Shown: in pieces, positions 1-64,000 of the stretch | How the letters are laid out: every line of letters starts with the position of its first letter | Numbering within the stretch: position 1 is the first letter of the stretch | DNA from: Candidatus Hodarchaeota archaeon | GTDB lineage: Archaea > Asgardarchaeota > Lokiarchaeia > Sigyniarchaeales > SOKP01 | DNA: 64,000 nucleotides | Assembly (NCBI GenBank): GCA_048887225.1 | Contig: JBHLJY010000002.1 | Coordinates: 288,001-352,000, forward strand | Direction: 5' to 3' | The notes under the pieces: model-generated | Told to the model about the DNA's origin: nothing | Seen by the model: only the letters and a program-made list of their open reading frames with translations | The model's database searches: none | Translations under genes and position numbers: made by a program

Positions 1-151
1 ATTCTTATTTAAAATAGAGTGAAATTTAACCAATAAATAAAATAAGAAATTGTCTATTATTCTTCATGTGGTCAAATATACATTTTTAAATTAATCATTC
101 TTAATTCATACTATATGGTAAATACACAAATAAGCTATTGACACAAATTTT

Positions 152-1456
152 ATGTCACTACAAGGAAAATTTAAAAACAAATCCCCAGAAAGTCAAAAAA
201 AGAAAGAAATTTTGGTCATTACGTTTGTTGGTGTTATAATTCTTTCATCGATATTCATTTACACGTATGTTATAAATTATCCAATAGAATTGTCAAATTT
301 TCCTAGCATAAGAATCGTATCTACGGATGAGATTCCATTCGGTGAATACACTGAATGTACTGTTGAAGTAGATCGTAATGATGGATCTAATGTTAAGGAG
401 TTAAAAGGAAGAATAAAAATTAGAGGTCATACGAATGCAAAGGATAAAATTCCTAAAAAAGAATACCGTTTAGAGCTTAATCAACGGAAATCTCTACTTG
501 GGATGCGGGTCGATGATGACTGGCTTTTATTGGCTATGTATTTCGATTTCCCGCGCATGCGCGTTAAAATGTCTTTTGATTTATGGCGTAGTCTCTCATT
601 TATGAATCCTACTACAATATTACCTGATTCTGAATATGTAACATTGTATATAAATGGAGATTTTGAAGGACTTTATCTCTTAACCGAAGAAATTGATAGA
701 AGGCTACTTGGTTTAGACGATCCTCAAAATAATAATAATTCAAGCCTTCTTTTTCAATTAAAAAGGTCAGAAGATCTTACTGCATATTATAGGGGTAAGT
801 GGGATCAAGATTGGCCTAACGAGGATGAAGGATATTATATGATAGATTATGTTTTACCTGATTTAATTAATTTCATATCTCAATCAAATAATGATGAATT
901 TTTTGATACTGAAACAGGAATTTATTCATTATTTGATAAAATGAATTTAATCGATTTTCTAATCTTTAATATATTTATAAATCATAAAGATTTTTGGGAT
1001 ACAAACTACTATATAGCTAGAAATACTAATCCCAGTAAATTTTTTCTCGTTCCTTGGGATTTTGATGGAAGTTTTGGACAACGTGGGTGGGTAGTTTTTG
1101 ATTTTAATGAAAATAATGAAATAAATATTCTTAATGATAATTATCTTTATAAAAGATTGCTCAACAATAAAGAATTTCGGCGTGAGTGTAGCGCTCGTTG
1201 GATTTTCTTAAGAGATGTTCTCTGGACAGAAGAATTTATCACCGATATGTTAACAGACATTTATGAAGATATAAAGCCTTTAATTGAGTTAGATACAAGG
1301 AAATGGAAACCAATAACCGTTGAACATGAGTCGTTGATTGTTAATCGTTATCTACATAGTACAAAAGATTTTAATCTTGAAGAATTTATTGATGAGTTAT
1401 ACCAGTTTATACCTCATCGATTAGAATTCTGTGATGATTATTTCAATAATTTATGA
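152..1456 (+). CDS. CotH-family atypical kinase with N-terminal membrane anchor (paralog 1)
   Basis: Basic KKKE then hydrophobic helix; CotH motifs IKIRG..PKKEYRLEL, DDDWLLLAM, LYINGDFEGLYLLTE, DFWDTNYY, LVPWDFDGSFG. Confidence 0.9.
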   Translation: MSLQGKFKNKSPESQKKKEILVITFVGVIILSSIFIYTYVINYPIELSNFPSIRIVSTDEIPFGEYTECTVEVDRNDGSNVKELKGRIKIRGHTNAKDKIPKKEYRLELNQRKSLLGMRVDDDWLLLAMYFDFPRMRVKMSFDLWRSLSFMNPTTILPDSEYVTLYINGDFEGLYLLTEEIDRRLLGLDDPQNNNNSSLLFQLKRSEDLTAYYRGKWDQDWPNEDEGYYMIDYVLPDLINFISQSNNDEFFDTETGIYSLFDKMNLIDFLIFNIFINHKDFWDTNYYIARNTNPSKFFLVPWDFDGSFGQRGWVVFDFNENNEINILNDNYLYKRLLNNKEFRRECSARWIFLRDVLWTEEFITDMLTDIYEDIKPLIELDTRKWKPITVEHESLIVNRYLHSTKDFNLEEFIDELYQFIPHRLEFCDDYFNNL

Positions 1457-1619
1457 AAAGTATACCTAGGACCTAATTTTGGCAAAAAATCTATTTTTCT
1501 CTTAAATTGAAAGAGGAAACAGCTAAAGTTTTAATTGCTGCGTCTTTAAATTCATTAAATGTGTTAAATTTTGGTTTAAAAAAAAATTAATAATCTTAGT
1601 TAAATTTATTCTCAAAAAA

Positions 1620-2783
1620 ATGAAAGTTCTGTTAACGTTTACGTATGATGTATCTTTAGAAATATGGGAAAAAAAAGGGCTTATCTCTCGTGAAGTCTCT
1701 ATATATAAGGAGCTTAGCAAAAAAAATGTTGAGATCTCCTTTTTGACTTATGGTACTGATACTGATCTTAAGTACTCGGATTTGTTGGGAGATTTGAAAA
1801 TTTATCCTATATTCAATTATATTAGATCTAAATCAACGATTTTACAATTTATTAAATCTCTTCTTTTACCTTTAAAGCTGAGAAATGTAATAAAAGAGTT
1901 TGATATAATTAAAACTAATCAAGTTTATGGAAGTTGGATTTCATTTATTTCTAAAATATTATTTAAAAAGAGAATTATTATCAGATCCGGATTTGAATGG
2001 TTAAGCGGACATAGGACTTTTTTTAACAAAAAAGGAATAAAACAATTTATTAAATATTTACTTATGTATGTATATATTTTTATCATTGAATTCCTCTCAT
2101 ATAAAATGGCTGATGGAATTATCGTGACTGGAGATTATGATATTCCCTTTATCGTTAAATGTTTTAGATTGAAGAGCAAGTATAAAAAAAATAAAATTCG
2201 TCTATTTTATAATTTTATTGATGATATTTTATTCAAACCAACTTCATATGAAAAAAAAGATAAACATATTCTTTTTATTGGTAGATTATCTTACGAAAAA
2301 AATCTCTTTAACCTATTAGAAGCATTTAAAGAGTTGAATGGATTTGTTTTAGATATTATAGGAACGGGACCTGTAGAAGAAAAATTGAAACTTAAAGCAA
2401 AGAAACTGGGCATAAATGCAAACTTTCTTGGTATTATTCCAAATAATGAGATGCCTGAAAAAATAAATCAATATCAAATATTTATCTTACCATCTTTTTC
2501 AGAAGGAAACCCTAAAGCATTATTAGAAGCAATGAGTTGTGGAGTTGCTTGCATAGGTACAAATGTTAAAGGGATTAATAACATAATCAAACATAAACAA
2601 AATGGATATTTATGTGAAAAATCTCCTATTTCAATTAAAAAAGCAATTTTAAACCTTTATAATGATGAAAATTTCCGAAAAAAATTGGGGAAAAATGCAA
2701 GAAAATTTATTTTAGATAACTGTTCATTAACTTCTCTAGTCGAAAAAGAATATTTATTTTATCAAGAAATTTTAAGAAGATAA
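1620..2783 (+). CDS. Glycosyltransferase family 4
   Basis: ILFIGRLSYEKN, IGTGP, EX7E motif EGNPKALLE(AMSCG). Confidence 0.93.
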   Translation: MKVLLTFTYDVSLEIWEKKGLISREVSIYKELSKKNVEISFLTYGTDTDLKYSDLLGDLKIYPIFNYIRSKSTILQFIKSLLLPLKLRNVIKEFDIIKTNQVYGSWISFISKILFKKRIIIRSGFEWLSGHRTFFNKKGIKQFIKYLLMYVYIFIIEFLSYKMADGIIVTGDYDIPFIVKCFRLKSKYKKNKIRLFYNFIDDILFKPTSYEKKDKHILFIGRLSYEKNLFNLLEAFKELNGFVLDIIGTGPVEEKLKLKAKKLGINANFLGIIPNNEMPEKINQYQIFILPSFSEGNPKALLEAMSCGVACIGTNVKGINNIIKHKQNGYLCEKSPISIKKAILNLYNDENFRKKLGKNARKFILDNCSLTSLVEKEYLFYQEILRR

Positions 2784-2805
2784 ACCAAAAATTTAGCAGA
2801 TACAA

Positions 2806-3597
2806 ATGAAGAGAATCTTGGTAAATATCATTAGAAATGTATATATTTGTTTAAGCTATAAGTTAAATCAAAGAAGAGGATTAAGGAAATTCATATACGA
2901 AATTTATGAATTGATAAGATTTGTTGAATTTAAATTAAAAAATTTATTTTTGAAAAAATTTACCATTGAGTATATAATACATGTAAATCCTGAGAAAATA
3001 ATATATCAGAAAAACTTACAGAAAGGAAATTGGTTACTTTTCTTAAAATTTATACAGCCTTTACTAAATATAAGGTTTAATTATTCAATGCAAGTAATTA
3101 ATGGAAATTGGGATCTAAAGGAAAATTTACAATTATTTAATGAAAATATAAAATATAAATCATATTATCAACATTTTATAGAAGGAGTTGAATGGAAATA
3201 TACTGAATATTATAAGAGAGAAAAAAAGAGATATTTAGACGGGAAAGTTAGAAAAGAATATAAATCAATAGAGGATCTCGATTTAAAATATAGATACTTT
3301 GACAAATTATATCGAAAAATTGAGAGGGAAGGTTTTAAATCTCAACGAGAAATAATTAAATCCGAGGGCATTATCACAAATCATGGTCGAGGTGTTGTAA
3401 TAAGAAAACCAGGCGACGATATAGCCATTGCCATTGGAAGAAATGGGGAATTAATCTTTTTGGATGGAAGACATAGACTTAATATAGTTAAAATGCTATA
3501 TATTCAAAACCGGAATATTAAAAAAATACCTGTTCGCGTCTTAGTTATTCATCCAGAGTTTATATCAAGCTTAGAAAAAAAATCTAAGGATTTCTAA
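2806..3597 (+). CDS. ParB/sulfiredoxin-fold domain protein of unknown function
   Basis: KIEREGF..., DDIAIAIGRNGELIFLDGRHRL and IPVRV match the ParB/Srx DGxHR core; no HTH; lies between two GT4 genes. Confidence 0.65.
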   Translation: MKRILVNIIRNVYICLSYKLNQRRGLRKFIYEIYELIRFVEFKLKNLFLKKFTIEYIIHVNPEKIIYQKNLQKGNWLLFLKFIQPLLNIRFNYSMQVINGNWDLKENLQLFNENIKYKSYYQHFIEGVEWKYTEYYKREKKRYLDGKVRKEYKSIEDLDLKYRYFDKLYRKIEREGFKSQREIIKSEGIITNHGRGVVIRKPGDDIAIAIGRNGELIFLDGRHRLNIVKMLYIQNRNIKKIPVRVLVIHPEFISSLEKKSKDF

Positions 3598-3599
3598 TT

Positions 3600-4781
3600 A
3601 TGAATATTTTATATTTCGCACATTACTTTCCACCTCATAGTGGAGCTGCGGCAATATGTACTCATAAAATATCTGCATATCTTGCTAAATTTGGTCATAA
3701 TATATTAGTATTAGCCCCAGAGAATAAAGGTAAATTTTTTAAAGGAAAGGCTTCCAGGGTATTTAATAATATAGAAGTAATTAATTCAAATCAAATTGTT
3801 AGATTTCCTTTTAGCTTAATTATTTCGCATATAGAGAATCTTATTAAATTCTTAACAAAATTAAAAGCTAATTTTCGACCCGATATAATTTTTTCTCAAT
3901 ATCATACATTTCATTACGCAAGTGTAGTTGGGGGATATTTATCTAAGATTCTAAAAATCCCTCATATTATTAGATCTCACGATATTTTTATTGATTTAAA
4001 AACAAAATCAGTCCCTTTTAAAATTATCTTTTCAATTAATTACCCTCGAATATATCATTCGATTTGTAATTGCGATATAGACTATGTTCAAACATCAGAA
4101 ATGAAGGAATATTTATCAAAATTTAGAAAGTTTAAAGACGTTAGTTTTAGAATCCTCCATAATGGAATTGAAACTCAACAGTTTTATCCTCATAGAAACC
4201 AAGATTTTTTTAAAGATAAGTATGGATGTGATATAATTGTTTCATTTATTGGGCTAATGACACAGGATATAGGGATTCATAATTTTATTCAAATTTTACC
4301 AGAGGTATTAAAAACTCATAAGGATACTCATTTATTAATGATTGGAGATGGTCCTTATAAAAATTTTGTTTTAAAACTTGTAAAAAAACTCCAACTTAAT
4401 AAAAAGGTTCATTTTTTAGGAATTAGACCACATCATGAAATACCCTTTTTTATCAATAATTGCGACATTGGAATAGGACGCATTACTCATAAAGAAATGT
4501 GGAGATATTTTATACCCGTAAAGTGTTTGGAGTACATGGCTTGCCAAAAACCCTTTATAACTACACCAATTTCTCGAGATGCCATTAAAAATAATGATGT
4601 TGGACTTATATTAAAAAGAGATTTTAATAATAAAGAGCTTGTTACGAAACTTATTATGTTAATTGAAGACAAAAGCTTGCGAACAAAATTGGGAGAAAAT
4701 GGATTAAAAAAAATCAATCAAAATTTTAAATGGGAAGCCATTATGGAAGATTTTAATACCGATCTAGAAGAAATCAAGTAA
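3600..4781 (+). CDS. Glycosyltransferase family 4 (paralog of 33846..35063)
   Basis: MNILYFAHYFPP, HNGI, IGDGP, PVKCLEYMACQKP. Confidence 0.92.
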   Translation: MNILYFAHYFPPHSGAAAICTHKISAYLAKFGHNILVLAPENKGKFFKGKASRVFNNIEVINSNQIVRFPFSLIISHIENLIKFLTKLKANFRPDIIFSQYHTFHYASVVGGYLSKILKIPHIIRSHDIFIDLKTKSVPFKIIFSINYPRIYHSICNCDIDYVQTSEMKEYLSKFRKFKDVSFRILHNGIETQQFYPHRNQDFFKDKYGCDIIVSFIGLMTQDIGIHNFIQILPEVLKTHKDTHLLMIGDGPYKNFVLKLVKKLQLNKKVHFLGIRPHHEIPFFINNCDIGIGRITHKEMWRYFIPVKCLEYMACQKPFITTPISRDAIKNNDVGLILKRDFNNKELVTKLIMLIEDKSLRTKLGENGLKKINQNFKWEAIMEDFNTDLEEIK

Positions 4782-6786
4782 GGAAATAACAATCTTCATA
4801 CTCAAACAATACATGTACATCATTCTCATATAAATTTGTAAAACGCATATCGCTAGTAAAATTGTATAATTCTGTTGAGCTCACTTTCTCTAGATCTAGT
4901 AAAACATATTCGATATTTTTATCTATTATATATTTTTTTATTTCTATTATATTATTCTTACCAGCTCTGAATTTCCAATCATAAAGTTTATAAGTACTTA
5001 ATAGGCTGTGGAGTGCATCACCATAATCATCATAAAAATGAACTAATATTTTCGAGTCTTCTGGAATGTTATCTTTAATATAGAAAATTGTTTCAAAATG
5101 TTCCTCTTCAAAATAAACGTGATAATAAACGTTGCGATGGACTATAAAGGTAGAAAAAACCGATATAAGAAGTAATGTAATCACAATATTTTCAATTTTA
5201 AAAAAATTCGAGCTCTTTAATAGATTTTTATAACGGGGATAGTTGTTTCTAAGGTATAGAGTAATAATCTTAGCTTTTTTGATAATTAATTCTATAATAA
5301 AACAACAAAAGATTATAATTGGTCCCGTAAAAGCCTCCAAAATTCTAGGTATAAACCAAATAAGACTTTGGGCAAATATCGTAGGGGATTCAGAGAATAA
5401 AAGATCTCCCACATAAAATCCAATTATAACAATGAGGGAAAATTTTCCAAAATTAATTAAATCTCGATTTTTTTTCCCAAAATACCTTTTTATTGGTAAG
5501 AATAATCCTATAATAGTAAAAATAATGAAAAAGGAGAACACACGTTTTTCTAAATCTCTAAATATAGAGATTACATCATTATTTGGGATTATATCTTTTA
5601 GAATATCAGAAAAATCAAAATTCAGTAAAATCGTATTTAAACTTAATAAATTAAGATTTTTCGATAAGTATATTGTTGGAATTCCAAAAATTATAGAAAA
5701 AGCGTTTAGCAATTCAATGAAAGTTATGTTAAGAACGATCATTGTATGGAAAACGAAAGTCAATAATAGTATTAAGATCAAAATTATTGGTTTAATTGTG
5801 TATTCCATTAAAGTAATTCTTAGGGGGTAATGTTTAGAAATTAATTTAAATAAGATTAATAATCCCCAAACAATAATATAGCCAAACGCATAAAGCGGGT
5901 TAAATAGAAACATTAATTGAACGAAAAAAGCCGTTAAATAAAAAGGGCATTTTGATCGGAGAATAATTAAAGTTACAAGTATCATTATTGTAGGGAAATT
6001 TGAAGAAGTGTTCAAACAAAACCGAGAGAATAATATATTTGACATTAAAGTTAAAACTAATCCTATTAAAACTAAATAATTTTTTTCAAAGATTCTCTTC
6101 AATAGTGTTGCCATAATAATAATGTAAAAAGACATAATAGGTATACCAGCGAATTTAAAATACAAATAAGCAAAACCAAAATTTGGATTTATTAATACTG
6201 GAGCAACAATAAAAATAACAAAACCTCTCGGATAATGAATTCCGTGACGAGCTCTCCAAATATGCCCTTTCTCAAGTAGATGCCACATATGCCCCATCCA
6301 CCCATATGTATCTAGTGATGGAAGTGCGTATTCTTGAGTTATAACCCTCCATTGAACCGCAACTTGAATAAATATGATAAAAATCACAATTATTATTAAA
6401 GAGATTAAATCCCGTGGGTTCTTCTTAAATCTCCTCTTGATTGAATTAATAAAATCATTAACCTTATCTCTTGTTAATTTTTTACGATATATTAAAAACA
6501 AAACAAATAAAATATCTATTATTATAAGTGAGAGGTAGGCTGAGTAAAAATTAAAAAAGTGGAAAATATCTAAAATGAAACTTAATGAAATATAAATTGA
6601 CAAACCAATTCCAAATGATATTAAAAAAATTTCTAAAAAATTAATGTCCCAATCCTTCTTATTGATTTTTTTCAAAAAATAAAAGAAAATATATCCAAAA
6701 ACCGATATTAAAAATACGAAAAGGAAAAACGTTAAAGCAACTAATACCATATTAAAAAAGAGCCACTCTGGAGCTGTATTCACCAT
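4774..6786 (-). CDS. Polytopic GT-C-fold membrane glycosyltransferase-like protein with STT3/AglB-like C-terminal domain
   Basis: Many TM helices; loop SLDTYGW...HYPRGF; C-terminal soluble domain YIKDNIPEDSKILVHFYDDYG...NIEYVLLD. Confidence 0.6.
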   Translation of the reverse strand: MVNTAPEWLFFNMVLVALTFFLFVFLISVFGYIFFYFLKKINKKDWDINFLEIFLISFGIGLSIYISLSFILDIFHFFNFYSAYLSLIIIDILFVLFLIYRKKLTRDKVNDFINSIKRRFKKNPRDLISLIIIVIFIIFIQVAVQWRVITQEYALPSLDTYGWMGHMWHLLEKGHIWRARHGIHYPRGFVIFIVAPVLINPNFGFAYLYFKFAGIPIMSFYIIIMATLLKRIFEKNYLVLIGLVLTLMSNILFSRFCLNTSSNFPTIMILVTLIILRSKCPFYLTAFFVQLMFLFNPLYAFGYIIVWGLLILFKLISKHYPLRITLMEYTIKPIILILILLLTFVFHTMIVLNITFIELLNAFSIIFGIPTIYLSKNLNLLSLNTILLNFDFSDILKDIIPNNDVISIFRDLEKRVFSFFIIFTIIGLFLPIKRYFGKKNRDLINFGKFSLIVIIGFYVGDLLFSESPTIFAQSLIWFIPRILEAFTGPIIIFCCFIIELIIKKAKIITLYLRNNYPRYKNLLKSSNFFKIENIVITLLLISVFSTFIVHRNVYYHVYFEEEHFETIFYIKDNIPEDSKILVHFYDDYGDALHSLLSTYKLYDWKFRAGKNNIIEIKKYIIDKNIEYVLLDLEKVSSTELYNFTSDMRFTNLYENDVHVLFEYEDCYFLT

Positions 6787-6940
6787 TATTTACAGTTTCT
6801 CTTAATATAAAATTCTCTTGTTAATTTCTTTACCAAATATTATCTTCTAAAAATATTTTAGCTTATTAAAAGTTCAGCCTTATAATCATTTAAAAAAAAG
6901 ATATTTTTATTAGATTAAAAACTATTTAACTTGAACAAGT

Positions 6941-7714
6941 ATGAGTAAAGGATTAATCCCAAAAATGTTTCAGAAGTATTTTAATCGCTTTGAGATTAAA
7001 TATAGAATTTCTATTCCTGAACGGGATAATTTAATCGACAATTTCAGACCATTCATGGAATTAGATCCTCATGTTAAGAAGGGCTATAAAAATTATGAGG
7101 TAAGAAGTGTTTATTTTGATTCTCCACTTAAAAGAGCATATTTTGAAAAAATTTATGGGATTAAAGTTAGGGTTAAGTTGCGAATTCGATATTATCCTGA
7201 TTTTCAAGTTGGTGAGAATGAATTAGTTTTTATTGAACTTAAACGTAAAATTAATGATAATGTTTCAAAGAGCCGGGTTTTAGTTCCATTTGCAGATTCA
7301 TTTGAAATTATTAACAGCCATACCCAAAAAGCGAAAGAATTTTATGAAAAAGCCTCTCAAGAGGATAGAGAAAAATTAAATGATATATGGTATCTTTATG
7401 ATAGATATAATTTAAAACCAGTTTGTATGGTGTGGTATCATAGACGACCATTCATTTCTAAGATTGAACAAGGACGATTTAGAATAACATTTGATACCAG
7501 CGTTAAGGTTCGAAACCATAATTTTGATTTGCATATGGGAGGGATTGGTGGTAGATATGTAATACCACCTCAAATATGCATAATGGAAATAAAATTTACT
7601 AATATGATCCCTGCTTGGGCAATTCGTATAGTACAGAAGAATAATGTAATCCAAGAAAAGATGAGCAAATTTGCCAGCGGATTAGAAAGAACAAAAATTC
7701 TGAGCATCTTATAA
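6941..7714 (+). CDS. VTC-domain (polyphosphate polymerase, CYTH/TTM fold) protein
   Basis: RFEIKY, VRSVYFDS, RVKLRIRYY, FIELKRK, YHRRPF, RITFD, IMEIKF, SKF in canonical order. Confidence 0.92.
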   Translation: MSKGLIPKMFQKYFNRFEIKYRISIPERDNLIDNFRPFMELDPHVKKGYKNYEVRSVYFDSPLKRAYFEKIYGIKVRVKLRIRYYPDFQVGENELVFIELKRKINDNVSKSRVLVPFADSFEIINSHTQKAKEFYEKASQEDREKLNDIWYLYDRYNLKPVCMVWYHRRPFISKIEQGRFRITFDTSVKVRNHNFDLHMGGIGGRYVIPPQICIMEIKFTNMIPAWAIRIVQKNNVIQEKMSKFASGLERTKILSIL

Positions 7715-7751
7715 TAAAGTTTTTTTATAATATTTAATAGGTTTTAATAGA

Positions 7752-8519
7752 ATGATATTTCAAAATATTGTTTTTGATGCGATTGATGCCTTTCTTGAAG
7801 AATCGTTTAGAAACATCGGGACAGATATTAATCTTTTAGATGTTGGTCTTGTTTTATTTTGGAGTATCTTCTTATCTTTTATTATCGCAATCACTTATAG
7901 AGGAACTCACAGGGGCGTTTCATACAGCTCAAATTTTACTCAAAACTTAGTAATAATTGGATGCGTTGTTGGAATTGTAATGTTAGTCATCGGGACAAAT
8001 ATTGCCAGAGCATTCACTTTAGTGGGGGCCCTTTCAATTATCAGATTTAGGACTGCGATAAAAGATCCGAAAGATGTTGGATTTATTTTTTTTGTAATGG
8101 TTGTTGGAATGGCCTGTGGAACTAAATTCTATCCAGTTGCTATAATAACGACTTTTGTGGGATGTGGATTAATTTATTTTATGACTTATTCCAATTTTGG
8201 ACAAAAAGGTTTAGCACAGGATATATTAGAAATGTACTTTCCTATAACTGAGGATTACGCAAAAATTTTAAGTCCTATTTTTGTACGCCATTTGAAATAT
8301 TACTCTCTTTTATCTGTGGATACAGTTGATAGTAAAACAAATCGCTTGAGTTTCATTGTTACTTTTAAAGCAAGGAGAAAATTATTAAATTTTAAAAACA
8401 AAAGAGAAGTTTTTGATGACTCGCTTACTCCAAAATCCGCATTATTGTCAGATTTGCAAAGTATTGCTTATATTACCAATATAAAAGTAATAGAAGGTTC
8501 CACCTCTGTGGAATTATAA
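7752..8519 (+). CDS. DUF4956 family membrane protein (MgtC/SapB-like)
   Basis: 4-5 hydrophobic helices; signature NIARAFTLVGALSIIRFRTAIKDPKDVGFIF..GMACG; directly downstream of the VTC gene. Confidence 0.88.
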   Translation: MIFQNIVFDAIDAFLEESFRNIGTDINLLDVGLVLFWSIFLSFIIAITYRGTHRGVSYSSNFTQNLVIIGCVVGIVMLVIGTNIARAFTLVGALSIIRFRTAIKDPKDVGFIFFVMVVGMACGTKFYPVAIITTFVGCGLIYFMTYSNFGQKGLAQDILEMYFPITEDYAKILSPIFVRHLKYYSLLSVDTVDSKTNRLSFIVTFKARRKLLNFKNKREVFDDSLTPKSALLSDLQSIAYITNIKVIEGSTSVEL

Positions 8520-8554
8520 TTTTTTTTACAACATATTATTCATACTTATGGAAG

Positions 8555-9826
8555 TTAGAATTGTACAAAATAAGAATCGCAAAAAACCAACCTATTTGGA
8601 ATCCATTCAAAAACATGATCAATAGATTTATCGATTTCCTCTTCCCAATTTTCTGCCCAAAGATTGTGGTACCAAAGATTAGTATCAATATCTAAAACCT
8701 CCTTAATTTCTTCATAATATTCCATTAACATATCTATTATTGCTTCCTCGACCCAAATTGTATCTCTCAAACTAAACCAACGAGTTTTACAATCATTTTT
8801 AAATTCAGCATTAGTGAGAAGTCTATCAAATAATAGATTATGCTGTCTAAGAAATTCTTCATCATTCCTGTCTGGCGCACTGTTTCTTCTCAACCATTGA
8901 CCAAAACAGCGATCAAAATCCCATGGAACGAGAAAAAATTTACTCGGATTGGTATTTCTCACTATGAAGTAATTATGATCCCAAAAATCATCATGTAAAA
9001 TAAAAAAATTGTAAATGTAAAAGTCAATCAAATTTTGTTTATCGAATTTTGAATAAATTCCATTCTCAACATCAAAGAATTCTTCTTCAGGTGTATTTTT
9101 GATGAAATAGACAAGGTCAGACATGATTGCATCCATAATATAGATCCCATCATATTCATTAGGCCAGTCTTGTTCCCATTCTTTATATAAATAGTAATGA
9201 AAATTATCATGCGCGTATGAAGATTGAAAAATCAAACTCGACATGATATTATTCATCGCATCATCTAGAGCAAATAATCTTCTGTCATTTTTTTCAACAA
9301 GAAGATAAAGTCCTCGAAGTTCCCTGTTGACATATACAATTACGTATTCGGAATCGGGCAATATAGCAGTAGGGTTTGATGGTGTTAAGGTTTGATATAA
9401 TTCCATCGCTAATTTAATTTGCATTCGAGGAAGATCACTATACATAGCGAATAACATCCAATCATCATCTTCCCTCATTCCAAGAATGGATTTTGGTTCT
9501 GAGAGTTCAATTCTGTATCCTTTCTTTGGTAAATCGGCGTTATATCTTCCTCTTATTTTAACAATACATTTGAGAGGGGCTATGTTTTCAGATTCATCAG
9601 GACAATTCAATTCAAATGTACCATCCACATAATCGCCATGTATAATCTCCTCCTCAGTCACTATGTTTATTACTGGAAAATTCTCTGGGCTTATTGGAGA
9701 ATTTCTAATGTAAGTATAGACAAATACAATAGTAACTAAAATAGCAAAAATCAAAATTATAATTACTAACTCTTTTTTCCTTCTATGAGTCGGTAATTTA
9801 TTTGTAAATTGATTCTGATCTGACAT
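8555..9826 (-). CDS. CotH-family kinase with N-terminal membrane anchor (paralog 2)
   Basis: RRKKE + TM; KIRGRYN..PKKGYRIEL, DDDWMLFAM, GLYLLVE, DFWDHNYF, PWDFDRCFG. Confidence 0.9.
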   Translation of the reverse strand: MSDQNQFTNKLPTHRRKKELVIIILIFAILVTIVFVYTYIRNSPISPENFPVINIVTEEEIIHGDYVDGTFELNCPDESENIAPLKCIVKIRGRYNADLPKKGYRIELSEPKSILGMREDDDWMLFAMYSDLPRMQIKLAMELYQTLTPSNPTAILPDSEYVIVYVNRELRGLYLLVEKNDRRLFALDDAMNNIMSSLIFQSSYAHDNFHYYLYKEWEQDWPNEYDGIYIMDAIMSDLVYFIKNTPEEEFFDVENGIYSKFDKQNLIDFYIYNFFILHDDFWDHNYFIVRNTNPSKFFLVPWDFDRCFGQWLRRNSAPDRNDEEFLRQHNLLFDRLLTNAEFKNDCKTRWFSLRDTIWVEEAIIDMLMEYYEEIKEVLDIDTNLWYHNLWAENWEEEIDKSIDHVFEWIPNRLVFCDSYFVQF

Positions 9827-9956
9827 AGGGATATAACCAAAAGGTAATAATGTTTATTTGTTTTTTAATTCAATTTTCACTGTATTATAAAACTTAATTT
9901 TTTAAAATATTTGAATTGTCTTAGTCTTAAAATATAGATAAACAAAATAAGTATCA

Positions 9957-11213
9957 TTAAAAACCTCCGAAATATGAATCACAAAATATTAATCGCTTCG
10001 GAATCCAATCAAACAATTTATCAACAGCCTCGTCAACTTTAATAACCCATTCAGTATCATAATACCAAAGATACCATTTATTTATGTCAGTTTCTAATAT
10101 ATCTTTAATCTCATCATGTATTTCAGTTAACATATCTGAAATAGATTCCTCACTCCAAATTGATTCTCTCAAGAAAAACCATCGATTTTTAACATCCTTT
10201 TTAAAATCTTTATTATTCATTAATCGAACATATAAATAATTTCTCTTAAATATTTCAATTTCAATATTCTCCTCTGGATCAGATTTTCTTCCTAAAAATT
10301 GGCCAAAACTCGAATCAAAATCCCAAGGAATCAGAAAAAATTTACTAGGATGAGTATTTCTGACCAAAAAATAATTATGAGACCAAAAGTCTTTATGCAA
10401 AATGAAAAAATTAAAAATTAAAAAATCTATCAAACTCATCTTATCAAATTTATTATATATACCATGAGAATCGTTGAAAAATTCACTATCAGATGTTTGA
10501 CATATGAAAGGAATTAATACACTGAAGACCTCATCCTTAATATAAATACCATCATATTCATTAGGCCAATCCTGATCCCAGCCATCGTTTGAATGCTCAA
10601 AAAAATTTAAATCGTGTGAATCTGATTGAAATATTAAGCTTGAATTATCATTATTTTGAGCATCATCAAGCCCAAACAATCTTCTGTCATTCTTTTCAGC
10701 AAGTAAATAGAGTCCTTGAAATTCACCATTTACATATAAAATAACATATTCAGATTCAGGTAAAATAGCAGTAGGGTTTGTTGGTAATAGACTACGCCAT
10801 AAATCCATTGATAATTTTATTCTCATGTCGGTTAAATCCATGAACATAGCAAACAATTGCCAGTCATCATCCTCTCTCATCCCAAGAAGCGAAATCCTAT
10901 CAGATAATTCTATGCGATATCCTTTCTTAGGCATTTGAGCATTAAGTCTTCCTCTAATTTTTATTTGACACTTAATAGGAGCGATATTTTCTGACTCATC
11001 AGGGCTTTCTAATTCGAAGGTACCATCGATATAATCGTCAGTATTAATATCTCCTTGAAATGTTATTTTTATTGTAGGGAATTCTTTTGATAGTATTGGA
11101 GTTTTGTAAATATAAGTGTAATAAACCACTGCAAAAATCAGAATAGAAGAAATAATAAAGACTATTAAAAAATCATTTTTTTGCTTAGAATTTGGCAGCT
11201 TTAAGCTAAACAT
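9957..11213 (-). CDS. CotH-family kinase with N-terminal membrane anchor (paralog 3)
   Basis: TM anchor; KIRGRLN..PKKGYRIEL, YVNGEFQGLYLLAE, DFWSHNYF, PWDFDSSFG. Confidence 0.9.
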   Translation of the reverse strand: MFSLKLPNSKQKNDFLIVFIISSILIFAVVYYTYIYKTPILSKEFPTIKITFQGDINTDDYIDGTFELESPDESENIAPIKCQIKIRGRLNAQMPKKGYRIELSDRISLLGMREDDDWQLFAMFMDLTDMRIKLSMDLWRSLLPTNPTAILPESEYVILYVNGEFQGLYLLAEKNDRRLFGLDDAQNNDNSSLIFQSDSHDLNFFEHSNDGWDQDWPNEYDGIYIKDEVFSVLIPFICQTSDSEFFNDSHGIYNKFDKMSLIDFLIFNFFILHKDFWSHNYFLVRNTHPSKFFLIPWDFDSSFGQFLGRKSDPEENIEIEIFKRNYLYVRLMNNKDFKKDVKNRWFFLRESIWSEESISDMLTEIHDEIKDILETDINKWYLWYYDTEWVIKVDEAVDKLFDWIPKRLIFCDSYFGGF

Positions 11214-11241
11214 TGATCTGAGATAATCTTGGTTAAGTTTT

Positions 11242-11256
11242 CTTATAAATATTTTC
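11242..11256 (-). promoter_or_regulatory. Candidate archaeal BRE/TATA promoter of the 11213 CotH gene
   Basis: Minus strand reads GAAAATA-TTTATAAG with the TATA-like box 29-36 nt upstream of the ATG; AT-rich background makes chance matches common. Confidence 0.35.
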
Positions 11257-11337
11257 CACTATTATTTTAAAAAAAACTTTGAATTAAATCTATGTATAAT
11301 AAAAAATATTAGATATATTGATTTGATTACAAAATCC

Positions 11338-11345
11338 TTAATATA
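11338..11345 (+). promoter_or_regulatory. Candidate TATA box for the divergent 11368 gene
   Basis: TTAATATA 23-30 nt upstream of the ATG; no Shine-Dalgarno visible. Confidence 0.3.
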
Positions 11346-11367
11346 GTTCAAATATTTCGAGAAATTA

Positions 11368-12708
11368 ATGACTGAAATTAAAAGTAGTCCTTTTGGTTTA
11401 AAGATTCAATATTATTTTAAGAGCTTTACCGAGATGGATGATAACTTATCTAATTTAGTAGCTAAAAATGGATTTAATAGTTTTTCACCCGAGGGGATTT
11501 CGAGTTATTTTACATTTCGCTTTCCAATTGGGAATTTAACTATGTTTAAGGATTATTTTAAAATACCATGTGGCTCAGAATTAAAAAATGACGAAATCCA
11601 AACTTATTGGTATCCAAAATTTTACCCAATTCCAATAAAATTAGAAGAGGCGCTTAAAAAAATTGAGGAAATATTATTTGCAGCAATTAAAAATTTATTG
11701 GAAGGAAAAGATAAATTTGGATTTGCTATGAGCGGTGGTGTTGATAGTTCTCTCATCGTTGCTCTCTGTAGGAAATTATATCCAGATATAGAACTTTATA
11801 CATATTCAGCAGGCTTTTATGGTGAAGATGAATTTGAATATTCAAGATTAATAGCAAAAAAGCTTAATACTATTCACACTGAGAAGATTTTATATAAAGA
11901 CGATTATATTGGGAAATATTCCTTATTAGCTCCATTAATTAGATATAAAGGAGAGCCATTACATCCTAATGAATTAGCGTTAGGAAATATTGAGAAAATC
12001 GCTAAAAAGGATGGTTGCGACATAGTGCTATGCGGTGAAGGTGCTGATGATATTTTTGGAGGTTATGGACAAAATTTTAGAATGTATTTGAATTATAAAA
12101 AGGATGTACCTTTTTTCAGATTCTTTCTAGACAATTATCGTTATTTCTCTATTGAAGATAAGGAATATCTGCTTAAAAATGAATATAATATTAATGATTA
12201 TGAAATATTAATGAATGCTTTAAATGAAAAAGAATTTCCAGGAGATATTAAGAATTATGTTGCTTATTTTACGCAAAAAATCCATACAATAGGACTAATA
12301 ACCCGTGGTGTTAATGCAATGCGCTATAATGGTTTTCCCCCAGGATTTCCTTATATTAATATGGATTTAGTTAATTTTGTAAATTCTTTACCATTCAAAT
12401 TTAAAATTAAGTGGAAAAGCAAGAATTCAAAAGAAAAAGCCAAAGGATTAAATTTTAGAGATATTAGCGAGAATTATGATATTCCAAAATTTATTTTAAA
12501 AAAATTAGCTGAAAAATACTTACCTCATAAAGTAATTTATCGTCCAAAATATGGCTTTCCTGTTCCATTTGACTTTTGGTTTGAAGACTTAAAAGATTGG
12601 AACTTGGATGACGAGATATTTAAGACAAATGATATAAGTAGATTGAGTGGATGGAAAAAGTTTATGATAATCAATTTAAACACATTTTTTAATGAGTTTA
12701 GAAATTAA
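11368..12708 (+). CDS. Asparagine-synthetase-type ATP pyrophosphatase/amide ligase lacking the glutaminase domain
   Basis: PP-loop MSGGVDSS, GEGADDIFGGY, RPKYGFPVP; N-terminus starts at remnant PFGLKIQYY with no N-terminal Cys. Confidence 0.82.
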   Translation: MTEIKSSPFGLKIQYYFKSFTEMDDNLSNLVAKNGFNSFSPEGISSYFTFRFPIGNLTMFKDYFKIPCGSELKNDEIQTYWYPKFYPIPIKLEEALKKIEEILFAAIKNLLEGKDKFGFAMSGGVDSSLIVALCRKLYPDIELYTYSAGFYGEDEFEYSRLIAKKLNTIHTEKILYKDDYIGKYSLLAPLIRYKGEPLHPNELALGNIEKIAKKDGCDIVLCGEGADDIFGGYGQNFRMYLNYKKDVPFFRFFLDNYRYFSIEDKEYLLKNEYNINDYEILMNALNEKEFPGDIKNYVAYFTQKIHTIGLITRGVNAMRYNGFPPGFPYINMDLVNFVNSLPFKFKIKWKSKNSKEKAKGLNFRDISENYDIPKFILKKLAEKYLPHKVIYRPKYGFPVPFDFWFEDLKDWNLDDEIFKTNDISRLSGWKKFMIINLNTFFNEFRN

Positions 12709-12736
12709 TTAATATAATTGATATTTATTTTAAATA

Positions 12737-13474
12737 ATGAAAATTATAATACTTGCTGCGGGCAAGGGGGAGAGACTTTTTCCTCTCACTAAAAATACTC
12801 CAAAACCTTTAATCGATTTAGGAAATGGAGAAACATTATTAGAAAGGCAGCTGCAATATTTATATAAGTCTAATGTTATCGATGAGGTTATTATTGTTAT
12901 AGGCTATTTACACGAACAAATTGAATCAAAATTAAAAAGTTATAAGACTGAACTGAAAATAAAAACTGTATATAATCCGTTCTATGAAATATCTAATAAC
13001 CTCATTACTCTTTGGTTAAGCAAATATGAAATGAATGAGGATTTTCTAATTGCCAATGGAGACAATATAATAGCCAGTGATGTTATTAGAGATTTAGTCA
13101 ATAAAACAAATGAAGGAATTTATGTAACAATCTGCTATAGAGATAAATATAGCGAAGAAGACATGAAGGTAAATTTAGATCCTAATAAAAAAATTCTAAG
13201 AGTAAGTAAAGAAATTAAGAATGGAGATGCAGAATCTGTTGGACTTGTTAAAGTCTCGGGTGAAAAATTTAGAAAAATCTATAAAGATATCTTGGAAGAA
13301 TTAGCGAGAAATAAAGATTATTTAAATAAATTTTGGTTGGAGACTTTTAACATCTTAGCAAATAAAGGTGTTGAAATTAATTCATTTGAAATAGATAAAG
13401 ATAAATGGCGAGAAATAGATTTTCATTTTGATTTACATGATATAACAGAAATGATCAAGAAATTCAAGATTTAA
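12737..13474 (+). CDS. LicC-like sugar/choline-phosphate nucleotidyltransferase (cytidylyltransferase)
   Basis: IILAAGKGERL..PKPL, YNPFYEISNN, ANGD, EEDMKV, AESVG, WREIDF. Confidence 0.85.
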   Translation: MKIIILAAGKGERLFPLTKNTPKPLIDLGNGETLLERQLQYLYKSNVIDEVIIVIGYLHEQIESKLKSYKTELKIKTVYNPFYEISNNLITLWLSKYEMNEDFLIANGDNIIASDVIRDLVNKTNEGIYVTICYRDKYSEEDMKVNLDPNKKILRVSKEIKNGDAESVGLVKVSGEKFRKIYKDILEELARNKDYLNKFWLETFNILANKGVEINSFEIDKDKWREIDFHFDLHDITEMIKKFKI

Positions 13475-13527
13475 CTCGTTATTGTTATTTAATTAATTAT
13501 TTTAGTATAAGCACCAAAGTTAAGAAA

Positions 13528-14583
13528 ATGGTTTCACACATTTCAAGTAAAATTCAGAAATTATTTAAAAAAATCTATAAATTAACAAAACCGAAATATA
13601 TTGTTCTAAAAAATAAATTTTCCGAGAAGAATTTTGGAATTATAGATCGGCTCGAAAAAATCAAATCTATCTCAGATCGAGAGAAATTAATAAATCTATT
13701 AATAAATGTATATGGAATACAAGTAGAGTTCCCCTTACAAATCAAAAATAAAGTGAAGGGAATTAAAACAATTCAAGGTAAAATTAATTACGATGGTATT
13801 TTCTATGATAGATCAAGTTTTAGTAGCTATGATGGCTTAGAAATCCCTATTTATGTCATTTATCCTTTTAATTTTGATCCAAATAAAAAATATCCTACAA
13901 TTATAATTTTCTCCGGACACGGATCTGCGAAACAAGCCGCATTTGAAAAAGATTCTTATCAACATGGCGCAGGTCTCGCTTTATCGAAGCAAGGATTTCT
14001 TGTATATGTAATGGAAAACCGAGGTATGGGAAAATTATCATATCTAGGTAGTCATCTTCGAATTGATGCAGTGGCAAGGATTATCGGTGGAACTTGGTAT
14101 GGAGAAATTATCACTGATGCTTTATGGTTAGTTGAGAATTTACATCATGAATCTAATGTTGATAATAATCGCATTGGAACTGCTGGTATATCAACTGGTG
14201 GTGCGTTAAGTCTTATAGTTGCTGCTTTAGATAACCGTATTTCTGCATCATATGTTCAAGGATATTTAGGTTCGTTTAAAAAAACTTTTGGGATAAGAGC
14301 TAATCATTGTTTATGTGGTCACATTCCAGGTATATTAAAAATCTGCGATATGGCTGATATAGCATCTCTTATCGCCCCTCGTCCTCTAATATTTATTAAT
14401 GGTACTTCAGATATATTCTATTATATTGACGCAAAAGAAGAATTTAATAATATTTTACCTATATATAAAGAATTAGGAAACGAAGAAAAACTGAAATTAC
14501 TGGTTCCTAAAGGTGTTTGCCATGAATTTTCTACTGATATTGCTATAAAATGGTTTTCTGAGCAATTTAAAACCAATCGTTAG
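13528..14583 (+). CDS. Alpha/beta hydrolase (carbohydrate esterase-like)
   Basis: SGHG, nucleophile elbow GISTGG, AALDNRI, HCLCGHIPG, APRPL, GTSD, HEF (Ser-Asp-His triad). Confidence 0.85.
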   Translation: MVSHISSKIQKLFKKIYKLTKPKYIVLKNKFSEKNFGIIDRLEKIKSISDREKLINLLINVYGIQVEFPLQIKNKVKGIKTIQGKINYDGIFYDRSSFSSYDGLEIPIYVIYPFNFDPNKKYPTIIIFSGHGSAKQAAFEKDSYQHGAGLALSKQGFLVYVMENRGMGKLSYLGSHLRIDAVARIIGGTWYGEIITDALWLVENLHHESNVDNNRIGTAGISTGGALSLIVAALDNRISASYVQGYLGSFKKTFGIRANHCLCGHIPGILKICDMADIASLIAPRPLIFINGTSDIFYYIDAKEEFNNILPIYKELGNEEKLKLLVPKGVCHEFSTDIAIKWFSEQFKTNR

Positions 14584-14632
14584 AAATACTAAATTCTATT
14601 TTTTCAGTTATTTATTATAATTTATAGATTGT

Positions 14633-15898
14633 TTACATATTATAGAAATATAAATCACAGAATTCTAAACGTTCTGGAATCCAATTGAACAAATGGCTAA
14701 CAGAATTTTGAATATTATTTTTCTTGTCTTCCCTGAATGAAATGGGTTCACGGGAATTCCATAAATCTACATCAATTTCTAAAACTTGTTTTATATCGTC
14801 ATATATTTCTTCCAATATATTTAGAATTTGATCTTCTGTCCATATTATCTCTCTCAATTCAAACCAACGATTTTTACAATCTTCTCTAAATGAAAAATTA
14901 TTTAATAATCGATGATATAGCGCATTTATTTTTACTATTTCCGATTCAGGATTCCTGTCTGAATCATATGTATCCCAAATATACCCTCCTAAGCTTCGAT
15001 CAAAATCCCATGGGATAAGAAAAAACTTACTTGGATAGGTATTTCTCACTATAAAATAATTATGGTTCCAGAAATCTTGATGATCTATGAAAAAATTAAA
15101 AATGAAAAAATCTACTAAATTCTGTTTATTAAATTTGGAATAAATTCCGTTTTTACAATTGAAGAAAACTTCAATTGAAGGTTGATGTATAAAATTAATT
15201 AAATCGTATAGAACAGCATCCATAATGTAAATGCCTTCATATTCATTAGGCCAATCTTGTTCCCATACATCTTTGTCGTAGTAATTTAAATCTGTCTCGT
15301 GCTTTACTTGGAATATTAAACTTGAATTGACGTTATTCTGACAATTTTCGAGATTAAATAACCTTCTATCATTTTTTTCAGCAAGCAAATATAATCCTCG
15401 GAACTCACCATTCAAATATAAACACACATATTCCGAATTAGGCAAAATAGCTGTGGGATCTGTATAAAGAAGGCTTCTCCAAAGTTCCATTGCTAATTTG
15501 ATTCTCATTCTTGGATAATCAAAATACAAAGAAAATAAAAGCCAATCATCATCTTCTCTCATTCCAAGTAACGATTTCGGTTCTTTTAGTTCTATGCGAT
15601 ATCCTTTTTTTGGTGATATTTTGTTCCAACCCAATCCACTTCCTCTTAATCTTATTTTTGAGTCTATTTGTTCAATTTTATTTGAATCTTTACAATTATC
15701 TACTTCAAATGTACAGTCTATATATTCCTCATAATCAAGATCTCCTTCAAAATTAATTTTTATTATAGGAAATCCTTTAAAACAAATTGGAATGTATCTA
15801 ATATAGTTAAAATACACTAATAATGACATAAGTACGGTTCCAATTACTGTTAAAACTTTTATTTCTTTCTTTCGTCTAGTAGAAGGAGATTTTTGCAT
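14633..15898 (-). CDS. CotH-family kinase with N-terminal membrane anchor (paralog 4)
   Basis: RRKKE + TM; RLRGSG..PKKGYRIEL, YLNGEFRGLYLLAE, DFWNHNYF, PWDFDRSLG. Confidence 0.9.
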   Translation of the reverse strand: MQKSPSTRRKKEIKVLTVIGTVLMSLLVYFNYIRYIPICFKGFPIIKINFEGDLDYEEYIDCTFEVDNCKDSNKIEQIDSKIRLRGSGLGWNKISPKKGYRIELKEPKSLLGMREDDDWLLFSLYFDYPRMRIKLAMELWRSLLYTDPTAILPNSEYVCLYLNGEFRGLYLLAEKNDRRLFNLENCQNNVNSSLIFQVKHETDLNYYDKDVWEQDWPNEYEGIYIMDAVLYDLINFIHQPSIEVFFNCKNGIYSKFNKQNLVDFFIFNFFIDHQDFWNHNYFIVRNTYPSKFFLIPWDFDRSLGGYIWDTYDSDRNPESEIVKINALYHRLLNNFSFREDCKNRWFELREIIWTEDQILNILEEIYDDIKQVLEIDVDLWNSREPISFREDKKNNIQNSVSHLFNWIPERLEFCDLYFYNM

Positions 15899-15976
15899 TG
15901 GGATCTCTGATATTTATATAAAAGCTTATATGAAGCTTATAATAATTTTTGAAGTAACTCGAGAATAAAAATATTA

Positions 15977-17485
15977 TTAAATATTAATTTTTTTTTTGGA
16001 TTTATTGTTCCTCGTAATTAAATCTTGATAAAGTATATTTACTAAGTTTTTGATATTTAACATTAACTTAAAATATCTGATATCCTCTTTTTTTATACCT
16101 CTTAAAATATATAGAATAATAAAATAAAAGAAAATATTGAGGATTGCGAATAGTGGAATTAAGTAAAAGTAAGTCAAGAAATCTATCATGGCAATAACCA
16201 ATACATTAAAGAGAAATATTAAAAGAACAACAAACAAGTATAAAATTATTCCAAAATTATAACCATACTTATATTTTTTCCATAAAATTATTCTGATAAG
16301 TAGTGAGTATGTGAAATTTCCAAATAGTATAGCTAATGCGAGACCATTAATTCCAAGATTTAAACCATTAGGTGCAATAAAAAGAATAATAAGAAAAGTT
16401 TTATAAAATTCTCCTATAATTTTAATTGCTGAAAACAATTTCGTTAAACCTCGGGCGTTTAAATCAGTAAATACAGCCACATCATTTATTACAAAAATTT
16501 GAGCTAAGATTAATATATTAAAAACAAAAATAGATGGTTCATACACATCACCTAAGAAAATCAATATTAATTCATCTGAATATAAAAATGAAAGAAGTAT
16601 TATTGCTCCAAATAAAATACATGAATATTTCGTAATTTTTTTAATTATCCTCTTGTTTTTTTCTAAATTGCCTTTTTTTATGTTTTTTGCAAAGATAGAA
16701 ACCATTACTAAACTTATTACATTCGGAATAATTGTCCTAAAAACAGAAAAGTGTTCTGCTGCATAATAGAAAGCAACGGCTTCAGAAGAAATCCAAAAAT
16801 TTATTAATATAATTCCTATATTGCCACTAATTAAAACGGCAATATTAGAAAAAATTAAGGGATATGTAAATTTAAGATATTTTTTAATTACAGAATTCGT
16901 CGGTTTACTTATATTATAACGTAAAATATAGGGTAATAAAAAAGCCGTATGCAATATTGTAGATAATAAGTATATAAACGATAATGTAATTTCATTTTTT
17001 GGATAAATATATAATCCAATAACCAAAAGCAATATCTTTGATGAAGAAATAATTATCCAAGGAAAAGATCCTTTAATAATCTCGTTATCGGCAATTAAAA
17101 TGTTTGAGAACGATGTATTAATGCTTTGAACAATAAGTTCAACAATAAAAATAATAATAATCGTTGTAATTGTCTTATCAAAATTAAAAAGACTTAATAT
17201 CATGTAATAAAAACATATTGAGATACAAATAAAAACTGCTTTAAAACTTAAAAGAGTTCCAATGCTACTTGATTTACTCGTTTCCTCAGGATAAATTTTT
17301 AAATGGGCTATATTAAAACCTAAGTTAAAAATAAAGCTAAAGATAGCTACAAAAGCAATCGCAAATCTAACAATTCCAATGACAGCAGGTGCATAAAAAA
17401 GTACCATTAAATAAAAAAAAACAAAACTCAGCGCATACTTAGAGACTTTAAAGACAACAACGAAAATTATCCTTTGCGACTGCAT
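15977..17485 (-). CDS. Oligosaccharide flippase (Wzx/MOP family)
   Basis: About 500 aa with about 14 TM; FNLGF, LKFTYPL, VAFYYAA; glycosylation context. Confidence 0.85.
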   Translation of the reverse strand: MQSQRIIFVVVFKVSKYALSFVFFYLMVLFYAPAVIGIVRFAIAFVAIFSFIFNLGFNIAHLKIYPEETSKSSSIGTLLSFKAVFICISICFYYMILSLFNFDKTITTIIIIFIVELIVQSINTSFSNILIADNEIIKGSFPWIIISSSKILLLVIGLYIYPKNEITLSFIYLLSTILHTAFLLPYILRYNISKPTNSVIKKYLKFTYPLIFSNIAVLISGNIGIILINFWISSEAVAFYYAAEHFSVFRTIIPNVISLVMVSIFAKNIKKGNLEKNKRIIKKITKYSCILFGAIILLSFLYSDELILIFLGDVYEPSIFVFNILILAQIFVINDVAVFTDLNARGLTKLFSAIKIIGEFYKTFLIILFIAPNGLNLGINGLALAILFGNFTYSLLIRIILWKKYKYGYNFGIILYLFVVLLIFLFNVLVIAMIDFLTYFYLIPLFAILNIFFYFIILYILRGIKKEDIRYFKLMLNIKNLVNILYQDLITRNNKSKKKINI

Positions 17486-17566
17486 ATTATTTTTTTAACT
17501 TCCTAAACTTGATTAGTGAAACTTTTTAAAAATCTTATACTTTTCGAAAAAAATTGTAAGTTTTAA

Positions 17567-19429
17567 TTAAATTGTTGAGAACCATCCTAAGAAACCGAGC
17601 CAGATATTAAATTTCATGTATTCTGAGGAGTGTTTTTTTAGTCTTGGTATTGTAGCTTTCCTAAACAGTTTCTTGAATGGCTTCATTTTAACAAAATTAT
17701 CTGATTTTAAGGAATTAATTAGCTGATATGCATAAGATTTTACAGCTTCAAAAGAATCTGGATTAAAAAAATCTTGTCTTAAACCATATTTTGGTTGCCA
17801 ATCAAAATATTTTTTTGGCAATAATTTCTTTCTTTTTGCTACTTCTCGGACTAACCATTTATATCTTGTTCTAATTCCATCTCCCGTTAATTTAAGGTAT
17901 GGAGGTATTGGTAAAAATTTTTGATATGACCTATATGAAATATAAGGGCAATATAACTTGAGATCATAATAACTCGATAAAACATGTGAAATTAAAGGAT
18001 CTCCAGAAGGGCTAAGATATTGAAGTGTAAATCCAAATTTATTGTAGTCATTAAAAGGATAAGTTTTAAACATTTTTACATTAATTTCTGTTAAATTATC
18101 TAAACTTAATCTTCGACCTGTAATTCTAAATACGTCTTCCATATGGCTAAATTGAACTGATGATGCTAATGTTTGAATTTCAGAGTTAGTTTCTAAAAAA
18201 TTTGAATTCATTAAGATATCAATTGAATTAATTGTATTTTTATCTTTTAATAAATTTGTAATCAAGAATGAGGGATAATAGAACTTATTTAATAGTCTGG
18301 CTGCATGGCTTCTTAATTTTCTTGGAATATGGAATAGATAATTTGTTCTTTTAAAATTATATAAAACATTATGGCGCAAATAACTCATAACTTCCCCTGC
18401 ACCCTCCCCTATCATAGTGTTATTTCTATTTAACTTTTTTACCTCATTATATCCCGCAAATCTTGAAAAATATGCTGTTCCTCCCATAGGTTCTTCTAAT
18501 ATATTAAAAACTTCAGTATAAATTTCAGTTAATTCTTTATAATCGTGAATTCTCATGTCCCTAATAAAATGTGGGATATCAATGTATTCAGCAACTTCAA
18601 TGGCCTTTTCAACATCCTCTTCATTATATCCTGGGACACTCACAGTTATAGCTTCAACAGGATTATCAAATTCCCTTTTGAGAATTGAAGTAATTACTGT
18701 TGAATCTAAGCCCCCACTCATCATTGATAAAATTGGCTGTTTGGTAGGAAATGAAAGTGTCTCCTTGAATGTTTGGTACACATATTCAACCCAATAATCA
18801 ATATCTTTGACGCTGTGTTTTGATCTTTCGAAAAAATTCTTATTTATTACCCAAGTTTTAAAAATTTTTATTTCATTCGAATCAGTATATAAATTTTCTC
18901 CAAGATCTAATCTTTTAATTTGTAAAATGATTGATTCTGCCCCAATATTCAAACCTGTTCCTAAATATCGTCCAAATACTTTGTAATTAAATTTTTTATT
19001 ATCTAGAAGCGAAATTAAAAGTTTTAAAGATGTACTAAAAAGAAATGGTGGAGTTATTGTATAGTAGACCTTTTCACGAGCAAATATATCTTTATAAATT
19101 TTTATTCCTTTATTCTCATCATATATCGCAAAAATAAAATCATTCCTTAAATCCTTTATTGCCTCATCATAATCAAAATCTTTATTTTTATTTATTAAAA
19201 TTTCTGGAACATTATCATAATATAAACTTTTAAAGAGCTTACAATCGTCAAAATACCAAATATTGGTATTAGTTTTCTTTGATTTTTCTTTAATGATACC
19301 CATGAAATAGTTATTCTTAATCAATCCCTCAAATTCAAATGATTCTGAAAACCTCTTTTCAAAAAAATATAAAGATTTCTCAATCATTTGATTAGGTTTT
19401 TCTGAATACCCCCCAAAAATATATTCCAT
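17567..19429 (-). CDS. Divergent asparagine-synthetase-like protein with degenerate glutaminase domain
   Basis: MSGGLDST, EEPMGG, GEGAGE, PKYG; N-terminal Ntn-like region without the catalytic Cys (MEYIFGG). Confidence 0.78.
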   Translation of the reverse strand: MEYIFGGYSEKPNQMIEKSLYFFEKRFSESFEFEGLIKNNYFMGIIKEKSKKTNTNIWYFDDCKLFKSLYYDNVPEILINKNKDFDYDEAIKDLRNDFIFAIYDENKGIKIYKDIFAREKVYYTITPPFLFSTSLKLLISLLDNKKFNYKVFGRYLGTGLNIGAESIILQIKRLDLGENLYTDSNEIKIFKTWVINKNFFERSKHSVKDIDYWVEYVYQTFKETLSFPTKQPILSMMSGGLDSTVITSILKREFDNPVEAITVSVPGYNEEDVEKAIEVAEYIDIPHFIRDMRIHDYKELTEIYTEVFNILEEPMGGTAYFSRFAGYNEVKKLNRNNTMIGEGAGEVMSYLRHNVLYNFKRTNYLFHIPRKLRSHAARLLNKFYYPSFLITNLLKDKNTINSIDILMNSNFLETNSEIQTLASSVQFSHMEDVFRITGRRLSLDNLTEINVKMFKTYPFNDYNKFGFTLQYLSPSGDPLISHVLSSYYDLKLYCPYISYRSYQKFLPIPPYLKLTGDGIRTRYKWLVREVAKRKKLLPKKYFDWQPKYGLRQDFFNPDSFEAVKSYAYQLINSLKSDNFVKMKPFKKLFRKATIPRLKKHSSEYMKFNIWLGFLGWFSTI

Positions 19430-19454
19430 GTAGTATCTCCTTTTTTTTTGAATT

Positions 19455-20642
19455 CTAAGCGTTATAAATTTTTAATACTTTCTTAAATACATATCTATGG
19501 ATTTTATAATAAGATTTAGTATAGTTAATTATTGAAGATCTTCCATTTTTACTAAATTTATCTAATAAATTCGCCTGATCAAGTAGGTTTTGAATTGCTT
19601 CAATCAACTTTTTTATATTTCCTGGTGGGATTAAAATACCATTATATTCATTTTTAATAATCTTCTGAGTATCACCAACCGCAGTAGCTATTGAAGCGGT
19701 TCCACAACTCATTGCCTCTATTAATGATGCAGGTGATCCTTCTGTATATGAAGGCAATACAAAGACATCGGCAGAATTATAAATATCTGGAAGATTATCA
19801 TGATGTATCCACCCTAGAAGGTTCACATTTTTAATTTTATATTTATAAAGATAATCTTCAATCCATCCTCTTAAAGAGCCATCTCCAGCCATTATTAACT
19901 CAAGATTTGCATTTTTCTCTAGAAGGATTTTAAAAGCTTTAATGAGTAATTTTACGCCTTTTTCTTTTTCAAATCTTCCAACAAAAAGGATTTTAATTTT
20001 ATTGTTTGAATTACTGGTTGTTTCCGGTTTTTTATCTTTGAATTTCTCTAAATTCACATAATTAGGACTTAAAAATTTATTCTTAATGTTTCTTTTTTCA
20101 GTCAGTTCAAACAATTCTTCGGTTACAGGAAATACAAAATTAGCAGATTTAAGAATAATGATTTCATATAAAACTAATAGTTTTGATAAGAGCAAGGTGA
20201 AAATGTTCTTTTTATATTTAGATAATAAGGCTTTTCTTTCATTACCGCCTAACCATATTAGTAGAGGAATTTTTTCTTTTTTACTATGAAGAAAAGTTGG
20301 AGGGCCTGCTAAAAGTGTATTTTCCATTCTGATAATATCTATTTTGACAACTTTGGACAATTTCTTCAAGAAAACATAAAGTTTCAAATAGTTATTAAAA
20401 AGATTTGCTATTGACTTGAAAGCTGATGGTGATAAGGTAAAAGGTATAGCAATTAAATAACAATTATTATATATTTTCCTATATAAGAAATCTCCAGTCG
20501 TCGAATAACATATAAAAATCATTCTTTTGAATGTTTCTCGCCAAAAAAAAGCTTCAGAAAATCCTTTACCGATTAACACATCAAAATTTTCCTGTCTTAC
20601 TTGACTGATAAATGCAATTGTTGATTTTTTAAGAAAGGCCAT
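19455..20642 (-). CDS. Glycosyltransferase family 4
   Basis: ILFVGRFEKEKG, AGDG, ADVFVLPS, EGSPASLIEAMSCG. Confidence 0.93.
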   Translation of the reverse strand: MAFLKKSTIAFISQVRQENFDVLIGKGFSEAFFWRETFKRMIFICYSTTGDFLYRKIYNNCYLIAIPFTLSPSAFKSIANLFNNYLKLYVFLKKLSKVVKIDIIRMENTLLAGPPTFLHSKKEKIPLLIWLGGNERKALLSKYKKNIFTLLLSKLLVLYEIIILKSANFVFPVTEELFELTEKRNIKNKFLSPNYVNLEKFKDKKPETTSNSNNKIKILFVGRFEKEKGVKLLIKAFKILLEKNANLELIMAGDGSLRGWIEDYLYKYKIKNVNLLGWIHHDNLPDIYNSADVFVLPSYTEGSPASLIEAMSCGTASIATAVGDTQKIIKNEYNGILIPPGNIKKLIEAIQNLLDQANLLDKFSKNGRSSIINYTKSYYKIHRYVFKKVLKIYNA

Positions 20643-20661
20643 AATTCAAACTGATAAATAA

Positions 20662-21900
20662 TTATTTTTTAAGTCTTTCAATACTATCTAAGAATTTTTT
20701 TGCTATGTTTTTTATATTAAACTTCGTATTAAGTAATTCAATCCCTCTTAATCCGTATTCATAATTCATTTCAGGATTTTCTATAAATTTTATTATCTTG
20801 TCGGCTAGATCTTTAGGTTCATCTGATGACAACAATCCAACCTTCTCTTCTGTAATAATTTTTGTCCAACCTCCTATATCATTTGCCACGATTGGAAGTC
20901 CTACTGAAAAATAATCGAAAACTTTTGTAACAAATCCTAATCTTCTTGGCCAGTCATGAGTTGATGTAACAACTCCTACATTACATTCTGACAATAATTC
21001 AAGAAATTCTGAATGTGTCTCTTTCCAGTAAAAATTTATATTCAAATTCTTTTTTTTTGCTAATTTTTTTATCTCCTTTAATTTCTCCCCTTTTTTTGTT
21101 ATGTAAATTTGAGTATCAGGAAACTTCTCAAGAACATATGGTAAACTATTAAGAAATAATTCAATATTGCTTCGTTGAACAATCATTCCCGAATTAATTA
21201 CTTTTGGAGGGGTTCCTCTGTCTTTAGGTCTTTTTAAAATAGGGGCATTTCCAGTATATATAGTTTCTATGTTTAGTTTTTTTGGATCTGAAAACTGTTT
21301 TTTTAAAAAATAATTTAATGCTTCACTAACAGTTATTACAAATTCAGCAGCGGAGATAATTTCCTTAATTCTTTCAGCGAGACGAATATAAATATGGCTG
21401 AACCTTTTGATAACTCTATGTTCAACTAATTCTTCTGGCCAATAACTATGCAAGTCTAAAATTATTGGGCAACCCAATTCGTGCTTTACTTGGGTTAATG
21501 ATAATCCTGCTAATTCTTGAACTCCAATCATATAATCAAGGTGAAATGATTCTCTATTTAATTTGTCAATCAAAGCAGATGCTAATCTCTTATTTAATAA
21601 ATCAAGAGTTATTGGTTGTAGTATAGTATAATGAGACAATAACCGATAATGTAATATCTTTCTTGAAATTAGATATATTTTTTTTTTTATTGTAGCATAA
21701 ATTGGACTTACAATCTTAGAAAAACCTCTTGCGATATTAATAAATTTAACTCTTGGTCCCCAATCTTCATTATACTCATATGGCGTAAAAATAAAGCAAT
21801 TATTTCCATAAATTACTAATCCGTTTATTAAGCTCCTCATTCTATTTATAGATCCTAGACTCTCTCCAGGAGGATGTGTGTACAAAAATCCAAAATTCAA
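20662..21900 (-). CDS. Glycosyltransferase family 4 (divergent, TTG start)
   Basis: VITVSE, TKVFDYFSVGLPIVANDIGG, GT-B C-terminal pattern. Confidence 0.85.
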   Translation of the reverse strand: MNFGFLYTHPPGESLGSINRMRSLINGLVIYGNNCFIFTPYEYNEDWGPRVKFINIARGFSKIVSPIYATIKKKIYLISRKILHYRLLSHYTILQPITLDLLNKRLASALIDKLNRESFHLDYMIGVQELAGLSLTQVKHELGCPIILDLHSYWPEELVEHRVIKRFSHIYIRLAERIKEIISAAEFVITVSEALNYFLKKQFSDPKKLNIETIYTGNAPILKRPKDRGTPPKVINSGMIVQRSNIELFLNSLPYVLEKFPDTQIYITKKGEKLKEIKKLAKKKNLNINFYWKETHSEFLELLSECNVGVVTSTHDWPRRLGFVTKVFDYFSVGLPIVANDIGGWTKIITEEKVGLLSSDEPKDLADKIIKFIENPEMNYEYGLRGIELLNTKFNIKNIAKKFLDSIERLKK

Positions 21901-22010
21901 AAACTTACACCATTAACAGATTATATAATTTATTAAAAAGAAATAATTTTTTTTTGGCTAACGCAATATCTTTAGTTTTGACCTTATAATTAAATAGATA
22001 TTATCTAATT

Positions 22011-23624
22011 TTATTTTCTTCTAACTCCCATTTTAATAATTTTTTTTTCTATTTTTGCTAAAATATGTACGATTTTATTTAAAATTGGAAAATTTTCGAA
22101 ACCACTAATTAAAAAATCAATTTCTGATTCAGATACTAAAGAAAACACTCCTATTAAAATTAAAAATAACCCGAAATATATAAAAAAAGAAATTAACAGA
22201 ATAAAAATATTTATGATATATCCTTGTATAGGGAACTGTGTTATAAATGTATTATAAACAAAGAATATTAATATTCCAGAAATAATTGCTATTAGAAAAA
22301 TAGCCATGATGTTTTTTATATTTCCAAATAATTCTTTTCCATATTTTTTGCGAATAATTATATTTCCATAAAGAACAGCAAAAAGATGGCCAATTACAAA
22401 TCCAAATGTTACTCCAATACTCCCAATATAAGAAATCAAAATCAATGCGAATATTACTCCTGTAATTAAAAAAATGATTTCAAAATAAAGAACAATTTTA
22501 GTTTGTCCTTGTCCATTAAAAAAGGCTGGAATTGATAATAATCCAAAAGAAGTCATTAAAAATATGAGAAAATAAATTGAAATGAATATTGAGGCATCTT
22601 TATATATTTCACCATATATAATTGGAAGAATTTTGTCTGAAAATAATATAACGAAGATTGTAACGGGTATTATTAAAAATGTTCCATATTTAATAGAAAA
22701 TTGAAAATAATTTACTAGAACATCTTTCTCCTCTTCGTTCTCCCAAGACAATTTAGAAAATATTGGAAAAAGAGTAAATGATAGTGATTTTGTAAGAATG
22801 CTTACAATAGCCGCGCTCACGATTGCAACATTATAATAACTAACTTCATTTGAAAAACCATAAATACTTAATATTAAAATAAAGATTTGGCTCTGAATGC
22901 CGGCAATAATCGAAAATAATAAAAGTGGATGGCCGTAATTTACCATATCTTTGAATTCACTCCATTTTATGCTACCCTTTTCTCTTTTACCTTTTTTGAA
23001 ACTAATTTTTAAAAAAATTAGATACATTATAATGACAATTAAAGATGATAGAACAATACCAAGTATAGGACCAAGTAAAGTAAAGCCTAAGAGAATTAAT
23101 GAAACTGAAAGAATTGACCTTAAAGATGTGAGGAGTATTGTTCCTATTTGAACATATCGTACCTTTTGAGCACCTAAAAAGCACGCGTTAAATGCGTTAT
23201 ATAATATATTTGAAAAAATAGCTATTGATGAAATTTGTATTAAGAGATGGATTCTCTCATCGCTAACATTATAAATGTATTTAGCAATAAAAACAGAAAA
23301 GTAGGCAACCGAAAAAGTAAAAATTAAACCAATTATAGTTTTCACGATGAGGTTTATATTTATAACATTTCTCACTCCTTGCATATCATTTTCTTTTATT
23401 TTTTTCGCAATAAAATTAGTACTGGCATAATTTAATCCAAGTTCTCCAAATGGAATTAAAATACTTGGAAGAATATAAGCAATATTTATGAGACTATATT
23501 CTTCAACAGAAATCAATCTAATCACAATTACTGTTCCTATAGTTGACATTATCGAGGAAATGAGATATCCTACAATAAGGATATATGAATTCTGAACAAA
23601 ATTATCAGATTTTTCTAGCTCCAT
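22011..23624 (-). CDS. Oligosaccharide flippase (Wzx/MOP family)
   Basis: FVQNS, FGELGLNYA, YGHPL, VSYYNVA, LFPIFS; about 14 TM. Confidence 0.88.
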   Translation of the reverse strand: MELEKSDNFVQNSYILIVGYLISSIMSTIGTVIVIRLISVEEYSLINIAYILPSILIPFGELGLNYASTNFIAKKIKENDMQGVRNVININLIVKTIIGLIFTFSVAYFSVFIAKYIYNVSDERIHLLIQISSIAIFSNILYNAFNACFLGAQKVRYVQIGTILLTSLRSILSVSLILLGFTLLGPILGIVLSSLIVIIMYLIFLKISFKKGKREKGSIKWSEFKDMVNYGHPLLLFSIIAGIQSQIFILILSIYGFSNEVSYYNVAIVSAAIVSILTKSLSFTLFPIFSKLSWENEEEKDVLVNYFQFSIKYGTFLIIPVTIFVILFSDKILPIIYGEIYKDASIFISIYFLIFLMTSFGLLSIPAFFNGQGQTKIVLYFEIIFLITGVIFALILISYIGSIGVTFGFVIGHLFAVLYGNIIIRKKYGKELFGNIKNIMAIFLIAIISGILIFFVYNTFITQFPIQGYIINIFILLISFFIYFGLFLILIGVFSLVSESEIDFLISGFENFPILNKIVHILAKIEKKIIKMGVRRK

Positions 23625-23853
23625 TTTAATATCAAAATTATTTTAAACTTTAAAACTTTAAGATTTAAACAATAGAGTTATATTTTAACTAAATGGAAGG
23701 ATGTATCATATTTTTTTTAAAAAATATATCTTTTTTATTTATTAATGGATGTTCTATCTTATGAAAGGATTTAATTGACTAAACAATAAATTAAGTTCTT
23801 TGTTTTAAGATAAGATCTAAAAAATAGTAGGAAAAAGGAGGATTTGGTTTCGA

Positions 23854-25155
23854 TTGAGAATTTTACATACAGTAAGAGCATATCCGGGAGATACTGGTTC
23901 AGAAGTTTTTTTCTTTCAATTATCAAATGAAATGATAAAGAAAGGGCATAAAATTACAATAATGACTAGTGATTTAATGAAATGGCAATTAAGAAGCATA
24001 TTTGATTATTACTCGAATCTTAATATTGTTGAAAACAATATAAGAATTAAGAGAATTCCTTATACAATATTAAGATTTATTTTTTCTCTATTTAAGTATA
24101 AGACTAATAAAAAAATCATCTTAAATTTCTTTGATTTGATTTTCTTCTCAATTGAATATTGTTTTATTAAACTTATAAGATTTATATTTAAAGTGAGAAG
24201 AAAATACCTATTGTGGGGTTTATTTCAAGATAATTTAGGTTGGAAAATATTATATGCCTTAAGAAACGAGAATTACGATTTAATACATACGACATGTGTC
24301 CCTAGATCTGTAATAATAGCCTCGTTAATTGCTGCAAAAAAAAATAAAATCCCTATTATGATAACTCCATTTTATCATTATAAAGAAAAAAGATTTTATA
24401 TATATGATAATTTATGGATGTCAATTTTAAATAAGTTTGATTGTATAAATGTCTGCACTGATGCAGAGCGGAATTATCTAATAAACCACGGAATAGATAA
24501 AAAAAAAATAGTTAAAATTGGAGTTGGAATATATTATAAATTAAAAAATCATGAAAATTATGTTGATTGGAGAAAGAAGCTTAATATTTCTAAGGAAAAA
24601 TTCGTTGCGTTATTTATGAGCCCTCAAGTATATAACCCTGAAAAAGGTGTCTTACAAGTTATAGCCGCTGCGTTAAAATTACCCCAAATAGAATTTATTT
24701 TTACTGGAAAAGATAAAAATAGTTGGAACTTTATGATCTCTCGTCATTTCCCTAATGAAAAATTAGATAATTGTCACTATGTTGGTTTTGTATCTGAGGA
24801 CGATAAGAACTTGTTATTAAATACAGTCGATTTGATTGTACGTCCAAGTATTAATGAATCCTTTGGTATTTTTTATTTTGAAGGGATGCGGAACGGTAAA
24901 CCTATAATTACATCAGATATAGATTCTATGAAAGAAATATCTAGCGGAGTTGGTATAGCGGTAGAGCATGGAAATGTTGAAGACTTAATTAGGGCGATAG
25001 AAAGACTCCAATCAGATAAAGAACTATATAGAAGGCTTTCGAAAAATGCATTAGAAAAAAGTAAAGCATTCAGTTGGGAAGAGATTTCAGAACGATTTAA
25101 TCAGATTTATTACTCTTTAGCAAATTTAAATAACACAAAAACAGAATTTGAATAA
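23854..25155 (+). CDS. Glycosyltransferase family 4
   Basis: MRILH..YP, TPFYH, EKG, PSINESFGIFYFEGM; AGGAGG lies upstream of the TTG start. Confidence 0.9.
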   Translation: MRILHTVRAYPGDTGSEVFFFQLSNEMIKKGHKITIMTSDLMKWQLRSIFDYYSNLNIVENNIRIKRIPYTILRFIFSLFKYKTNKKIILNFFDLIFFSIEYCFIKLIRFIFKVRRKYLLWGLFQDNLGWKILYALRNENYDLIHTTCVPRSVIIASLIAAKKNKIPIMITPFYHYKEKRFYIYDNLWMSILNKFDCINVCTDAERNYLINHGIDKKKIVKIGVGIYYKLKNHENYVDWRKKLNISKEKFVALFMSPQVYNPEKGVLQVIAAALKLPQIEFIFTGKDKNSWNFMISRHFPNEKLDNCHYVGFVSEDDKNLLLNTVDLIVRPSINESFGIFYFEGMRNGKPIITSDIDSMKEISSGVGIAVEHGNVEDLIRAIERLQSDKELYRRLSKNALEKSKAFSWEEISERFNQIYYSLANLNNTKTEFE

Positions 25156-25233
25156 ATACAGAATTTTTATTGTTATTCACCCTTAATTATAAAAAATTTT
25201 TAATCTACAATGATTAAAATTTAATGAACAAGC

Positions 25234-26352
25234 ATGACCCCTATGAAGTTAAAAAAAATCTTATATTGGTGTTGTTACGCTGATAATCTTAATAGGAATA
25301 AAATTTTCATAAATGGTTTAAAATATAATGGTGTTGATCTGTATGAATACAATATAAATTCACATAGTCTCTTAATTAATATCTATGCTTTTATAAAAAA
25401 TTTTAAAAAAATCTTATTGGGTCATAAATATGACGCAATTTTATTTCATTCAGAAGCTTTTATCCAATTCATTTTAGCTAAATTCTTTTCTATTTTAAGC
25501 AACGTTCCGTTAATTCATGATATTTACATATCTAAACTTCAAACAATTTATTATGACCGTCAATTGTATACTAGAAAAAAAATCCCGAAATTGTTATTAA
25601 AAATAATACTATACGCTATAGATTTGATTGAATGTATATTTGCTGATTTAATTATCTTAGATACAAACACTCATATTAAATATTTTTCTAAAAAGTTTAA
25701 AATACCCATAGGGAAATTTAGAAGGATCTTTGTGGGCTCTCAGGACGATGTCTTTTATCCAATTGACACAAACAAGAAAATTAGTGATAAGTTTGTTGTA
25801 GGTTTTATTGGAACCTATATACCTCTTCAAGGGATAGAATATATTATAAAAGCGGCCAAACTTTTAGAGAAGGAGAATGAAATTAATTTTCATTTAATAG
25901 GAGATGGACAAACATATATAAAGAATCGAGAACTTGTTAAAGAATTGAAGGTAAAAAACATTAAGTTCATTAATTCTGTCCCTTTAAATGAAGTGCCAAA
26001 GTTTATTTCAAATTTTGATGTAGGTTTAGGTATTTTTGGAAAAACCGATAAAACAATTCAGGTAATTCCTAATAAAATTTTTGATGGCATCGCCATGAAA
26101 ATACCAATGATAACATGTGATAGTCCTGCGATTAGAGAATTATTTACCGATAATGAAAATATAATTTTGTGTGAACGAGCAAATCCAGAATCTTTAGCTA
26201 CAGCAATTCTAAAACTTAAAAAAGATAGGATTTTATTAAAAAAAATCGCTTTAAACGGATACAATTTGTTTCAAAAATTCTGTACAATTAACGCAATTGG
26301 TAAGAGTCTATTTAATACTTTAAATAATTTCCTAAGAGAACAAAAAAAATAA
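25234..26352 (+). CDS. Glycosyltransferase family 4
   Basis: GTYIPLQGIE, IGDGQ, LGIFG, IPNKIFDGIAM. Confidence 0.9.
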   Translation: MTPMKLKKILYWCCYADNLNRNKIFINGLKYNGVDLYEYNINSHSLLINIYAFIKNFKKILLGHKYDAILFHSEAFIQFILAKFFSILSNVPLIHDIYISKLQTIYYDRQLYTRKKIPKLLLKIILYAIDLIECIFADLIILDTNTHIKYFSKKFKIPIGKFRRIFVGSQDDVFYPIDTNKKISDKFVVGFIGTYIPLQGIEYIIKAAKLLEKENEINFHLIGDGQTYIKNRELVKELKVKNIKFINSVPLNEVPKFISNFDVGLGIFGKTDKTIQVIPNKIFDGIAMKIPMITCDSPAIRELFTDNENIILCERANPESLATAILKLKKDRILLKKIALNGYNLFQKFCTINAIGKSLFNTLNNFLREQKK

Positions 26353-26355
26353 TTG

Positions 26356-27732
26356 CTATTGATGAATGTTCTTATTTGAAAGATAAATATCAGATTTACT
26401 TTTCTTACTAAATTTTAATTGCCTATAAAGAAGAAATATACAAAAACCAAGAATTATAACGAAAATCAAATAAGTTAAGGTAATATCTTTCATATATGGA
26501 TAATTATATTTATCACTATTGGGAATTATATAAATCCCTAATACAGAAAGTAATCCAATTAGAATTATTTTATTTTTCTTTATAAAATCAGTAAAAAATA
26601 TATCTTTTTCAAGATATGGGACAAAGAGTAGACAAATTAAAGGAAATAAGATGAGACCTATTCTATAAGAAACATAATTTAGAAAAACAATGGACAGACT
26701 TAAAATCCCAAACTTCTCCTCCAATTTAAGTTTCCTATATATTATTAAAATCACTACAATTCCATATAAAATGAAGTTTAGTATACTGGAAATAATAGCT
26801 TTGCTATTATTTGATAATGAATCGAAATAATAATCATTAAAGAATTGTAAATAAAAATAGTTTAATCCCATATCAACTCTCCTGATATCTCTTTGCACAA
26901 CTTCATAATAATCAAAAATTAATTCAGGATATATTATAAATAAGAAATTCTGAATGAGAAATGAAATTATTATTATTGAATATTTCTTTAGATTTACTCT
27001 TTCAAATAATTCTTTTAATGAAATATCTTGAAATATATAAATAAGAAAGAAAAAAAGAAAATAAGGAAACATTCCAACTGCAAAAATAAAAAGATTATAG
27101 TTTATTAAATAGTATTTTGTGTCTTTTTTTATTTGACCTAATCTAAATTGGATTTCTTGTCTTAAAATGAATAAAAGGATTACACCTATTAAATATTTTA
27201 CTTGGTTATTAGCGTATAATTGTAAAACAAGCCATCCATTTGAAACTACAATAAGAAATAAAAACCTATGTAATCTTTCTTTTAGATTTAATAAATAAAG
27301 TATTCTATTAAATAGCAGAGTAAAAACTAATCCTAAAAAGATATTAATGATAAAAAAAATCTGGTAGGCAAGCAACATTGTAGGTATCAAGTAAAGTGGA
27401 ACACCTACAATTACAGCAAAATTGGGGAAATATTTATAGCCATATCTACGACCATTATAGATATTGTGTTTATATAATTCAGAAGGATTATTTATTACTC
27501 TTTCTCCGCAAGTATAATAGTTTGTAAAATCATAAACAGGATAATTTAAAAGAAAATTTCCATTAATTACAAAATATGCTGCCCAACATAAAATACAGTA
27601 AAGGGGAATTATTATATAAAGATGTGCTTTGAAATTTTCAAATTTTTTTTTAGAAACAAAAAAAAATGCTATGTAAACAAGAAGAAAAATGCCGATGCAT
27701 GCTAAAAAGAAAGCTAAAAAGGCTAAAGTCAT
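26356..27732 (-). CDS. GT87/DUF2029-like polyprenol-P-sugar-dependent membrane glycosyltransferase
   Basis: Loop YDFTNYY...LY...YKYFPNFA, NNQV, many TMs. Confidence 0.6.
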   Translation of the reverse strand: MTLAFLAFFLACIGIFLLVYIAFFFVSKKKFENFKAHLYIIIPLYCILCWAAYFVINGNFLLNYPVYDFTNYYTCGERVINNPSELYKHNIYNGRRYGYKYFPNFAVIVGVPLYLIPTMLLAYQIFFIINIFLGLVFTLLFNRILYLLNLKERLHRFLFLIVVSNGWLVLQLYANNQVKYLIGVILLFILRQEIQFRLGQIKKDTKYYLINYNLFIFAVGMFPYFLFFFLIYIFQDISLKELFERVNLKKYSIIIISFLIQNFLFIIYPELIFDYYEVVQRDIRRVDMGLNYFYLQFFNDYYFDSLSNNSKAIISSILNFILYGIVVILIIYRKLKLEEKFGILSLSIVFLNYVSYRIGLILFPLICLLFVPYLEKDIFFTDFIKKNKIILIGLLSVLGIYIIPNSDKYNYPYMKDITLTYLIFVIILGFCIFLLYRQLKFSKKSKSDIYLSNKNIHQ

Positions 27733-27848
27733 TTTATTACATTGTTTTTATACAGTTAATTATTATTTAAATTAATTAAGAACTAAAAATGTTAGTAACC
27801 TAAATTAGAAATGAGTTCTCATGTTTATTAAATTTATATCTGTTTATA

Positions 27849-29558
27849 ATGGGTAAATTGAAGAAAATAATATACGAAAACTGGGAGCTTCTCGGAAGCT
27901 TAGCAATATTTTGGTCCACAATGATACTTATGCTGAGTTATTCTATCCTTTATTTAAATGAAGGGCATCTTGTTTATTCTTTAGATGATGCTTATATTCA
28001 TATGGCAATGGCAAAAAATTTCTCACAAAAAGGAGTTTGGGGTATAACTGATGCGGGATTTTCATCAACATCATCATCGATTTTATATACATTATTACTG
28101 ACATTAATCTTTTTATTTGGACCAAATGAGGTCGCACCTCTTATAATTAATCTTGCTTGTGCCTCACTACTCATTTGGTTTGTTTATTATGTCTTAAAAA
28201 CAAAATATAATTTTCCAGATTATGGTGTATTTGTTTGTTTATTATTGATTATTTTCTTTATACCCTTACCATTTTTAATATTTACAGGAATGGAACACAC
28301 AATACAGATCTTTATTGATATAATTTTTATTTATCTAGCAGTAAATATACTTTGCGACGAAAAAATTTTGGAAAAAAGAATATTTTCTTCAAATGAAGTA
28401 GAGAAATTATTCTCAATTCAAGATAAATTATTTTTGATTGCCACACCTCTAGTTACATTGGTAAGATTTGAAGGGATGTTTCTAATAGTGGTAATTTCTG
28501 CTTTATTTTTAATACGTAAGAAATATATTTATGCATTAATCATAACAGGACTTGGTTTTCTCCCAATAATTATTTTTGGTCTAATTTCTATGAATTTTGG
28601 ATGGTATTTCTTCCCAAATTCAGTGATTTTAAAAGGAGAATCCATTGATTTCTTTTCAATTAATGGAATTTCAGAAATTCTCTTAACATTCATAGATGAT
28701 ATCTCTGATAATTTGCATATTACTGTTCTGCTTATTAGTGCTGTAATTATATTCATTTTTTATTATTTTAAAGAAAAAAAAATATGGAAGGAATCTTCTG
28801 TTATAGCTGTCATTTTCATTTTTGTAACTCTTTTGCATTTAATTTTAATCGGTGCCACCATAGAAAACCAAAATCTTTCTAGGTATGATGGGTATTTAGT
28901 TGCTCTTGGAATTTTGGTTTTATTTTTATCAGTAAAAGATAAATTACCACAAAAATTAGCTCGAAGTCATTTAAATGTTTATTTCGCTAAGATTAAAGAA
29001 AATTATAGACGTAATCTTGTACCATTAGTGGGTGGTAGTTTGGTGCTTTTTTTTCTTTTCTTCTCTTTTGTTCCAAGAAGTTATACACTTATTAAAGATT
29101 CACCTCAAGCATCAAATAATATTTATGAACAGCCATACCATATAGGATTATTTCTTGATAAATATTATGACGGAGAATGTGTTGCCGCAAATGATATAGG
29201 GGCAATAAATTTCCATGCTGATATTGAATGTTTGGACTTAAGAGGATTGGGAACCCTAAGTGTTGCCAAAGCAAGATTAGATAATAAAATGGGAACTAGG
29301 TTTGTTTCTAAAGAAGTAGAAAAAAGGGATTGTAAGATTGCTGTAATTTTTGAAGATAAAGATTACGGGTATGGAATTCCAGATGAGTGGATTAAAGCGG
29401 GGGAATGGGAAGTTAAAAATGATGTAGTATTAGGCGATGATACTATATCTTTTTGGGCAGTTGATCCTAGTGAATATGACGATCTAATTGAAAATCTTAA
29501 AGATTTCGAGGATAAACTTCCCGATACTGTTATTCAATCAGGAAATTATACACTTTGA
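27849..29558 (+). CDS. AftB/GT89-like GT-C membrane glycosyltransferase
   Basis: LDDAYI..AKN, SSS, TGME, VRFEG, FPNSVILK, DIGAINF...LDLRGL in the order I recall for AftB-like proteins. Confidence 0.7.
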   Translation: MGKLKKIIYENWELLGSLAIFWSTMILMLSYSILYLNEGHLVYSLDDAYIHMAMAKNFSQKGVWGITDAGFSSTSSSILYTLLLTLIFLFGPNEVAPLIINLACASLLIWFVYYVLKTKYNFPDYGVFVCLLLIIFFIPLPFLIFTGMEHTIQIFIDIIFIYLAVNILCDEKILEKRIFSSNEVEKLFSIQDKLFLIATPLVTLVRFEGMFLIVVISALFLIRKKYIYALIITGLGFLPIIIFGLISMNFGWYFFPNSVILKGESIDFFSINGISEILLTFIDDISDNLHITVLLISAVIIFIFYYFKEKKIWKESSVIAVIFIFVTLLHLILIGATIENQNLSRYDGYLVALGILVLFLSVKDKLPQKLARSHLNVYFAKIKENYRRNLVPLVGGSLVLFFLFFSFVPRSYTLIKDSPQASNNIYEQPYHIGLFLDKYYDGECVAANDIGAINFHADIECLDLRGLGTLSVAKARLDNKMGTRFVSKEVEKRDCKIAVIFEDKDYGYGIPDEWIKAGEWEVKNDVVLGDDTISFWAVDPSEYDDLIENLKDFEDKLPDTVIQSGNYTL

Positions 29559-29594
29559 GGTACTTGATTTAAGTTCAGCATAGTAAATATCTTT

Positions 29595-30314
29595 TTATGA
29601 TTTTACAATTATTTTTCCACGCAATCTGATTTTTATTATTGCTATTAAGACTTTTATCAGTTTTTTAAGATTTAGTTTCGATTTGCCACCTGCGCGTTCA
29701 TAGTATATAATCGGAATCTCCATTATTTTAGCATTGGGTTGCAAAATACAACCGTATAAAAGTTCTTCAACGATTTCAGGATTAATTGATACAAATTTAT
29801 CAAAATCAAGTTTTTGTAATACCTCTCTTTTAAAGGCTCTATACCCACTAGTACAATCTTTAATTTTTGTACCTAATATGATTCTAATGATTAGATTAGC
29901 CATGAGAGATAATGAACTTCTAACTTTTTTACGTCCTTTTTCGATTCCATCTACAACCATCCTTGAACCTATAACTACGTCATAATTTTGCAAATATTTT
30001 AGTAATTCAGGAATATATTTTGGATGATGCGAAAAATCGGCGTCTAATTCAACAAATATATCATTATCAGATTGAATGAAATATTTCAAACCTACAATAC
30101 CAGCTAATCCTCGCCCTTTTTTACCGGTCCTTCTAATTAAAGTCAAGTTTTTGTATTGATTTCGCAACTCATTGATTATTTCCAAAGTTCCATCTATACT
30201 ATCATCATCAACAACTAATATTTCTTTATTAAAATTTAATTTATTTATTGTTTCGATGATTCTACTTATATTCTCTTTTTCATTATAGGTCGGCAAAAAA
30301 ACTAATACTTTCAT
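29595..30314 (-). CDS. Polyprenol-phosphate-sugar (mannose-type) synthase, GT2 Dpm1/Ppm1-like
   Basis: PTYNEKENI, VDDDSIDGT, LDADFSHHP, VIGSR, DCTSGYRAF, ERAGGKSK. Confidence 0.9.
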   Translation of the reverse strand: MKVLVFLPTYNEKENISRIIETINKLNFNKEILVVDDDSIDGTLEIINELRNQYKNLTLIRRTGKKGRGLAGIVGLKYFIQSDNDIFVELDADFSHHPKYIPELLKYLQNYDVVIGSRMVVDGIEKGRKKVRSSLSLMANLIIRIILGTKIKDCTSGYRAFKREVLQKLDFDKFVSINPEIVEELLYGCILQPNAKIMEIPIIYYERAGGKSKLNLKKLIKVLIAIIKIRLRGKIIVKS

Positions 30315-30487
30315 AAATTATTAAAAGGCTATCTAACTAAAAATAGAATTATTTTATTTAAACTAATGAGTGTTCTTTATTTATTCGTTTAATTAATTAT
30401 CTCTTAAAAGACTTATTGGGTTTTAATGATTAAATTTATATAGGATTATATATCTAATTGATTAAATTAACTGAATGAATATAAATA

Positions 30488-31804
30488 ATGAAGCTTTTCA
30501 AAAGAAAAGAAATCGATATTACTCTCTTGAGTAAAGGATTTTTAATAATATCTCTAATAATTCACCTTGTTTTTATTTTTTCTCTCGTTTTTGGGTTTTT
30601 GAATCCCCTATTCCATGATAGTACTTACCGTTTAGGTCAAGGTTCTGATTTTTATGCTATTTACCAAGCGGGATATAATGTATTATTTGGGTTAAATCCT
30701 TATAAGAAGGTTGATGGCTATAATGTCGTCCCATATTCATATAATTTCATCTACCACCCGTTTCTAGCTTTTACTTTTGGAGTTGCATTTAATATCTTTC
30801 CACCATTCGTTGCATACTGGGTTTGGGTTATAGTTTTGCTTAGTCTGGTATGGATATCATGTTATCTTACTCATAATATCTGTAGAGCTTTAGATAAACC
30901 TAAATGGGTTGAATTTGTTGCTATAGGGATGTGGTTATGTTTTTCACCGATTTATGTTGAATTATTTATGGGACAAATAACATTAATAGTAGCACTATTA
31001 GCTTTCTTTTCATTATACGCAGAAACACGCAAAAAAGAAGCTCAAGGGACTATTTTTTGGACCCTTTCATGTCTCATAAAACAGTTTCCTTTTATTCTTT
31101 TACCTTCAATTTTAAGTTCGGGAAGGACAAGAAAAGTAGTTATAAATATTATTGTCTTTACGATTGCGACAATAGTATTTGGGCTAGGATATTTTTTATT
31201 TTATTATTTAGAATATGCAGGAATAAGATCAAGTAAAGTGTATACCCATTATGGGAATTTTGATTTAAGAAGTGTTATTTATGAGTTTGGTACGCTTATT
31301 ACAACGAGCCCTTCTTGGCTTGAAAAAAATATTTTTTTGATTAATATTGTATTATTTAGTATATTTATTGGCTTATCCTTAATTGCGACGATTTATTCAA
31401 GAGATTACTTAGTTTCAATTAGCCTATTTGTTTGTTCTTACTTCATAATTTTTTCAGGTGTCTGGGAACACCATTTTACATTAATATTACCCTTTCTAAT
31501 CCTTCTATGGATTCGAGATGAATCAAGGAACAAATGGTTTTTTATTTTCCTTTTTTTAGCTATTCCTACTCCTTTTATAATTTTAGAATTAAGCAATTTA
31601 TGGTATTTTCCTTTTTCTCTTTTGTACAGATGTTTTAAGTTTGTTCCTATTTTGATAATGTTTATTTTATTGCTGAAACAGGCATATAAAACACCTCGAA
31701 CCACAAGTTTCGTTGAATCAATTAAAGAAGTAAAAAATAATATTATTATCGGCTTAAAAAATCCAAATATTGAAAATTATTCAAACATTTTCATGGAATT
31801 ATAA
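30488..31804 (+). CDS. GT87/DUF2029 membrane glycosyltransferase (PimE/AftC family)
   Basis: GSDFYAIY..NPY..FIYHPF, GQIT, IKQFP, VWEHH. Confidence 0.8.
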   Translation: MKLFKRKEIDITLLSKGFLIISLIIHLVFIFSLVFGFLNPLFHDSTYRLGQGSDFYAIYQAGYNVLFGLNPYKKVDGYNVVPYSYNFIYHPFLAFTFGVAFNIFPPFVAYWVWVIVLLSLVWISCYLTHNICRALDKPKWVEFVAIGMWLCFSPIYVELFMGQITLIVALLAFFSLYAETRKKEAQGTIFWTLSCLIKQFPFILLPSILSSGRTRKVVINIIVFTIATIVFGLGYFLFYYLEYAGIRSSKVYTHYGNFDLRSVIYEFGTLITTSPSWLEKNIFLINIVLFSIFIGLSLIATIYSRDYLVSISLFVCSYFIIFSGVWEHHFTLILPFLILLWIRDESRNKWFFIFLFLAIPTPFIILELSNLWYFPFSLLYRCFKFVPILIMFILLLKQAYKTPRTTSFVESIKEVKNNIIIGLKNPNIENYSNIFMEL

Positions 31805-31822
31805 TAATAATAATAATAATAA
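31802..31822. repeat. (TAA)7 microsatellite beginning at the stop codon of the GT87 gene
   Basis: Seven tandem TAA read directly. Confidence 0.9.
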
Positions 31823-31828
31823 ACAGAT

Positions 31829-33697
31829 TCAATACCTAGTTTTAAAGATTACCTCATCATCTATCGTTATTTTTCTGAAATAATCATTATTTTCAAGAAA
31901 TTCTGCTCTAAAATATATTTCAACTTCTAATCTTTCGGGGAAGTGTTCAAGCTGAGCGGCATCAAATAGGTATTCTGTTATATTTAGAGAGACTGGATCA
32001 ATATGAGGTTTAAGGTAAAAATAATGTATCATACCAAACTTACTACTCATCATTTTTTGATAAAACTCTTTTGAATCTTTGCAATCAGCAAGTTCTTGCA
32101 GAAAAACTATCCTCTCATTGTTTAACGCGCTAGGATGACTGAAATGAGGATTATATACAATAAAAAGATTGATCGGTAAAAATGCCGCAACTTCATAGTA
32201 ATGAAGTAAAAATACTTTATTTTCATAATCTAATTGTTCAATAATATTAACCCGTCTTGGAACATTCTCGTTAAGAGCATCCTGATAATAATCAGATTTG
32301 TACAAGCTAACTGTATTATCATAATTCTGAAAGAATATAATTAGTAGGAGTATAAAAATTTCTAAATTTTTAAGATTAACTTTACTTTTAAACTGCTTTA
32401 AAGCTTTATGCTTTTTTAGGATTCTGAAAAATTCAAAATAGAATAATGTGAAAGAAATTACGAGTACATAATAAGATACAATTAAAACTCTATAATGAAC
32501 CAATGGAAAGCCTGCTAATGCACCTATAAAACTTAACACATAGAGAATATAAACAGATATGACAATATTTCCTAAAAAGGTTAGCAAATTCGATCTAGAA
32601 TATCGTAATAAAACAAAAATAATTCCCAGAATCAAAATGAAACTAAATAGATTGAATTTGAGATATTCTTCAAATGGCATTTCTAGTGCGTAGTTTGGAA
32701 AGAATAAGTTTTGATGCCCTTCTGCTCCCAGTAAGAGAATATTGATAGTCAAGGGAAGCCAAAACCAAGAACTAAAAATAAAAATTAATATTGAAATAAA
32801 AAATATTCTTTTAATTTTATTTTTAAACTCTTTTATGTTATTTTGAATCTTACTTTGAATCAAAAGGATAAACACATAGATTGGAACGAGGATAAAATAC
32901 AGATAAAAGGTGCATACTAAAATCGAGCCAATTATTCCAGCAATTATATAATCTTTTCTTGAAAATTCTTTATTTGTATAATTTTCAAAATAATAGAGAA
33001 AAAACGGAATAAAGAACATATAACCAATTAAATGATCAATCCAAATAATCTCATTATAATTCGCTACAAATGTGAAAAACAGAGCTGTAATGTAGAAAGA
33101 TTTTTTTTTACTAAAAAGCTTTTTCCAAGCTTCGTTTAGGAGTATCGGTAAAATATAATATGAAAATAAAAATCCAAACTTTACCATCTTATGGGATTCA
33201 ATCTGAAATAATGCTGCAAATACTGCTAAAATATACCAATAAAGCGGTGCCATAAATGCTGAAAATCCTTTAAACGCAAAATCTTGAGGATATATTGAAT
33301 GAGCCATTTGAGCGATCATCGCAGATCTATACCAATTATCAGGACCTAATCCACTATAAGCAAAATCAGTTCTAGCAAAGAGAAATGATAAGATCGCAAA
33401 ACTAAACACAGTAAAAAGAATAATATTTCTTTTATAATCTACCATAAAAATCTTTTTTCTCGTATTTGGCTGATTGAATATAACAAAAATTATGAAGAAA
33501 CCAATCGTGATTAGCGCACAGATAATATTTCTATAAAACTCTTCCCAGAAAACTGGCGGCAATAGCAAAAAAAGTATAATAAAAGCTAGACATCCTATAC
33601 CTGCATACAAGAATTCTTGAAAAATATCTAATTTATATAGTTCAGAAGCTTTTTCTTTAATTACACTTGTTTTTGATTTTTCCTTATTACCAGACAT
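31829..33697 (-). CDS. AftA/GT85-like arabinofuranosyltransferase homolog (paralog A)
   Basis: GLGPDNWYRSAMIAQMAH..QDFAFKGFSAFMAPLYWY and C-terminal PHFSHPSALNNER parallel the AftA N- and C-terminal signatures as I recall them. Confidence 0.72.
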   Translation of the reverse strand: MSGNKEKSKTSVIKEKASELYKLDIFQEFLYAGIGCLAFIILFLLLPPVFWEEFYRNIICALITIGFFIIFVIFNQPNTRKKIFMVDYKRNIILFTVFSFAILSFLFARTDFAYSGLGPDNWYRSAMIAQMAHSIYPQDFAFKGFSAFMAPLYWYILAVFAALFQIESHKMVKFGFLFSYYILPILLNEAWKKLFSKKKSFYITALFFTFVANYNEIIWIDHLIGYMFFIPFFLYYFENYTNKEFSRKDYIIAGIIGSILVCTFYLYFILVPIYVFILLIQSKIQNNIKEFKNKIKRIFFISILIFIFSSWFWLPLTINILLLGAEGHQNLFFPNYALEMPFEEYLKFNLFSFILILGIIFVLLRYSRSNLLTFLGNIVISVYILYVLSFIGALAGFPLVHYRVLIVSYYVLVISFTLFYFEFFRILKKHKALKQFKSKVNLKNLEIFILLLIIFFQNYDNTVSLYKSDYYQDALNENVPRRVNIIEQLDYENKVFLLHYYEVAAFLPINLFIVYNPHFSHPSALNNERIVFLQELADCKDSKEFYQKMMSSKFGMIHYFYLKPHIDPVSLNITEYLFDAAQLEHFPERLEVEIYFRAEFLENNDYFRKITIDDEVIFKTRY

Positions 33698-33845
33698 TAT
33701 TAATAATTGAGAGGGTTTTCATATAGAATTAAACAAGATTTATTATTTTTAACAATATATAATAACCATTATTTATAACTAAGTTTAAGAGATTATCTAA
33801 AATACTTTAATTACAGTTTTTAAAAAAAGATTAGTAAATTTTCAA

Positions 33846-35063
33846 ATGAATATATTATATATCGTTCAAGGATTTCCCCCAAGTATTGGAGCGGGCGCAA
33901 TAAATGCATATAAAATTGCTAAATACCTTGCTGGTTTCAACCACAAGATTTTAGTCTTATCTCCAGGAGTATTTAGCAAACCCTCTAATGAAAGCAAGGC
34001 TTCAGTTATAGAAAGATTAAATGATACAGATATAGAAGTGAAATATTCAAGTAAACTTATGAGAATTCCATTAAATCTGACTCTCTCTCATTTTGAAAAT
34101 ATGATCCGTTTTTTTTTAAAGCTGAAATCAAGGTTTCGACCAGATGTCGTCTTATCCCAATATCAAGCTTTCCATTACGCAAGTGTAGTTGGAGGCTATC
34201 TATCAAAAATATTGAAGATACCTCATATTAGTCGCTCTCATGACATTTTCTTTCCAACAGATGCCTTTTCAATGCCATTACGACTTTTTTACTCTTCAAT
34301 TTATACCAGAATTTATCGCTCTATTTTAAATTGCGATATATTTTATGTTACCACTTCAGAAATGAAGAGACATTATTTGAAATTTAAAAAACTGAAGAGT
34401 GTTAATTTTAAACTGCATCATAACGGGATAGATACAGATCAATTCTACCCTTTTGATAATCAAGAAGAACTAAAAGAAAAGTTCAATGCTGATAATATAG
34501 TTTTATTTGTTGGACAAATTTCAAGAGATTATGATTTAGGATTTATACTCAAAATAATACCAGATATTCTAAAAACTCATAAAGATACCCATTTTTTAAT
34601 AATTGGAAGTGGTCCTCATGAGAAAAGTTTAGTGGAGTTCATCAAAGATAATAGTTTAACCAAACAAATTCATTTCTTAGGAATAAAGGCTCATGAAGAA
34701 ATTCCATATTATATAAATAATAGTGATATAGGTATTGGAAGGATAACGCGTGAAAAAATTTGGAGATATATGATACCGGTGAAATGTTTAGAGTATATGG
34801 CCTGCGCTAAACCTTTCGTAACTGCCCCTCTTTCGCAAGATTTAATTAGAAATAATGATGTTGGATTAGTGTTGAAAAGAAGTTTTACAGAAAAAGAACT
34901 GCTTGATAAATTAATTATGCTAATAGAAGACTCTAGCTTAAGAAAAAGATTAGGAGAAAATGGTATGAAAAAAATCCACCAGAAATTCAGATGGGAAGTA
35001 ATAATGGAAGAATTTAATAATGAATTAATTGATTTAAAAACTAATTATCTGAAACAAATATAA
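33846..35063 (+). CDS. Glycosyltransferase family 4 (paralog of 3600..4781)
   Basis: Shares FHYASVVGGYLSKILKIPHI, KTHKDTH, DIGIGRIT, IPVKCLEYMAC with the 3600 protein. Confidence 0.92.
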   Translation: MNILYIVQGFPPSIGAGAINAYKIAKYLAGFNHKILVLSPGVFSKPSNESKASVIERLNDTDIEVKYSSKLMRIPLNLTLSHFENMIRFFLKLKSRFRPDVVLSQYQAFHYASVVGGYLSKILKIPHISRSHDIFFPTDAFSMPLRLFYSSIYTRIYRSILNCDIFYVTTSEMKRHYLKFKKLKSVNFKLHHNGIDTDQFYPFDNQEELKEKFNADNIVLFVGQISRDYDLGFILKIIPDILKTHKDTHFLIIGSGPHEKSLVEFIKDNSLTKQIHFLGIKAHEEIPYYINNSDIGIGRITREKIWRYMIPVKCLEYMACAKPFVTAPLSQDLIRNNDVGLVLKRSFTEKELLDKLIMLIEDSSLRKRLGENGMKKIHQKFRWEVIMEEFNNELIDLKTNYLKQI

Positions 35064-35875
35064 ATTTTCTCTCTTTTATCTAATCCAAACAAATCTATAA
35101 ATTTTTTGTTTAAATCACCAACAAAATTATCAACCTGAACCTTAAACCCTGCTCTTTCTAATTTATCTTTATAATCAATACCATAAATTCTAAAGTGATT
35201 CTGCTCCCCAAATAATTTACGCCGTTCATTAGCAGCCATCTCTTTTGTACCCTCGACAGTTTTCTTAAGAGAGTAATCAATTGGAGATTGAATTATTGCC
35301 CATCCATTAGGTTTTAAAACTCTAAATATTTCTCTCATAGCTAGAGTATCATTAATTACATGTTCTAGCACGTGGGAGCACAATATAACATCAAAACTTT
35401 TATCTTCAAATATCAAATCTGTAATATCGGTCTTAATCATTGCTAATGGAGAACTTAAATCAGCAGTAATACATTCAATATTTGAGAGATTTTTAAAAAT
35501 TGATAACAAAATTTTGTTAGGCGCAAAATATAATACTTTTAACTTGCTTTTAAAGAAATCTGTTTTAGTTTTAAGGTACAAAAGCATCAACCGGTGCCGT
35601 TCTAAAGAACTACATCCAGGACACTGCGCGGATAACCTAAATTGTGTTCCAACTGGAATGAACTTCTTGAAATTCCCTCCACAACAAGGACAGATTTTAT
35701 TCTTTCCTTTAAATAAAATCCTTCTCATTGTTTTAAAAAATAAAATAAACTTAGGTAAGTAATTCTCAAAAACTCGAAAAAGGAAAGTTTGTTCATGGCC
35801 TAATAAATTGGCTAAATAAAAAGGATTTTTTAATAAATGATATATCTGTTTTTTCCACGAAAATTCTTTTTTCAT
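35045..35875 (-). CDS. Class I SAM methyltransferase with N-terminal Zn ribbon
   Basis: CPCC..CPGCSSLERHR, VLYFAP, FDVILCSHVLEHV, RVLKPNG. Confidence 0.88.
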   Translation of the reverse strand: MKKEFSWKKQIYHLLKNPFYLANLLGHEQTFLFRVFENYLPKFILFFKTMRRILFKGKNKICPCCGGNFKKFIPVGTQFRLSAQCPGCSSLERHRLMLLYLKTKTDFFKSKLKVLYFAPNKILLSIFKNLSNIECITADLSSPLAMIKTDITDLIFEDKSFDVILCSHVLEHVINDTLAMREIFRVLKPNGWAIIQSPIDYSLKKTVEGTKEMAANERRKLFGEQNHFRIYGIDYKDKLERAGFKVQVDNFVGDLNKKFIDLFGLDKREKIYICFR

Positions 35876-35900
35876 AATAAAAATATAAAAATATATAGCT

Positions 35901-36740
35901 TTATTTTAGCTCACTAAAGATTAATTTTTTCTTCTTAAAAGAAATTTCATCTTTTTTAAAAATTTTTAACTTAATTTTTAATAAAAGATATCTGAAAAAG
36001 CAGGCCAAAATATTAATTGCTAATTTATTTAATTTTATTCTTGATTTACCATGCGCTCTATCCATTAATTTGATTGGACATTCCTTTATTCTAAAACCAT
36101 ATAAAGCGGCTCTAATAATTAACTCTGTTGTAAATGCAAAATTGTAATATTGAATATTCTCGAAAATACTGATTATTTTTCTATCAAAAGCTCGGAAACC
36201 ACCTTGATTATTTACGACTTTTTGACCAAATATTATCAGCAGTAATTTCTCAACAAAAATTTCTCCAATTCTCGTAGTAATCGGGAGTTCGTAATTATAG
36301 CTCCCTAAATATCTTGATCCAATAGTATATTCTGCCTCATTATTAAGAATTGGTTTAATTAATGAATAAATATCATCTCCCGAATGCTGGCCATCAGCAT
36401 CCATAGTAATAATAATTTTTCCATTTGATTTTTTTATTCCAGTTAATATTGCTTTTCCATATCCCCGATTTCTTTTATGTTTATATAGTTTTATATCCCA
36501 ACTTGCTTGAGCTCTCTTAATCTCCTCAACACTTTTATCTTTTGAACAGTCATCGATAACAATGACTTCTATTTTATTATTATTTGGTAGGGAAGTTAAT
36601 ATTGAATATATTGTTGTTTCTTCATTATAAACAGGTATCACTATTGAAATCAAATACTTTTTATTACTTTTGATTCTTTCTATATGCTGATACATTTCAT
36701 TATAAGTATTAGAAAGACTACTCACCAAAAGCCTTACCAT
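35901..36740 (-). CDS. GT2 glycosyltransferase (DPM-synthase-like)
   Basis: IPVYNEE, IDDCSKD, NRGYG, MDADGQH, IGSRY, GFRAF. Confidence 0.9.
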   Translation of the reverse strand: MVRLLVSSLSNTYNEMYQHIERIKSNKKYLISIVIPVYNEETTIYSILTSLPNNNKIEVIVIDDCSKDKSVEEIKRAQASWDIKLYKHKRNRGYGKAILTGIKKSNGKIIITMDADGQHSGDDIYSLIKPILNNEAEYTIGSRYLGSYNYELPITTRIGEIFVEKLLLIIFGQKVVNNQGGFRAFDRKIISIFENIQYYNFAFTTELIIRAALYGFRIKECPIKLMDRAHGKSRIKLNKLAINILACFFRYLLLKIKLKIFKKDEISFKKKKLIFSELK

Positions 36741-36914
36741 AAAATGAATTTTAAGATTATTATTTAAACTAGTTTTTATTTAAATAAGTTGTTATTTAAT
36801 ATGATAATATTATTAATAAAAATATTTAATTCTTTTATTAAGAGTAATTTTCGGGAAAGACCCAAAATCGGTTTTTTTTAAAAAAAATGAGAATAAAATC
36901 TCTTACATTTAATC

Positions 36915-39461
36915 TTAATCAAAAAAAGGGGCATAATATAACGTTAAATCTCCGATTTCTTTTTTAGTTTCGTTATAAAGTCTCGGAATGAGATAATTTT
37001 TTACAAAAACGGTCCTATTATTTTGGTCTTCAAAATAATCTTCAGAAATTAAAAAATATTTAATTTTATCATCTTTTAGGTCGCTTATCTCTTCATTTCG
37101 TTCAGTTGGATTTGCTCTTGATTCAAAAACATCATTTAGGATTATATAATATGAACTTGCTAATAAAAGGGTTCCAATCTTTAAAACAAAATCATTTTCC
37201 ATCAATATCTTCGAATCCTCAGGGATATTATCCGACATCCAACTAAACATTTCAATTTCATCTTCTGAAATTTTATTTTCAATATCACTTGCTCTCATAC
37301 TGAAGATAAAAAAGTTTGATAAAAATAGGAAAATAAATAAAGAGAAAGAGAGGTATTTTGTAAAAATCCTCCTGTTTTTCCCTAAAAATAATTTTTTAAA
37401 TCTATCCTTATTTTTAATGATTTTAATAAATTTAGAAATTCCTAAGGTAAAAAGAATACTAAAGGGAATTACAGAAAATACCCATATCCTATTGAACCAA
37501 AAGTACATCATCCTAAAATTTTCTGAATCAATAGTATTTGTCTTAATCGCAAGAGTTTGGTACCAATTGAGATAAATAAGGAGAGAACCAAAGATAATTA
37601 CAAAGAACGTCCATGTAAACATCAATCTAAACAAGGATTTATTCATTTTAAAACAAAAAAAAGATAAATATACTGCTACTATTCCAACATAACCTATATT
37701 AATGAAAATTTCATGTAAATAATTAAAAAACATATATTTTTCATACAATTTATTATTGGAAAAAATCTCCCCTAATAAAATAGATATTACCTCAATAATA
37801 AGAAATATTGAGAAAATCAAAAGACAAATCTTAAAGGTTTTAATAACATCAAAATTAAATTTAAAGAATTTCTTTTCTCCATTTATGAATTTTTTTTTAT
37901 ATATATACCAATTCAAAATTGAAGCGAAAAAAATGATGATAAATAATGTATATACAATAATGTTAGGTGGAATTATTAATATAAGATACGCAAATACTTG
38001 AGACTGGAAGATCCATTGAATCATATTAAAAATGGATAAAGATAAATATGTGCTCATAACAAGATCAAAGACTATGAGAGTTATAGTCGTTAATAAAATG
38101 AAAAATGAGAGAATTTGAAAGTTAATTATTTTTTTTTCTGTAACCATACAATAAAGAATTATCATTAAAAATCCCATAAGGAATGGAATCATATATGATA
38201 GAAAGCTAAGGCTTAATAAAAAAGCCGAAAGATAAATTATTTTTGACTCTTGGAGATTAAGAATAAAATTAAATTTTCTTTTTTCTTCATTCATATTGCG
38301 AGTTTTTGAAATTAAAATAAATATTGCCAAGCTTAATATGAATAAAATGATAGAATAGCTTTTATATATGATATAAATCAAACAAACAAAACTTAATGAT
38401 GAGATCGTTGAAAACGATATAATATAAAATAATCCCGAAAATGTTATCATTACAATAGTTGAAGAAACTGCAAGTTTTTCTTTAAAATTGATTAAAATGG
38501 ATTTCATTAGTATAAAAACGGATGTTACAAATAAATAAGTAAACGGAAAGAATAATACATTCATATTTACGAAGGGGATACCTCCTAGTATACTAAATCC
38601 AAAGATTACATAACACCAAAATATAGGATAAAATAGAAAATCTTCGCCTCTAGCTATTGGACTTGTATTATCACTTCCTATAAATTTTGAAGGAGATACC
38701 CCTGCCCAACTATCGCTTAAGGTAAGATATGGATTTGCTAACAATACAGCAAGAGAAATAAAGATAAATCCTATTGCCATCAATAATATAATAAATAAAT
38801 TGTTGGAAACTTCGATTTTATTAATTTTTTGAAAAAAAACCTCATTTCGAGTTTTTTGAATAATCAAATCAATAGATAATAGATTATAAATAATAATTAT
38901 TAAAGCTAATAGGAAGTGATCTTTATGCAAATTTATTTGGTCGAGGATTAAAGTTGATATTCCAATGAACGCAAATGAAAGTATTGGATATAATGTTAAT
39001 TTTATTATGGAACTATTTAGATTTAAACGCTTATCTAAATTGGTGTTACTAAAAAATATATTATATATACTTGCACCAGGAATAAAAGAGGCTCCTAAAA
39101 GGACTATAATTGCTCTAATTAAATTTGAAAACCCGATTCTTTTCCATAAAATTATAGTTGATCTGTAAGTAATTGGTGGGATTAATAAAGAAACAAGCAT
39201 CAAACCTGCTAGTATGATCTTTACAAAATTTTCTGGTATAAATTTGAAAGAAAATAAAATAATTTTATCATTCTCATGATCAAAATTAATAAAAGTAAAG
39301 ATCCCAGTGATAATTAAAACGAAACCTATGAATATTATTATCGAAATAATTAAACTATCTCCCGGGGGATAAAAGAAAATGAGAAAAATGAAATAGGCGA
39401 AAATAAAACCGATAATGAATACAATTGACGATAAATTTTTTCTTAGGTTAAAAACCACCAA
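36915..39461 (-). CDS. Large polytopic GT-C-like membrane protein
   Basis: 848 aa, very many TMs; loop LSDSW...FYPIFW; C-terminal WMSDNIPEDSKIL...IKYFLIS. Confidence 0.55.
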   Translation of the reverse strand: MVVFNLRKNLSSIVFIIGFIFAYFIFLIFFYPPGDSLIISIIIFIGFVLIITGIFTFINFDHENDKIILFSFKFIPENFVKIILAGLMLVSLLIPPITYRSTIILWKRIGFSNLIRAIIVLLGASFIPGASIYNIFFSNTNLDKRLNLNSSIIKLTLYPILSFAFIGISTLILDQINLHKDHFLLALIIIIYNLLSIDLIIQKTRNEVFFQKINKIEVSNNLFIILLMAIGFIFISLAVLLANPYLTLSDSWAGVSPSKFIGSDNTSPIARGEDFLFYPIFWCYVIFGFSILGGIPFVNMNVLFFPFTYLFVTSVFILMKSILINFKEKLAVSSTIVMITFSGLFYIISFSTISSLSFVCLIYIIYKSYSIILFILSLAIFILISKTRNMNEEKRKFNFILNLQESKIIYLSAFLLSLSFLSYMIPFLMGFLMIILYCMVTEKKIINFQILSFFILLTTITLIVFDLVMSTYLSLSIFNMIQWIFQSQVFAYLILIIPPNIIVYTLFIIIFFASILNWYIYKKKFINGEKKFFKFNFDVIKTFKICLLIFSIFLIIEVISILLGEIFSNNKLYEKYMFFNYLHEIFINIGYVGIVAVYLSFFCFKMNKSLFRLMFTWTFFVIIFGSLLIYLNWYQTLAIKTNTIDSENFRMMYFWFNRIWVFSVIPFSILFTLGISKFIKIIKNKDRFKKLFLGKNRRIFTKYLSFSLFIFLFLSNFFIFSMRASDIENKISEDEIEMFSWMSDNIPEDSKILMENDFVLKIGTLLLASSYYIILNDVFESRANPTERNEEISDLKDDKIKYFLISEDYFEDQNNRTVFVKNYLIPRLYNETKKEIGDLTLYYAPFFD

Positions 39462-39849
39462 AATGATCTTTTTAATTTATGAATTTTTTAGTGTTTCAAA
39501 TTATTATTTTCAATTAAATTTTTCTCTCAGTTTTATTTGATATTATATTTCATTTAAGAAATTGAATATTGCTCAATTTTAAGTTTTAGGGTTTTTTATC
39601 CAAGGAAATATAATATTTCTTGCTAAATACTATTAAGATTATTCAATCACATTTATTAGCTTCTTTTCAAAAAGAATTTTAAATCAAATAACTCAAATAA
39701 CATCAATATGTTTTTAATTATGTAAAAATAATGGAATCCATTGGTAGATTTAGTAAATTTATATAAATATAAAAGAAACTGAAAATTTTAATAAATACTT
39801 TAGAGCCTTATAGAGAATTTTAAAATTTATATAAACTGATTAAATAAAT

Positions 39850-41661
39850 ATGAATCTTGATAAAATAAAGAAATATTTAATTTCACTTTTTAAAAAAGAT
39901 ATAACTCAAGAACTATTTTTTTCTGGTTTAGGCTGTTTAATTTTTTATGTTTTTTTCAGATTTTTTCCAGATAAAGCCTGGCATAAAGAATTTCGAACTA
40001 CGATTATTTTAATTATAGCTTTATCATTTTTTCTTGTCTTTCTAATTTTGAATCAGCCAAATCCAAGAACTAAACTTTTTAAAGTTAATTATAAAAGAAA
40101 TATTATTTTATTTTCAATTTTTAACTTTACAATCTGGTGTTTTATTTTTTATAAGACTTCGTTTGGATTTTTTGGAATCGCTGCTGATAATTATTATCGT
40201 TCAGCATACATTACTCAAATGGCCCATTCAGGATATCCTCAAGATTTTGCGTACAAGGGACTTTCTGCATTCTATTCACCCTTCTATTATTACTGTCTAG
40301 CACTTATAGCTATAATTTTTCACATTCCTCCTTATAAAATGGTAAAAATAGGCTTTTTATTGACTTATTATATCATTCCAATCATTTTATTTGAGTTTTG
40401 GAAGAAAATTTATAGTAAAAAGGTAGCTTTTTTCATAACTGTTATTTCCTTTCTTATAATTGGCGATATATATTCACAGGATCATATGATTGGGTACATG
40501 TTATTTATACCATATTTTATGTATTATTTTGAGAATTATCCGAAAAAAGATTTCAAGCTTAAAAATTATGTAATTGGAGGATTAATTGGTTCAATTATTT
40601 TTACAACTTTCTTTTTATATTTTGCTATTATTCCAATGTATTATATAATAATTCTTGTTCAAAACAAGAAAAAATTAAAAGAAGATTTAAAACATATTTC
40701 TTATCTATCAATATTTTTATTGATATTTAGTAGTTGGTTTTGGGGCCCTATATTAAGAGATATATTATTTTTAGGTTTTGAAAGTCATCAAAATCGATAT
40801 TTTCATCCAAGTATTTTAACATTTCCATTATTATGGTATTTTGAAACTACTTATTTTGGAGTTATCTATGTAATTGGAGCAATATTTATTATGAAAAAAT
40901 ATTCTAATTTATATGATATAAAAATTCTAGGAAATCTTCTAATTTCTATCAGTTTTTTGTTTTTATTAGGATTGATTGGGATATTAATCGGTTTTCCAAT
41001 AATGCATATTCGCTTTCTTTATGTTTCTTTTTACATATTAATCATTTCAGCTACAATTTTTTATGTAAAATTCTTTCATTTTATTGCTAAAAATGATAAA
41101 ATAAGAATACAGAACTTTCAACTTAATTTAAAGCAAGTTGAAATATCTTTAATTATTAGCTTTTTTTTCTTTCAGTATACAAATTATGCTATAGTGATAA
41201 CCGAGACCCCTTACTATGATTACACTATAGATGAAGATTATCCTGCAGATCTTATAGACATTTTTGAAGAATTAGATTATGAAGATAAGGTTTTCCTTAC
41301 AACTAAATATCGAGTTGCAGCATTTATCCCTATATATTGTTTCTTATTACCTATTCCTTATTATTCTCATCCCTCTTCTTTATATAATGAACGTGTAAAG
41401 TTTCTTGTTGAATTATCAGAATGTGATAATTCAAAATCATTTCACAAAAAAGCAACTGAAAATGAATTTGAACCAATAGATTATTTCTTTTTAGATTTTG
41501 AGAACAATGATACAGTTTTAGTTTTTGAAGTTACGGTTGAAAAGTTCATAGAAGGCAGAGAATATTATGAAATAAAATTTGATAGAGCGTTATTTCTAGA
41601 TCCTGACTTATTTGAAGAGATTATTATTGATAACAAAATAATATATGAAACAAAATATTAA
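39850..41661 (+). CDS. AftA/GT85-like arabinofuranosyltransferase homolog (paralog B)
   Basis: FGIAADNYYRSAYITQMAH..QDFAYKGLSAFYSPFYYY..IPPYKMVK; C-terminal KVFLTT..YYSHPSSLYNER; clear paralog of 31829..33697. Confidence 0.75.
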   Translation: MNLDKIKKYLISLFKKDITQELFFSGLGCLIFYVFFRFFPDKAWHKEFRTTIILIIALSFFLVFLILNQPNPRTKLFKVNYKRNIILFSIFNFTIWCFIFYKTSFGFFGIAADNYYRSAYITQMAHSGYPQDFAYKGLSAFYSPFYYYCLALIAIIFHIPPYKMVKIGFLLTYYIIPIILFEFWKKIYSKKVAFFITVISFLIIGDIYSQDHMIGYMLFIPYFMYYFENYPKKDFKLKNYVIGGLIGSIIFTTFFLYFAIIPMYYIIILVQNKKKLKEDLKHISYLSIFLLIFSSWFWGPILRDILFLGFESHQNRYFHPSILTFPLLWYFETTYFGVIYVIGAIFIMKKYSNLYDIKILGNLLISISFLFLLGLIGILIGFPIMHIRFLYVSFYILIISATIFYVKFFHFIAKNDKIRIQNFQLNLKQVEISLIISFFFFQYTNYAIVITETPYYDYTIDEDYPADLIDIFEELDYEDKVFLTTKYRVAAFIPIYCFLLPIPYYSHPSSLYNERVKFLVELSECDNSKSFHKKATENEFEPIDYFFLDFENNDTVLVFEVTVEKFIEGREYYEIKFDRALFLDPDLFEEIIIDNKIIYETKY

Positions 41662-41728
41662 CCAAAACTTTTCAATCTGATTGAATTTTTTTATTATAAA
41701 GAGTTTGAAAATATATAATATAACGCTA

Positions 41729-43177
41729 ATGACCTTAAAAAAAGAATCAGAAAAATTAAAAATTTTGCTCTTAAGTGTCAGTTCAGAGTCATTTTTCTAT
41801 GATCAACTCGTAATACCTTTTGGTTTAATTAGTTTAGCATCTTATATTGAGGATCAACAATTTGAGATTAAAGGAATTGAAATGAACAATCCTCCCGAAA
41901 AGATAAACCAGCGATATTTACAAGTTGATAAGGAGTTTCTGAAAGAAATTGAAGAATTTTCCCCCGATATCATCGCAATGAGTTCATACGCTTCAAATAT
42001 ATATAATATTATATTTTGGGCCAATTTACTAAAAAAAAAATTGCCAAACTGTGTGATTATGGTTGGTGGGAATCATGCATCATATATAGATAAAGAAATT
42101 TTGGAGAAATGTCCTGGAATTGATATCGTGGTTAGATTCGAAGGAGAAATTCCTTTTAAAATGATAAGTGAGAAGCTATTAAATAATAATGATAATTTTT
42201 CAGATGTTCCTAGTATTACATATAGATCAAATGGAGAGATTAAAAAAAATCCACAAGCAGAATTAATTAAAGACCTAAGTTCCCTTCCAATGCTTAACCG
42301 AGATTATTTTAAATTTGAAACAAAATCTAAAGATGAGGTATATCATGCCGATTTAATTTCTGCGAGAGGCTGTCCTTTTAACTGTACTTTTTGTAATTGT
42401 AATCATTATTGGAGTAAACGATATAGAGTACGACATATTGATTCTATTATAAAAGAATTAAAGAGTTTAAAAGAGGAATATCCAAATCTTAAGTCTATTA
42501 GAATTCGTGATGAATCAGTTACAATCAACAAAGTCAGATGTAAAAAGTTATGTGATGCTATTAAAGAAAATGGATTAGTTCTTGAATTCCAAGCACATTC
42601 GCGACTCGACGGATTAGATGAAGAAGTGATACAAAATTTATCGGAAGCGGGTTTTAAATTAGTCTTTATAGGTATGGAGTCTGGTAGTCAACGGATATTG
42701 AATATATTAAATAAAGGGATAGATATTTCTAGAGCTGGAGATGTTGTTTCTCAGTTAAGAGATTATGGTATTAAATTCAGAATTTCATTTATGAGTGAAA
42801 CACCAGATGAGAAGTTAAAAGATGTAAAAAAAACTATAAAGCTTATAAAAAAATTAAGATTAAATGTTAAAACTAACGAGTATTATATTGGAACGGGAGT
42901 AGCAATTTATCCTGGTACTACTGACTGTCAAAAATTTCTACGTCTAAATCCTGATTATGAGTGGATTACAAAAGATTATAGATTTAAAGGTAAATATTAT
43001 CCAACTAGAGATTCATCAGGAAATATAATCCAACCTAATTATTTAGAACATAGCAGGTTTAAAAGAGCATTCATTAGAATTTATATTGAAATAAGTTTGA
43101 ATCCTATTGGTCTTATTAGTTATGTAAAAAACTCTCTTAAATTTATTATTCAGAATATAAAATTAAAATTTAAATAA
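41729..43177 (+). CDS. Cobalamin-binding radical SAM enzyme (class B-like); alternative TTG start at 41681
   Basis: PFGLISLAS, VGGNHAS, FEGE (B12-binding domain); ARGCPFNCTFC (CX3CX2C); GMESGS. Confidence 0.9.
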   Translation: MTLKKESEKLKILLLSVSSESFFYDQLVIPFGLISLASYIEDQQFEIKGIEMNNPPEKINQRYLQVDKEFLKEIEEFSPDIIAMSSYASNIYNIIFWANLLKKKLPNCVIMVGGNHASYIDKEILEKCPGIDIVVRFEGEIPFKMISEKLLNNNDNFSDVPSITYRSNGEIKKNPQAELIKDLSSLPMLNRDYFKFETKSKDEVYHADLISARGCPFNCTFCNCNHYWSKRYRVRHIDSIIKELKSLKEEYPNLKSIRIRDESVTINKVRCKKLCDAIKENGLVLEFQAHSRLDGLDEEVIQNLSEAGFKLVFIGMESGSQRILNILNKGIDISRAGDVVSQLRDYGIKFRISFMSETPDEKLKDVKKTIKLIKKLRLNVKTNEYYIGTGVAIYPGTTDCQKFLRLNPDYEWITKDYRFKGKYYPTRDSSGNIIQPNYLEHSRFKRAFIRIYIEISLNPIGLISYVKNSLKFIIQNIKLKFK

Positions 43178-43196
43178 AGACAACTTCAACGATTTC

Positions 43197-44336
43197 ATGA
43201 CAATATTCGATAAATCAAGAGTTCTAAATAAATTTCTAAATATTGTAATTAAGATCCTTGATTTTATTTATTCAAAATATAAATTACAAATATTCTATAT
43301 TTTAAGAAGGAATATTCTCACTTTAAGAGCGCAAGTAATCTTTGTCTGTGAACAAACTAGTTGGGCAGTATTTTGGATCGGAAAAAATTTGACTGAAAAG
43401 CTTAAAGAGATGGAATTGATAAATGCTGAAATAGCTTCACCTTTATTGGCTAAGAATAAAATCATACATTGGGGCGCTATAAATTATTTAATTAAAATTG
43501 GGCGTTCATATTTGGAAAAACCTAACTTTAATATTATTAACTGGTACCACGTTGTCCCTAATGATGAAAGATTAAATTTTATTCCTTATTTAAATAAACA
43601 TGTAGATTTATTGATTACAGCAAGTCCGATTACAAAAAAGAATTTAGTTGATTCAGGATTTGATGAAGATAAAATAAATATTATTCCTTTTGGAATTGAT
43701 TTATCTCATTTTAGAAGGTACGATAAAAAGAAACAAGGCTATTTAAAAAAAAAATTTAACCTTACGAGTAATAAAATAATTATTGGCTCTTTTCAAAAAG
43801 ATGGAGAAGGTTGGGGCGATGGAATGGAACCGAAATTTGTCAAAGGACCAGATATTTTTTGCGAGGTTGTTAAAAAGTTAAATGACAAATATGATATTCA
43901 TGTGCTGCTTACAGGACCTGCCAGAGGATATGTTAAAAAGAAATTAAAAGAATTTAAAGTCCCTTACACTCATTTAATTTTACATGACTATATGGATATT
44001 GTTGAGTGTTATAACGTATTAGATTTGTATATCGTTTCATCCCGAGTAGAAGGTGGACCTCAAGCATTATTAGAAGCGATGGCAACGGGTGTTCCATTAG
44101 TAACTACGAATGTAGGTATGGCACCATATCTAATTAAAGATAAAATTAATGGATTTAAAACTCAAATAGAAAATGTTGATGATCTCTATAATTATTGTGT
44201 AGAAGTGATAAAAAACGAGAAATTAAGAGAGAAGATAGTAAAGAATGCTTTTGAAACTGTGAAAGAATATAACTGGGAAAGTATTGCAAAACAATATTAT
44301 GAGAAAATATATAAAAAAGCTTTTAAGACGAACTAA
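43197..44336 (+). CDS. Glycosyltransferase family 4
   Basis: IPFGID, GSFQKDG, KGPD, SRVEGGPQALLEAMATG. Confidence 0.92.
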   Translation: MTIFDKSRVLNKFLNIVIKILDFIYSKYKLQIFYILRRNILTLRAQVIFVCEQTSWAVFWIGKNLTEKLKEMELINAEIASPLLAKNKIIHWGAINYLIKIGRSYLEKPNFNIINWYHVVPNDERLNFIPYLNKHVDLLITASPITKKNLVDSGFDEDKINIIPFGIDLSHFRRYDKKKQGYLKKKFNLTSNKIIIGSFQKDGEGWGDGMEPKFVKGPDIFCEVVKKLNDKYDIHVLLTGPARGYVKKKLKEFKVPYTHLILHDYMDIVECYNVLDLYIVSSRVEGGPQALLEAMATGVPLVTTNVGMAPYLIKDKINGFKTQIENVDDLYNYCVEVIKNEKLREKIVKNAFETVKEYNWESIAKQYYEKIYKKAFKTN

Positions 44337-44958
44337 TTTTTGCCCAAATCTCGCCAAATTTTATTTCATATGATATTATTCTAAGACCTATAGACTCTAT
44401 TTCAGATGTAAACGTATCAAGTGTATATTCTATATAATGAGTATCATCTAATCTATAATCTAATCCCAATTTTTTCATGTATAATGGAAGCCAAGATCTG
44501 TTTATCATTGGAACTCTAATAAGAATTTTTTCACACAAGTTCTTTACCCTCTCTAAAAGTTTTTTCCTATCTTCAATATGTTCTAAAACATTAGACATTA
44601 TTACATAATCAAACTTTTCTTTAAAATCATATTTAGAAACTTCACAATTAATATATAAAATATTTTCATTATTGTAATATTTTTTAGCGAAATCAATATT
44701 CTTTTTATCAATATCAATCCCTATTACTTTTCTCGCTTTTTGAGCTAATTTTTTAGTCAAATATCCATTTCCACATCCGATATCTAGGATCTTAGAGTCT
44801 TCATCAATATTATCCAGAAAAAATTGATAATATTTCATAATTTCATGCTTAGGATGGATATTTTTATTCAATTTTCCCGCATACAATGAAATTTTTCTGT
44901 AGGAAAAATTATGGAGCTTAATATAATACTTTAGAAACAATTTATTGACAAATTTCAT
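44323..44958 (-). CDS. Class I SAM methyltransferase
   Basis: ILDIGCGNG, IGIDID, FDYVIMSNVLEHI. Confidence 0.9.
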   Translation of the reverse strand: MKFVNKLFLKYYIKLHNFSYRKISLYAGKLNKNIHPKHEIMKYYQFFLDNIDEDSKILDIGCGNGYLTKKLAQKARKVIGIDIDKKNIDFAKKYYNNENILYINCEVSKYDFKEKFDYVIMSNVLEHIEDRKKLLERVKNLCEKILIRVPMINRSWLPLYMKKLGLDYRLDDTHYIEYTLDTFTSEIESIGLRIISYEIKFGEIWAKISSS

Positions 44959-45041
44959 AATAATTTGATTTAGAGTATTTTTATGTTTAATTTATCAGGA
45001 AATTAGAATATAATTCAACATTAGAATAATTTTGAATATTC

Positions 45042-45084
45042 ATTAAGTCTCGGATTTGTAAAAACCAAAACGCACTTTGAGCAC
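45042..45084. repeat. 43-bp direct repeat, copy 1
   Basis: attaagtctcggatttgtaaaaaccaaaAcgcactttgagcac; 42/43 identical to 46698..46740. Confidence 0.92.
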
Positions 45085-45726
45085 ATCAATCACCATTTTT
45101 ATACTAATTTTTTCTTGACTAGATTTATCAACAATACCTCTAAACTTTCTAGTTTTAATATTTCCTCTATTATTTAAATTAGAGTGATCAAATTTATGAT
45201 AATTTAACATTTTAGGTTCATAATCCACACCAATGAAATTACAAATGTTTGAAAAAACAAATTCCGGTTTTGAAACCATATTACTATAACTTACTTCAAT
45301 GGAATTACAAAAATGTTTTACATAATATTTACATATCATAAATTTTCTAATTTGCCAAAAGGGAAGTAATACGGGGTCATTCTTATAATTATAAAAAACC
45401 CTCCACATATGTTTTCTTGTCAGAATAATATATCTTGCTTCATTACCTAATGCACTATTTATCAATTCAATTTGCCTTATATCATAATATCTACTTGTTA
45501 TGAGATAATTTTTACTAATTAAGAAAGAATCTAAATAATTTTTGAATCCATGAGCAATTTTATACTTCAAGTTATAAAGATCTCTTTCTTTCATTTGAGT
45601 AAAAGGTCTACTATCATCCTCATGTTCAACATGTATCTGAGAATGCGAATTTAATACATAAGCTAATAAAGTAGAACCTGATCTATGTAGACCAACTAAG
45701 AAGAAATACCTTTTTTTTTCTTTCAT
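45043..45726 (-). CDS. Sulfotransferase family protein (Sulfotransfer_3-like)
   Basis: 5'-PSB loop GLHRSGSTLL..LNSHSQI, IILTR, VSYSNMVSKP..ICNFIG..YEPKML. Confidence 0.82.
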   Translation of the reverse strand: MKEKKRYFFLVGLHRSGSTLLAYVLNSHSQIHVEHEDDSRPFTQMKERDLYNLKYKIAHGFKNYLDSFLISKNYLITSRYYDIRQIELINSALGNEARYIILTRKHMWRVFYNYKNDPVLLPFWQIRKFMICKYYVKHFCNSIEVSYSNMVSKPEFVFSNICNFIGVDYEPKMLNYHKFDHSNLNNRGNIKTRKFRGIVDKSSQEKISIKMVIDVLKVRFGFYKSET

Positions 45727-45839
45727 AAAACCTTGTTATTTTATCTAATAGCCAAATTATTACTATTTATTGATCAGAAAATTCTTTTATTTAAGTATTT
45801 TTTTGTACATTATATATCCATCTCTATTTCTTTAATTAG

Positions 45840-46898
45840 TTATATTTTCTTCGCAATAATTGTCATTCTTGAGGTTTTACCAATAAAGGCTTGAATATTT
45901 AATAAACCATGAAGCAAGGTTCTTCTTACAATCTTTTTACTTAATATTTTTAAAATAAACTTAATAAGTAATTTATTTGGATGTTTAATTAGTATATAAC
46001 TTAAGGGGCCAATTATTTCTCTATCTGTTTTAATATGAAAAAGACCTTGGCTTTCAAGACCAACAAGCTTTAAATAATTATCCAGAGTATTAGGAGTGAA
46101 ATGATATAAATGGAATGGTAATTGTAGACAATAGGAATATTTTTTAAATAGTCGTACTTCCAATCCGGAGAAATCTGGAAGAGAAATTATTAATAATCCT
46201 TCTGGTTTTAAAAATGAAACTATTTTTGTTAATGCTTTCTTAGGAGATTCAATATGTTCAAGGACATTCCTCAAATATATTATGTCAAACTTCTCATCTG
46301 TTTGGTATTCCTCAATACTCACTTTTTCGACATTTAATTTGTAATTATTAATGCAATATTCAACAGCCTCTTCGCTTAGCTCAATTCCTTTAACCTCCCA
46401 ACCTAATTTTTTTAATTTATATAAAAATCCTCCGTAAGCACAGCCAATATCTAAAATTTTTCCATTTTTTTTATATTTTGGTATAAATAGAATAGATTTC
46501 CATAATCTTCTAATCCTTAAATAATTAGGATATTGAATAAGTTTTTTTATTCTACTTACTTTTAGAATTGGATATTTAAAATAATAGGTTAAAAGATCAA
46601 TCCTCCTTAATAAATCAAATCTGTGATCTAAATCTTTAGTTGAAGGGCGATCATCATAAGCTCCTATTTTTGAGTAAAATCTTTTTAGACTTTCAGGATT
46701 AAGTCTCGGATTTGTAAAAACCAAACCGCACTTTGAGCACTTTACTATATTAAACTTTTTTTTAGAAGTTTTGAATAAAAAATCCTTACTCTTAAAGAGT
46801 AAATTATATTTATCCGAATTACAAAAATCACATTTTACGTTAATTAGATTGGTTCCCTTTTTATTATTTTTTCTCTCAAGTTCTATAGATTTATGCAT
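45840..46898 (-). CDS. Class I SAM methyltransferase with N-terminal Zn-binding motif
   Basis: CDFC..CSKCGLVFTNPR, ILDIGCAYG, GIELS, VLEHI, PFHLYHF. Confidence 0.9.
   Translation of the reverse strand: MHKSIELERKNNKKGTNLINVKCDFCNSDKYNLLFKSKDFLFKTSKKKFNIVKCSKCGLVFTNPRLNPESLKRFYSKIGAYDDRPSTKDLDHRFDLLRRIDLLTYYFKYPILKVSRIKKLIQYPNYLRIRRLWKSILFIPKYKKNGKILDIGCAYGGFLYKLKKLGWEVKGIELSEEAVEYCINNYKLNVEKVSIEEYQTDEKFDIIYLRNVLEHIESPKKALTKIVSFLKPEGLLIISLPDFSGLEVRLFKKYSYCLQLPFHLYHFTPNTLDNYLKLVGLESQGLFHIKTDREIIGPLSYILIKHPNKLLIKFILKILSKKIVRRTLLHGLLNIQAFIGKTSRMTIIAKKI
46698..46740. repeat. 43-bp direct repeat, copy 2
   Basis: attaagtctcggatttgtaaaaaccaaaCcgcactttgagcac; encodes CSKCGLVFTNPRLN of the methyltransferase. 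Confidence 0.92.
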
Positions 46899-47108
46899 AT
46901 CATAATAAATGAATTAATTTTCAATTCTCAATATTCTATTTGAAAATATAAATGATTATTTAAATATAAACATCAATATTTTATAGAAAGGTTAGTTTTA
47001 AGGTAAATAATTATTTTTATAATATTTTAAAACGATATCAAGATGAAATCTATTAATCTGAATTTAAATAAAAGTATATATTAAAATTAAAGAATTTGAT
47101 AATGCTGT

Positions 47109-48713
47109 TTATTTCTTTGTGGCAGGTAAAGCTTTTTCAATCAATTTAAATAATTTTTGGAAAATGCCCCTATCCATTATTAGGTGAGGTATTAGATTAA
47201 TAAATTGATTAAATTCTTCTTTAGTTATATATCTCGTAAACAAAATAATTAAATAATAAACAAAAAAGAAAACTAAAGTGTTTAAAAATGCATTAAATAG
47301 ACTATTTAATATAAACATATCTGAAAATAAATTAATATTTACATATAAGATAAAGGGAATAATGGCCAAAAAACTAATTAGAAATATCATAAATGGTTTA
47401 AAAATTATATAAGTTTTTAAATTTAATTCAGATGTCCTATTAATCAAGAAAATCCCAAAAAAGGATAGCAAAAATTGAATGATAATAAACATAAGGATTA
47501 GTGTAAAAAATCCAAAAAATCTTAATGAGATATAAACGGCAGTTAAATTTGCAACAGATTGAAATATTACAATATATAAATCAATTCTAGTCTTATTAGT
47601 TGAATGTGTAATAATTAACAAATTTCTCCTTATTATCTTTGCAAAAACAGAAAAAAGTATGAATTGAATTCCCAAAAGAATAACGAAATATTTTTCAGAA
47701 TAAATTAATAGAATTACAAATTCCATCGAAAAAATTAAAATTCCTACTATTACCCCCACAGCCATTAGAAGGTATTTATTTATTTGATAAAAAAGGTTTC
47801 TATAATCATCCAACCTTTTTTCTAAATCTATTTCAGAAAAAATTGCATCAAATGAGCTTCGTGAAGAACCAGATAGATTTTCGGAAATTTTTACCATGTT
47901 CTCACAAATTGTGATATATGTTAAATAAACGATTACTCCAAAATATAAATACATAAAATTAACTATTAAACCACTAATTTGAGAAATCACGCCTGCCATC
48001 AACAACATTAATCCATATTTTAAGTGAGCTTCTTTATAGTTTAATCTATTTGTAGAATTTTTAATTACGTTATCTGAATTTTTCCGAGGAATTGTTTGAA
48101 GAAGAAAAATTATTGAAATAAAACAAGATGCAAATAAACTTAAAGTATATATTATTACAATCAAGATTAGTGGTTCATTTAGACCTTCAAAAAATAAGAT
48201 TATAATTCCAATCAGAGCAATTATAGAATTTAAAAAATAACCATAAAATACTTTTATAAATTTATGAAAAGCCATTAATAAAGAACTATTTAAATTTTGT
48301 ATTGATATTAATATAATCATTGGAGAACTAATGATCAAGGCTTGAAGAATTAATTCATTAAAGTTTAATAAACGAATTACTATATGAAAAATTATAAAAA
48401 CAAATATAATCAAACAAATTCTAATTTTATATACGTGAAAGATAAAATGTCTTATTAAATTGTTATTCTCCATATCTTCTTTAAATTTTGGAATATAGAA
48501 TTGTAATGTAGCTTCCGCAGCGGGGGGGAGAACACTGCAAAAATATGAAGATACAGTAATAAAAGCCATAATAAAGAGAAGTATTCCCCAATTTTCAGGA
48601 TTTAGAGTCCGTGCAATAAAAAACGTACTAATTACTCCAAATAAAAAAAAGAGATAATAATATAGAAGATTTAAACTTCCACTAAGTACAATTTTTTTTT
48701 GTTCTTTTGACAT
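47109..48713 (-). CDS. Oligosaccharide flippase (Wzx/MOP family, divergent)
   Basis: 534 aa, about 14 TM; IARTLNPENWG, KYG, IYSEKY; C-terminal tail resembles that of the 22011 flippase. Confidence 0.8.
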   Translation of the reverse strand: MSKEQKKIVLSGSLNLLYYYLFFLFGVISTFFIARTLNPENWGILLFIMAFITVSSYFCSVLPPAAEATLQFYIPKFKEDMENNNLIRHFIFHVYKIRICLIIFVFIIFHIVIRLLNFNELILQALIISSPMIILISIQNLNSSLLMAFHKFIKVFYGYFLNSIIALIGIIILFFEGLNEPLILIVIIYTLSLFASCFISIIFLLQTIPRKNSDNVIKNSTNRLNYKEAHLKYGLMLLMAGVISQISGLIVNFMYLYFGVIVYLTYITICENMVKISENLSGSSRSSFDAIFSEIDLEKRLDDYRNLFYQINKYLLMAVGVIVGILIFSMEFVILLIYSEKYFVILLGIQFILFSVFAKIIRRNLLIITHSTNKTRIDLYIVIFQSVANLTAVYISLRFFGFFTLILMFIIIQFLLSFFGIFLINRTSELNLKTYIIFKPFMIFLISFLAIIPFILYVNINLFSDMFILNSLFNAFLNTLVFFFVYYLIILFTRYITKEEFNQFINLIPHLIMDRGIFQKLFKLIEKALPATKK

Positions 48714-48863
48714 AGTATTTGTATATCAATAAATATTGTTATGATTATAATTATTTTAAATAGAAGTATTTACTTAATTAATAAATTTTTCAAATATCGG
48801 AAGCTATATGGATAGCCTCTGATTTTCTCCAAATCTTCTCTCAACTCAAGCTTTTTATAATTT

Positions 48864-49514
48864 TTAATTTTTATTTGCTACAATGAAATATCCATTATGA
48901 TAACTATCCAAAACTCTATTATCCTTTACTCTATTATCAAAATGAGTTAACCAATCCAAAATGGGTTTAATAAGTCTAAATAAAATGTATCCTCCACGAG
49001 ATAATATATCAATTCTGGTCTTCATCATTTCAGAAAGATGGGTATAAAATTTTCCCATAATAATAAATTTTTCAATCGTAAATCCACTTTTTTTTAGTTC
49101 CAATTTCCATTTTGTTGAGGTCCATCTTTGATAGTCAAATGGATCAGAATGAATATTTGATAAGAAGGGAACAGTAATTATCATTTTACCATTTTTCTTT
49201 AGAACACGATAACATTCTTTTAATCCCTTTTTAATTTCATATACGTGTTCAAATAATTCAATCGCATTTATAATGTCGATACTTTCAGAATTAATTTGAT
49301 TCATATCGGAAACATTTAATATAATATCTGGCTTATAATCAGGATTTATATCGGCAAAAATCCACTTCTCTACTTTTTTTTTAGGTTTTTTAAATCTCCC
49401 ACGATCTCTACCTCCAATGTCTAAAACAACTCCCTTATATATATATTCGTATTTTTTAAGCAGATAATCAATCATTTTTCTACGATATGATAATCTTATA
49501 TAATCTTTCGACAT
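48864..49514 (-). CDS. Class I SAM methyltransferase (type 11-like)
   Basis: VLDIGG, ELFEHV, RVLKKNG, VPF..HSDPFDYQRWT. Confidence 0.88.
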   Translation of the reverse strand: MSKDYIRLSYRRKMIDYLLKKYEYIYKGVVLDIGGRDRGRFKKPKKKVEKWIFADINPDYKPDIILNVSDMNQINSESIDIINAIELFEHVYEIKKGLKECYRVLKKNGKMIITVPFLSNIHSDPFDYQRWTSTKWKLELKKSGFTIEKFIIMGKFYTHLSEMMKTRIDILSRGGYILFRLIKPILDWLTHFDNRVKDNRVLDSYHNGYFIVANKN

Positions 49515-49819
49515 CTTTAGTATGAAATTTTTTAGTTTTTGTTTTACGATTTCATTATTGAATTATTTTTTATATAAATATCAATATTTTTTCATTTATT
49601 TTGTGTGTATTGATTTTGTGTATTATCCATAATATTTTATACTATTCTGCAAAATCATTAAAAATATGATTTAATGAAGATTCATATTAATGATAAAAAT
49701 AAAATTTTTATAATTTGGCTTGAAACAACCAAAAATTCTATAAAATTAGATAATTTTGATTATTAAAAGCTAAAAGTTCTAAAAATATTAAACAAAAAAT
49801 AGTTAAGGACTTATTTACT

Positions 49820-50641
49820 ATGAGTTATGTTATTACAATATGTATTGTTAACTATAATAGCTCTGATTTTATTTTAAACACGCTATATTGCCTCGAAAAA
49901 ATTACTAAAAACAATTATAAGGTTATAATAAGAGACAATAATTCAAAACTGAAGGACTTTCTTAATTTAAAAAATAATATCAAGAGATACTCTAATGTAG
50001 AATTATATAGAGTCGAGGAATTTTCCTATAAGGGAAGTATAGCTCACGGTATTGCGGTTAATGATTTAATCAACAAAATTAATACGAAATATGGAGTAAT
50101 CTTAGATGCAGATTGCACTTTTTTATACAATAATTGGGATGAGATTTTAATCAATGAAATTAATGAAAAACAACCACTTATTGGTGTACCTGGAAGTGAA
50201 GAACTTGGTTCTACAAGACAGAGTAACTTTCCAATACTAATTTGCGTTCTCTTTATTACAGAAATTTTAAAAAAATTACAAATTGATTTTAGACCAAAGG
50301 AAAAGGGCGAAAAACTTATAGATACTGGACATGAACTCGCCATTAAATTCATAGAAGCGGGATATAAGGGTAAAACATTAGAAAGGAGAAGTACGAGAGT
50401 TTACAAATCAGGACCTTTTAGAAAATTCATATGTGCCGAGTTTTATCTAAATGGACATAGGAATATTTTTGGTAGTCATTTTGGAAGAGGATCAACATTA
50501 GGGGCAGCTAAATACTTGAAGGGTTGGAAAAAAAAAATATACTTAATCCCACTAATTGGCTCCTATTTATTGAAATCAAAAGGTAAGCGAGAAAGAAAAG
50601 GATGGATAAAAGTTTGTAAAAAGCTAGTGAATAGAAAATAA
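49820..50641 (+). CDS. GT2-family glycosyltransferase
   Basis: ICIVNYNS, IIRDNNS, LDAD (DXD), DTG. Confidence 0.8.
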   Translation: MSYVITICIVNYNSSDFILNTLYCLEKITKNNYKVIIRDNNSKLKDFLNLKNNIKRYSNVELYRVEEFSYKGSIAHGIAVNDLINKINTKYGVILDADCTFLYNNWDEILINEINEKQPLIGVPGSEELGSTRQSNFPILICVLFITEILKKLQIDFRPKEKGEKLIDTGHELAIKFIEAGYKGKTLERRSTRVYKSGPFRKFICAEFYLNGHRNIFGSHFGRGSTLGAAKYLKGWKKKIYLIPLIGSYLLKSKGKRERKGWIKVCKKLVNRK

Positions 50642-50706
50642 GTGAATTCCATTAGTTTTAAATGTAATTATCTCTTAGAATAATTAAAATACAAGATGGT
50701 GTAGTT

Positions 50707-51621
50707 TTGAAGATTTATTTCGATTATCCACTTATCAAAAAACCCTGGGGTGGTGGGGCACATTTTCTGGTAAATTTTGCTAATTTTTTAAAAGAAAAGG
50801 GTCATAAAATTGTTTTAAAATTGAAAAAAGACATAGATCTAATCTTCATCTCAAATAACACTAAACAAATTGACTCAAAAATTATTAATTATAAGAAAAA
50901 GAATCCAAAAACAAAAGTTTTGCATAGAATTAATGAATGTGATAAACGGAAGAATACCAATCATGTAGATAATCTTGTATTCAAAAAAAATGAATTAGCA
51001 GATCAGACTATTTTTATAAGTAAGTGGTTAGCAGAATATTATATAAAAAAAGGCTTTAATAAAGAGTATAGTGTAATCTATAATGGTTGCAATTCAAAAT
51101 ATTTCTATCCTAAAATTGATAAAAGGCTTGGAGATCAAGTAAAACTGGTAACTCATCATTGGTCTAGCCACTGGTTAAAAGGTTTTGACATCTATACGAA
51201 ATTAGATGAAATTTTACCAGATCTAAAGAATATCACTTTTACTTATATTGGAAGATATAATCAGCAATATAAACCTAAAAATACTAAACTAATCCCTCCT
51301 TTATACGGTATTAAATTAGGAGAAGAATTAAGAAAACATGATCTTTATCTTACTGCCTCAAGATGGGAACCGTGTGGAATGCATCATATAGAAGGAGCAA
51401 GTTGTGGATTACCCGTTTTATATCATATTGACGGAGGAGGGATAAATGAATTATGTAAAAATTATGGACTTAATTATCATGATATTGATACTTTACTTAA
51501 AAGTATAACACAAATAATAAAATCATATCCTGAATATCATAAAAAAATACAATATGATTTTCTAAGTAGTGAAAGATGTAATATGGAGTTTTTTAGAGAA
51601 ATTGTTGATTTATGTAAATAG
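50707..51621 (+). CDS. Short GT4-like glycosyltransferase (TTG start)
   Basis: PWGGG, IFIS, IYNG, KGFD, EPCGMHHIEGASCGLP. Confidence 0.85.
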   Translation: MKIYFDYPLIKKPWGGGAHFLVNFANFLKEKGHKIVLKLKKDIDLIFISNNTKQIDSKIINYKKKNPKTKVLHRINECDKRKNTNHVDNLVFKKNELADQTIFISKWLAEYYIKKGFNKEYSVIYNGCNSKYFYPKIDKRLGDQVKLVTHHWSSHWLKGFDIYTKLDEILPDLKNITFTYIGRYNQQYKPKNTKLIPPLYGIKLGEELRKHDLYLTASRWEPCGMHHIEGASCGLPVLYHIDGGGINELCKNYGLNYHDIDTLLKSITQIIKSYPEYHKKIQYDFLSSERCNMEFFREIVDLCK

Positions 51622-51653
51622 TCCGTAAAAATCTATAATCCAAGAAGTAGAAA

Positions 51654-52331
51654 TTAGGGCTGATTTTTTGATCTTAGTATAAAAAAATAGTGTTTTGGAT
51701 TTTTCAAATTAAAAAAGTTATCTTGTATTAACCAACCATTCTTTACTATATCCTTTTTTATTTTTTTTAAGGGATAGCCCTTTTTACCAATAACCCAATA
51801 ATGTCTATTATCAATATCATATCTCCATGTTGATAAGTCATGAAAAACTTTCTTACGATAAATTTTAAATCCAAATTTAAAATTCCGTTGATGTAATAGA
51901 GGGAAATTTACGTCAATTGAGAAAAAGTATGAATTTAAATTTGTATGAGGTAAAGTAATGATTAGTATCTTAGTAAATAGACTGCATCTGTTAATTACCG
52001 AAAGGAATTCCTCATATTTGATATGTTCAAATATTTGAGATGCTATAACTAAATCGAATTCATCTTTTAAATTGAGAAAAGTCATATCTCTTATATCCAT
52101 ATTATAATCTGGACAAAGCGATTCATCAATATCTAATGTTTTAACATTATATCCTATTTTTTTTAATATATCCGATACTAAACCGTTTCCCGGTCCAATT
52201 TCTAAAATATTTAATGGATTTATCTCTAATATGCATCGTATCAATTCTGAATATGTAGTCCACCGTTTAGATGTAAAATATCTTTTTATAAAATATTTAT
52301 TTCTGCTACTTAGATTTTTATTTCTGGACAT
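51654..52331 (-). CDS. Class I SAM methyltransferase
   Basis: ILEIGPGNG, TLDID, FDLVIASQIFEHI, HYWVIG. Confidence 0.88.
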   Translation of the reverse strand: MSRNKNLSSRNKYFIKRYFTSKRWTTYSELIRCILEINPLNILEIGPGNGLVSDILKKIGYNVKTLDIDESLCPDYNMDIRDMTFLNLKDEFDLVIASQIFEHIKYEEFLSVINRCSLFTKILIITLPHTNLNSYFFSIDVNFPLLHQRNFKFGFKIYRKKVFHDLSTWRYDIDNRHYWVIGKKGYPLKKIKKDIVKNGWLIQDNFFNLKNPKHYFFILRSKNQP

Positions 52332-52459
52332 ATTAAATTTCCTTTCATTACTAAGTTAAAAATATTATTTTAATTCAAAAAGTATTTGGTTAATAAAAAA
52401 AATTATACGTTATATAATAAGAATTCTTGAATTGCTCTTTTTAATTTGATTCTCATCAA

Positions 52460-54301
52460 CTATAATTTAATAGGATTTAATCCGTCGTTTTCCATAAATG
52501 TTTCATACCACAATTCAAACATCATTAAATTCCATGCTCTATTCTCATAAATTCTATGATTTCTCTTTCTATTTATGGCTTTTGTATAGCGTGGATTAAT
52601 CAAATTTTTTCTTTTTGAAAGTCTGTCTAATAATTCTCCTGATGATTCATTTAATCCCGTTCTAAGCCAGAAATTCATAGGAGTACTAAACCCCATCTTT
52701 TTTCTTTTTAAAATCTCCGATGGCAATAAATCTTTCACAGCAAGTCGTAATATAAATTTCTCAATCCCATTATTTAATTTATATTTAGAAGGAATTTTGG
52801 TCGAAAATTCAACCATATCTTTATCAAGAAATGGTACTCTTGATTCTAAAGAGGCTGCCATACTCATCTTATCAGTTTTCATATTGTATTGAGATGGAAG
52901 TTGATATTTTATATCCCAATATGAAATTTGATTAATTATATCCAAATTTGAGATTAATTTAGACTTAATTATGTTTTTAACTTCTTCTATTTGAAAATTG
53001 ACCATTTTGGCTTTTTCTTCATCAGGTAGAGCTATCGTGTGGAGAAACCTGTCTAATTCAGTTTTTGAATGATATAAACGAGAGAGCGCAATTCTTAGAG
53101 TTTGTAATGGAATTCCTCTATATAATTTCATTAAAGGTAAAATAATCGCCCTTTGAATTCTTGTCAAGAAATTCATGTAAGCTACTCGATAATAATGTGA
53201 ATATCCAGCGAAAATTTCATCAGCACCATCTCCAGTTAAAGCAACAGTAACATTTTCTTTTGCCAATTTTGCCATTACATAAACAGGAACTATCGCAGCA
53301 TCAGAAATAAGGTCATCAAGATGCCATATTAATTTTGGTAAAAGTTTATAACTAGATGCTTTAACTAATAATTCTGTATGATTAGTGTCGAAATGATTTG
53401 AGATAATTTTTGCATATTTTGTTTCATTTACAGGAGCTCCTTCTTCAAAACCTATTGAAAAGGTTTTTACAGGCTCCTCCATGTATTTTGCCATAATTCC
53501 TACAATAGCTGATGAATCTATTCCTCCTGATAAGAATGCTCCTAAAGGCACTTCACTAATTAAGCGTATTTTTACACTTTCCTCGATTAAATTTCTTAAT
53601 TCTTTTGCTAAATCATCAAGATTCGCTTTATTATTTATCTTGAAATTCAAATTCCAATACTTCTGAATATCTAGTTGTCGTGTCATCAAATTAAATTTTA
53701 ATATGCTTGCGGGAGGAATTTTATAAATGTTTTTAAATAACGTTAAGTGAAAAGGTACATACTTTAAGGAGAGATATAAATTAACCGCATCCAAATTTAA
53801 TTCTTTATTTATATCGTGAAGTAAGATAGATTTTATTTCAGAACTAAATATAAATCTCTCCTCTTCATAATAATAATATAGTGGTTTTAATCCAATTGGA
53901 TCTCGCGCTAAAAGAATAGAATTATTTCTAATATCATAAATGCATAACGCAAATGGCCCTCGAAATTTATTAAAACAATTTTTGCCCCATTCTTCGTATG
54001 AGTGAATAATTACCTCCGTGTCTGATTCGGTATAAAAATTATGACCTTTTTCTTCTAAAATTGCTTTTAGATTTAAAAAATTATATATTTCTCCATTATA
54101 AACAATCCATATTGTTTCATCCTCATTATGCTGTGGTTGATGACCTGTTTTCAAATCTATTATTGGGAGTCTTCTCATCCCAATAGAGATGTTAGAGTCT
54201 GTATAATACCCATCATCATCCGGTCCGCGATGTATAATTAAATTACACATTTTTTTTAATAACTGTTTATGTTCCCTATTGAAACCACATATTCCACACA
54301 T
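52460..54301 (-). CDS. asnB: Asparagine synthase (glutamine-hydrolysing) family amidotransferase, probably sugar-amidating
   Basis: MCGICG, HRGPD, NGEIYN, RDPIGLKPLYY, LSGGIDSS, GDGADEIFAGY, RVPFLD, KMGF; start set at ATG 54301 so that Cys is residue 2. Confidence 0.93.
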   Translation of the reverse strand: MCGICGFNREHKQLLKKMCNLIIHRGPDDDGYYTDSNISIGMRRLPIIDLKTGHQPQHNEDETIWIVYNGEIYNFLNLKAILEEKGHNFYTESDTEVIIHSYEEWGKNCFNKFRGPFALCIYDIRNNSILLARDPIGLKPLYYYYEEERFIFSSEIKSILLHDINKELNLDAVNLYLSLKYVPFHLTLFKNIYKIPPASILKFNLMTRQLDIQKYWNLNFKINNKANLDDLAKELRNLIEESVKIRLISEVPLGAFLSGGIDSSAIVGIMAKYMEEPVKTFSIGFEEGAPVNETKYAKIISNHFDTNHTELLVKASSYKLLPKLIWHLDDLISDAAIVPVYVMAKLAKENVTVALTGDGADEIFAGYSHYYRVAYMNFLTRIQRAIILPLMKLYRGIPLQTLRIALSRLYHSKTELDRFLHTIALPDEEKAKMVNFQIEEVKNIIKSKLISNLDIINQISYWDIKYQLPSQYNMKTDKMSMAASLESRVPFLDKDMVEFSTKIPSKYKLNNGIEKFILRLAVKDLLPSEILKRKKMGFSTPMNFWLRTGLNESSGELLDRLSKRKNLINPRYTKAINRKRNHRIYENRAWNLMMFELWYETFMENDGLNPIKL

Positions 54302-54334
54302 AATCAATCTAAAAATAGATTTTTTTAAACAATC

Positions 54335-55105
54335 CTATATTATTAATTTTATATAAATAATTTCAGTAAATAGTTTTATAATTTCCTTAATTCCTCCAAA
54401 TTTGTTTCTGGCATATTTTAAATATCTCAATGTTGTATAAATTTGATTTATCAACTGCCTAATTAATTTCTGTTTATTTTTTTTATTGAAAATACTAACA
54501 GGACTATCTAGAATTAACAATTTCTCCTTAATATTGCCAGCTTTTAATTTATATTTATAAATTAATCGACACCATAATTCAAAATCCTGTCCATGTCTCA
54601 GTTTCTCATTGTAATATCCATATAAATCAAAAACTTCTCTTCTAATAAAAATTGTTGAATGTGCAAAACAATTCTCAATAATTTGATTTTTAAATATATC
54701 TTCATATTCAAAGAACTTAATGAAATTAAGATCACCTTCTTTTAATTTAACATTACATCCACAAAATGCTAATAACGGATTTTCTTGAAGAAATTTCAAT
54801 TGTTTTTCTAAACGGTGTGGTAAAGATATATCATCATAATCTTGTCTGGCAATATAATCCGCTGAAGATAATCTGATTGCCTTATTTAATGATTTAGCTA
54901 GCCCAAGATTTTCACGATTTCTAATAACTCTTATCTTTTTGTCCTTATTTGCATAATTTTTAATAATTTCTAATGAATTATCTTTACTTCCATCATCAAT
55001 AATAATAAATTCAAAATTTTTATAAGTTTGATTGATAATACTTTCTATTGCTTTACTCACGGCTTTTTCACCATTATATACAGACATTATTACAGAAATC
55101 TTCAA
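54335..55105 (-). CDS. GT2 glycosyltransferase
   Basis: ISVIMSVYN, IDDGSKD, NLGLAKSLN, ARQDYDD, QDFELW. Confidence 0.92.
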   Translation of the reverse strand: MKISVIMSVYNGEKAVSKAIESIINQTYKNFEFIIIDDGSKDNSLEIIKNYANKDKKIRVIRNRENLGLAKSLNKAIRLSSADYIARQDYDDISLPHRLEKQLKFLQENPLLAFCGCNVKLKEGDLNFIKFFEYEDIFKNQIIENCFAHSTIFIRREVFDLYGYYNEKLRHGQDFELWCRLIYKYKLKAGNIKEKLLILDSPVSIFNKKNKQKLIRQLINQIYTTLRYLKYARNKFGGIKEIIKLFTEIIYIKLII

Positions 55106-55145
55106 AATTCAAACTCAACTAGAATATTTTTATGATTCTTTTTAA

Positions 55146-56159
55146 TCAGAGAATTAAATTCATTATTTTAAGAAAAAGCTTCAAGATACTAGCATGACTT
55201 AACAATCTTCCTAATATGATCGAATCTAAATAGATATCAAGATGTTGTTTTTGTAATTTTTTTTCTTTAGAGTTATTTTTATTGTTTCTTAAATATTTAA
55301 TTTGCCTAAAATTCTGAATAAGAAATTTATAAACTTTTAACCTTAACTTCAATATTTTATTGGATAATGCATGAGTAATAAGCATAACTTCACTTATTAG
55401 GAAAAAAGGGATTAATTTTCTTATTTTATCAATATTCTTATAAATTGTTAAATAGCGGTTTCTTTCAATATAGAAATAAGTAAAATCGTTTAAAATCATA
55501 TGAATTTTTTGGTGATGTAAAGTAGTTTCATTAGTAGTATAAATTGAAATACATTTCCTAATTGCTCTTAATGAGAAATCGGTATCTTCATGATACATGA
55601 AAAAAAAAGTGTCAAAGCCGTTTAATTCTATGAAAGTCTTCTTTTTTAGGAACATACTACAACCAGCGATTTTTAATGTTTTAAAAGTAGATTTTTCTTT
55701 AGAAATTTTTTTATACATATTAGGAGTATAAGAAAATCCTAAAAAATGAATTTTTGCTCCAAAATAGTTTATATAGTTAGCAGTAAATACAACTGCTGGG
55801 CTTATAATGATCTCTTTATCCTTTTTAAGATTTTTATAGAGATTTAATAAAATAATAAAAAAATCCTTAGGAAAATCAACATCATCATTAGTTATAAATA
55901 AAAACTCTCCTTTCGCTTTTGGAGCACCTAAATTTATAGCCCTAGCAAATCCTAAGTCCTTATTCTGTTCAATAAGTCTAATATTTAGGTTTTTAAAAGA
56001 TTTAATTATTTCTTTTGTAGAATCCAATGATCCATTATCAATAATAACTACTTCGATCTCTTCCAAATTATCTAAGTTTTCTATTGATTTTAGGTTTTTA
56101 TAAATGACCTTTTCTGCGAAATAAGTAGGAAAAATTATTGATATTTTAGGATCAGTCAT
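55146..56159 (-). CDS. GT2 glycosyltransferase (rhamnosyltransferase-like subfamily)
   Basis: IDNGSLD, GFARAINLG, NDD, GCSMF, GFD.FFMYHEDTD, ERNR. Confidence 0.9.
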   Translation of the reverse strand: MTDPKISIIFPTYFAEKVIYKNLKSIENLDNLEEIEVVIIDNGSLDSTKEIIKSFKNLNIRLIEQNKDLGFARAINLGAPKAKGEFLFITNDDVDFPKDFFIILLNLYKNLKKDKEIIISPAVVFTANYINYFGAKIHFLGFSYTPNMYKKISKEKSTFKTLKIAGCSMFLKKKTFIELNGFDTFFFMYHEDTDFSLRAIRKCISIYTTNETTLHHQKIHMILNDFTYFYIERNRYLTIYKNIDKIRKLIPFFLISEVMLITHALSNKILKLRLKVYKFLIQNFRQIKYLRNNKNNSKEKKLQKQHLDIYLDSIILGRLLSHASILKLFLKIMNLIL

Positions 56160-56192
56160 ATAAAGAGGTCTAATTAATCATAATATAAGATT

Positions 56193-57050
56193 TTAATCAT
56201 GTTGTTCTTTAAGTATCTTTTTTAATTTTGTATTATCACCCCAAAAGGCCATTGGCACGTAATCGGGGTAATTGTAGTATCCTAAATTTAATTTTATTGT
56301 TTTATTTCTATTTCTTATATGATTTTCAACTATATTTTTTATTGAAATTGGCTTTCCGCTACAACAATTGATAATCCCATTAATTTTATTTTGTAAAGAA
56401 ATTTTTATAATATATTCGGCAACCTTCTCAACTGGCAAATAATCTCTTAATTGTTCACCACCTGACATGTTAAAAATCTCTTCATTATTATCAAGCGCCT
56501 TATCTAATTGAGGTATTATTGATTTAGGGCTTTGTCCTTTCCCATACATATAAAATAACCTAATCCATCTAAAACTAAATTGATAAATATTCTTTAATTG
56601 TTCTATAAATCTTCTCAATGTATCTTTTCCAAGGGCATAAGCTGTTATTGGATTTGCCTCTAAATTTTCATTTAAACATCCTTCTTTCCACCCATATTCA
56701 AAACAAGTACCCGTTATACTTAAGTCTTTTAGCCCATTTTCAATAATATTTTTTAAAAACCTATAATTCACTATAAGATTTTTTTCGAAATGATATAATT
56801 CTTTAAAATTTGGTAATCCTTCCCAAGCTAAATGAATTAATACATCAGGTTCTTCGAAAAAAGTATAATAGTTATTCCTTTCTTCACTTATATCACAATT
56901 AATATATTTTACTTTATTAAACCACTGGAAAGATTTAGCTTTTTCCTTGTTTCTAGAAGTAGTGATAAGTTCATGTCTCTTTAAATTAATAAGTTGTTGA
57001 ACTACATAACGGCCAATGAATCCTGTGGCACCTGTGACTAAAATTTTCAA
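56193..57050 (-). CDS. Extended SDR NDP-4-keto-6-deoxysugar reductase-like protein
   Basis: GATGFIG, HLAW, GTCFEYG, YALGK (YXXXK), RLFYMYG, MSGGEQLRDY. Confidence 0.85.
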   Translation of the reverse strand: MKILVTGATGFIGRYVVQQLINLKRHELITTSRNKEKAKSFQWFNKVKYINCDISEERNNYYTFFEEPDVLIHLAWEGLPNFKELYHFEKNLIVNYRFLKNIIENGLKDLSITGTCFEYGWKEGCLNENLEANPITAYALGKDTLRRFIEQLKNIYQFSFRWIRLFYMYGKGQSPKSIIPQLDKALDNNEEIFNMSGGEQLRDYLPVEKVAEYIIKISLQNKINGIINCCSGKPISIKNIVENHIRNRNKTIKLNLGYYNYPDYVPMAFWGDNTKLKKILKEQHD

Positions 57051-57054
57051 AAAA

Positions 57055-57618
57055 TTACACCTCTAATCCTTCAAAATCATCTGTTAGAAGTTTTAAATTA
57101 TTATCCTTTTCTGAAATATCTGTTACATCTAATGGCCAATTTATAGCTATTTTAGGATCGCTATATCTTACACCATTTTCGCTTTCAGGACTATAAAATT
57201 CTGTTGTATAATATATCATCTCAACATCATCTTCTAATGATTGAAATCCATGAGCAAACCCTTCTGGAACATATAACATTTTCATATTTTTAGCAGATAA
57301 GATTTCACTATGATGTTTTAGGAATGTAGGAGAATTCTTTCTGAGATCTATTGCCACATCAAATATAGAACCCTTAATGCATTTTATAATTTTTATTTCT
57401 GCTTTAGGAGGATTCTGAAAATGCATACCCCTTATTGATCCCTTAATTTTGGTGGCAGAGTGATTTATATTTACAATCTCTTTATCATGACTAATTTCTT
57501 TAAATTCCTCTTTGCAGAAAACTCTTGCGAACATTCCTCGATGATCTATGAATGGATCTGGCTTAATTATATAAACATCCTTTATGTCAGTATCAAAAAA
57601 TTTTAATTTTGTACCCAT
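57055..57618 (-). CDS. rfbC: NDP-4-keto-6-deoxyglucose 3,5-epimerase (RmlC/RfbC cupin)
   Basis: DHRGMFAR, GSIRGMHFQ, DVAIDLRKNSPTF, VPEGFAHGFQSL, DP.IAINWP. Confidence 0.92.
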   Translation of the reverse strand: MGTKLKFFDTDIKDVYIIKPDPFIDHRGMFARVFCKEEFKEISHDKEIVNINHSATKIKGSIRGMHFQNPPKAEIKIIKCIKGSIFDVAIDLRKNSPTFLKHHSEILSAKNMKMLYVPEGFAHGFQSLEDDVEMIYYTTEFYSPESENGVRYSDPKIAINWPLDVTDISEKDNNLKLLTDDFEGLEV

Positions 57619-57624
57619 CAAATA

Positions 57625-58656
57625 TTACTTCCAATACAAATTTTCATTAAGCTTATTATTTTTTAATAAGTATTTCAGTTGATTTAAACGTGTAAAGTTT
57701 TTATCTTGAAATATTTCATAACTCAGATTAATATCTTCAAAAGTATTAATTAATTCTTTCACTCCCTTTTTAAGTGTCCATTGGGGTTTGAAATTTTTTA
57801 ACTTTTCTTTTATTTTATCAAAATTTACGTTATAATCTCTCTGATCAGGATTATTTTTTCCTAATATCTTAACTTCACAATCTTTCATTTGATTATGAAT
57901 TTCTTCAGCCATACTTTTAACTTGATAGTTTTCAGAATTGATCCCAACATTAAACGCCTCATTATGTATAATCTCTTTAGGTGCATTTAAAGCTGCAATA
58001 AAAGCATTGCTTATATCTCTAATATGAACAATAGGTCGCCAAGCTCTCCCATCGCTTAATATTTTTATTTCTTTAGTAGTATAACCCCACCCCGTTAAAT
58101 TGTTGACAACAAGATCAAATCTCATATTAGGTGAAATTCCAAAAGCGGTACCATTTCTTAAGTAAACTGGTGAAAATTTATCGTCTGCTATTTTGGATAA
58201 AGCCTTCTCTAAATTTACTTTAGAATGAGCATATGCAGAAAGTGGATTCATTGTTGAGTCTTCATCTAAATTATTTTTCTCCATTTGTCCATATATACTA
58301 CACGATGATGAAAATAAGAATCTTGAAACATTTGCTTTTTTAGCCATTTCTGCTAATCTTAAGGATGATAAATAATTAATATCATTTGTGAGTTCTGGAG
58401 TTATTTTACCTAATGGATCATTAGATAATGCTGCTAAATGAATAACAGCATCTACATTATGAAAATCCTCAATAGTTGCATGTCTAATATCCTTTTTCAA
58501 CTGTAAAATATCCTTTGGGATGTTAAATTGAATCAATTTTTTATCCCTATAATAATCTGTATCCATTCCAATTACTTTATAACCTTCATTAAGTAGATCT
58601 TGAGTTAATATTATTCCAATGTATCCTAAATTGCCTGTAACGATAATGCTTTCCAT
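57625..58656 (-). CDS. Extended SDR NAD-dependent epimerase/dehydratase; alternative GTG start at 58671
   Basis: VTGNLGYIG, HLAALSNDPLG, SSSCSIYG, YAHSK, RFDLVVN, SDG.AWRP. Confidence 0.88.
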   Translation of the reverse strand: MESIIVTGNLGYIGIILTQDLLNEGYKVIGMDTDYYRDKKLIQFNIPKDILQLKKDIRHATIEDFHNVDAVIHLAALSNDPLGKITPELTNDINYLSSLRLAEMAKKANVSRFLFSSSCSIYGQMEKNNLDEDSTMNPLSAYAHSKVNLEKALSKIADDKFSPVYLRNGTAFGISPNMRFDLVVNNLTGWGYTTKEIKILSDGRAWRPIVHIRDISNAFIAALNAPKEIIHNEAFNVGINSENYQVKSMAEEIHNQMKDCEVKILGKNNPDQRDYNVNFDKIKEKLKNFKPQWTLKKGVKELINTFEDINLSYEIFQDKNFTRLNQLKYLLKNNKLNENLYWK

Positions 58657-58752
58657 TTTAAAATTTAGCACTTTGTTAATTTACTGAAATAAGTGCAATC
58701 GCGTATAATAAGCTTTAATAGGAATAATTATATTTTTAATTTTCGGATAAGT

Positions 58753-59529
58753 TTAATCCCAAACTTTCCAGAATGCTTTATTGCTAATCCATAGTTTATT
58801 TAAATGAACTACATCTCTCTCATGATCCATACATTCCCAATTTCCTTCATGTTTATATACCATTACCTCTCCCATCTCTGTCAGCTTTTCAAAAGCGCCT
58901 TTTTCTAAATCGCAATTTTCATCAGACGTTAGATAATCAAGTAATTCCTTATTAAAGACCATAAATCCTCCATTTATTAATCCAACTGATGTTTGTGGCT
59001 TTTCTTGAAATTTAAGCACTCTTCCATCTTTCTCATTTAATTCTCCAAATCTAGAAGGAGGATGGACTCCTGTGATTGTTAACGTTTTTCCATGTGATTT
59101 ATGAAATTTAATTAATTGATTTATACTTATATCACTTAAACCATCTCCATAAGTCAACATATTAATTTCATCATCGAGATATTTTTCAACTCTTTTGATC
59201 CGTGCTCCTTTTAAAGTATTTAAACCAGTATCAACTAAAGTAACCTTCCATTTCTCCTGATTGGTTTTTCCATGAAAATCTATATCTTTAGTATTAAGAT
59301 TTATTGTAAAATCATTGTTATTCATATCATAATGAAAGAAATAATTTTTGATAACTTCGCCATTCACTCCTAAACATATAATAAACTCATCGTATCCATA
59401 AAAAGAATATATCTTCATAATATGCCATAATATCGGTCTTTTTCCTATTTCTACCATTGGTTTTGGGATTAAATCTGATAATCGCCCAAGTCTAGTCCCC
59501 CAGCCCCCAGCAAGAATAATCACTTTCAT
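58753..59529 (-). CDS. rfbF: Glucose-1-phosphate cytidylyltransferase
   Basis: ILAGGWGTRL, PKPMVEIG.RPILWHIMKIY, WKVTLVDTG, TYGDG, INGGF, WECMD, AFWKVW. Confidence 0.93.
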   Translation of the reverse strand: MKVIILAGGWGTRLGRLSDLIPKPMVEIGKRPILWHIMKIYSFYGYDEFIICLGVNGEVIKNYFFHYDMNNNDFTINLNTKDIDFHGKTNQEKWKVTLVDTGLNTLKGARIKRVEKYLDDEINMLTYGDGLSDISINQLIKFHKSHGKTLTITGVHPPSRFGELNEKDGRVLKFQEKPQTSVGLINGGFMVFNKELLDYLTSDENCDLEKGAFEKLTEMGEVMVYKHEGNWECMDHERDVVHLNKLWISNKAFWKVWD

Positions 59530-59734
59530 TTTTTACCATTATTCGATATTTATTTTATTAAAAATTTAAGTTTTTAAGAAAAACGTCTTTAATAGTAAAA
59601 ATATGGATTATTATTTATTTTTCATTAAAATTTAAAGGTTTAGATAAAATAATTAATAAAATTACATTCCCATTATTAGATAAATAGCCATTTAAGTTAT
59701 GTGGTTGTTACGTTTTGTTTTGGATTGAAAAAAA

Positions 59735-60781
59735 ATGAAAAAGAGAATCATTACCATTGATATATTAAGAGCATTTTCTATATTTTGTATGATTCAAGTT
59801 CATATATTCTATTATTGGACAAATATGAATTATGATAATGCAAATTTGGTTATATTATATTTTGGACAATTAGCGGCTCCCATTTTCCTTATCGTTTCAG
59901 GATGTAGTTTTTATTTGTATATATCTAAAAAAGTGAATGAAAATATTGCCAGATTAGAGATTTTTAAAGAAATATCTAAAAGAGCTGTTTTTATTTTTAG
60001 CATATCCCTCGTATTTCAAATTCTCTTTGGTTTTATAATGGAATTGAAGATATCTTTTATTATTTATTGGAGTATATTTCAAGTAATTGCCTTTTCAATG
60101 ATTATCTATTTTTTTATCCCATTTTTAAAAAGAGAACTCAGAATCTTTACTTTGTTTTTAATCTTCTTTTTACTTTATCTAATATATTTTTTAATTCAAT
60201 TTTATAATATTGAGTATCTTGCTATTTTAGTTAGTGGAGGGGATTATACGTTTCTTCCTTGGGCAAGTCTTTTTATATTTGGTATTTTAATAGGTGATTT
60301 GATAATAAACATGCCAACCTATTACTTTAAAATATGCTTTATAATTTTTTTTCCGATTGGGATAATAATTCTTATTATATGGTGGCTTTGGTTTAAGGAT
60401 TTACGAATTGATTGGTGGATAGTAAGTTTTATATCTGCATTTTCGACATTTTTTATAGTTTTTCCTTTATTGTATTATTTTGCTGATATTAAAGAATATC
60501 AATCAAAACTTCTTACTAGGGGCACTCAGTGGGGTAGGTTTTCATTTTCTATTTATTATCTTCACTTTGGGGTTATAGCTATTGGTATTCTTATCTTCCC
60601 TTTTATTATACCTGATCTTTTTTCAAGGGGTTTTCTTTTATATCAATTTATCATCATCGTAATTATGTTTTACATAGGGATTGAATTATTTCTTAGAGTT
60701 TGGAAAAAATTGAATTATATCTTTGGTATAGAGTGGTTTTTGAACTTCATTAGTAAAAAGGAATTGTTTTCAAATGATTAA
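59735..60781 (+). CDS. HGSNAT/DUF1624-like transmembrane acyltransferase (paralog 1)
   Basis: IDILRAFSIFCMIQVH, AAPIFLIVSG, KRA, WSIFQVIA, LPW, GRFSFSIYYLH. Confidence 0.78.
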   Translation: MKKRIITIDILRAFSIFCMIQVHIFYYWTNMNYDNANLVILYFGQLAAPIFLIVSGCSFYLYISKKVNENIARLEIFKEISKRAVFIFSISLVFQILFGFIMELKISFIIYWSIFQVIAFSMIIYFFIPFLKRELRIFTLFLIFFLLYLIYFLIQFYNIEYLAILVSGGDYTFLPWASLFIFGILIGDLIINMPTYYFKICFIIFFPIGIIILIIWWLWFKDLRIDWWIVSFISAFSTFFIVFPLLYYFADIKEYQSKLLTRGTQWGRFSFSIYYLHFGVIAIGILIFPFIIPDLFSRGFLLYQFIIIVIMFYIGIELFLRVWKKLNYIFGIEWFLNFISKKELFSND

Positions 60782-60852
60782 TTTATAATTTATGTTGAAT
60801 TCTACAAAATAACTTCATTTTAAATGAAATATAATAGAAGTTGATAATTAAA

Positions 60853-61923
60853 ATGGATCGTAGGTATAATTCGATTGATATATTGCGAGCTCTCGCAATA
60901 ATCGAAATGATTACAGGACATATTTATATGTTAATGACAAATCAGAATTATTGGATAATAGGATTTCTTTTTGTTTTACTCTTTGGAACTTGGGCTGAAG
61001 CTATTTTTCTTGGATGTGCAGGAACAGGTTTTTTTTTATATATTAATAAGAGAATTAAGAATGATTGGTCGAAACGAAAAATTTTTATTGAAATTTTAAA
61101 AAGAGCGGCATTCCTTTTTTTTATAACCCTTATAATACTGCTAAGTTTTGGTTTTATTTTTGATATGCATATTTCATTTATTATTTACTGGAGTATTTTT
61201 CAAGTTATCGCGTTTTCCATGTTATTGTTCTTTTTTATACCCTTTTTTAAAAAAATTTATAGAAGAATTATAATAATAACTTTAATATTTACTATTTATT
61301 TTGGGTACGTGATCATTAAGTATAATAATATTGAGATTCTTTTTATTTTAGTGTCCGGTGGAGCCTTTACATATTTACCCTGGGCAAGCTTTTATTTAAT
61401 TGGGATATTAATTGGGGATTTAATATTAAATACTGAAATTGAAGTATTTAAAAAAATTTTGACAATGCCTCTATTATCAGGAATAATCCTTCTTGTTCTC
61501 TCTCTTTTTTGGCTTAATAATAATACATTCAATATTGATAATTTAATAATATTACATATCACAGCATATGCAGGATATTTTATACTGTTCTCATTAATCT
61601 TTTTTTTAACTGATGTCAAAGAAATTAAATCTCCTTTACAAGTATCTTTAGTCAGGTGGGGAAAAGTATCATTTTCACTTTATTATATACATTTTATTGT
61701 TATAATTGCAGGTTTAATCATTGCTCCTTTAATTATTAGTAATTTCACCACGAAAGGTTTACAAATATATCAGTATTTTATATTTGTTGCAATCACCATA
61801 TTAATTATTGAAATCTTTTCAAGGATATGGGAGAAATATGATTTTATTTTTGGAATTGAATGGATAATGAACCTAATTTCTAAAAGATCTCCAATTAATA
61901 AACAAATTAATGAAGAAGGTTAG
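60853..61923 (+). CDS. HGSNAT/DUF1624-like transmembrane acyltransferase (paralog 2); alternative TTG start at 60841
   Basis: IDILRALAIIEMITGH, ISFIIYWSIFQVIAFSM (identical to paralog 1), LPWAS, GKVSFSLYYIH, FGIEW. Confidence 0.78.
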   Translation: MDRRYNSIDILRALAIIEMITGHIYMLMTNQNYWIIGFLFVLLFGTWAEAIFLGCAGTGFFLYINKRIKNDWSKRKIFIEILKRAAFLFFITLIILLSFGFIFDMHISFIIYWSIFQVIAFSMLLFFFIPFFKKIYRRIIIITLIFTIYFGYVIIKYNNIEILFILVSGGAFTYLPWASFYLIGILIGDLILNTEIEVFKKILTMPLLSGIILLVLSLFWLNNNTFNIDNLIILHITAYAGYFILFSLIFFLTDVKEIKSPLQVSLVRWGKVSFSLYYIHFIVIIAGLIIAPLIISNFTTKGLQIYQYFIFVAITILIIEIFSRIWEKYDFIFGIEWIMNLISKRSPINKQINEEG

Positions 61924-61953
61924 TATTTTATTATTTAAAAAAGGGAATAATTG

Positions 61954-63090
61954 ATGAAAATACTTTTTTTTTCAGCTTTTTTTTATGCAAAAGGACATGA
62001 AACTTACTTAGCTGATGAAATATTTACATTGGCAAATAATTACTCTAATATTCAAATTATTGTATACACCACAAATTCTGAGATAGCTTCAATAACAAAA
62101 TTAAAAAAAAATATTCTCTGGATTCAGCGTAAGAATTTAAAGAACATTAGGGTTCTCTTCCAATTTATAAAAGATATGGCAAATATATTCATAAAATTCA
62201 AACCTGACATCGTTCACTCCACATATATTATTGAATCATTAATTATGGGTCTTTTGGGAAGAATTTTTAGAGTTCCTACAATCCTTCATGGGAGAGGAAC
62301 AGATATCAACTATTTCCCCTTCTTAAGCTTTAGAAAGAATATATTAGCAAGGATCAGCTGTAAATTAAATAAAAAAATCATAACAGTCTCAAAAACCATG
62401 AAAAAAGAAATTATGAGATTGAATGTTCAAGAGAAAAAAGTCCAATATATTTACAATGGTGTTAACAATAAATTATTTCAACCAAAAGTGAAAAGAAATT
62501 ATTCTAATATTGACGTATTTGAACTCATTCATATAGGAAGATATTCACCTGAAAAGTGTCAAGATTTAATCGTAAAAGTTGTAAAAGACTTAAAAGATAA
62601 TGGTTTTGATATCCATTTCAACTTAATTGGATTCGGTCATAAAATTTTAAGGGATAATAAGATTGGATATGAAGTGAAAAAAGAACTTGTAGAATTAATT
62701 AAGAGCTATAAATTAGAATCTTCTATTTCTCTATTAGGATTTGTAGATCATAAAAAAATACCACGCTATTTAGAAAAGGCTCATATTTATATTCAAACCT
62801 CTTTAACAGAAGGGTTACCTAATTCAGTTTTAGAAGCAATGAGTATGGAATTGCCAATAATAATGACTAAAGCCGGGGGGATGCTTGAATTGAATATCAA
62901 ACCAGGAACAATTTTAATTGAAAAAAACAATAGGAAGCAATTATATGACGCAATAATTTACTTCATTAAAAATCCTGATATAATGAAAGTGGGTGGTAAA
63001 AAGAATAGAGAATTTATTGTGAATAATTTCAATTGGGACATTCATACAGAGAAATTATATAATGTTTATAATGAAATAGTGAAAAATTGA
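61954..63090 (+). CDS. Glycosyltransferase family 4
   Basis: PDIVH, HGRGTD, IYNGV, IGRYSPEK, EGLPNSVLEAMS. Confidence 0.92.
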   Translation: MKILFFSAFFYAKGHETYLADEIFTLANNYSNIQIIVYTTNSEIASITKLKKNILWIQRKNLKNIRVLFQFIKDMANIFIKFKPDIVHSTYIIESLIMGLLGRIFRVPTILHGRGTDINYFPFLSFRKNILARISCKLNKKIITVSKTMKKEIMRLNVQEKKVQYIYNGVNNKLFQPKVKRNYSNIDVFELIHIGRYSPEKCQDLIVKVVKDLKDNGFDIHFNLIGFGHKILRDNKIGYEVKKELVELIKSYKLESSISLLGFVDHKKIPRYLEKAHIYIQTSLTEGLPNSVLEAMSMELPIIMTKAGGMLELNIKPGTILIEKNNRKQLYDAIIYFIKNPDIMKVGGKKNREFIVNNFNWDIHTEKLYNVYNEIVKN

Positions 63091-63836
63091 AAAATATGTT
63101 AAAATTTATTATAAAGCTTTTAAGATTTCGGATTGAAAATCTTACTATCTTCTTTGGTTTTCATTCATTAAAAATATATGAATTTAAAGAGCTCTTTAGA
63201 GATGTTGAAATTAAAAATAGTGATATAATTCTAGATTTTGGATGTGGAAATGGTTTTGAAACGTTGTTAGTGGGAAAAAAATGTAAAAAAATCTATGGAA
63301 TTGACATTTTTAAGGAAAATTTGGATAAAGCAAAAGAAAGATCTTTTTTTTTACGTGGAAAAATAAATAGTTATTTTAAATTGACGAGACTAGAAGACGC
63401 TAAATTTAAATCTGAAACATTTGATAAAATAATTAGTATATGCGTGTTAGAACATATTAAAAACTATATTGATGTTTTAAAAGAAATATATAGAATTCTG
63501 AAGAAAGGAGGGCAAATATTTTTTTCAGTGGATTCCTTGGAGACAATTGATGATTTGAATTTTCTTAAATTCCATAAAAGAAGCCAAAATGTTGAACAAT
63601 ATTTTAATGAGCAAAAGTTGAGAGATTTGCTTATGAAAATTGGGTTTAAGAATATTAAAATATATCCTATCTGTAGAAGCGAATTTATTAAAAAGAGATT
63701 TATTAAAATAATAAAAAATATGACAAGATTAGATAATATCATCTCTATAATGGAATATTTCAAATTGAGAAAAGTAGAATCAAGATATAAAAATTATAAT
63801 AAAGGTTTATTTTTAATATTTGAAGGTAATAAATAA
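63087..63836 (+). CDS. Class I SAM methyltransferase
   Basis: ILDFGCGNG, GIDI, FDKIISICVLEHI, RILKKGG; TTG start overlaps the upstream stop. Confidence 0.9.
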   Translation: MKNMLKFIIKLLRFRIENLTIFFGFHSLKIYEFKELFRDVEIKNSDIILDFGCGNGFETLLVGKKCKKIYGIDIFKENLDKAKERSFFLRGKINSYFKLTRLEDAKFKSETFDKIISICVLEHIKNYIDVLKEIYRILKKGGQIFFSVDSLETIDDLNFLKFHKRSQNVEQYFNEQKLRDLLMKIGFKNIKIYPICRSEFIKKRFIKIIKNMTRLDNIISIMEYFKLRKVESRYKNYNKGLFLIFEGNK

Positions 63837-63879
63837 ATCTAAATTATGGTTAAATTCCTCAAAATATTAATATTTAATA

Positions 63880-63999
63880 TTAGATTTTTCGAATCAGAGC
63901 TGATCCCCATTTATCTGGGAGTTCAATAATCTTTTCTAGTTTGCCAATAAAAAACTTATTTACTGCTTTATAAACTCCTCGCTCCGATTCATGTGGATT
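63880..63999 (-). CDS. 3' end of a gene entering from the right edge, resembling a TylF/MycF-family O-methyltransferase C-terminus
   Basis: My translation, absent from the ORF track: ...NPHESERGVYKAVNKFFIGKLEKIIELPDKWGSALIRKI*; family call rests on only 39 residues. Confidence 0.55.
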   Translation of the reverse strand, partial: NPHESERGVYKAVNKFFIGKLEKIIELPDKWGSALIRKI

Positions 64000-64000
64000 A

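What the first reader, a model, noticed from the sequence alone, without database searches (positions are those of the whole stretch)
152..15898. Candidate polyphosphate-fuelled extracellular phosphorylation system: VTC polymerase + DUF4956 + four anchored CotH kinases
Seen: a VTC/TTM enzyme (6941) is 37 bp upstream of a DUF4956 membrane gene (7752). The pair converges on two tandem CotH kinases (8555, 9957), with two more at 152 and 14633. All four have a basic N-terminus then one hydrophobic helix, predicting an outward-facing kinase domain, and all lie inside a glycan-assembly locus. Known: yeast Vtc4 polymerises polyP and threads it through a membrane channel; CotH is an atypical kinase often compared with secretory-pathway Fam20 kinases, of which Fam20B phosphorylates glycan xylose; VTC-DUF4956-CotH neighbourhoods occur in bacteria and I know of no demonstrated function. 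Inference: VTC and DUF4956 form a split prokaryotic VTC complex that exports polyP, giving the outside kinases a phosphoryl donor, and the paralogs phosphorylate surface glycans or glycoproteins made by this locus.
Basis: partly seen in the sequence, partly recalled or inferred. Interest (0 to 1): 0.9.

Follow-up and report, generated by a model that had tools for sequence, protein, structure and literature searches.

The report
Asgard VTC–DUF4956 pair with CotH kinases
An Asgard archaeon carries a widespread but functionally untested gene set: a yeast-type polyphosphate-polymerase-like enzyme inside the cell, its constant membrane partner, and four kinase-like enzymes anchored outside, here within a surface-sugar gene cluster; it might bring phosphate-bond energy to the ATP-free cell surface, but nothing here shows that it does.

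Summary
All six genes are present at the stated coordinates. There are four CotH genes, each with a basic N-terminus and one hydrophobic helix. A VTC gene lies 37 bp upstream of a DUF4956 gene. All sit in a glycosyltransferase/flippase locus.

The genome is a Lokiarchaeia (Asgard) MAG, in the same order as Promethearchaeum syntrophicum.

The VTC protein is Vtc4-like: its predicted fold matches Vtc4 best, and K200, R264, R266 and K281 are conserved. It is the only recognisable polyP enzyme in the genome (no PPK1, PPK2 or PPX found).

DUF4956 is a multi-helix membrane protein with a C-terminal ACT-like domain. This is an MgtC-like architecture. I found no sign of relationship to the Vtc1/DUF202 channel.

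VTC and DUF4956 co-occur strictly and lie adjacent:
- 7 of 7 genomes among 41 relatives;
- 4 of 4 genomes in a phylum sample of 151;
- 76 of 80 DUF4956 loci from many phyla.

CotH is a frequent but dispensable third partner (54 of 80 loci). Cthe_2159 or LTD proteins sometimes take its place.

Polyphosphate export and polyphosphate-fuelled kinases remain untested inference.

The trio is already in print beside Gram-positive pel loci, with no function assigned. This scan has noted it before on other DNA, in at least 691 genomes.

The parts
152..1456 (+). CotH-a, 434 aa: signal-anchored, predicted outward-facing CotH kinase-fold protein
   Evidence: Pfam CotH E 1.9e-45. B. cereus CotH 5jd9 E 1.8e-10. 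One TM at 20-38 after a net +4 N-terminus. HKDFW and PWDFD motifs present.
6941..7714 (+). VTC-domain protein, 257 aa: soluble, basic, Vtc4-like triphosphate-tunnel enzyme and candidate polyphosphate polymerase
   Evidence: Pfam VTC E 4.5e-36. A profile of Asgard homologs hits Vtc4 3g3q at E 7.9e-15 and Vtc2 at 4e-6. AF2 model pLDDT 89.7; best Foldseek match Vtc4 at E 1e-14, TM 0.68-0.70. K20, R81, R83, E99 and K101 align with Vtc4 K200, R264, R266, E279 and K281. No TM segment.
7752..8519 (+). DUF4956 membrane protein, 255 aa: N-terminal helix, five hydrophobic helices, C-terminal ACT-like domain; constant partner of VTC
   Evidence: Pfam DUF4956 E 2.4e-14. AF2 model pLDDT 88.6. The C-terminal domain matches MgtC C-domains 2lqj and 7qa5 at Z 8.2 and 8.1 among other ACT folds. 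Invariant Y49, G81, A87, G92, R98, R100 and G123 in 100 homologs.
8555..9826 (-). CotH-b, 423 aa, converging on DUF4956
   Evidence: Pfam CotH E 4.4e-38. TM 20-38 after a net +4 N-terminus. Catalytic motifs conserved.
9957..11213 (-). CotH-c, 418 aa, tandem with CotH-b
   Evidence: Pfam CotH E 8.7e-44. TM 15-33. Catalytic motifs conserved.
14633..15898 (-). CotH-d, 421 aa
   Evidence: Pfam CotH E 6.3e-40. TM 12-30 after a net +5 N-terminus. Catalytic motifs conserved.
11368..14583 (+). Context cassette between CotH-c and CotH-d: AsnB-like ligase, sugar-phosphate nucleotidyltransferase, alpha/beta-hydrolase esterase
   Evidence: Pfam Asn_synthase E 8e-39, NTP_transferase E 3.5e-14, AXE1 E 1.9e-11.
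1620..4781 (+). Context: two GT4 glycosyltransferases flanking a 263-aa ORF with no family match
   Evidence: Pfam Glycos_transf_1 E 6e-38 and 1.7e-22; no hit for 2806-3597.
15977..17485 (-). Context: Wzx-like polysaccharide flippase
   Evidence: Pfam Polysacc_synt E 2.2e-11.

Best explanation
This is the Asgard-archaeal form of the widespread VTC-DUF4956-CotH module. Shown: a soluble cytoplasmic enzyme with the fold and catalytic residues of the yeast polyphosphate polymerase Vtc4; next to it, its obligate multi-helix membrane partner DUF4956 with a C-terminal ACT-like domain; and four (five in the genome) signal-anchored CotH kinase-fold enzymes with intact catalytic aspartates, predicted to face outward, inside a surface-glycan locus. 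Inferred: VTC builds polyphosphate from ATP at the membrane. DUF4956, probably as an oligomer, docks VTC and passes the chain or its phosphoryl groups to the outer face. There the CotH paralogs use it to modify surface glycans or glycoproteins. Each paralog would have its own acceptor, because they diverge most just after the PWDFD motif. One supplier pair serves several client enzymes. My odds: the three families form one functional module, about 0.85. VTC makes polyP, about 0.5. Its product crosses the membrane via DUF4956 and is used or handled by the outside partners, about 0.25 (the confidence given here). CotH uses polyP specifically as phosphoryl donor, about 0.1.
For: Pair linkage: (1) VTC and DUF4956 are found in the same 7 of 41 related genomes, adjacent in all 9 instances. 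(2) They are found in the same 4 of 151 Asgard genomes, from 4 families. (3) VTC is present in 76 of 80 DUF4956 loci from about 20 phyla, always on the same strand and within 100 bp in 72. CotH linkage: CotH lies within 2 kb in 54 of 80 loci, and in 44 of the 54 loci with full flanks. In the P. syntrophicum-like genome the order is CotH-VTC-DUF4956, with a 4-bp CotH/VTC overlap. One relative, G032, shows joint decay: CotH with stop codons, a truncated VTC and no DUF4956. VTC: Vtc4 K200, R264, R266 and K281 are conserved and the fold is closest to Vtc4. Genome: no PPK1, PPK2 or Ppx-GppA found in a 98% complete genome, so VTC is the only candidate polyP enzyme and is not part of an ordinary storage cycle. 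CotH: N-in signal-anchor topology in all paralogs and in relatives; the equivalents of B. subtilis D228 and D251 are invariant. Copy number: 4-8 CotH copies per genome in the genus against a single VTC-DUF4956 pair. Where CotH is missing, the neighbour is another secreted protein, Cthe_2159 or LTD, which fits an inside-membrane-outside flow. DUF4956 has invariant arginines (R98, R100) and a conserved basic loop at the end of a short helix.
Against: No experiment shows polyP synthesis by any prokaryotic VTC protein, a DUF4956 pore, or a CotH that uses polyP (literature searches). DUF4956 has no detectable relation to the Vtc1/DUF202 channel, and its architecture is that of MgtC, a regulator rather than a transporter. 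Its conserved membrane residues are mostly small ones (G, A, S), which suggests tight helix packing rather than a wide polar pore. In S. intermedius, deleting the DUF4956 or the CotH gene halved aggregation and changed Pel levels in opposite directions, while deleting the VTC gene gave no reported phenotype (PMC12345266). That fits a linear VTC-to-CotH supply chain poorly. The CotH ectodomains are strongly acidic (net -21 to -35), which is unfavourable for binding a polyanion unless metal ions bridge it. The kinase-fold CotH of Bacillus uses ATP. In this window the CotH genes are not co-transcribed with the pair.
Confidence: 0.25

Rival explanations
1. MgtC-like regulatory reading. DUF4956 is a membrane-embedded sensor or regulator. 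Its ACT-like domain binds a small ligand, and it tethers or controls VTC. The VTC product (polyP, or hydrolysis of a triphosphate) stays in the cytoplasm and tunes phosphate or energy status, or the output of the envelope machinery. CotH enzymes are linked by regulation only and get their phosphoryl donor elsewhere.
For: The architecture (helical membrane domain plus C-terminal ACT-like domain) matches MgtC. MgtC C-domains 2lqj and 7qa5 align over 90 residues at Z 8.2 and 8.1. There are weak Pfam MgtC hits: E 0.2 here and 8e-4 in the G118 homolog. The authors of the S. intermedius paper report that CDD assigns the homolog to MgtC. In S. intermedius the DUF4956 and CotH deletions shift Pel in opposite directions, which looks like a regulator, and the VTC deletion is silent. 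No membrane-core charged residues are conserved.
Against: Profile-profile comparison with the Asgard MgtC-DUF4010 family gives only 2.3% probability. The ACT-like fold is generic: ribosomal S6 and NikR score as high. A regulator would not explain why the third partner is almost always a secreted protein. The genome shows no PPK/PPX polyP economy to regulate.
Confidence: 0.2
2. Surface-polyphosphate reading. The VTC-DUF4956 pair makes and exports polyP as an end product, a surface or matrix polyanion. The outside partners (CotH, Cthe_2159 beta-helix, LTD proteins) bind, anchor or trim it, rather than using it as a donor for kinase reactions on glycans.
For: The pair occurs without CotH in 26 of 80 loci and in 2 of 4 Asgard genomes. 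In CotH-less loci of Paenibacillus, Chloroflexi and an Asgard genome, a Cthe_2159 carbohydrate-binding beta-helix protein or an LTD protein sits beside the pair. The large CotH of P. syntrophicum-like genomes carries LTD domains.
Against: The CotH paralogs keep the catalytic and metal-binding aspartates of an active kinase, which points to catalysis rather than binding. Their ectodomains are acidic. Export itself is unshown.
Confidence: 0.12
3. Independent-kinase reading. The CotH enzymes are ordinary ATP-dependent kinases of surface proteins or glycans. They act during or before export, or on released ATP. Their proximity to VTC-DUF4956 reflects co-inheritance in an envelope island, without any hand-over of product.
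For: Bacillus CotH uses ATP. Here the CotH genes are convergent and dispersed, not in an operon with the pair, and a fifth copy lies on another contig beside housekeeping genes. B. subtilis has CotH with neither VTC nor DUF4956 (controls).
Against: CotH is on the same strand as, and within 2 kb of, the pair in 54 of 80 loci from many phyla (68 of 69 CotH hits on the same strand), with overlapping stop and start in Lokiarchaeia relatives. The convergent synteny is conserved across the genus. The three genes decay together in G032. The signal-anchor topology puts the kinase domain where no ATP supply is known.
Confidence: 0.1
4. Other-substrate reading. The VTC-type tunnel enzyme does not polymerise phosphate here. 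It acts on another triphosphate compound, for example a nucleotide, or it makes a phosphorylated lipid carrier. DUF4956 presents or flips that product for the outside enzymes.
For: Tunnel metalloenzymes include triphosphatases, adenylate cyclases and thiamine triphosphatase; these also appear, at lower rank, among the fold matches. No prokaryotic VTC protein has been assayed in the literature I could search. From my own knowledge, not tested here: periplasmic phosphorylation in bacteria is known to use lipid pyrophosphate donors (LpxT).
Against: The residues that mark Vtc4, including R in place of the first Glu of the ExExK motif and K200, are shared. Both sequence and fold are closer to Vtc4 than to Vtc2/3 or to other tunnel enzymes.
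Confidence: 0.08

Closest known systems
cotH / polyphosphate-polymerase-domain / DUF4956 accessory genes of Gram-positive pel loci (Streptococcus, Clostridia, Bifidobacterium; S. intermedius SIR_1594/1593/1592)
   Same: The same three Pfam families lie next to one another and beside exopolysaccharide genes. CotH is predicted secreted, VTC cytoplasmic, and DUF4956 a membrane protein with an ACT-like domain. No function has been demonstrated (PMC7112168; PMC12345266).
   Different: This one is archaeal (Lokiarchaeia). There are four to five short single-domain, signal-anchored CotH paralogs instead of one CotH-FN3 protein. The CotH genes converge on the pair rather than being co-transcribed with it. 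The glycan locus is of the GT4/Wzx/GT-C type, and no Pel family matches were seen.
Eukaryotic VTC complex (yeast Vtc4/Vtc3 or Vtc2/Vtc1; PDB 3g3q, 7ytj, 8i6v)
   Same: The catalytic tunnel domain: best fold match at E 1e-14 and TM 0.68-0.70, with K200, R264, R266 and K281 conserved. A soluble polymerase domain is paired with a membrane component.
   Different: There is no SPX domain and no fused C-terminal three-helix DUF202 membrane domain. No DUF202 gene was found in the genome. The membrane partner, DUF4956, is a different family with an ACT-like domain. It sits in the cell membrane, not a vacuole. Coupling of synthesis to translocation is shown for yeast (PMC9911596) and is only inferred here.
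Bacillus CotH spore-coat kinase (PDB 5jd9/5jda)
   Same: CotH kinase fold, with conserved equivalents of the catalytic D228 and the metal-binding D251.
   Different: Bacillus CotH has no membrane anchor, works in the ATP-containing mother cell on the coat proteins CotB and CotG, and has no VTC or DUF4956 in its genome (controls). The proteins here are anchored, face outward and belong to a non-sporulating archaeon.
MgtC family (Salmonella and Mycobacterium MgtC; C-domain structures 2lqj, 7qa5)
   Same: The overall architecture: a helical membrane domain followed by a C-terminal ACT-like domain. There is weak sequence affinity.
   Different: The Pfam score is below the cut-off (12.5 against 31.4 bits) and profile-profile probability is 2.3%. 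DUF4956 has its own signature (YRxTHRGxSYS, GALSIIRFR). It is always paired with VTC, which MgtC is not.

Membership tests
Vtc4-type polyphosphate polymerase (VTC domain, PF09359) | Pfam VTC domain above the gathering score | tested here: met
   125 bits against a cut-off of 23; profile positions 1-232 of 235.
Vtc4-type polyphosphate polymerase (VTC domain, PF09359) | Closed triphosphate-tunnel fold closest to Vtc4 | tested here: met
   AF2 model pLDDT 89.7. Foldseek best matches are 3g3r and 3g3q at E 1e-14, TM 0.68-0.70. Other tunnel enzymes score E 2.7e-8 or worse, TM 0.51 or less.
Vtc4-type polyphosphate polymerase (VTC domain, PF09359) | Catalytic and phosphate-binding residues K200, R264, R266, K281 | tested here: met
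   The HMM alignment to 3g3q, 5iiq and 8i6v places K20, R81, R83 and K101 at these positions. R81, R83 and K101 are invariant in 26 homologs; K20 is in the consensus. R264 and R266 are among the residues mutated to inactivate Vtc4 (PMC9911596).
Vtc4-type polyphosphate polymerase (VTC domain, PF09359) | E426 equivalent in the C-terminal half of the tunnel | tested here: inconclusive
   The HMM alignment ends near position 194. E216, K218, S242 and K243 are invariant and sit on late strands, but I did not map them residue by residue onto Vtc4.
Vtc4-type polyphosphate polymerase (VTC domain, PF09359) | Synthesis of polyP from ATP | not testable with these tools
   Needs an enzyme assay.
Eukaryotic VTC complex | SPX sensor domain and a C-terminal three-helix DUF202 membrane domain on the catalytic subunit, plus a Vtc1-type DUF202 subunit | tested here: not met
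   The 257-aa protein is a VTC domain only, with no hydrophobic segment. No DUF202 match in the genome. DUF4956 gives no DUF202 hit even at E 10.
Eukaryotic VTC complex | Membrane partner with the fold of the VTC channel | tested here: inconclusive
   No VTC chain appears among the Foldseek or VIA matches of the DUF4956 model, but the lists are filled by the ACT-like domain. The membrane part was not searched alone.
CotH kinase family (PF08757) | Pfam CotH domain above the gathering score; homology to solved CotH | tested here: met
   Four proteins score 132-156 bits against a cut-off of 23.8. 5jd9 matches at E 1.8e-10.
CotH kinase family (PF08757) | Catalytic Asp and metal-binding Asp (B. subtilis D228, D251) | tested here: met
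   The Asp of HxDFW (D280 of CotH-a) and the first Asp of PWDFD (D303) align with two B. cereus aspartates spaced 23 residues apart, the same spacing as D228 and D251. Both are invariant in the four paralogs. The B. subtilis numbering was mapped by spacing, not by a direct alignment.
CotH kinase family (PF08757) | ATP-dependent protein kinase activity | not testable with these tools
   Needs an assay. The paper describing the nucleotide pocket (PMC4922149) is not held.
MgtC family (PF02308) | Pfam MgtC domain above the gathering score | tested here: not met
   12.5 bits against a cut-off of 31.4, E 0.2. hhalign against Asgard MgtC-DUF4010 proteins gives 2.3% probability.
MgtC family (PF02308) | C-terminal ACT-like domain after the membrane domain | tested here: met
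   A beta-alpha-beta-beta-alpha-beta domain at 157-247. 2lqj scores Z 8.2 and 7qa5 Z 8.1 over 90 residues. This is a common fold, and unrelated proteins score alike.
VTC-DUF4956-CotH module (as at Gram-positive pel loci) | The three families encoded next to one another | tested here: met
   VTC and DUF4956 are 37 bp apart and CotH-b is 35 bp from DUF4956. The same holds in relatives and in 52 of 80 loci from other phyla.
VTC-DUF4956-CotH module (as at Gram-positive pel loci) | Co-directional operon contiguous with pel genes | tested here: not met
   The CotH genes are convergent or dispersed here. No Pel-specific family was seen; the locus is of the GT4/Wzx type.

The most novel reading that the evidence does not exclude
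In an Asgard archaeon, a Vtc4-like enzyme and DUF4956 form a prokaryotic polyphosphate synthase-translocase. It delivers polyP to the outer face of the membrane. There a family of anchored CotH enzymes uses polyP, not ATP, as phosphoryl donor to phosphorylate surface glycans or glycoproteins. This would be a general answer to how prokaryotes run kinase chemistry outside the cytoplasm.
Probability: 0.1. Interest if true: 0.9.

Novelty: new variant of a known kind. Interest (0 to 1): 0.55.

Why it matters
Prokaryotes have no known ATP supply outside the cytoplasmic membrane, yet secreted and anchored CotH kinase-fold proteins are common. If the VTC-DUF4956 pair supplies phosphoanhydride energy to the outside, three things would follow:
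- It would explain how extracytoplasmic kinases work.
- It would reveal a third prokaryotic route to polyphosphate besides PPK1 and PPK2.
- It would give a function to a membrane-protein family with over 5,000 representatives at the 50% identity level.

Two features make the system attractive for testing:
- This genome has no other recognisable polyP enzyme.
- The cultured Asgard archaeon P. syntrophicum seems to carry the same operon.

Even if the model fails, the strict pairing makes DUF4956 the obvious handle for finding out what prokaryotic VTC proteins do.

Tried and rejected
- Complex prediction of VTC with DUF4956, both given as alignments, returned no verdict (score 0.00, controls not run). 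It counts neither for nor against binding.
- The search for fused or longer VTC forms found none. This is weak evidence.
- An apparent VTC-DUF4956 fusion in a gammaproteobacterial contig (L049) is an artefact. A run of N hides the junction.
- phmmer of the single VTC protein against PDB sequences found nothing. Only the profile reached Vtc4.
- Foldseek and VIA searches with the whole DUF4956 model returned only ACT-like matches for residues 150-255 and nothing meaningful for the membrane part. No VTC chain was listed. The membrane part was not folded and searched alone.
- hhalign of DUF4956 against Asgard MgtC-DUF4010 proteins gave 2.3% probability.
- The sigma-70 promoter scan was no better than shuffles and is irrelevant to an archaeon.
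- My first guess of a methanogen host was rejected: no McrA in a 98% complete genome, and the homologs are named Lokiarchaeota or Promethearchaeota.
- No SSU rRNA is assembled in the genome.
- NCBIfam has no model for any of the six proteins.
- The CotH structure paper (PMC4922149) is not held, so I could not compare the adenine-pocket residues.
- DUF4956 topology (N-out with five spans, or N-in with four spans and an interfacial helix) could not be settled. Both give the same count of basic residues inside.

Full report
**What is there.** ORF listing and Pfam confirm every element of the observation.
- CotH (PF08757) lies at 152-1456(+), 8555-9826(-), 9957-11213(-) and 14633-15898(-).
- VTC (PF09359) lies at 6941-7714(+). 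DUF4956 (PF16316) follows 37 bp downstream at 7752-8519(+).
- The DUF4956 stop is 35 bp from the stop of the converging CotH-b.
- The surroundings are a large glycan-assembly region: seven GT4 genes, two Wzx-like flippases, two AsnB-like ligases, a sugar-phosphate nucleotidyltransferase, an esterase, GT2, GT87 and an AftA-like GT-C.
- The genome (3.27 Mb, 49 contigs, 98% complete) has a fifth CotH on another contig. That copy sits beside alanyl-tRNA synthetase, an FtsZ/tubulin gene and a Ras-like GTPase. The genome has exactly one VTC and one DUF4956.

**Whose genome.** It has no McrA.
- The closest homologs of VTC and DUF4956 come from MAGs named Lokiarchaeota, Promethearchaeota, Hermodarchaeota and Thorarchaeota.
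- A same-order relative, G038, has a single contig of 4,324,194 bases.
- So the window comes from a Lokiarchaeia (Asgard) archaeon. The cultured P. syntrophicum very probably carries the same module.

**The VTC protein.**
- It is soluble (no hydrophobic segment) and basic (47 K+R against 29 D+E).
- A profile of 26 Asgard and bacterial homologs hits the catalytic subunit Vtc4 (3g3q, E 7.9e-15) far better than the non-catalytic Vtc2/Vtc3 (4e-6 to 2.5e-4).
- Counting along that alignment, Vtc4 R196, K200, R264, R266, E279 and K281 correspond to R16, K20, R81, R83, E99 and K101. The last four are invariant in the alignment. R264 and R266 are among the residues mutated to inactivate yeast VTC (PMC9911596).
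- The AlphaFold model (pLDDT 89.7) matches Vtc4 best (E 1e-14, TM 0.68-0.70), ahead of other tunnel enzymes (E 2.7e-8 or worse).
- It lacks an SPX domain and the fused DUF202 membrane domain. The genome has no DUF202 gene.
- PPK1, PPK2 and Ppx-GppA were not found. This is therefore the only recognisable polyP enzyme in the genome.

**The DUF4956 protein.**
- The family is large: 5,303 representatives at E 0.001 or better.
- An alignment of 100 members shows an invariant core: Y49, G81, A87, G92, R98, R100 and G123. The consensus motifs are YRxTHRGxSYS and GALSIIRFR.
- The model (pLDDT 88.6) has an N-terminal amphipathic helix, five hydrophobic helices (28-52, 60-80, 84-99, 106-123, 127-146) and a beta-alpha-beta-beta-alpha-beta domain at 157-247.
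- Structure searches place the C-terminal domain among ACT-like folds. These include the MgtC C-domains 2lqj and 7qa5 (Z 8.2 and 8.1 over 90 residues), but unrelated proteins score alike. The searches give nothing useful for the membrane part, and no VTC chain appears.
- Sequence affinity to MgtC is weak: E 0.2 here, 8e-4 in one relative, and hhalign 2.3%.
- So 'split VTC complex' is an analogy, not homology. The nearest architectural relative is a regulator family.

**The CotH proteins.**
- The four paralogs are about 50% identical to one another.
- All match B. cereus CotH (E 1.8e-10 for CotH-a).
- All keep the Asp of HxDFW and the first Asp of PWDFD. By their 23-residue spacing these correspond to B. 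subtilis D228 and D251, whose mutation inactivates the kinase (PMC7821199).
- They differ most just after PWDFD, which may reflect different acceptors. This is inference.
- Each has a net-positive N-terminus and one long hydrophobic segment. So do the CotH proteins of relatives. By the positive-inside rule this is a signal anchor with the kinase domain outside.
- The ectodomains are strongly acidic (net -21 to -35).

**Linkage in related genomes.**
- Among 41 Lokiarchaeia genomes, full VTC and DUF4956 occur in the same seven. They are adjacent in all nine instances, each with CotH within about 2 kb.
- Congeners keep the convergent order seen here and have 4-8 CotH copies per single pair.
- In another family the order is CotH (about 885 aa, with LTD domains)-VTC-DUF4956 on one strand, with a 4-bp CotH/VTC overlap. 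That locus is not in a glycan region.
- One complete genome, G032, holds a decayed copy: CotH with two stop codons, a VTC fragment and no DUF4956.
- In an even sample of 151 Asgard genomes, VTC and DUF4956 occur in the same four genomes of four families. CotH occurs in only two of them.

**Linkage across phyla.** I took 80 DUF4956 loci from about 20 phyla and scanned them with my own HMMs.
- 76 have VTC, all on the same strand and 72 within 100 bp.
- 54 have CotH within 2 kb, and 68 of 69 CotH hits are on the same strand.
- Of the 54 loci with full flanks, 52 have VTC and 44 have CotH.
- Where CotH is missing, the neighbour is often a secreted Cthe_2159 beta-helix protein or an LTD protein.
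- The invariant unit is therefore VTC plus DUF4956. CotH is its commonest outside partner, not an obligatory one.

**Literature.**
- The trio was noted as accessory genes of Gram-positive pel loci (PMC7112168).
- In S. intermedius, deleting the DUF4956 or the CotH gene reduced aggregation by more than half in sputum medium and changed Pel levels in opposite directions. Deleting the VTC gene gave no reported phenotype (PMC12345266).
- Searches for CotH with polyphosphate, for DUF4956, and for VTC domain with archaea found no paper that assigns a function or proposes polyP-fuelled outside kinases.
- This scan has noted the same trio before on other DNA, in at least 691 genomes. One later check priced the export claim at 5 in 100.

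**Reading.** An inside enzyme, a constant membrane partner and an almost always extracytoplasmic third protein suggest that something passes the membrane. The Vtc4-like residues make polyP the likeliest product. I commit to that as the best single mechanism, at 0.25. I put about 0.1 on CotH using polyP as donor.

Four points weigh against it:
- the MgtC-like architecture of DUF4956;
- the silent VTC deletion in S. intermedius;
- the acidic CotH ectodomains;
- the absence of any biochemical evidence.

The complex prediction gave no verdict and is not counted either way.

Noticed in passing
L013 (G032:C1:3906000-3924000), about 8400-11200: A complete Lokiarchaeia genome holds a decayed copy of the module: CotH in two pieces with two TAA stops, a VTC match covering only profile positions 1-142, and no DUF4956. 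The three genes seem to be lost together.
   Followed up: partly
L017 (G118:C80) 1509-4901; L048 2996-4930; L084 6642-8693; L088 6624-8699; L103 6712-8952: Where the VTC-DUF4956 pair lacks CotH, a Cthe_2159 carbohydrate-binding beta-helix protein (Pfam E down to 2e-101) or a lamin-tail-domain protein sits next to it. This holds in Paenibacillus, in Chloroflexi and in another Asgard family. It may be an alternative outside partner.
   Followed up: partly
whole genome G000: No PPK1, PPK2, Ppx-GppA or DUF202 match in a 98% complete genome. The VTC protein is the only recognisable polyphosphate enzyme.
   Followed up: yes
window 26356-41661: GT87, AftA-like GT-C, GT2 and further multi-span ORFs without Pfam matches form a second glycan block. 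It resembles the lipoglycan and arabinan genes of Corynebacteriales.
   Followed up: partly
window 4774-6786 (-) and 2806-3597 (+): A 670-aa ORF and a 263-aa ORF inside the locus have no significant Pfam or NCBIfam match. A similar-sized 667-aa ORF lies near the module in the congener G001 (L012 2800-4803).
   Followed up: no
L019 (G000:C3:139227-142592) 658-1914 (-): The same genome encodes a separate 418-aa MgtC plus DUF4010 protein. It is conserved in ten related genomes and is not linked to VTC.
   Followed up: partly
L016 (G000:C4:150000-166000) 7793-9118 (-): The fifth CotH paralog (441 aa) lies outside any glycan locus, next to alanyl-tRNA synthetase, an FtsZ/tubulin homolog and a Ras-family GTPase.
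   Followed up: partly
window 152-1456, 8555-9826, 9957-11213, 14633-15898: The CotH ectodomains are strongly acidic (net -21 to -35), while the VTC protein is strongly basic (+18). The acidity is awkward for direct polyP binding unless metal ions bridge it.
   Followed up: no
L049 (gammaproteobacterial contig) 496-2073: An apparent single ORF holding both VTC and DUF4956 is an artefact of a run of N at the junction, not a gene fusion.
   Followed up: yes

Follow-up and report, generated by a model that had tools for sequence, protein, structure and literature searches.

The window, by which we mean the whole 64,000-nt stretch of Asgard archaeal DNA that was analysed, contains two genes for membrane proteins, P0001 and P0002, which on sequence and modelling evidence appear to be intact, active-looking GT-C enzymes of the AftA family (CAZy GT85, Pfam AftA_N/AftA_C). 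AftA is the enzyme that starts the arabinan on the mycobacterial cell wall. The two genes, and the external loops that carry the family signature G-x-x-x-D-x-x-Y-R ... D-F-x-Y-K-G-L-x-x-F-Y-x-P-x-Y-Y-Y, are located as follows:

31829..33697, minus strand: P0001, putative type A AftA-family GT-C glycosyltransferase, 622 aa (D120/R124, TM12 R403, C-terminal R529)
33179..33358, minus strand: type A external loop, residues 114-173, signature as in type B
39850..41661, plus strand: P0002, putative type B AftA-family GT-C glycosyltransferase, 603 aa (D113/R117, R388, R515)
40165..40344, plus strand: type B first large external loop, residues 106-165, with the family signature (from the alignment to 8IF8)

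The initial annotation had described the ORFs at 31829 and 39850 as paralogues; its coordinates were exact, and full-length comparison of the two proteins gives 44% identity (E 8e-170). Both exceed the Pfam gathering cut-off of 26.7 bits for AftA_N (PF12250), P0001 with 39.6 bits over positions 39-409 of the 429-position profile and P0002 with 43.3 bits over positions 62-392, and they are exactly the two AftA_N matches found genome-wide. AftA_C (PF12249) scored 18.3 bits (E 0.002) on P0002, under its cut-off of 25 bits, and gave no match to P0001. Many orthologues of the window proteins have a precomputed PF12249 match, which together with the modelled structure supports the presence of the C-terminal domain.

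The sole PDB sequence match of P0001 and P0002 is M. tuberculosis AftA (8IF8). In phmmer searches it aligned with residues 85-587 of P0002 over chain positions 100-624, C-terminal domain included (E 1.6e-11), and with P0001 at E 2e-9. The AftA motifs given in the initial annotation proved accurate, as GIAADNYYR of P0002 aligns column for column with GISVDQQFR of AftA, PQDFAYKGLSAFYSPFYYY with LRDMTYIGLPPFYPPGWFW, PPYKMVK with PAWEMFK, and PYYSHPSSLYNER with PHYANPLAQFDKR. When the AlphaFold (AF2) model of P0002 (pLDDT 92, pTM 0.90) was compared with known structures using Foldseek, 8IF8 was found at E 1.8e-21 and TM 0.76-0.79, whereas the entries ranked after it reached TM 0.41-0.46. VIA-align superposed residues 12-603 of the model on residues 26-639 of chain 8if8_B (Z 31.2, rmsd 3.3 A, 576 residues), with STT3 as runner-up at Z 17.5. 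The structural match takes in the AftA-specific extra TM1-2. Judged from the model, the likeness of P0002 to AftA is far greater than that of a generic GT-C fold, and with AftA_N above its cut-off it upholds the AftA-like identity first proposed from the sequence. The model of P0002 has 13 predicted TM helices and an alpha/beta C-terminal domain, and loops rich in Lys and Arg are predicted to face inward, suggesting a topology with the N-terminus inside and the C-terminal domain outside.

In M. tuberculosis AftA, D128, R132 and R415 are all essential (PMC10265970). D128 and R132 align, in the first long external loop, with D113 and R117 of P0002 (codons 40186-40188 and 40198-40200, plus strand) and with D120 and R124 of P0001 (codons 33338-33340 and 33326-33328, minus strand), so that the candidate Asp and Arg are indeed kept in both copies, as the initial annotation held. 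R415 of TM12, the proposed ligand of the donor phosphate, aligns with R388 of P0002 and R403 of P0001, a position occupied by Arg or Lys throughout the family. The counterparts of all three residues are invariant in 33 aligned sequences, one true AftA among them, and D113, D132 and R515 (P0002 numbering) are invariant in the wider family. At the Ca2+ site, both copies have Ala (A119/A126) where AftA has the ligand Glu134, and Tyr523, a main-chain part of the site, is kept as Y487. The Ca2+ site does not define catalysis, because the AftA E134A mutant is still active (PMC10265970).

Phylogenetic analysis placed the window proteins among AftA family kin, but not as AftA orthologues. Orthology was rejected since the two proteins are only 14-19% identical to true AftA and fall in a separate deep clade; P0062, a true AftA with 944 bits to 8IF8, sits across the tree in a high-G+C clade. 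Thus, arabinose transfer cannot be deduced from the name, even though NCBI already calls such Asgard genes "arabinofuranosyltransferase" and their family membership is labelled in public databases. Within the Asgard clade, types A and B form sister clades, and we regard them as old paralogues that arose by duplication within Asgard archaea. Asgard-type genes occur in only 7 of 400 Asgard genomes, while the wider family is also found in Firmicutes, Patescibacteria and Haloarcula. The view of AftA as actinobacterial holds for the characterised members only; hundreds of clusters of the Pfam family are non-actinobacterial.

Such a patchy Asgard distribution, with bacteria among the nearest outgroups, would be in keeping with the genes being bacterial contamination of the bin or very recently transferred. 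We consider this extremely unlikely. The genes share the AT-rich local composition, as noted initially, with G+C values of 0.278 and 0.242; the ORFs of the window average 0.272 (sd 0.023). Their position is mid-window, among neighbours with Asgard orthologues, and the contig is no shorter than 360 kb; their synteny is kept in five other Asgard MAGs. In addition, the Asgard sequences form a single clade (SH-aLRT 100) that has a long stem and contains the duplication, and a fused relative, matching the Candidatus Lokiarchaeum ossiferum UYP48012.1 cluster, is encoded in a single-contig 6-Mb genome.

Both genes reside in a surface-glycan island of about 60 kb, types A and B each within its own conserved module, and the modules recur in five other Asgard genomes. 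The features of the island that bear on function are:

4774..6786, minus strand: 670-aa polytopic membrane protein, 25 kb from type A in the window
27849..29558, plus strand: 569-aa polytopic membrane protein with nine hydrophobic peaks, type A neighbour
29595..30314, minus strand: second Dpm1/AglJ-like GT2, 239 aa (Pfam, NCBIfam)
30488..31804, plus strand: GT87-family (PimE-like) GT-C glycosyltransferase, Pfam GT87 63.2 bits, adjoining type A
33846..35063, plus strand: GT4 cytoplasmic glycosyltransferase (Pfam), type A neighbour
35901..36740, minus strand: GT2 polyprenyl-phosphate-sugar synthase-like protein (Dpm1/AglJ/PpgS-like), 279 aa, Pfam Glycos_transf_2
36915..39461, minus strand: orphan GT-C-fold membrane protein, 848-aa ORF (761 aa per gene callers)
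59735..60781, plus strand: HGSNAT-like transmembrane acyltransferase (Pfam HGSNAT_cat)

The type A module consists of GT4, GT87 and two polytopic proteins without family assignment. GT4 orthologues adjoin type A in L025 (71%) and L027 (53-57%) and lie about 6 kb from it in L023 (62%), and a 72% orthologue of GT87 is close to type A in L025. The 569-aa protein, which had no match in the Pfam search, has orthologues in L023 and L025, both close to type A, and in other genomes the gene for the 670-aa protein is directly downstream of type A with a gap of 12-16 bp. The type B module comprises the orphan GT-C, a transmembrane acyltransferase and the Dpm1/AglJ-like GT2. The 848-aa gene is consistently found near type B. 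In the window and in L021 the two genes are adjacent and divergent; in L020 and L022 an acyltransferase gene sits between the two, a copy of the HGSNAT-like gene according to the L020-L022 synteny. The Pfam search gave no match to the 848-aa protein. The top Foldseek matches of its AF2 model (pLDDT 74, pTM 0.80) are all GT-C enzymes, although weak (E about 0.01, TM 0.3-0.38), and hhalign related it to the AftA family with only 36% probability.

With other GT-C-like and polytopic proteins as constant neighbours, P0001 and P0002 might, rather than transferring single sugars, be silent scaffold subunits of a multi-GT-C complex; alternatively, they might be glycan polymerases, ligases or protein glycosyltransferases. 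Oligosaccharyltransferases are the next structural neighbours behind AftA. However, the likeness to STT3/AglB is at the generic GT-C level only (TM 0.41-0.46, Z no higher than 17.5), and the invariance of all three AftA-essential residues speaks against a silent scaffold, making such roles distinctly unlikely.

The GT2 at 35901..36740 is a candidate maker of the lipid-linked donor. Its top NCBIfam matches are AglJ, PpgS and dolichyl-phosphate hexose transferase, and its orthologue adjoins the AftA-like genes in L020, L021 and L025. Orthologues of at least 63% identity are confined to genomes with AftA-like genes and are located close to the latter. A Dpm1-like GT2 as conserved neighbour recalls the three-component periplasmic systems (GtrA/GtrB/Gtr*, and GT136 for pentofuranose in Citrobacter youngae; PMC11127046), in which a GT2 or PRTase loads one sugar onto polyprenyl phosphate, a flippase exports the product and a GT-C adds the sugar to a finished glycan outside. 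In contrast to these systems, the Asgard GT-C is GT85-like rather than Gtr* or GT136, and there is no adjacent flippase. No small flippase of the GtrA or SMR type was found within the 64,000-nt window, which has two Wzx-like flippases; a GtrA-family ORF is located at G000:C2:360465-360815, 8.5 kb beyond the window end. Since the island encodes several GT-C enzymes, synthases and transferases cannot be paired one to one, and the GT2 could serve the GT87 or the 848-aa protein instead.

M. tuberculosis AftA (Rv3792, galactan 5-O-arabinofuranosyltransferase, CAZy GT85, 8IF8; PMC10265970) and the window proteins belong to one Pfam family. They have in common the catalytic Asp, its Arg partner, the TM12 Arg and the C-terminal H-x-x-x-P...R motif, and the 13-TM GT-C architecture with extra TM1-2 and an alpha/beta C-terminal domain is likewise predicted for the window proteins. 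Unlike AftA, the Asgard genes are duplicated within a large glycan island, and their archaeal host would use carriers of the dolichol type. In mycobacteria, arabinose is formed by the oxidase DprE1, a subunit of the DprE1/DprE2 epimerase that carries the ALO domain (PF04030), in a donor pathway that also comprises the PRTase Rv3806c and a phosphatase, and galactofuran requires the UDP-galactopyranose mutase Glf. Neither ALO nor GLF (PF03275) had a match in the 98%-complete genome, whereas the Corynebacterium control was positive for both. Therefore, neither a DPA donor nor a galactofuran acceptor is expected in the Asgard host.

The likeliest role of P0001 and P0002, by analogy, is surface-glycan glycosylation outside the membrane with a dolichyl-phosphate sugar as donor. 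As in AftA, a lipid-phosphate-linked monosaccharide, presumably on dolichyl phosphate in the archaeon, would enter from the membrane, and the TM12 arginine (R388/R403) would hold its phosphate. The external-loop Asp (D113/D120), positioned by its Arg partner (R117/R124), would activate a hydroxyl of the glycan acceptor, so that a single sugar would be transferred with inversion on the external side of the membrane. The donor would most likely be a dolichyl-phosphate hexose or N-acetylhexosamine from the co-localised GT2, not decaprenyl-phospho-arabinose, and the acceptor a cell-surface glycan. We consider this explanation, taken as a whole, on balance probable. The points against it are the Ala in place of Glu134, a residue that AftA can do without, the AftA_C score below the cut-off, the chance that the GT2 serves other GT-C enzymes of the island, and the presence of a UbiA/PHP pair.

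This pair raises the question of whether P0001 and P0002 are true pentofuranosyl transferases, for arabinofuranose or ribofuranose, supplied with dolichyl-phosphate pentofuranose by an Rv3806c-like PRTase and a PHP phosphoesterase. The best NCBIfam match of a UbiA-family ORF on contig 4 (2774-3709) is decaprenyl-phosphate phosphoribosyltransferase, at 167 bits (E 4e-49) and below the cut-off of 234 bits for that family. It is followed by a PHP phosphoesterase gene in a conserved PRTase-PHP-DUF362 arrangement. Since both proteins are encoded, a pentofuranose donor is conceivable; in addition, the sole characterised family member is an Araf transferase with a polyprenyl phosphate donor (PMC10265970), and pentofuranose three-component systems are common in bacteria (PMC11127046). 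However, the PRTase-like gene is a core gene, near-universal in the archaeal family (present in 120 of its 135 genomes, and in all 36 of high quality), whereas the AftA-like genes are rare, and thus there is no specific co-occurrence of the two. The PRTase-like gene also lies on a different contig, and the conserved neighbour of the AftA-like genes is the Dpm1-like GT2, not a PRTase. Together with the lack of an ALO match in the genome and the distance from true AftA (19% identity, separate clade), this makes pentofuranosyl transfer unlikely, and transfer of a hexose or N-acetylhexosamine remains our preferred reading.

It is tempting to speculate, though we think it rather unlikely, that some Lokiarchaeia-type Asgard archaea have a branched polysaccharide or lipoglycan on the cell surface, in the mycobacterial style, assembled outside the membrane with the help of duplicated GT85 enzymes together with a GT87, orphan GT-C proteins and dedicated synthases of dolichyl-phosphate sugars. 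The polymer might contain pentofuranose supplied by the Rv3806c-like PRTase and PHP pair. If true, such a polymer would represent envelope chemistry so far undescribed in archaea.

The nearest non-Asgard relatives of the window proteins are uncharacterised non-actinobacterial PF12250 proteins, such as WP_088555030.1 of Calderihabitans maritimus, WP_079990798.1 of Haloarcula sp. CBA1127 and Patescibacteria clusters, which are automatically named 'arabinofuranosyltransferase'. They show 25-39% full-length identity to the window proteins and share their motifs, but the R117-type Arg partner is missing in many of them, while the Asgard and actinobacterial clades retain it. Basal in the Asgard clade, at about 35% identity, are UYP48012.1 of Candidatus Lokiarchaeum ossiferum (938 aa) and related Promethearchaeota proteins, whose annotation is hypothetical or beta-helix protein and not AftA-like. 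These proteins retain the catalytic Asp and Arg, but their TM12 Arg is one position off, and an additional right-handed beta-helix domain of about 330 aa is present at the C-terminus.

AftA is known as an essential mycobacterial cell-wall enzyme and drug target, and its CAZy family, GT85, is usually handled as actinobacterial. The two genes considered here lie in a very AT-rich window (26.5% G+C) that is packed nearly end to end with glycan-biosynthesis genes, including many GT4 and GT2 glycosyltransferases, methyltransferases, one sulfotransferase, two Wzx-like flippases, AsnB-like amidotransferases, four CotH kinases and a VTC/DUF4956 pair. Both ORFs of the initial annotation are present:

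31829-33697, minus strand: type A AftA-family protein, 622 aa (P0001)
39850-41661, plus strand: type B AftA-family protein, 603 aa (P0002)

The two are paralogues, as had been proposed, sharing 44% identity over their full length, and they are the only AftA_N matches (exactly two) in the host genome (3.27 Mb in 49 contigs, 98% complete, with the window on contig 2). Since homologues measure 598-625 aa and their alignments begin at residue 1, the gene models are sound. The close homologues all come from Asgard MAGs, labelled Promethearchaeota, Lokiarchaeota, Hodarchaeota or Hermodarchaeota.

The reading of these genes as AftA-like is supported at the level of both sequence and fold. Pfam AftA_N matches P0001 with 39.6 bits and P0002 with 43.3 bits against a gathering score of 26.7, so the N-terminal half of the predicted Pfam assignment stands for both copies. 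AftA_C scores 18.3 bits in P0002, below the cut-off, and gives no match in P0001. The corresponding region of P0002 nevertheless aligns with M. tuberculosis AftA (8IF8) in sequence and structure, and a precomputed AftA_C match is present in many orthologues. 8IF8 is the only solved structure matched by sequence, with E 1.6e-11 for P0002 (residues 85-587 on chain 100-624) and 2e-9 for P0001. These single-sequence values are the ones we rely on; a profile match to 8IF8 (E 8.5e-93) was rejected as independent evidence because the alignment contains P0062, itself a true AftA. Using an AlphaFold2 model of P0002 (pLDDT 92, pTM 0.90), Foldseek returned 8IF8 first (E 1.8e-21, TM 0.76-0.79), followed by STT3 and PglB (TM 0.41-0.46, E about 1e-6). 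VIA-align superposed 576 of the 603 residues on 8IF8 with Z 31.2 and an rmsd of 3.3 A, compared with Z 17.5 for the next best entry, and the superposition takes in both extra N-terminal helices peculiar to AftA. The likeness to AftA thus goes well beyond the generic GT-C fold.

In M. tuberculosis AftA the catalytic base D128, its partner R132 and R415, which lies beside the donor phosphate, are all essential, and the Ca2+ ligand E134 is dispensable (PMC10265970). Mapping by alignment, with the codons verified, places D128 at D113 of P0002 and D120 of P0001, R132 at R117 and R124, and R415 at R388 and R403, all three being invariant in 33 aligned sequences that include one true AftA (P0062). 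The candidate catalytic Asp and Arg had been noted as kept in both copies, and this is what we find. E134 corresponds to A119 and A126, the position being Ala in 29 of the 33 sequences, and R551 corresponds to R515 and R529 and is invariant family-wide. Across the wider family D113, D132 and R515 (P0002 numbering) never vary, position 388 holds either Arg or Lys, and many members that belong to neither the Asgard nor the actinobacterial clade have lost R117. The model helices and the short loops rich in Lys and Arg would fit a topology of 13 transmembrane helices that begins on the inner side and ends on the outer side. As in AftA, the Asp loop and the C-terminal domain would then face the cell exterior.

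The AftA family extends beyond Actinobacteria, and databases already label such genes: the NCBI name for the Asgard proteins is 'arabinofuranosyltransferase'. Searching 1.84 billion representatives exhaustively with HMMER yielded 380 clusters at 50% identity with E up to 1e-3, and 233 with E up to 1e-10. Besides the Asgard archaea, named members occur in the Firmicute Calderihabitans maritimus, in Haloarcula sp. CBA1127, in one 'bacterium' MAG and in Patescibacteria and Actinomycetota clusters. A profile search of a 5.8-billion-protein set with an AftA-family alignment again returned the Asgard set only. Maximum-likelihood trees group the Asgard sequences in a single clade (SH-aLRT 100), in which beta-helix fusion proteins are basal and the P0001-like type A clade (about 621 aa) is sister to the P0002-like type B clade (about 603 aa), indicating that the duplication occurred within Asgard archaea. 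The true AftA P0062 (944 bits to 8IF8) has a long branch and belongs to a high-G+C clade at the opposite side of the tree; it shares 19% identity with the window proteins. Kinship with AftA therefore holds at the level of the family, where P0001 and P0002 are distant relatives of AftA and not its orthologues. AftA proper thereby becomes one long branch of a far larger uncharacterised family. Literature searches combining AftA, GT85, arabinofuranosyltransferase or PF12250 with Asgard or archaeal terms brought up no paper on such genes in Asgard archaea.

Asgard archaea are believed to form their partnerships with other microbes by way of the cell surface, whose chemistry has, to our knowledge, been little described. 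A monophyletic, internally duplicated branch of the family, lying in conserved modules of a large surface-glycan island, offers concrete candidate enzymes for this chemistry, and a fused relative from the cultured Candidatus Lokiarchaeum ossiferum, placed among the basal fusion proteins, offers an experimental handle. This protein (P0212, UYP48012.1, 938 aa) and two others (P0069, 966 aa; P0068, 888 aa) carry a C-terminal right-handed beta-helix and are annotated merely as hypothetical or beta-helix proteins.

With a sensitive profile, an AftA-like member was found in 7 of 400 Asgard genomes, namely five of the ten genomes of the window's genus, one of 55 in a sister genus and a single-contig 6-Mb genome of the same order that holds the fused form, with one to four matches per carrier. 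By this pattern the gene is accessory and restricted to one part of the phylum. Bacterial contamination as the source of P0001 and P0002 is unlikely, because their whole-gene G+C agrees with the host, in keeping with the shared local composition noted initially, because they lie mid-window on a contig of at least 360 kb, and because synteny is kept in five other MAGs. In one relative, MAG LW40_45 (JAHPZA010000010.1, locus L021, 10001-14854), two type B copies lie in tandem around an opposite-strand HGSNAT-like acyltransferase gene, and one type A copy lies about 19 kb off on the same 700-kb contig.

Comparison of the window with eight loci in five other genomes revealed two conserved modules, one per AftA-like type. 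That of type B comprises an 848-aa polytopic protein, an HGSNAT-like transmembrane acyltransferase, a Dpm1-like GT2, another GT2 and a 534-aa polytopic protein; that of type A comprises a GT4, a 670-aa polytopic protein, a GT87 and a 569-aa polytopic protein. The neighbours discussed below are:

4774-6786, minus strand: 670-aa polytopic protein
35901-36740, minus strand: GT2, candidate lipid-linked donor synthase
36915-39461, minus strand: 848-aa polytopic protein
41681-43177, plus strand: B12-binding radical SAM protein

The 848-aa protein has no Pfam match. The top Foldseek entries for its model (pLDDT 74) are all GT-C enzymes, matched weakly (E about 0.01, TM 0.3-0.38), and hhalign against the AftA family gave a weak and unconvincing 36% probability locally and 88% when forced global; on its model, it is probably another, orphan GT-C. 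Its ORF starts at TTG, and since the stored gene call has 761 aa, the true start probably lies 87 codons downstream; an invariant D-S-W occurs in the first external loop region. No relation of the AftA family to the island's 670-, 569-, 534- and 458-aa polytopic proteins or to the GT87 emerged from hhalign. The 670-aa protein shows 14 hydrophobic peaks, and its gene, which in two other genomes (L023, 11840-13843; L025, 4486-6531) follows type A after a gap of 12-16 bp, is 25 kb away here, indicating that the island has been rearranged. The radical SAM gene begins 19 bp downstream of type B, and was rejected as a module part since none of the five other genomes has its counterpart next to an AftA-like gene, its adjacency being specific to the window's genome.

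The GT2 resembles AglJ, PpgS and dolichyl-phosphate hexose transferases. Orthologues at or above 63% identity are confined to genomes that also bear an AftA-like gene and lie no more than a few kb from it; paralogues of lower identity have a wide distribution. A GtrA-family (PF04138) ORF, a candidate lipid-phosphate-sugar flippase, lies 8.5 kb past the window end (G000:C2:360465-360815, contig 2 of the host genome).

In the host genome, 98% complete, searches for ALO (the domain that DprE1 carries) and for UDP-galactopyranose mutase gave no match, both being positive in a Corynebacterium control; the mycobacterial donor and acceptor are therefore not expected in this host. A pentofuranose donor could still draw on a UbiA-family phosphoribosyltransferase-like gene that is followed by genes for a PHP phosphoesterase and DUF362 in a conserved arrangement on contig 4 (locus L006, 2774-5625). 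Its best NCBIfam match is decaprenyl-phosphate phosphoribosyltransferase, at 167 bits, below the 234 cut-off, and together with the PHP phosphoesterase it looks like a predicted core pair of polyprenyl-phosphate ribose-5-phosphate synthase and phosphatase. However, the phosphoribosyltransferase-like gene is found in 120 of 135 genomes of the archaeal family and thus does not track the AftA-like genes, which makes a pentofuranose donor improbable. Given this distribution and the missing ALO and mutase, the more likely donor is a putative dolichyl-phosphate hexose or HexNAc made by the neighbouring GT2. The automatic name 'arabinofuranosyltransferase' has accordingly been put on Asgard genes without support from the genome's sugar pathways, a lesson for annotation. 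Relatives on six short bacterial metagenome contigs lie among housekeeping genes (arginine biosynthesis, uvrB), have no Dpm1-like or phosphoribosyltransferase-like neighbour and are uninformative on the donor. At L006 a GT4-family (MraY/WecA-like) phosphotransferase lies upstream of the UbiA-family gene. In about a dozen phosphoribosyltransferase-like matches from related genomes, one TAA or TGA stands in frame, which could reflect assembly errors, pseudogenes or recoding.
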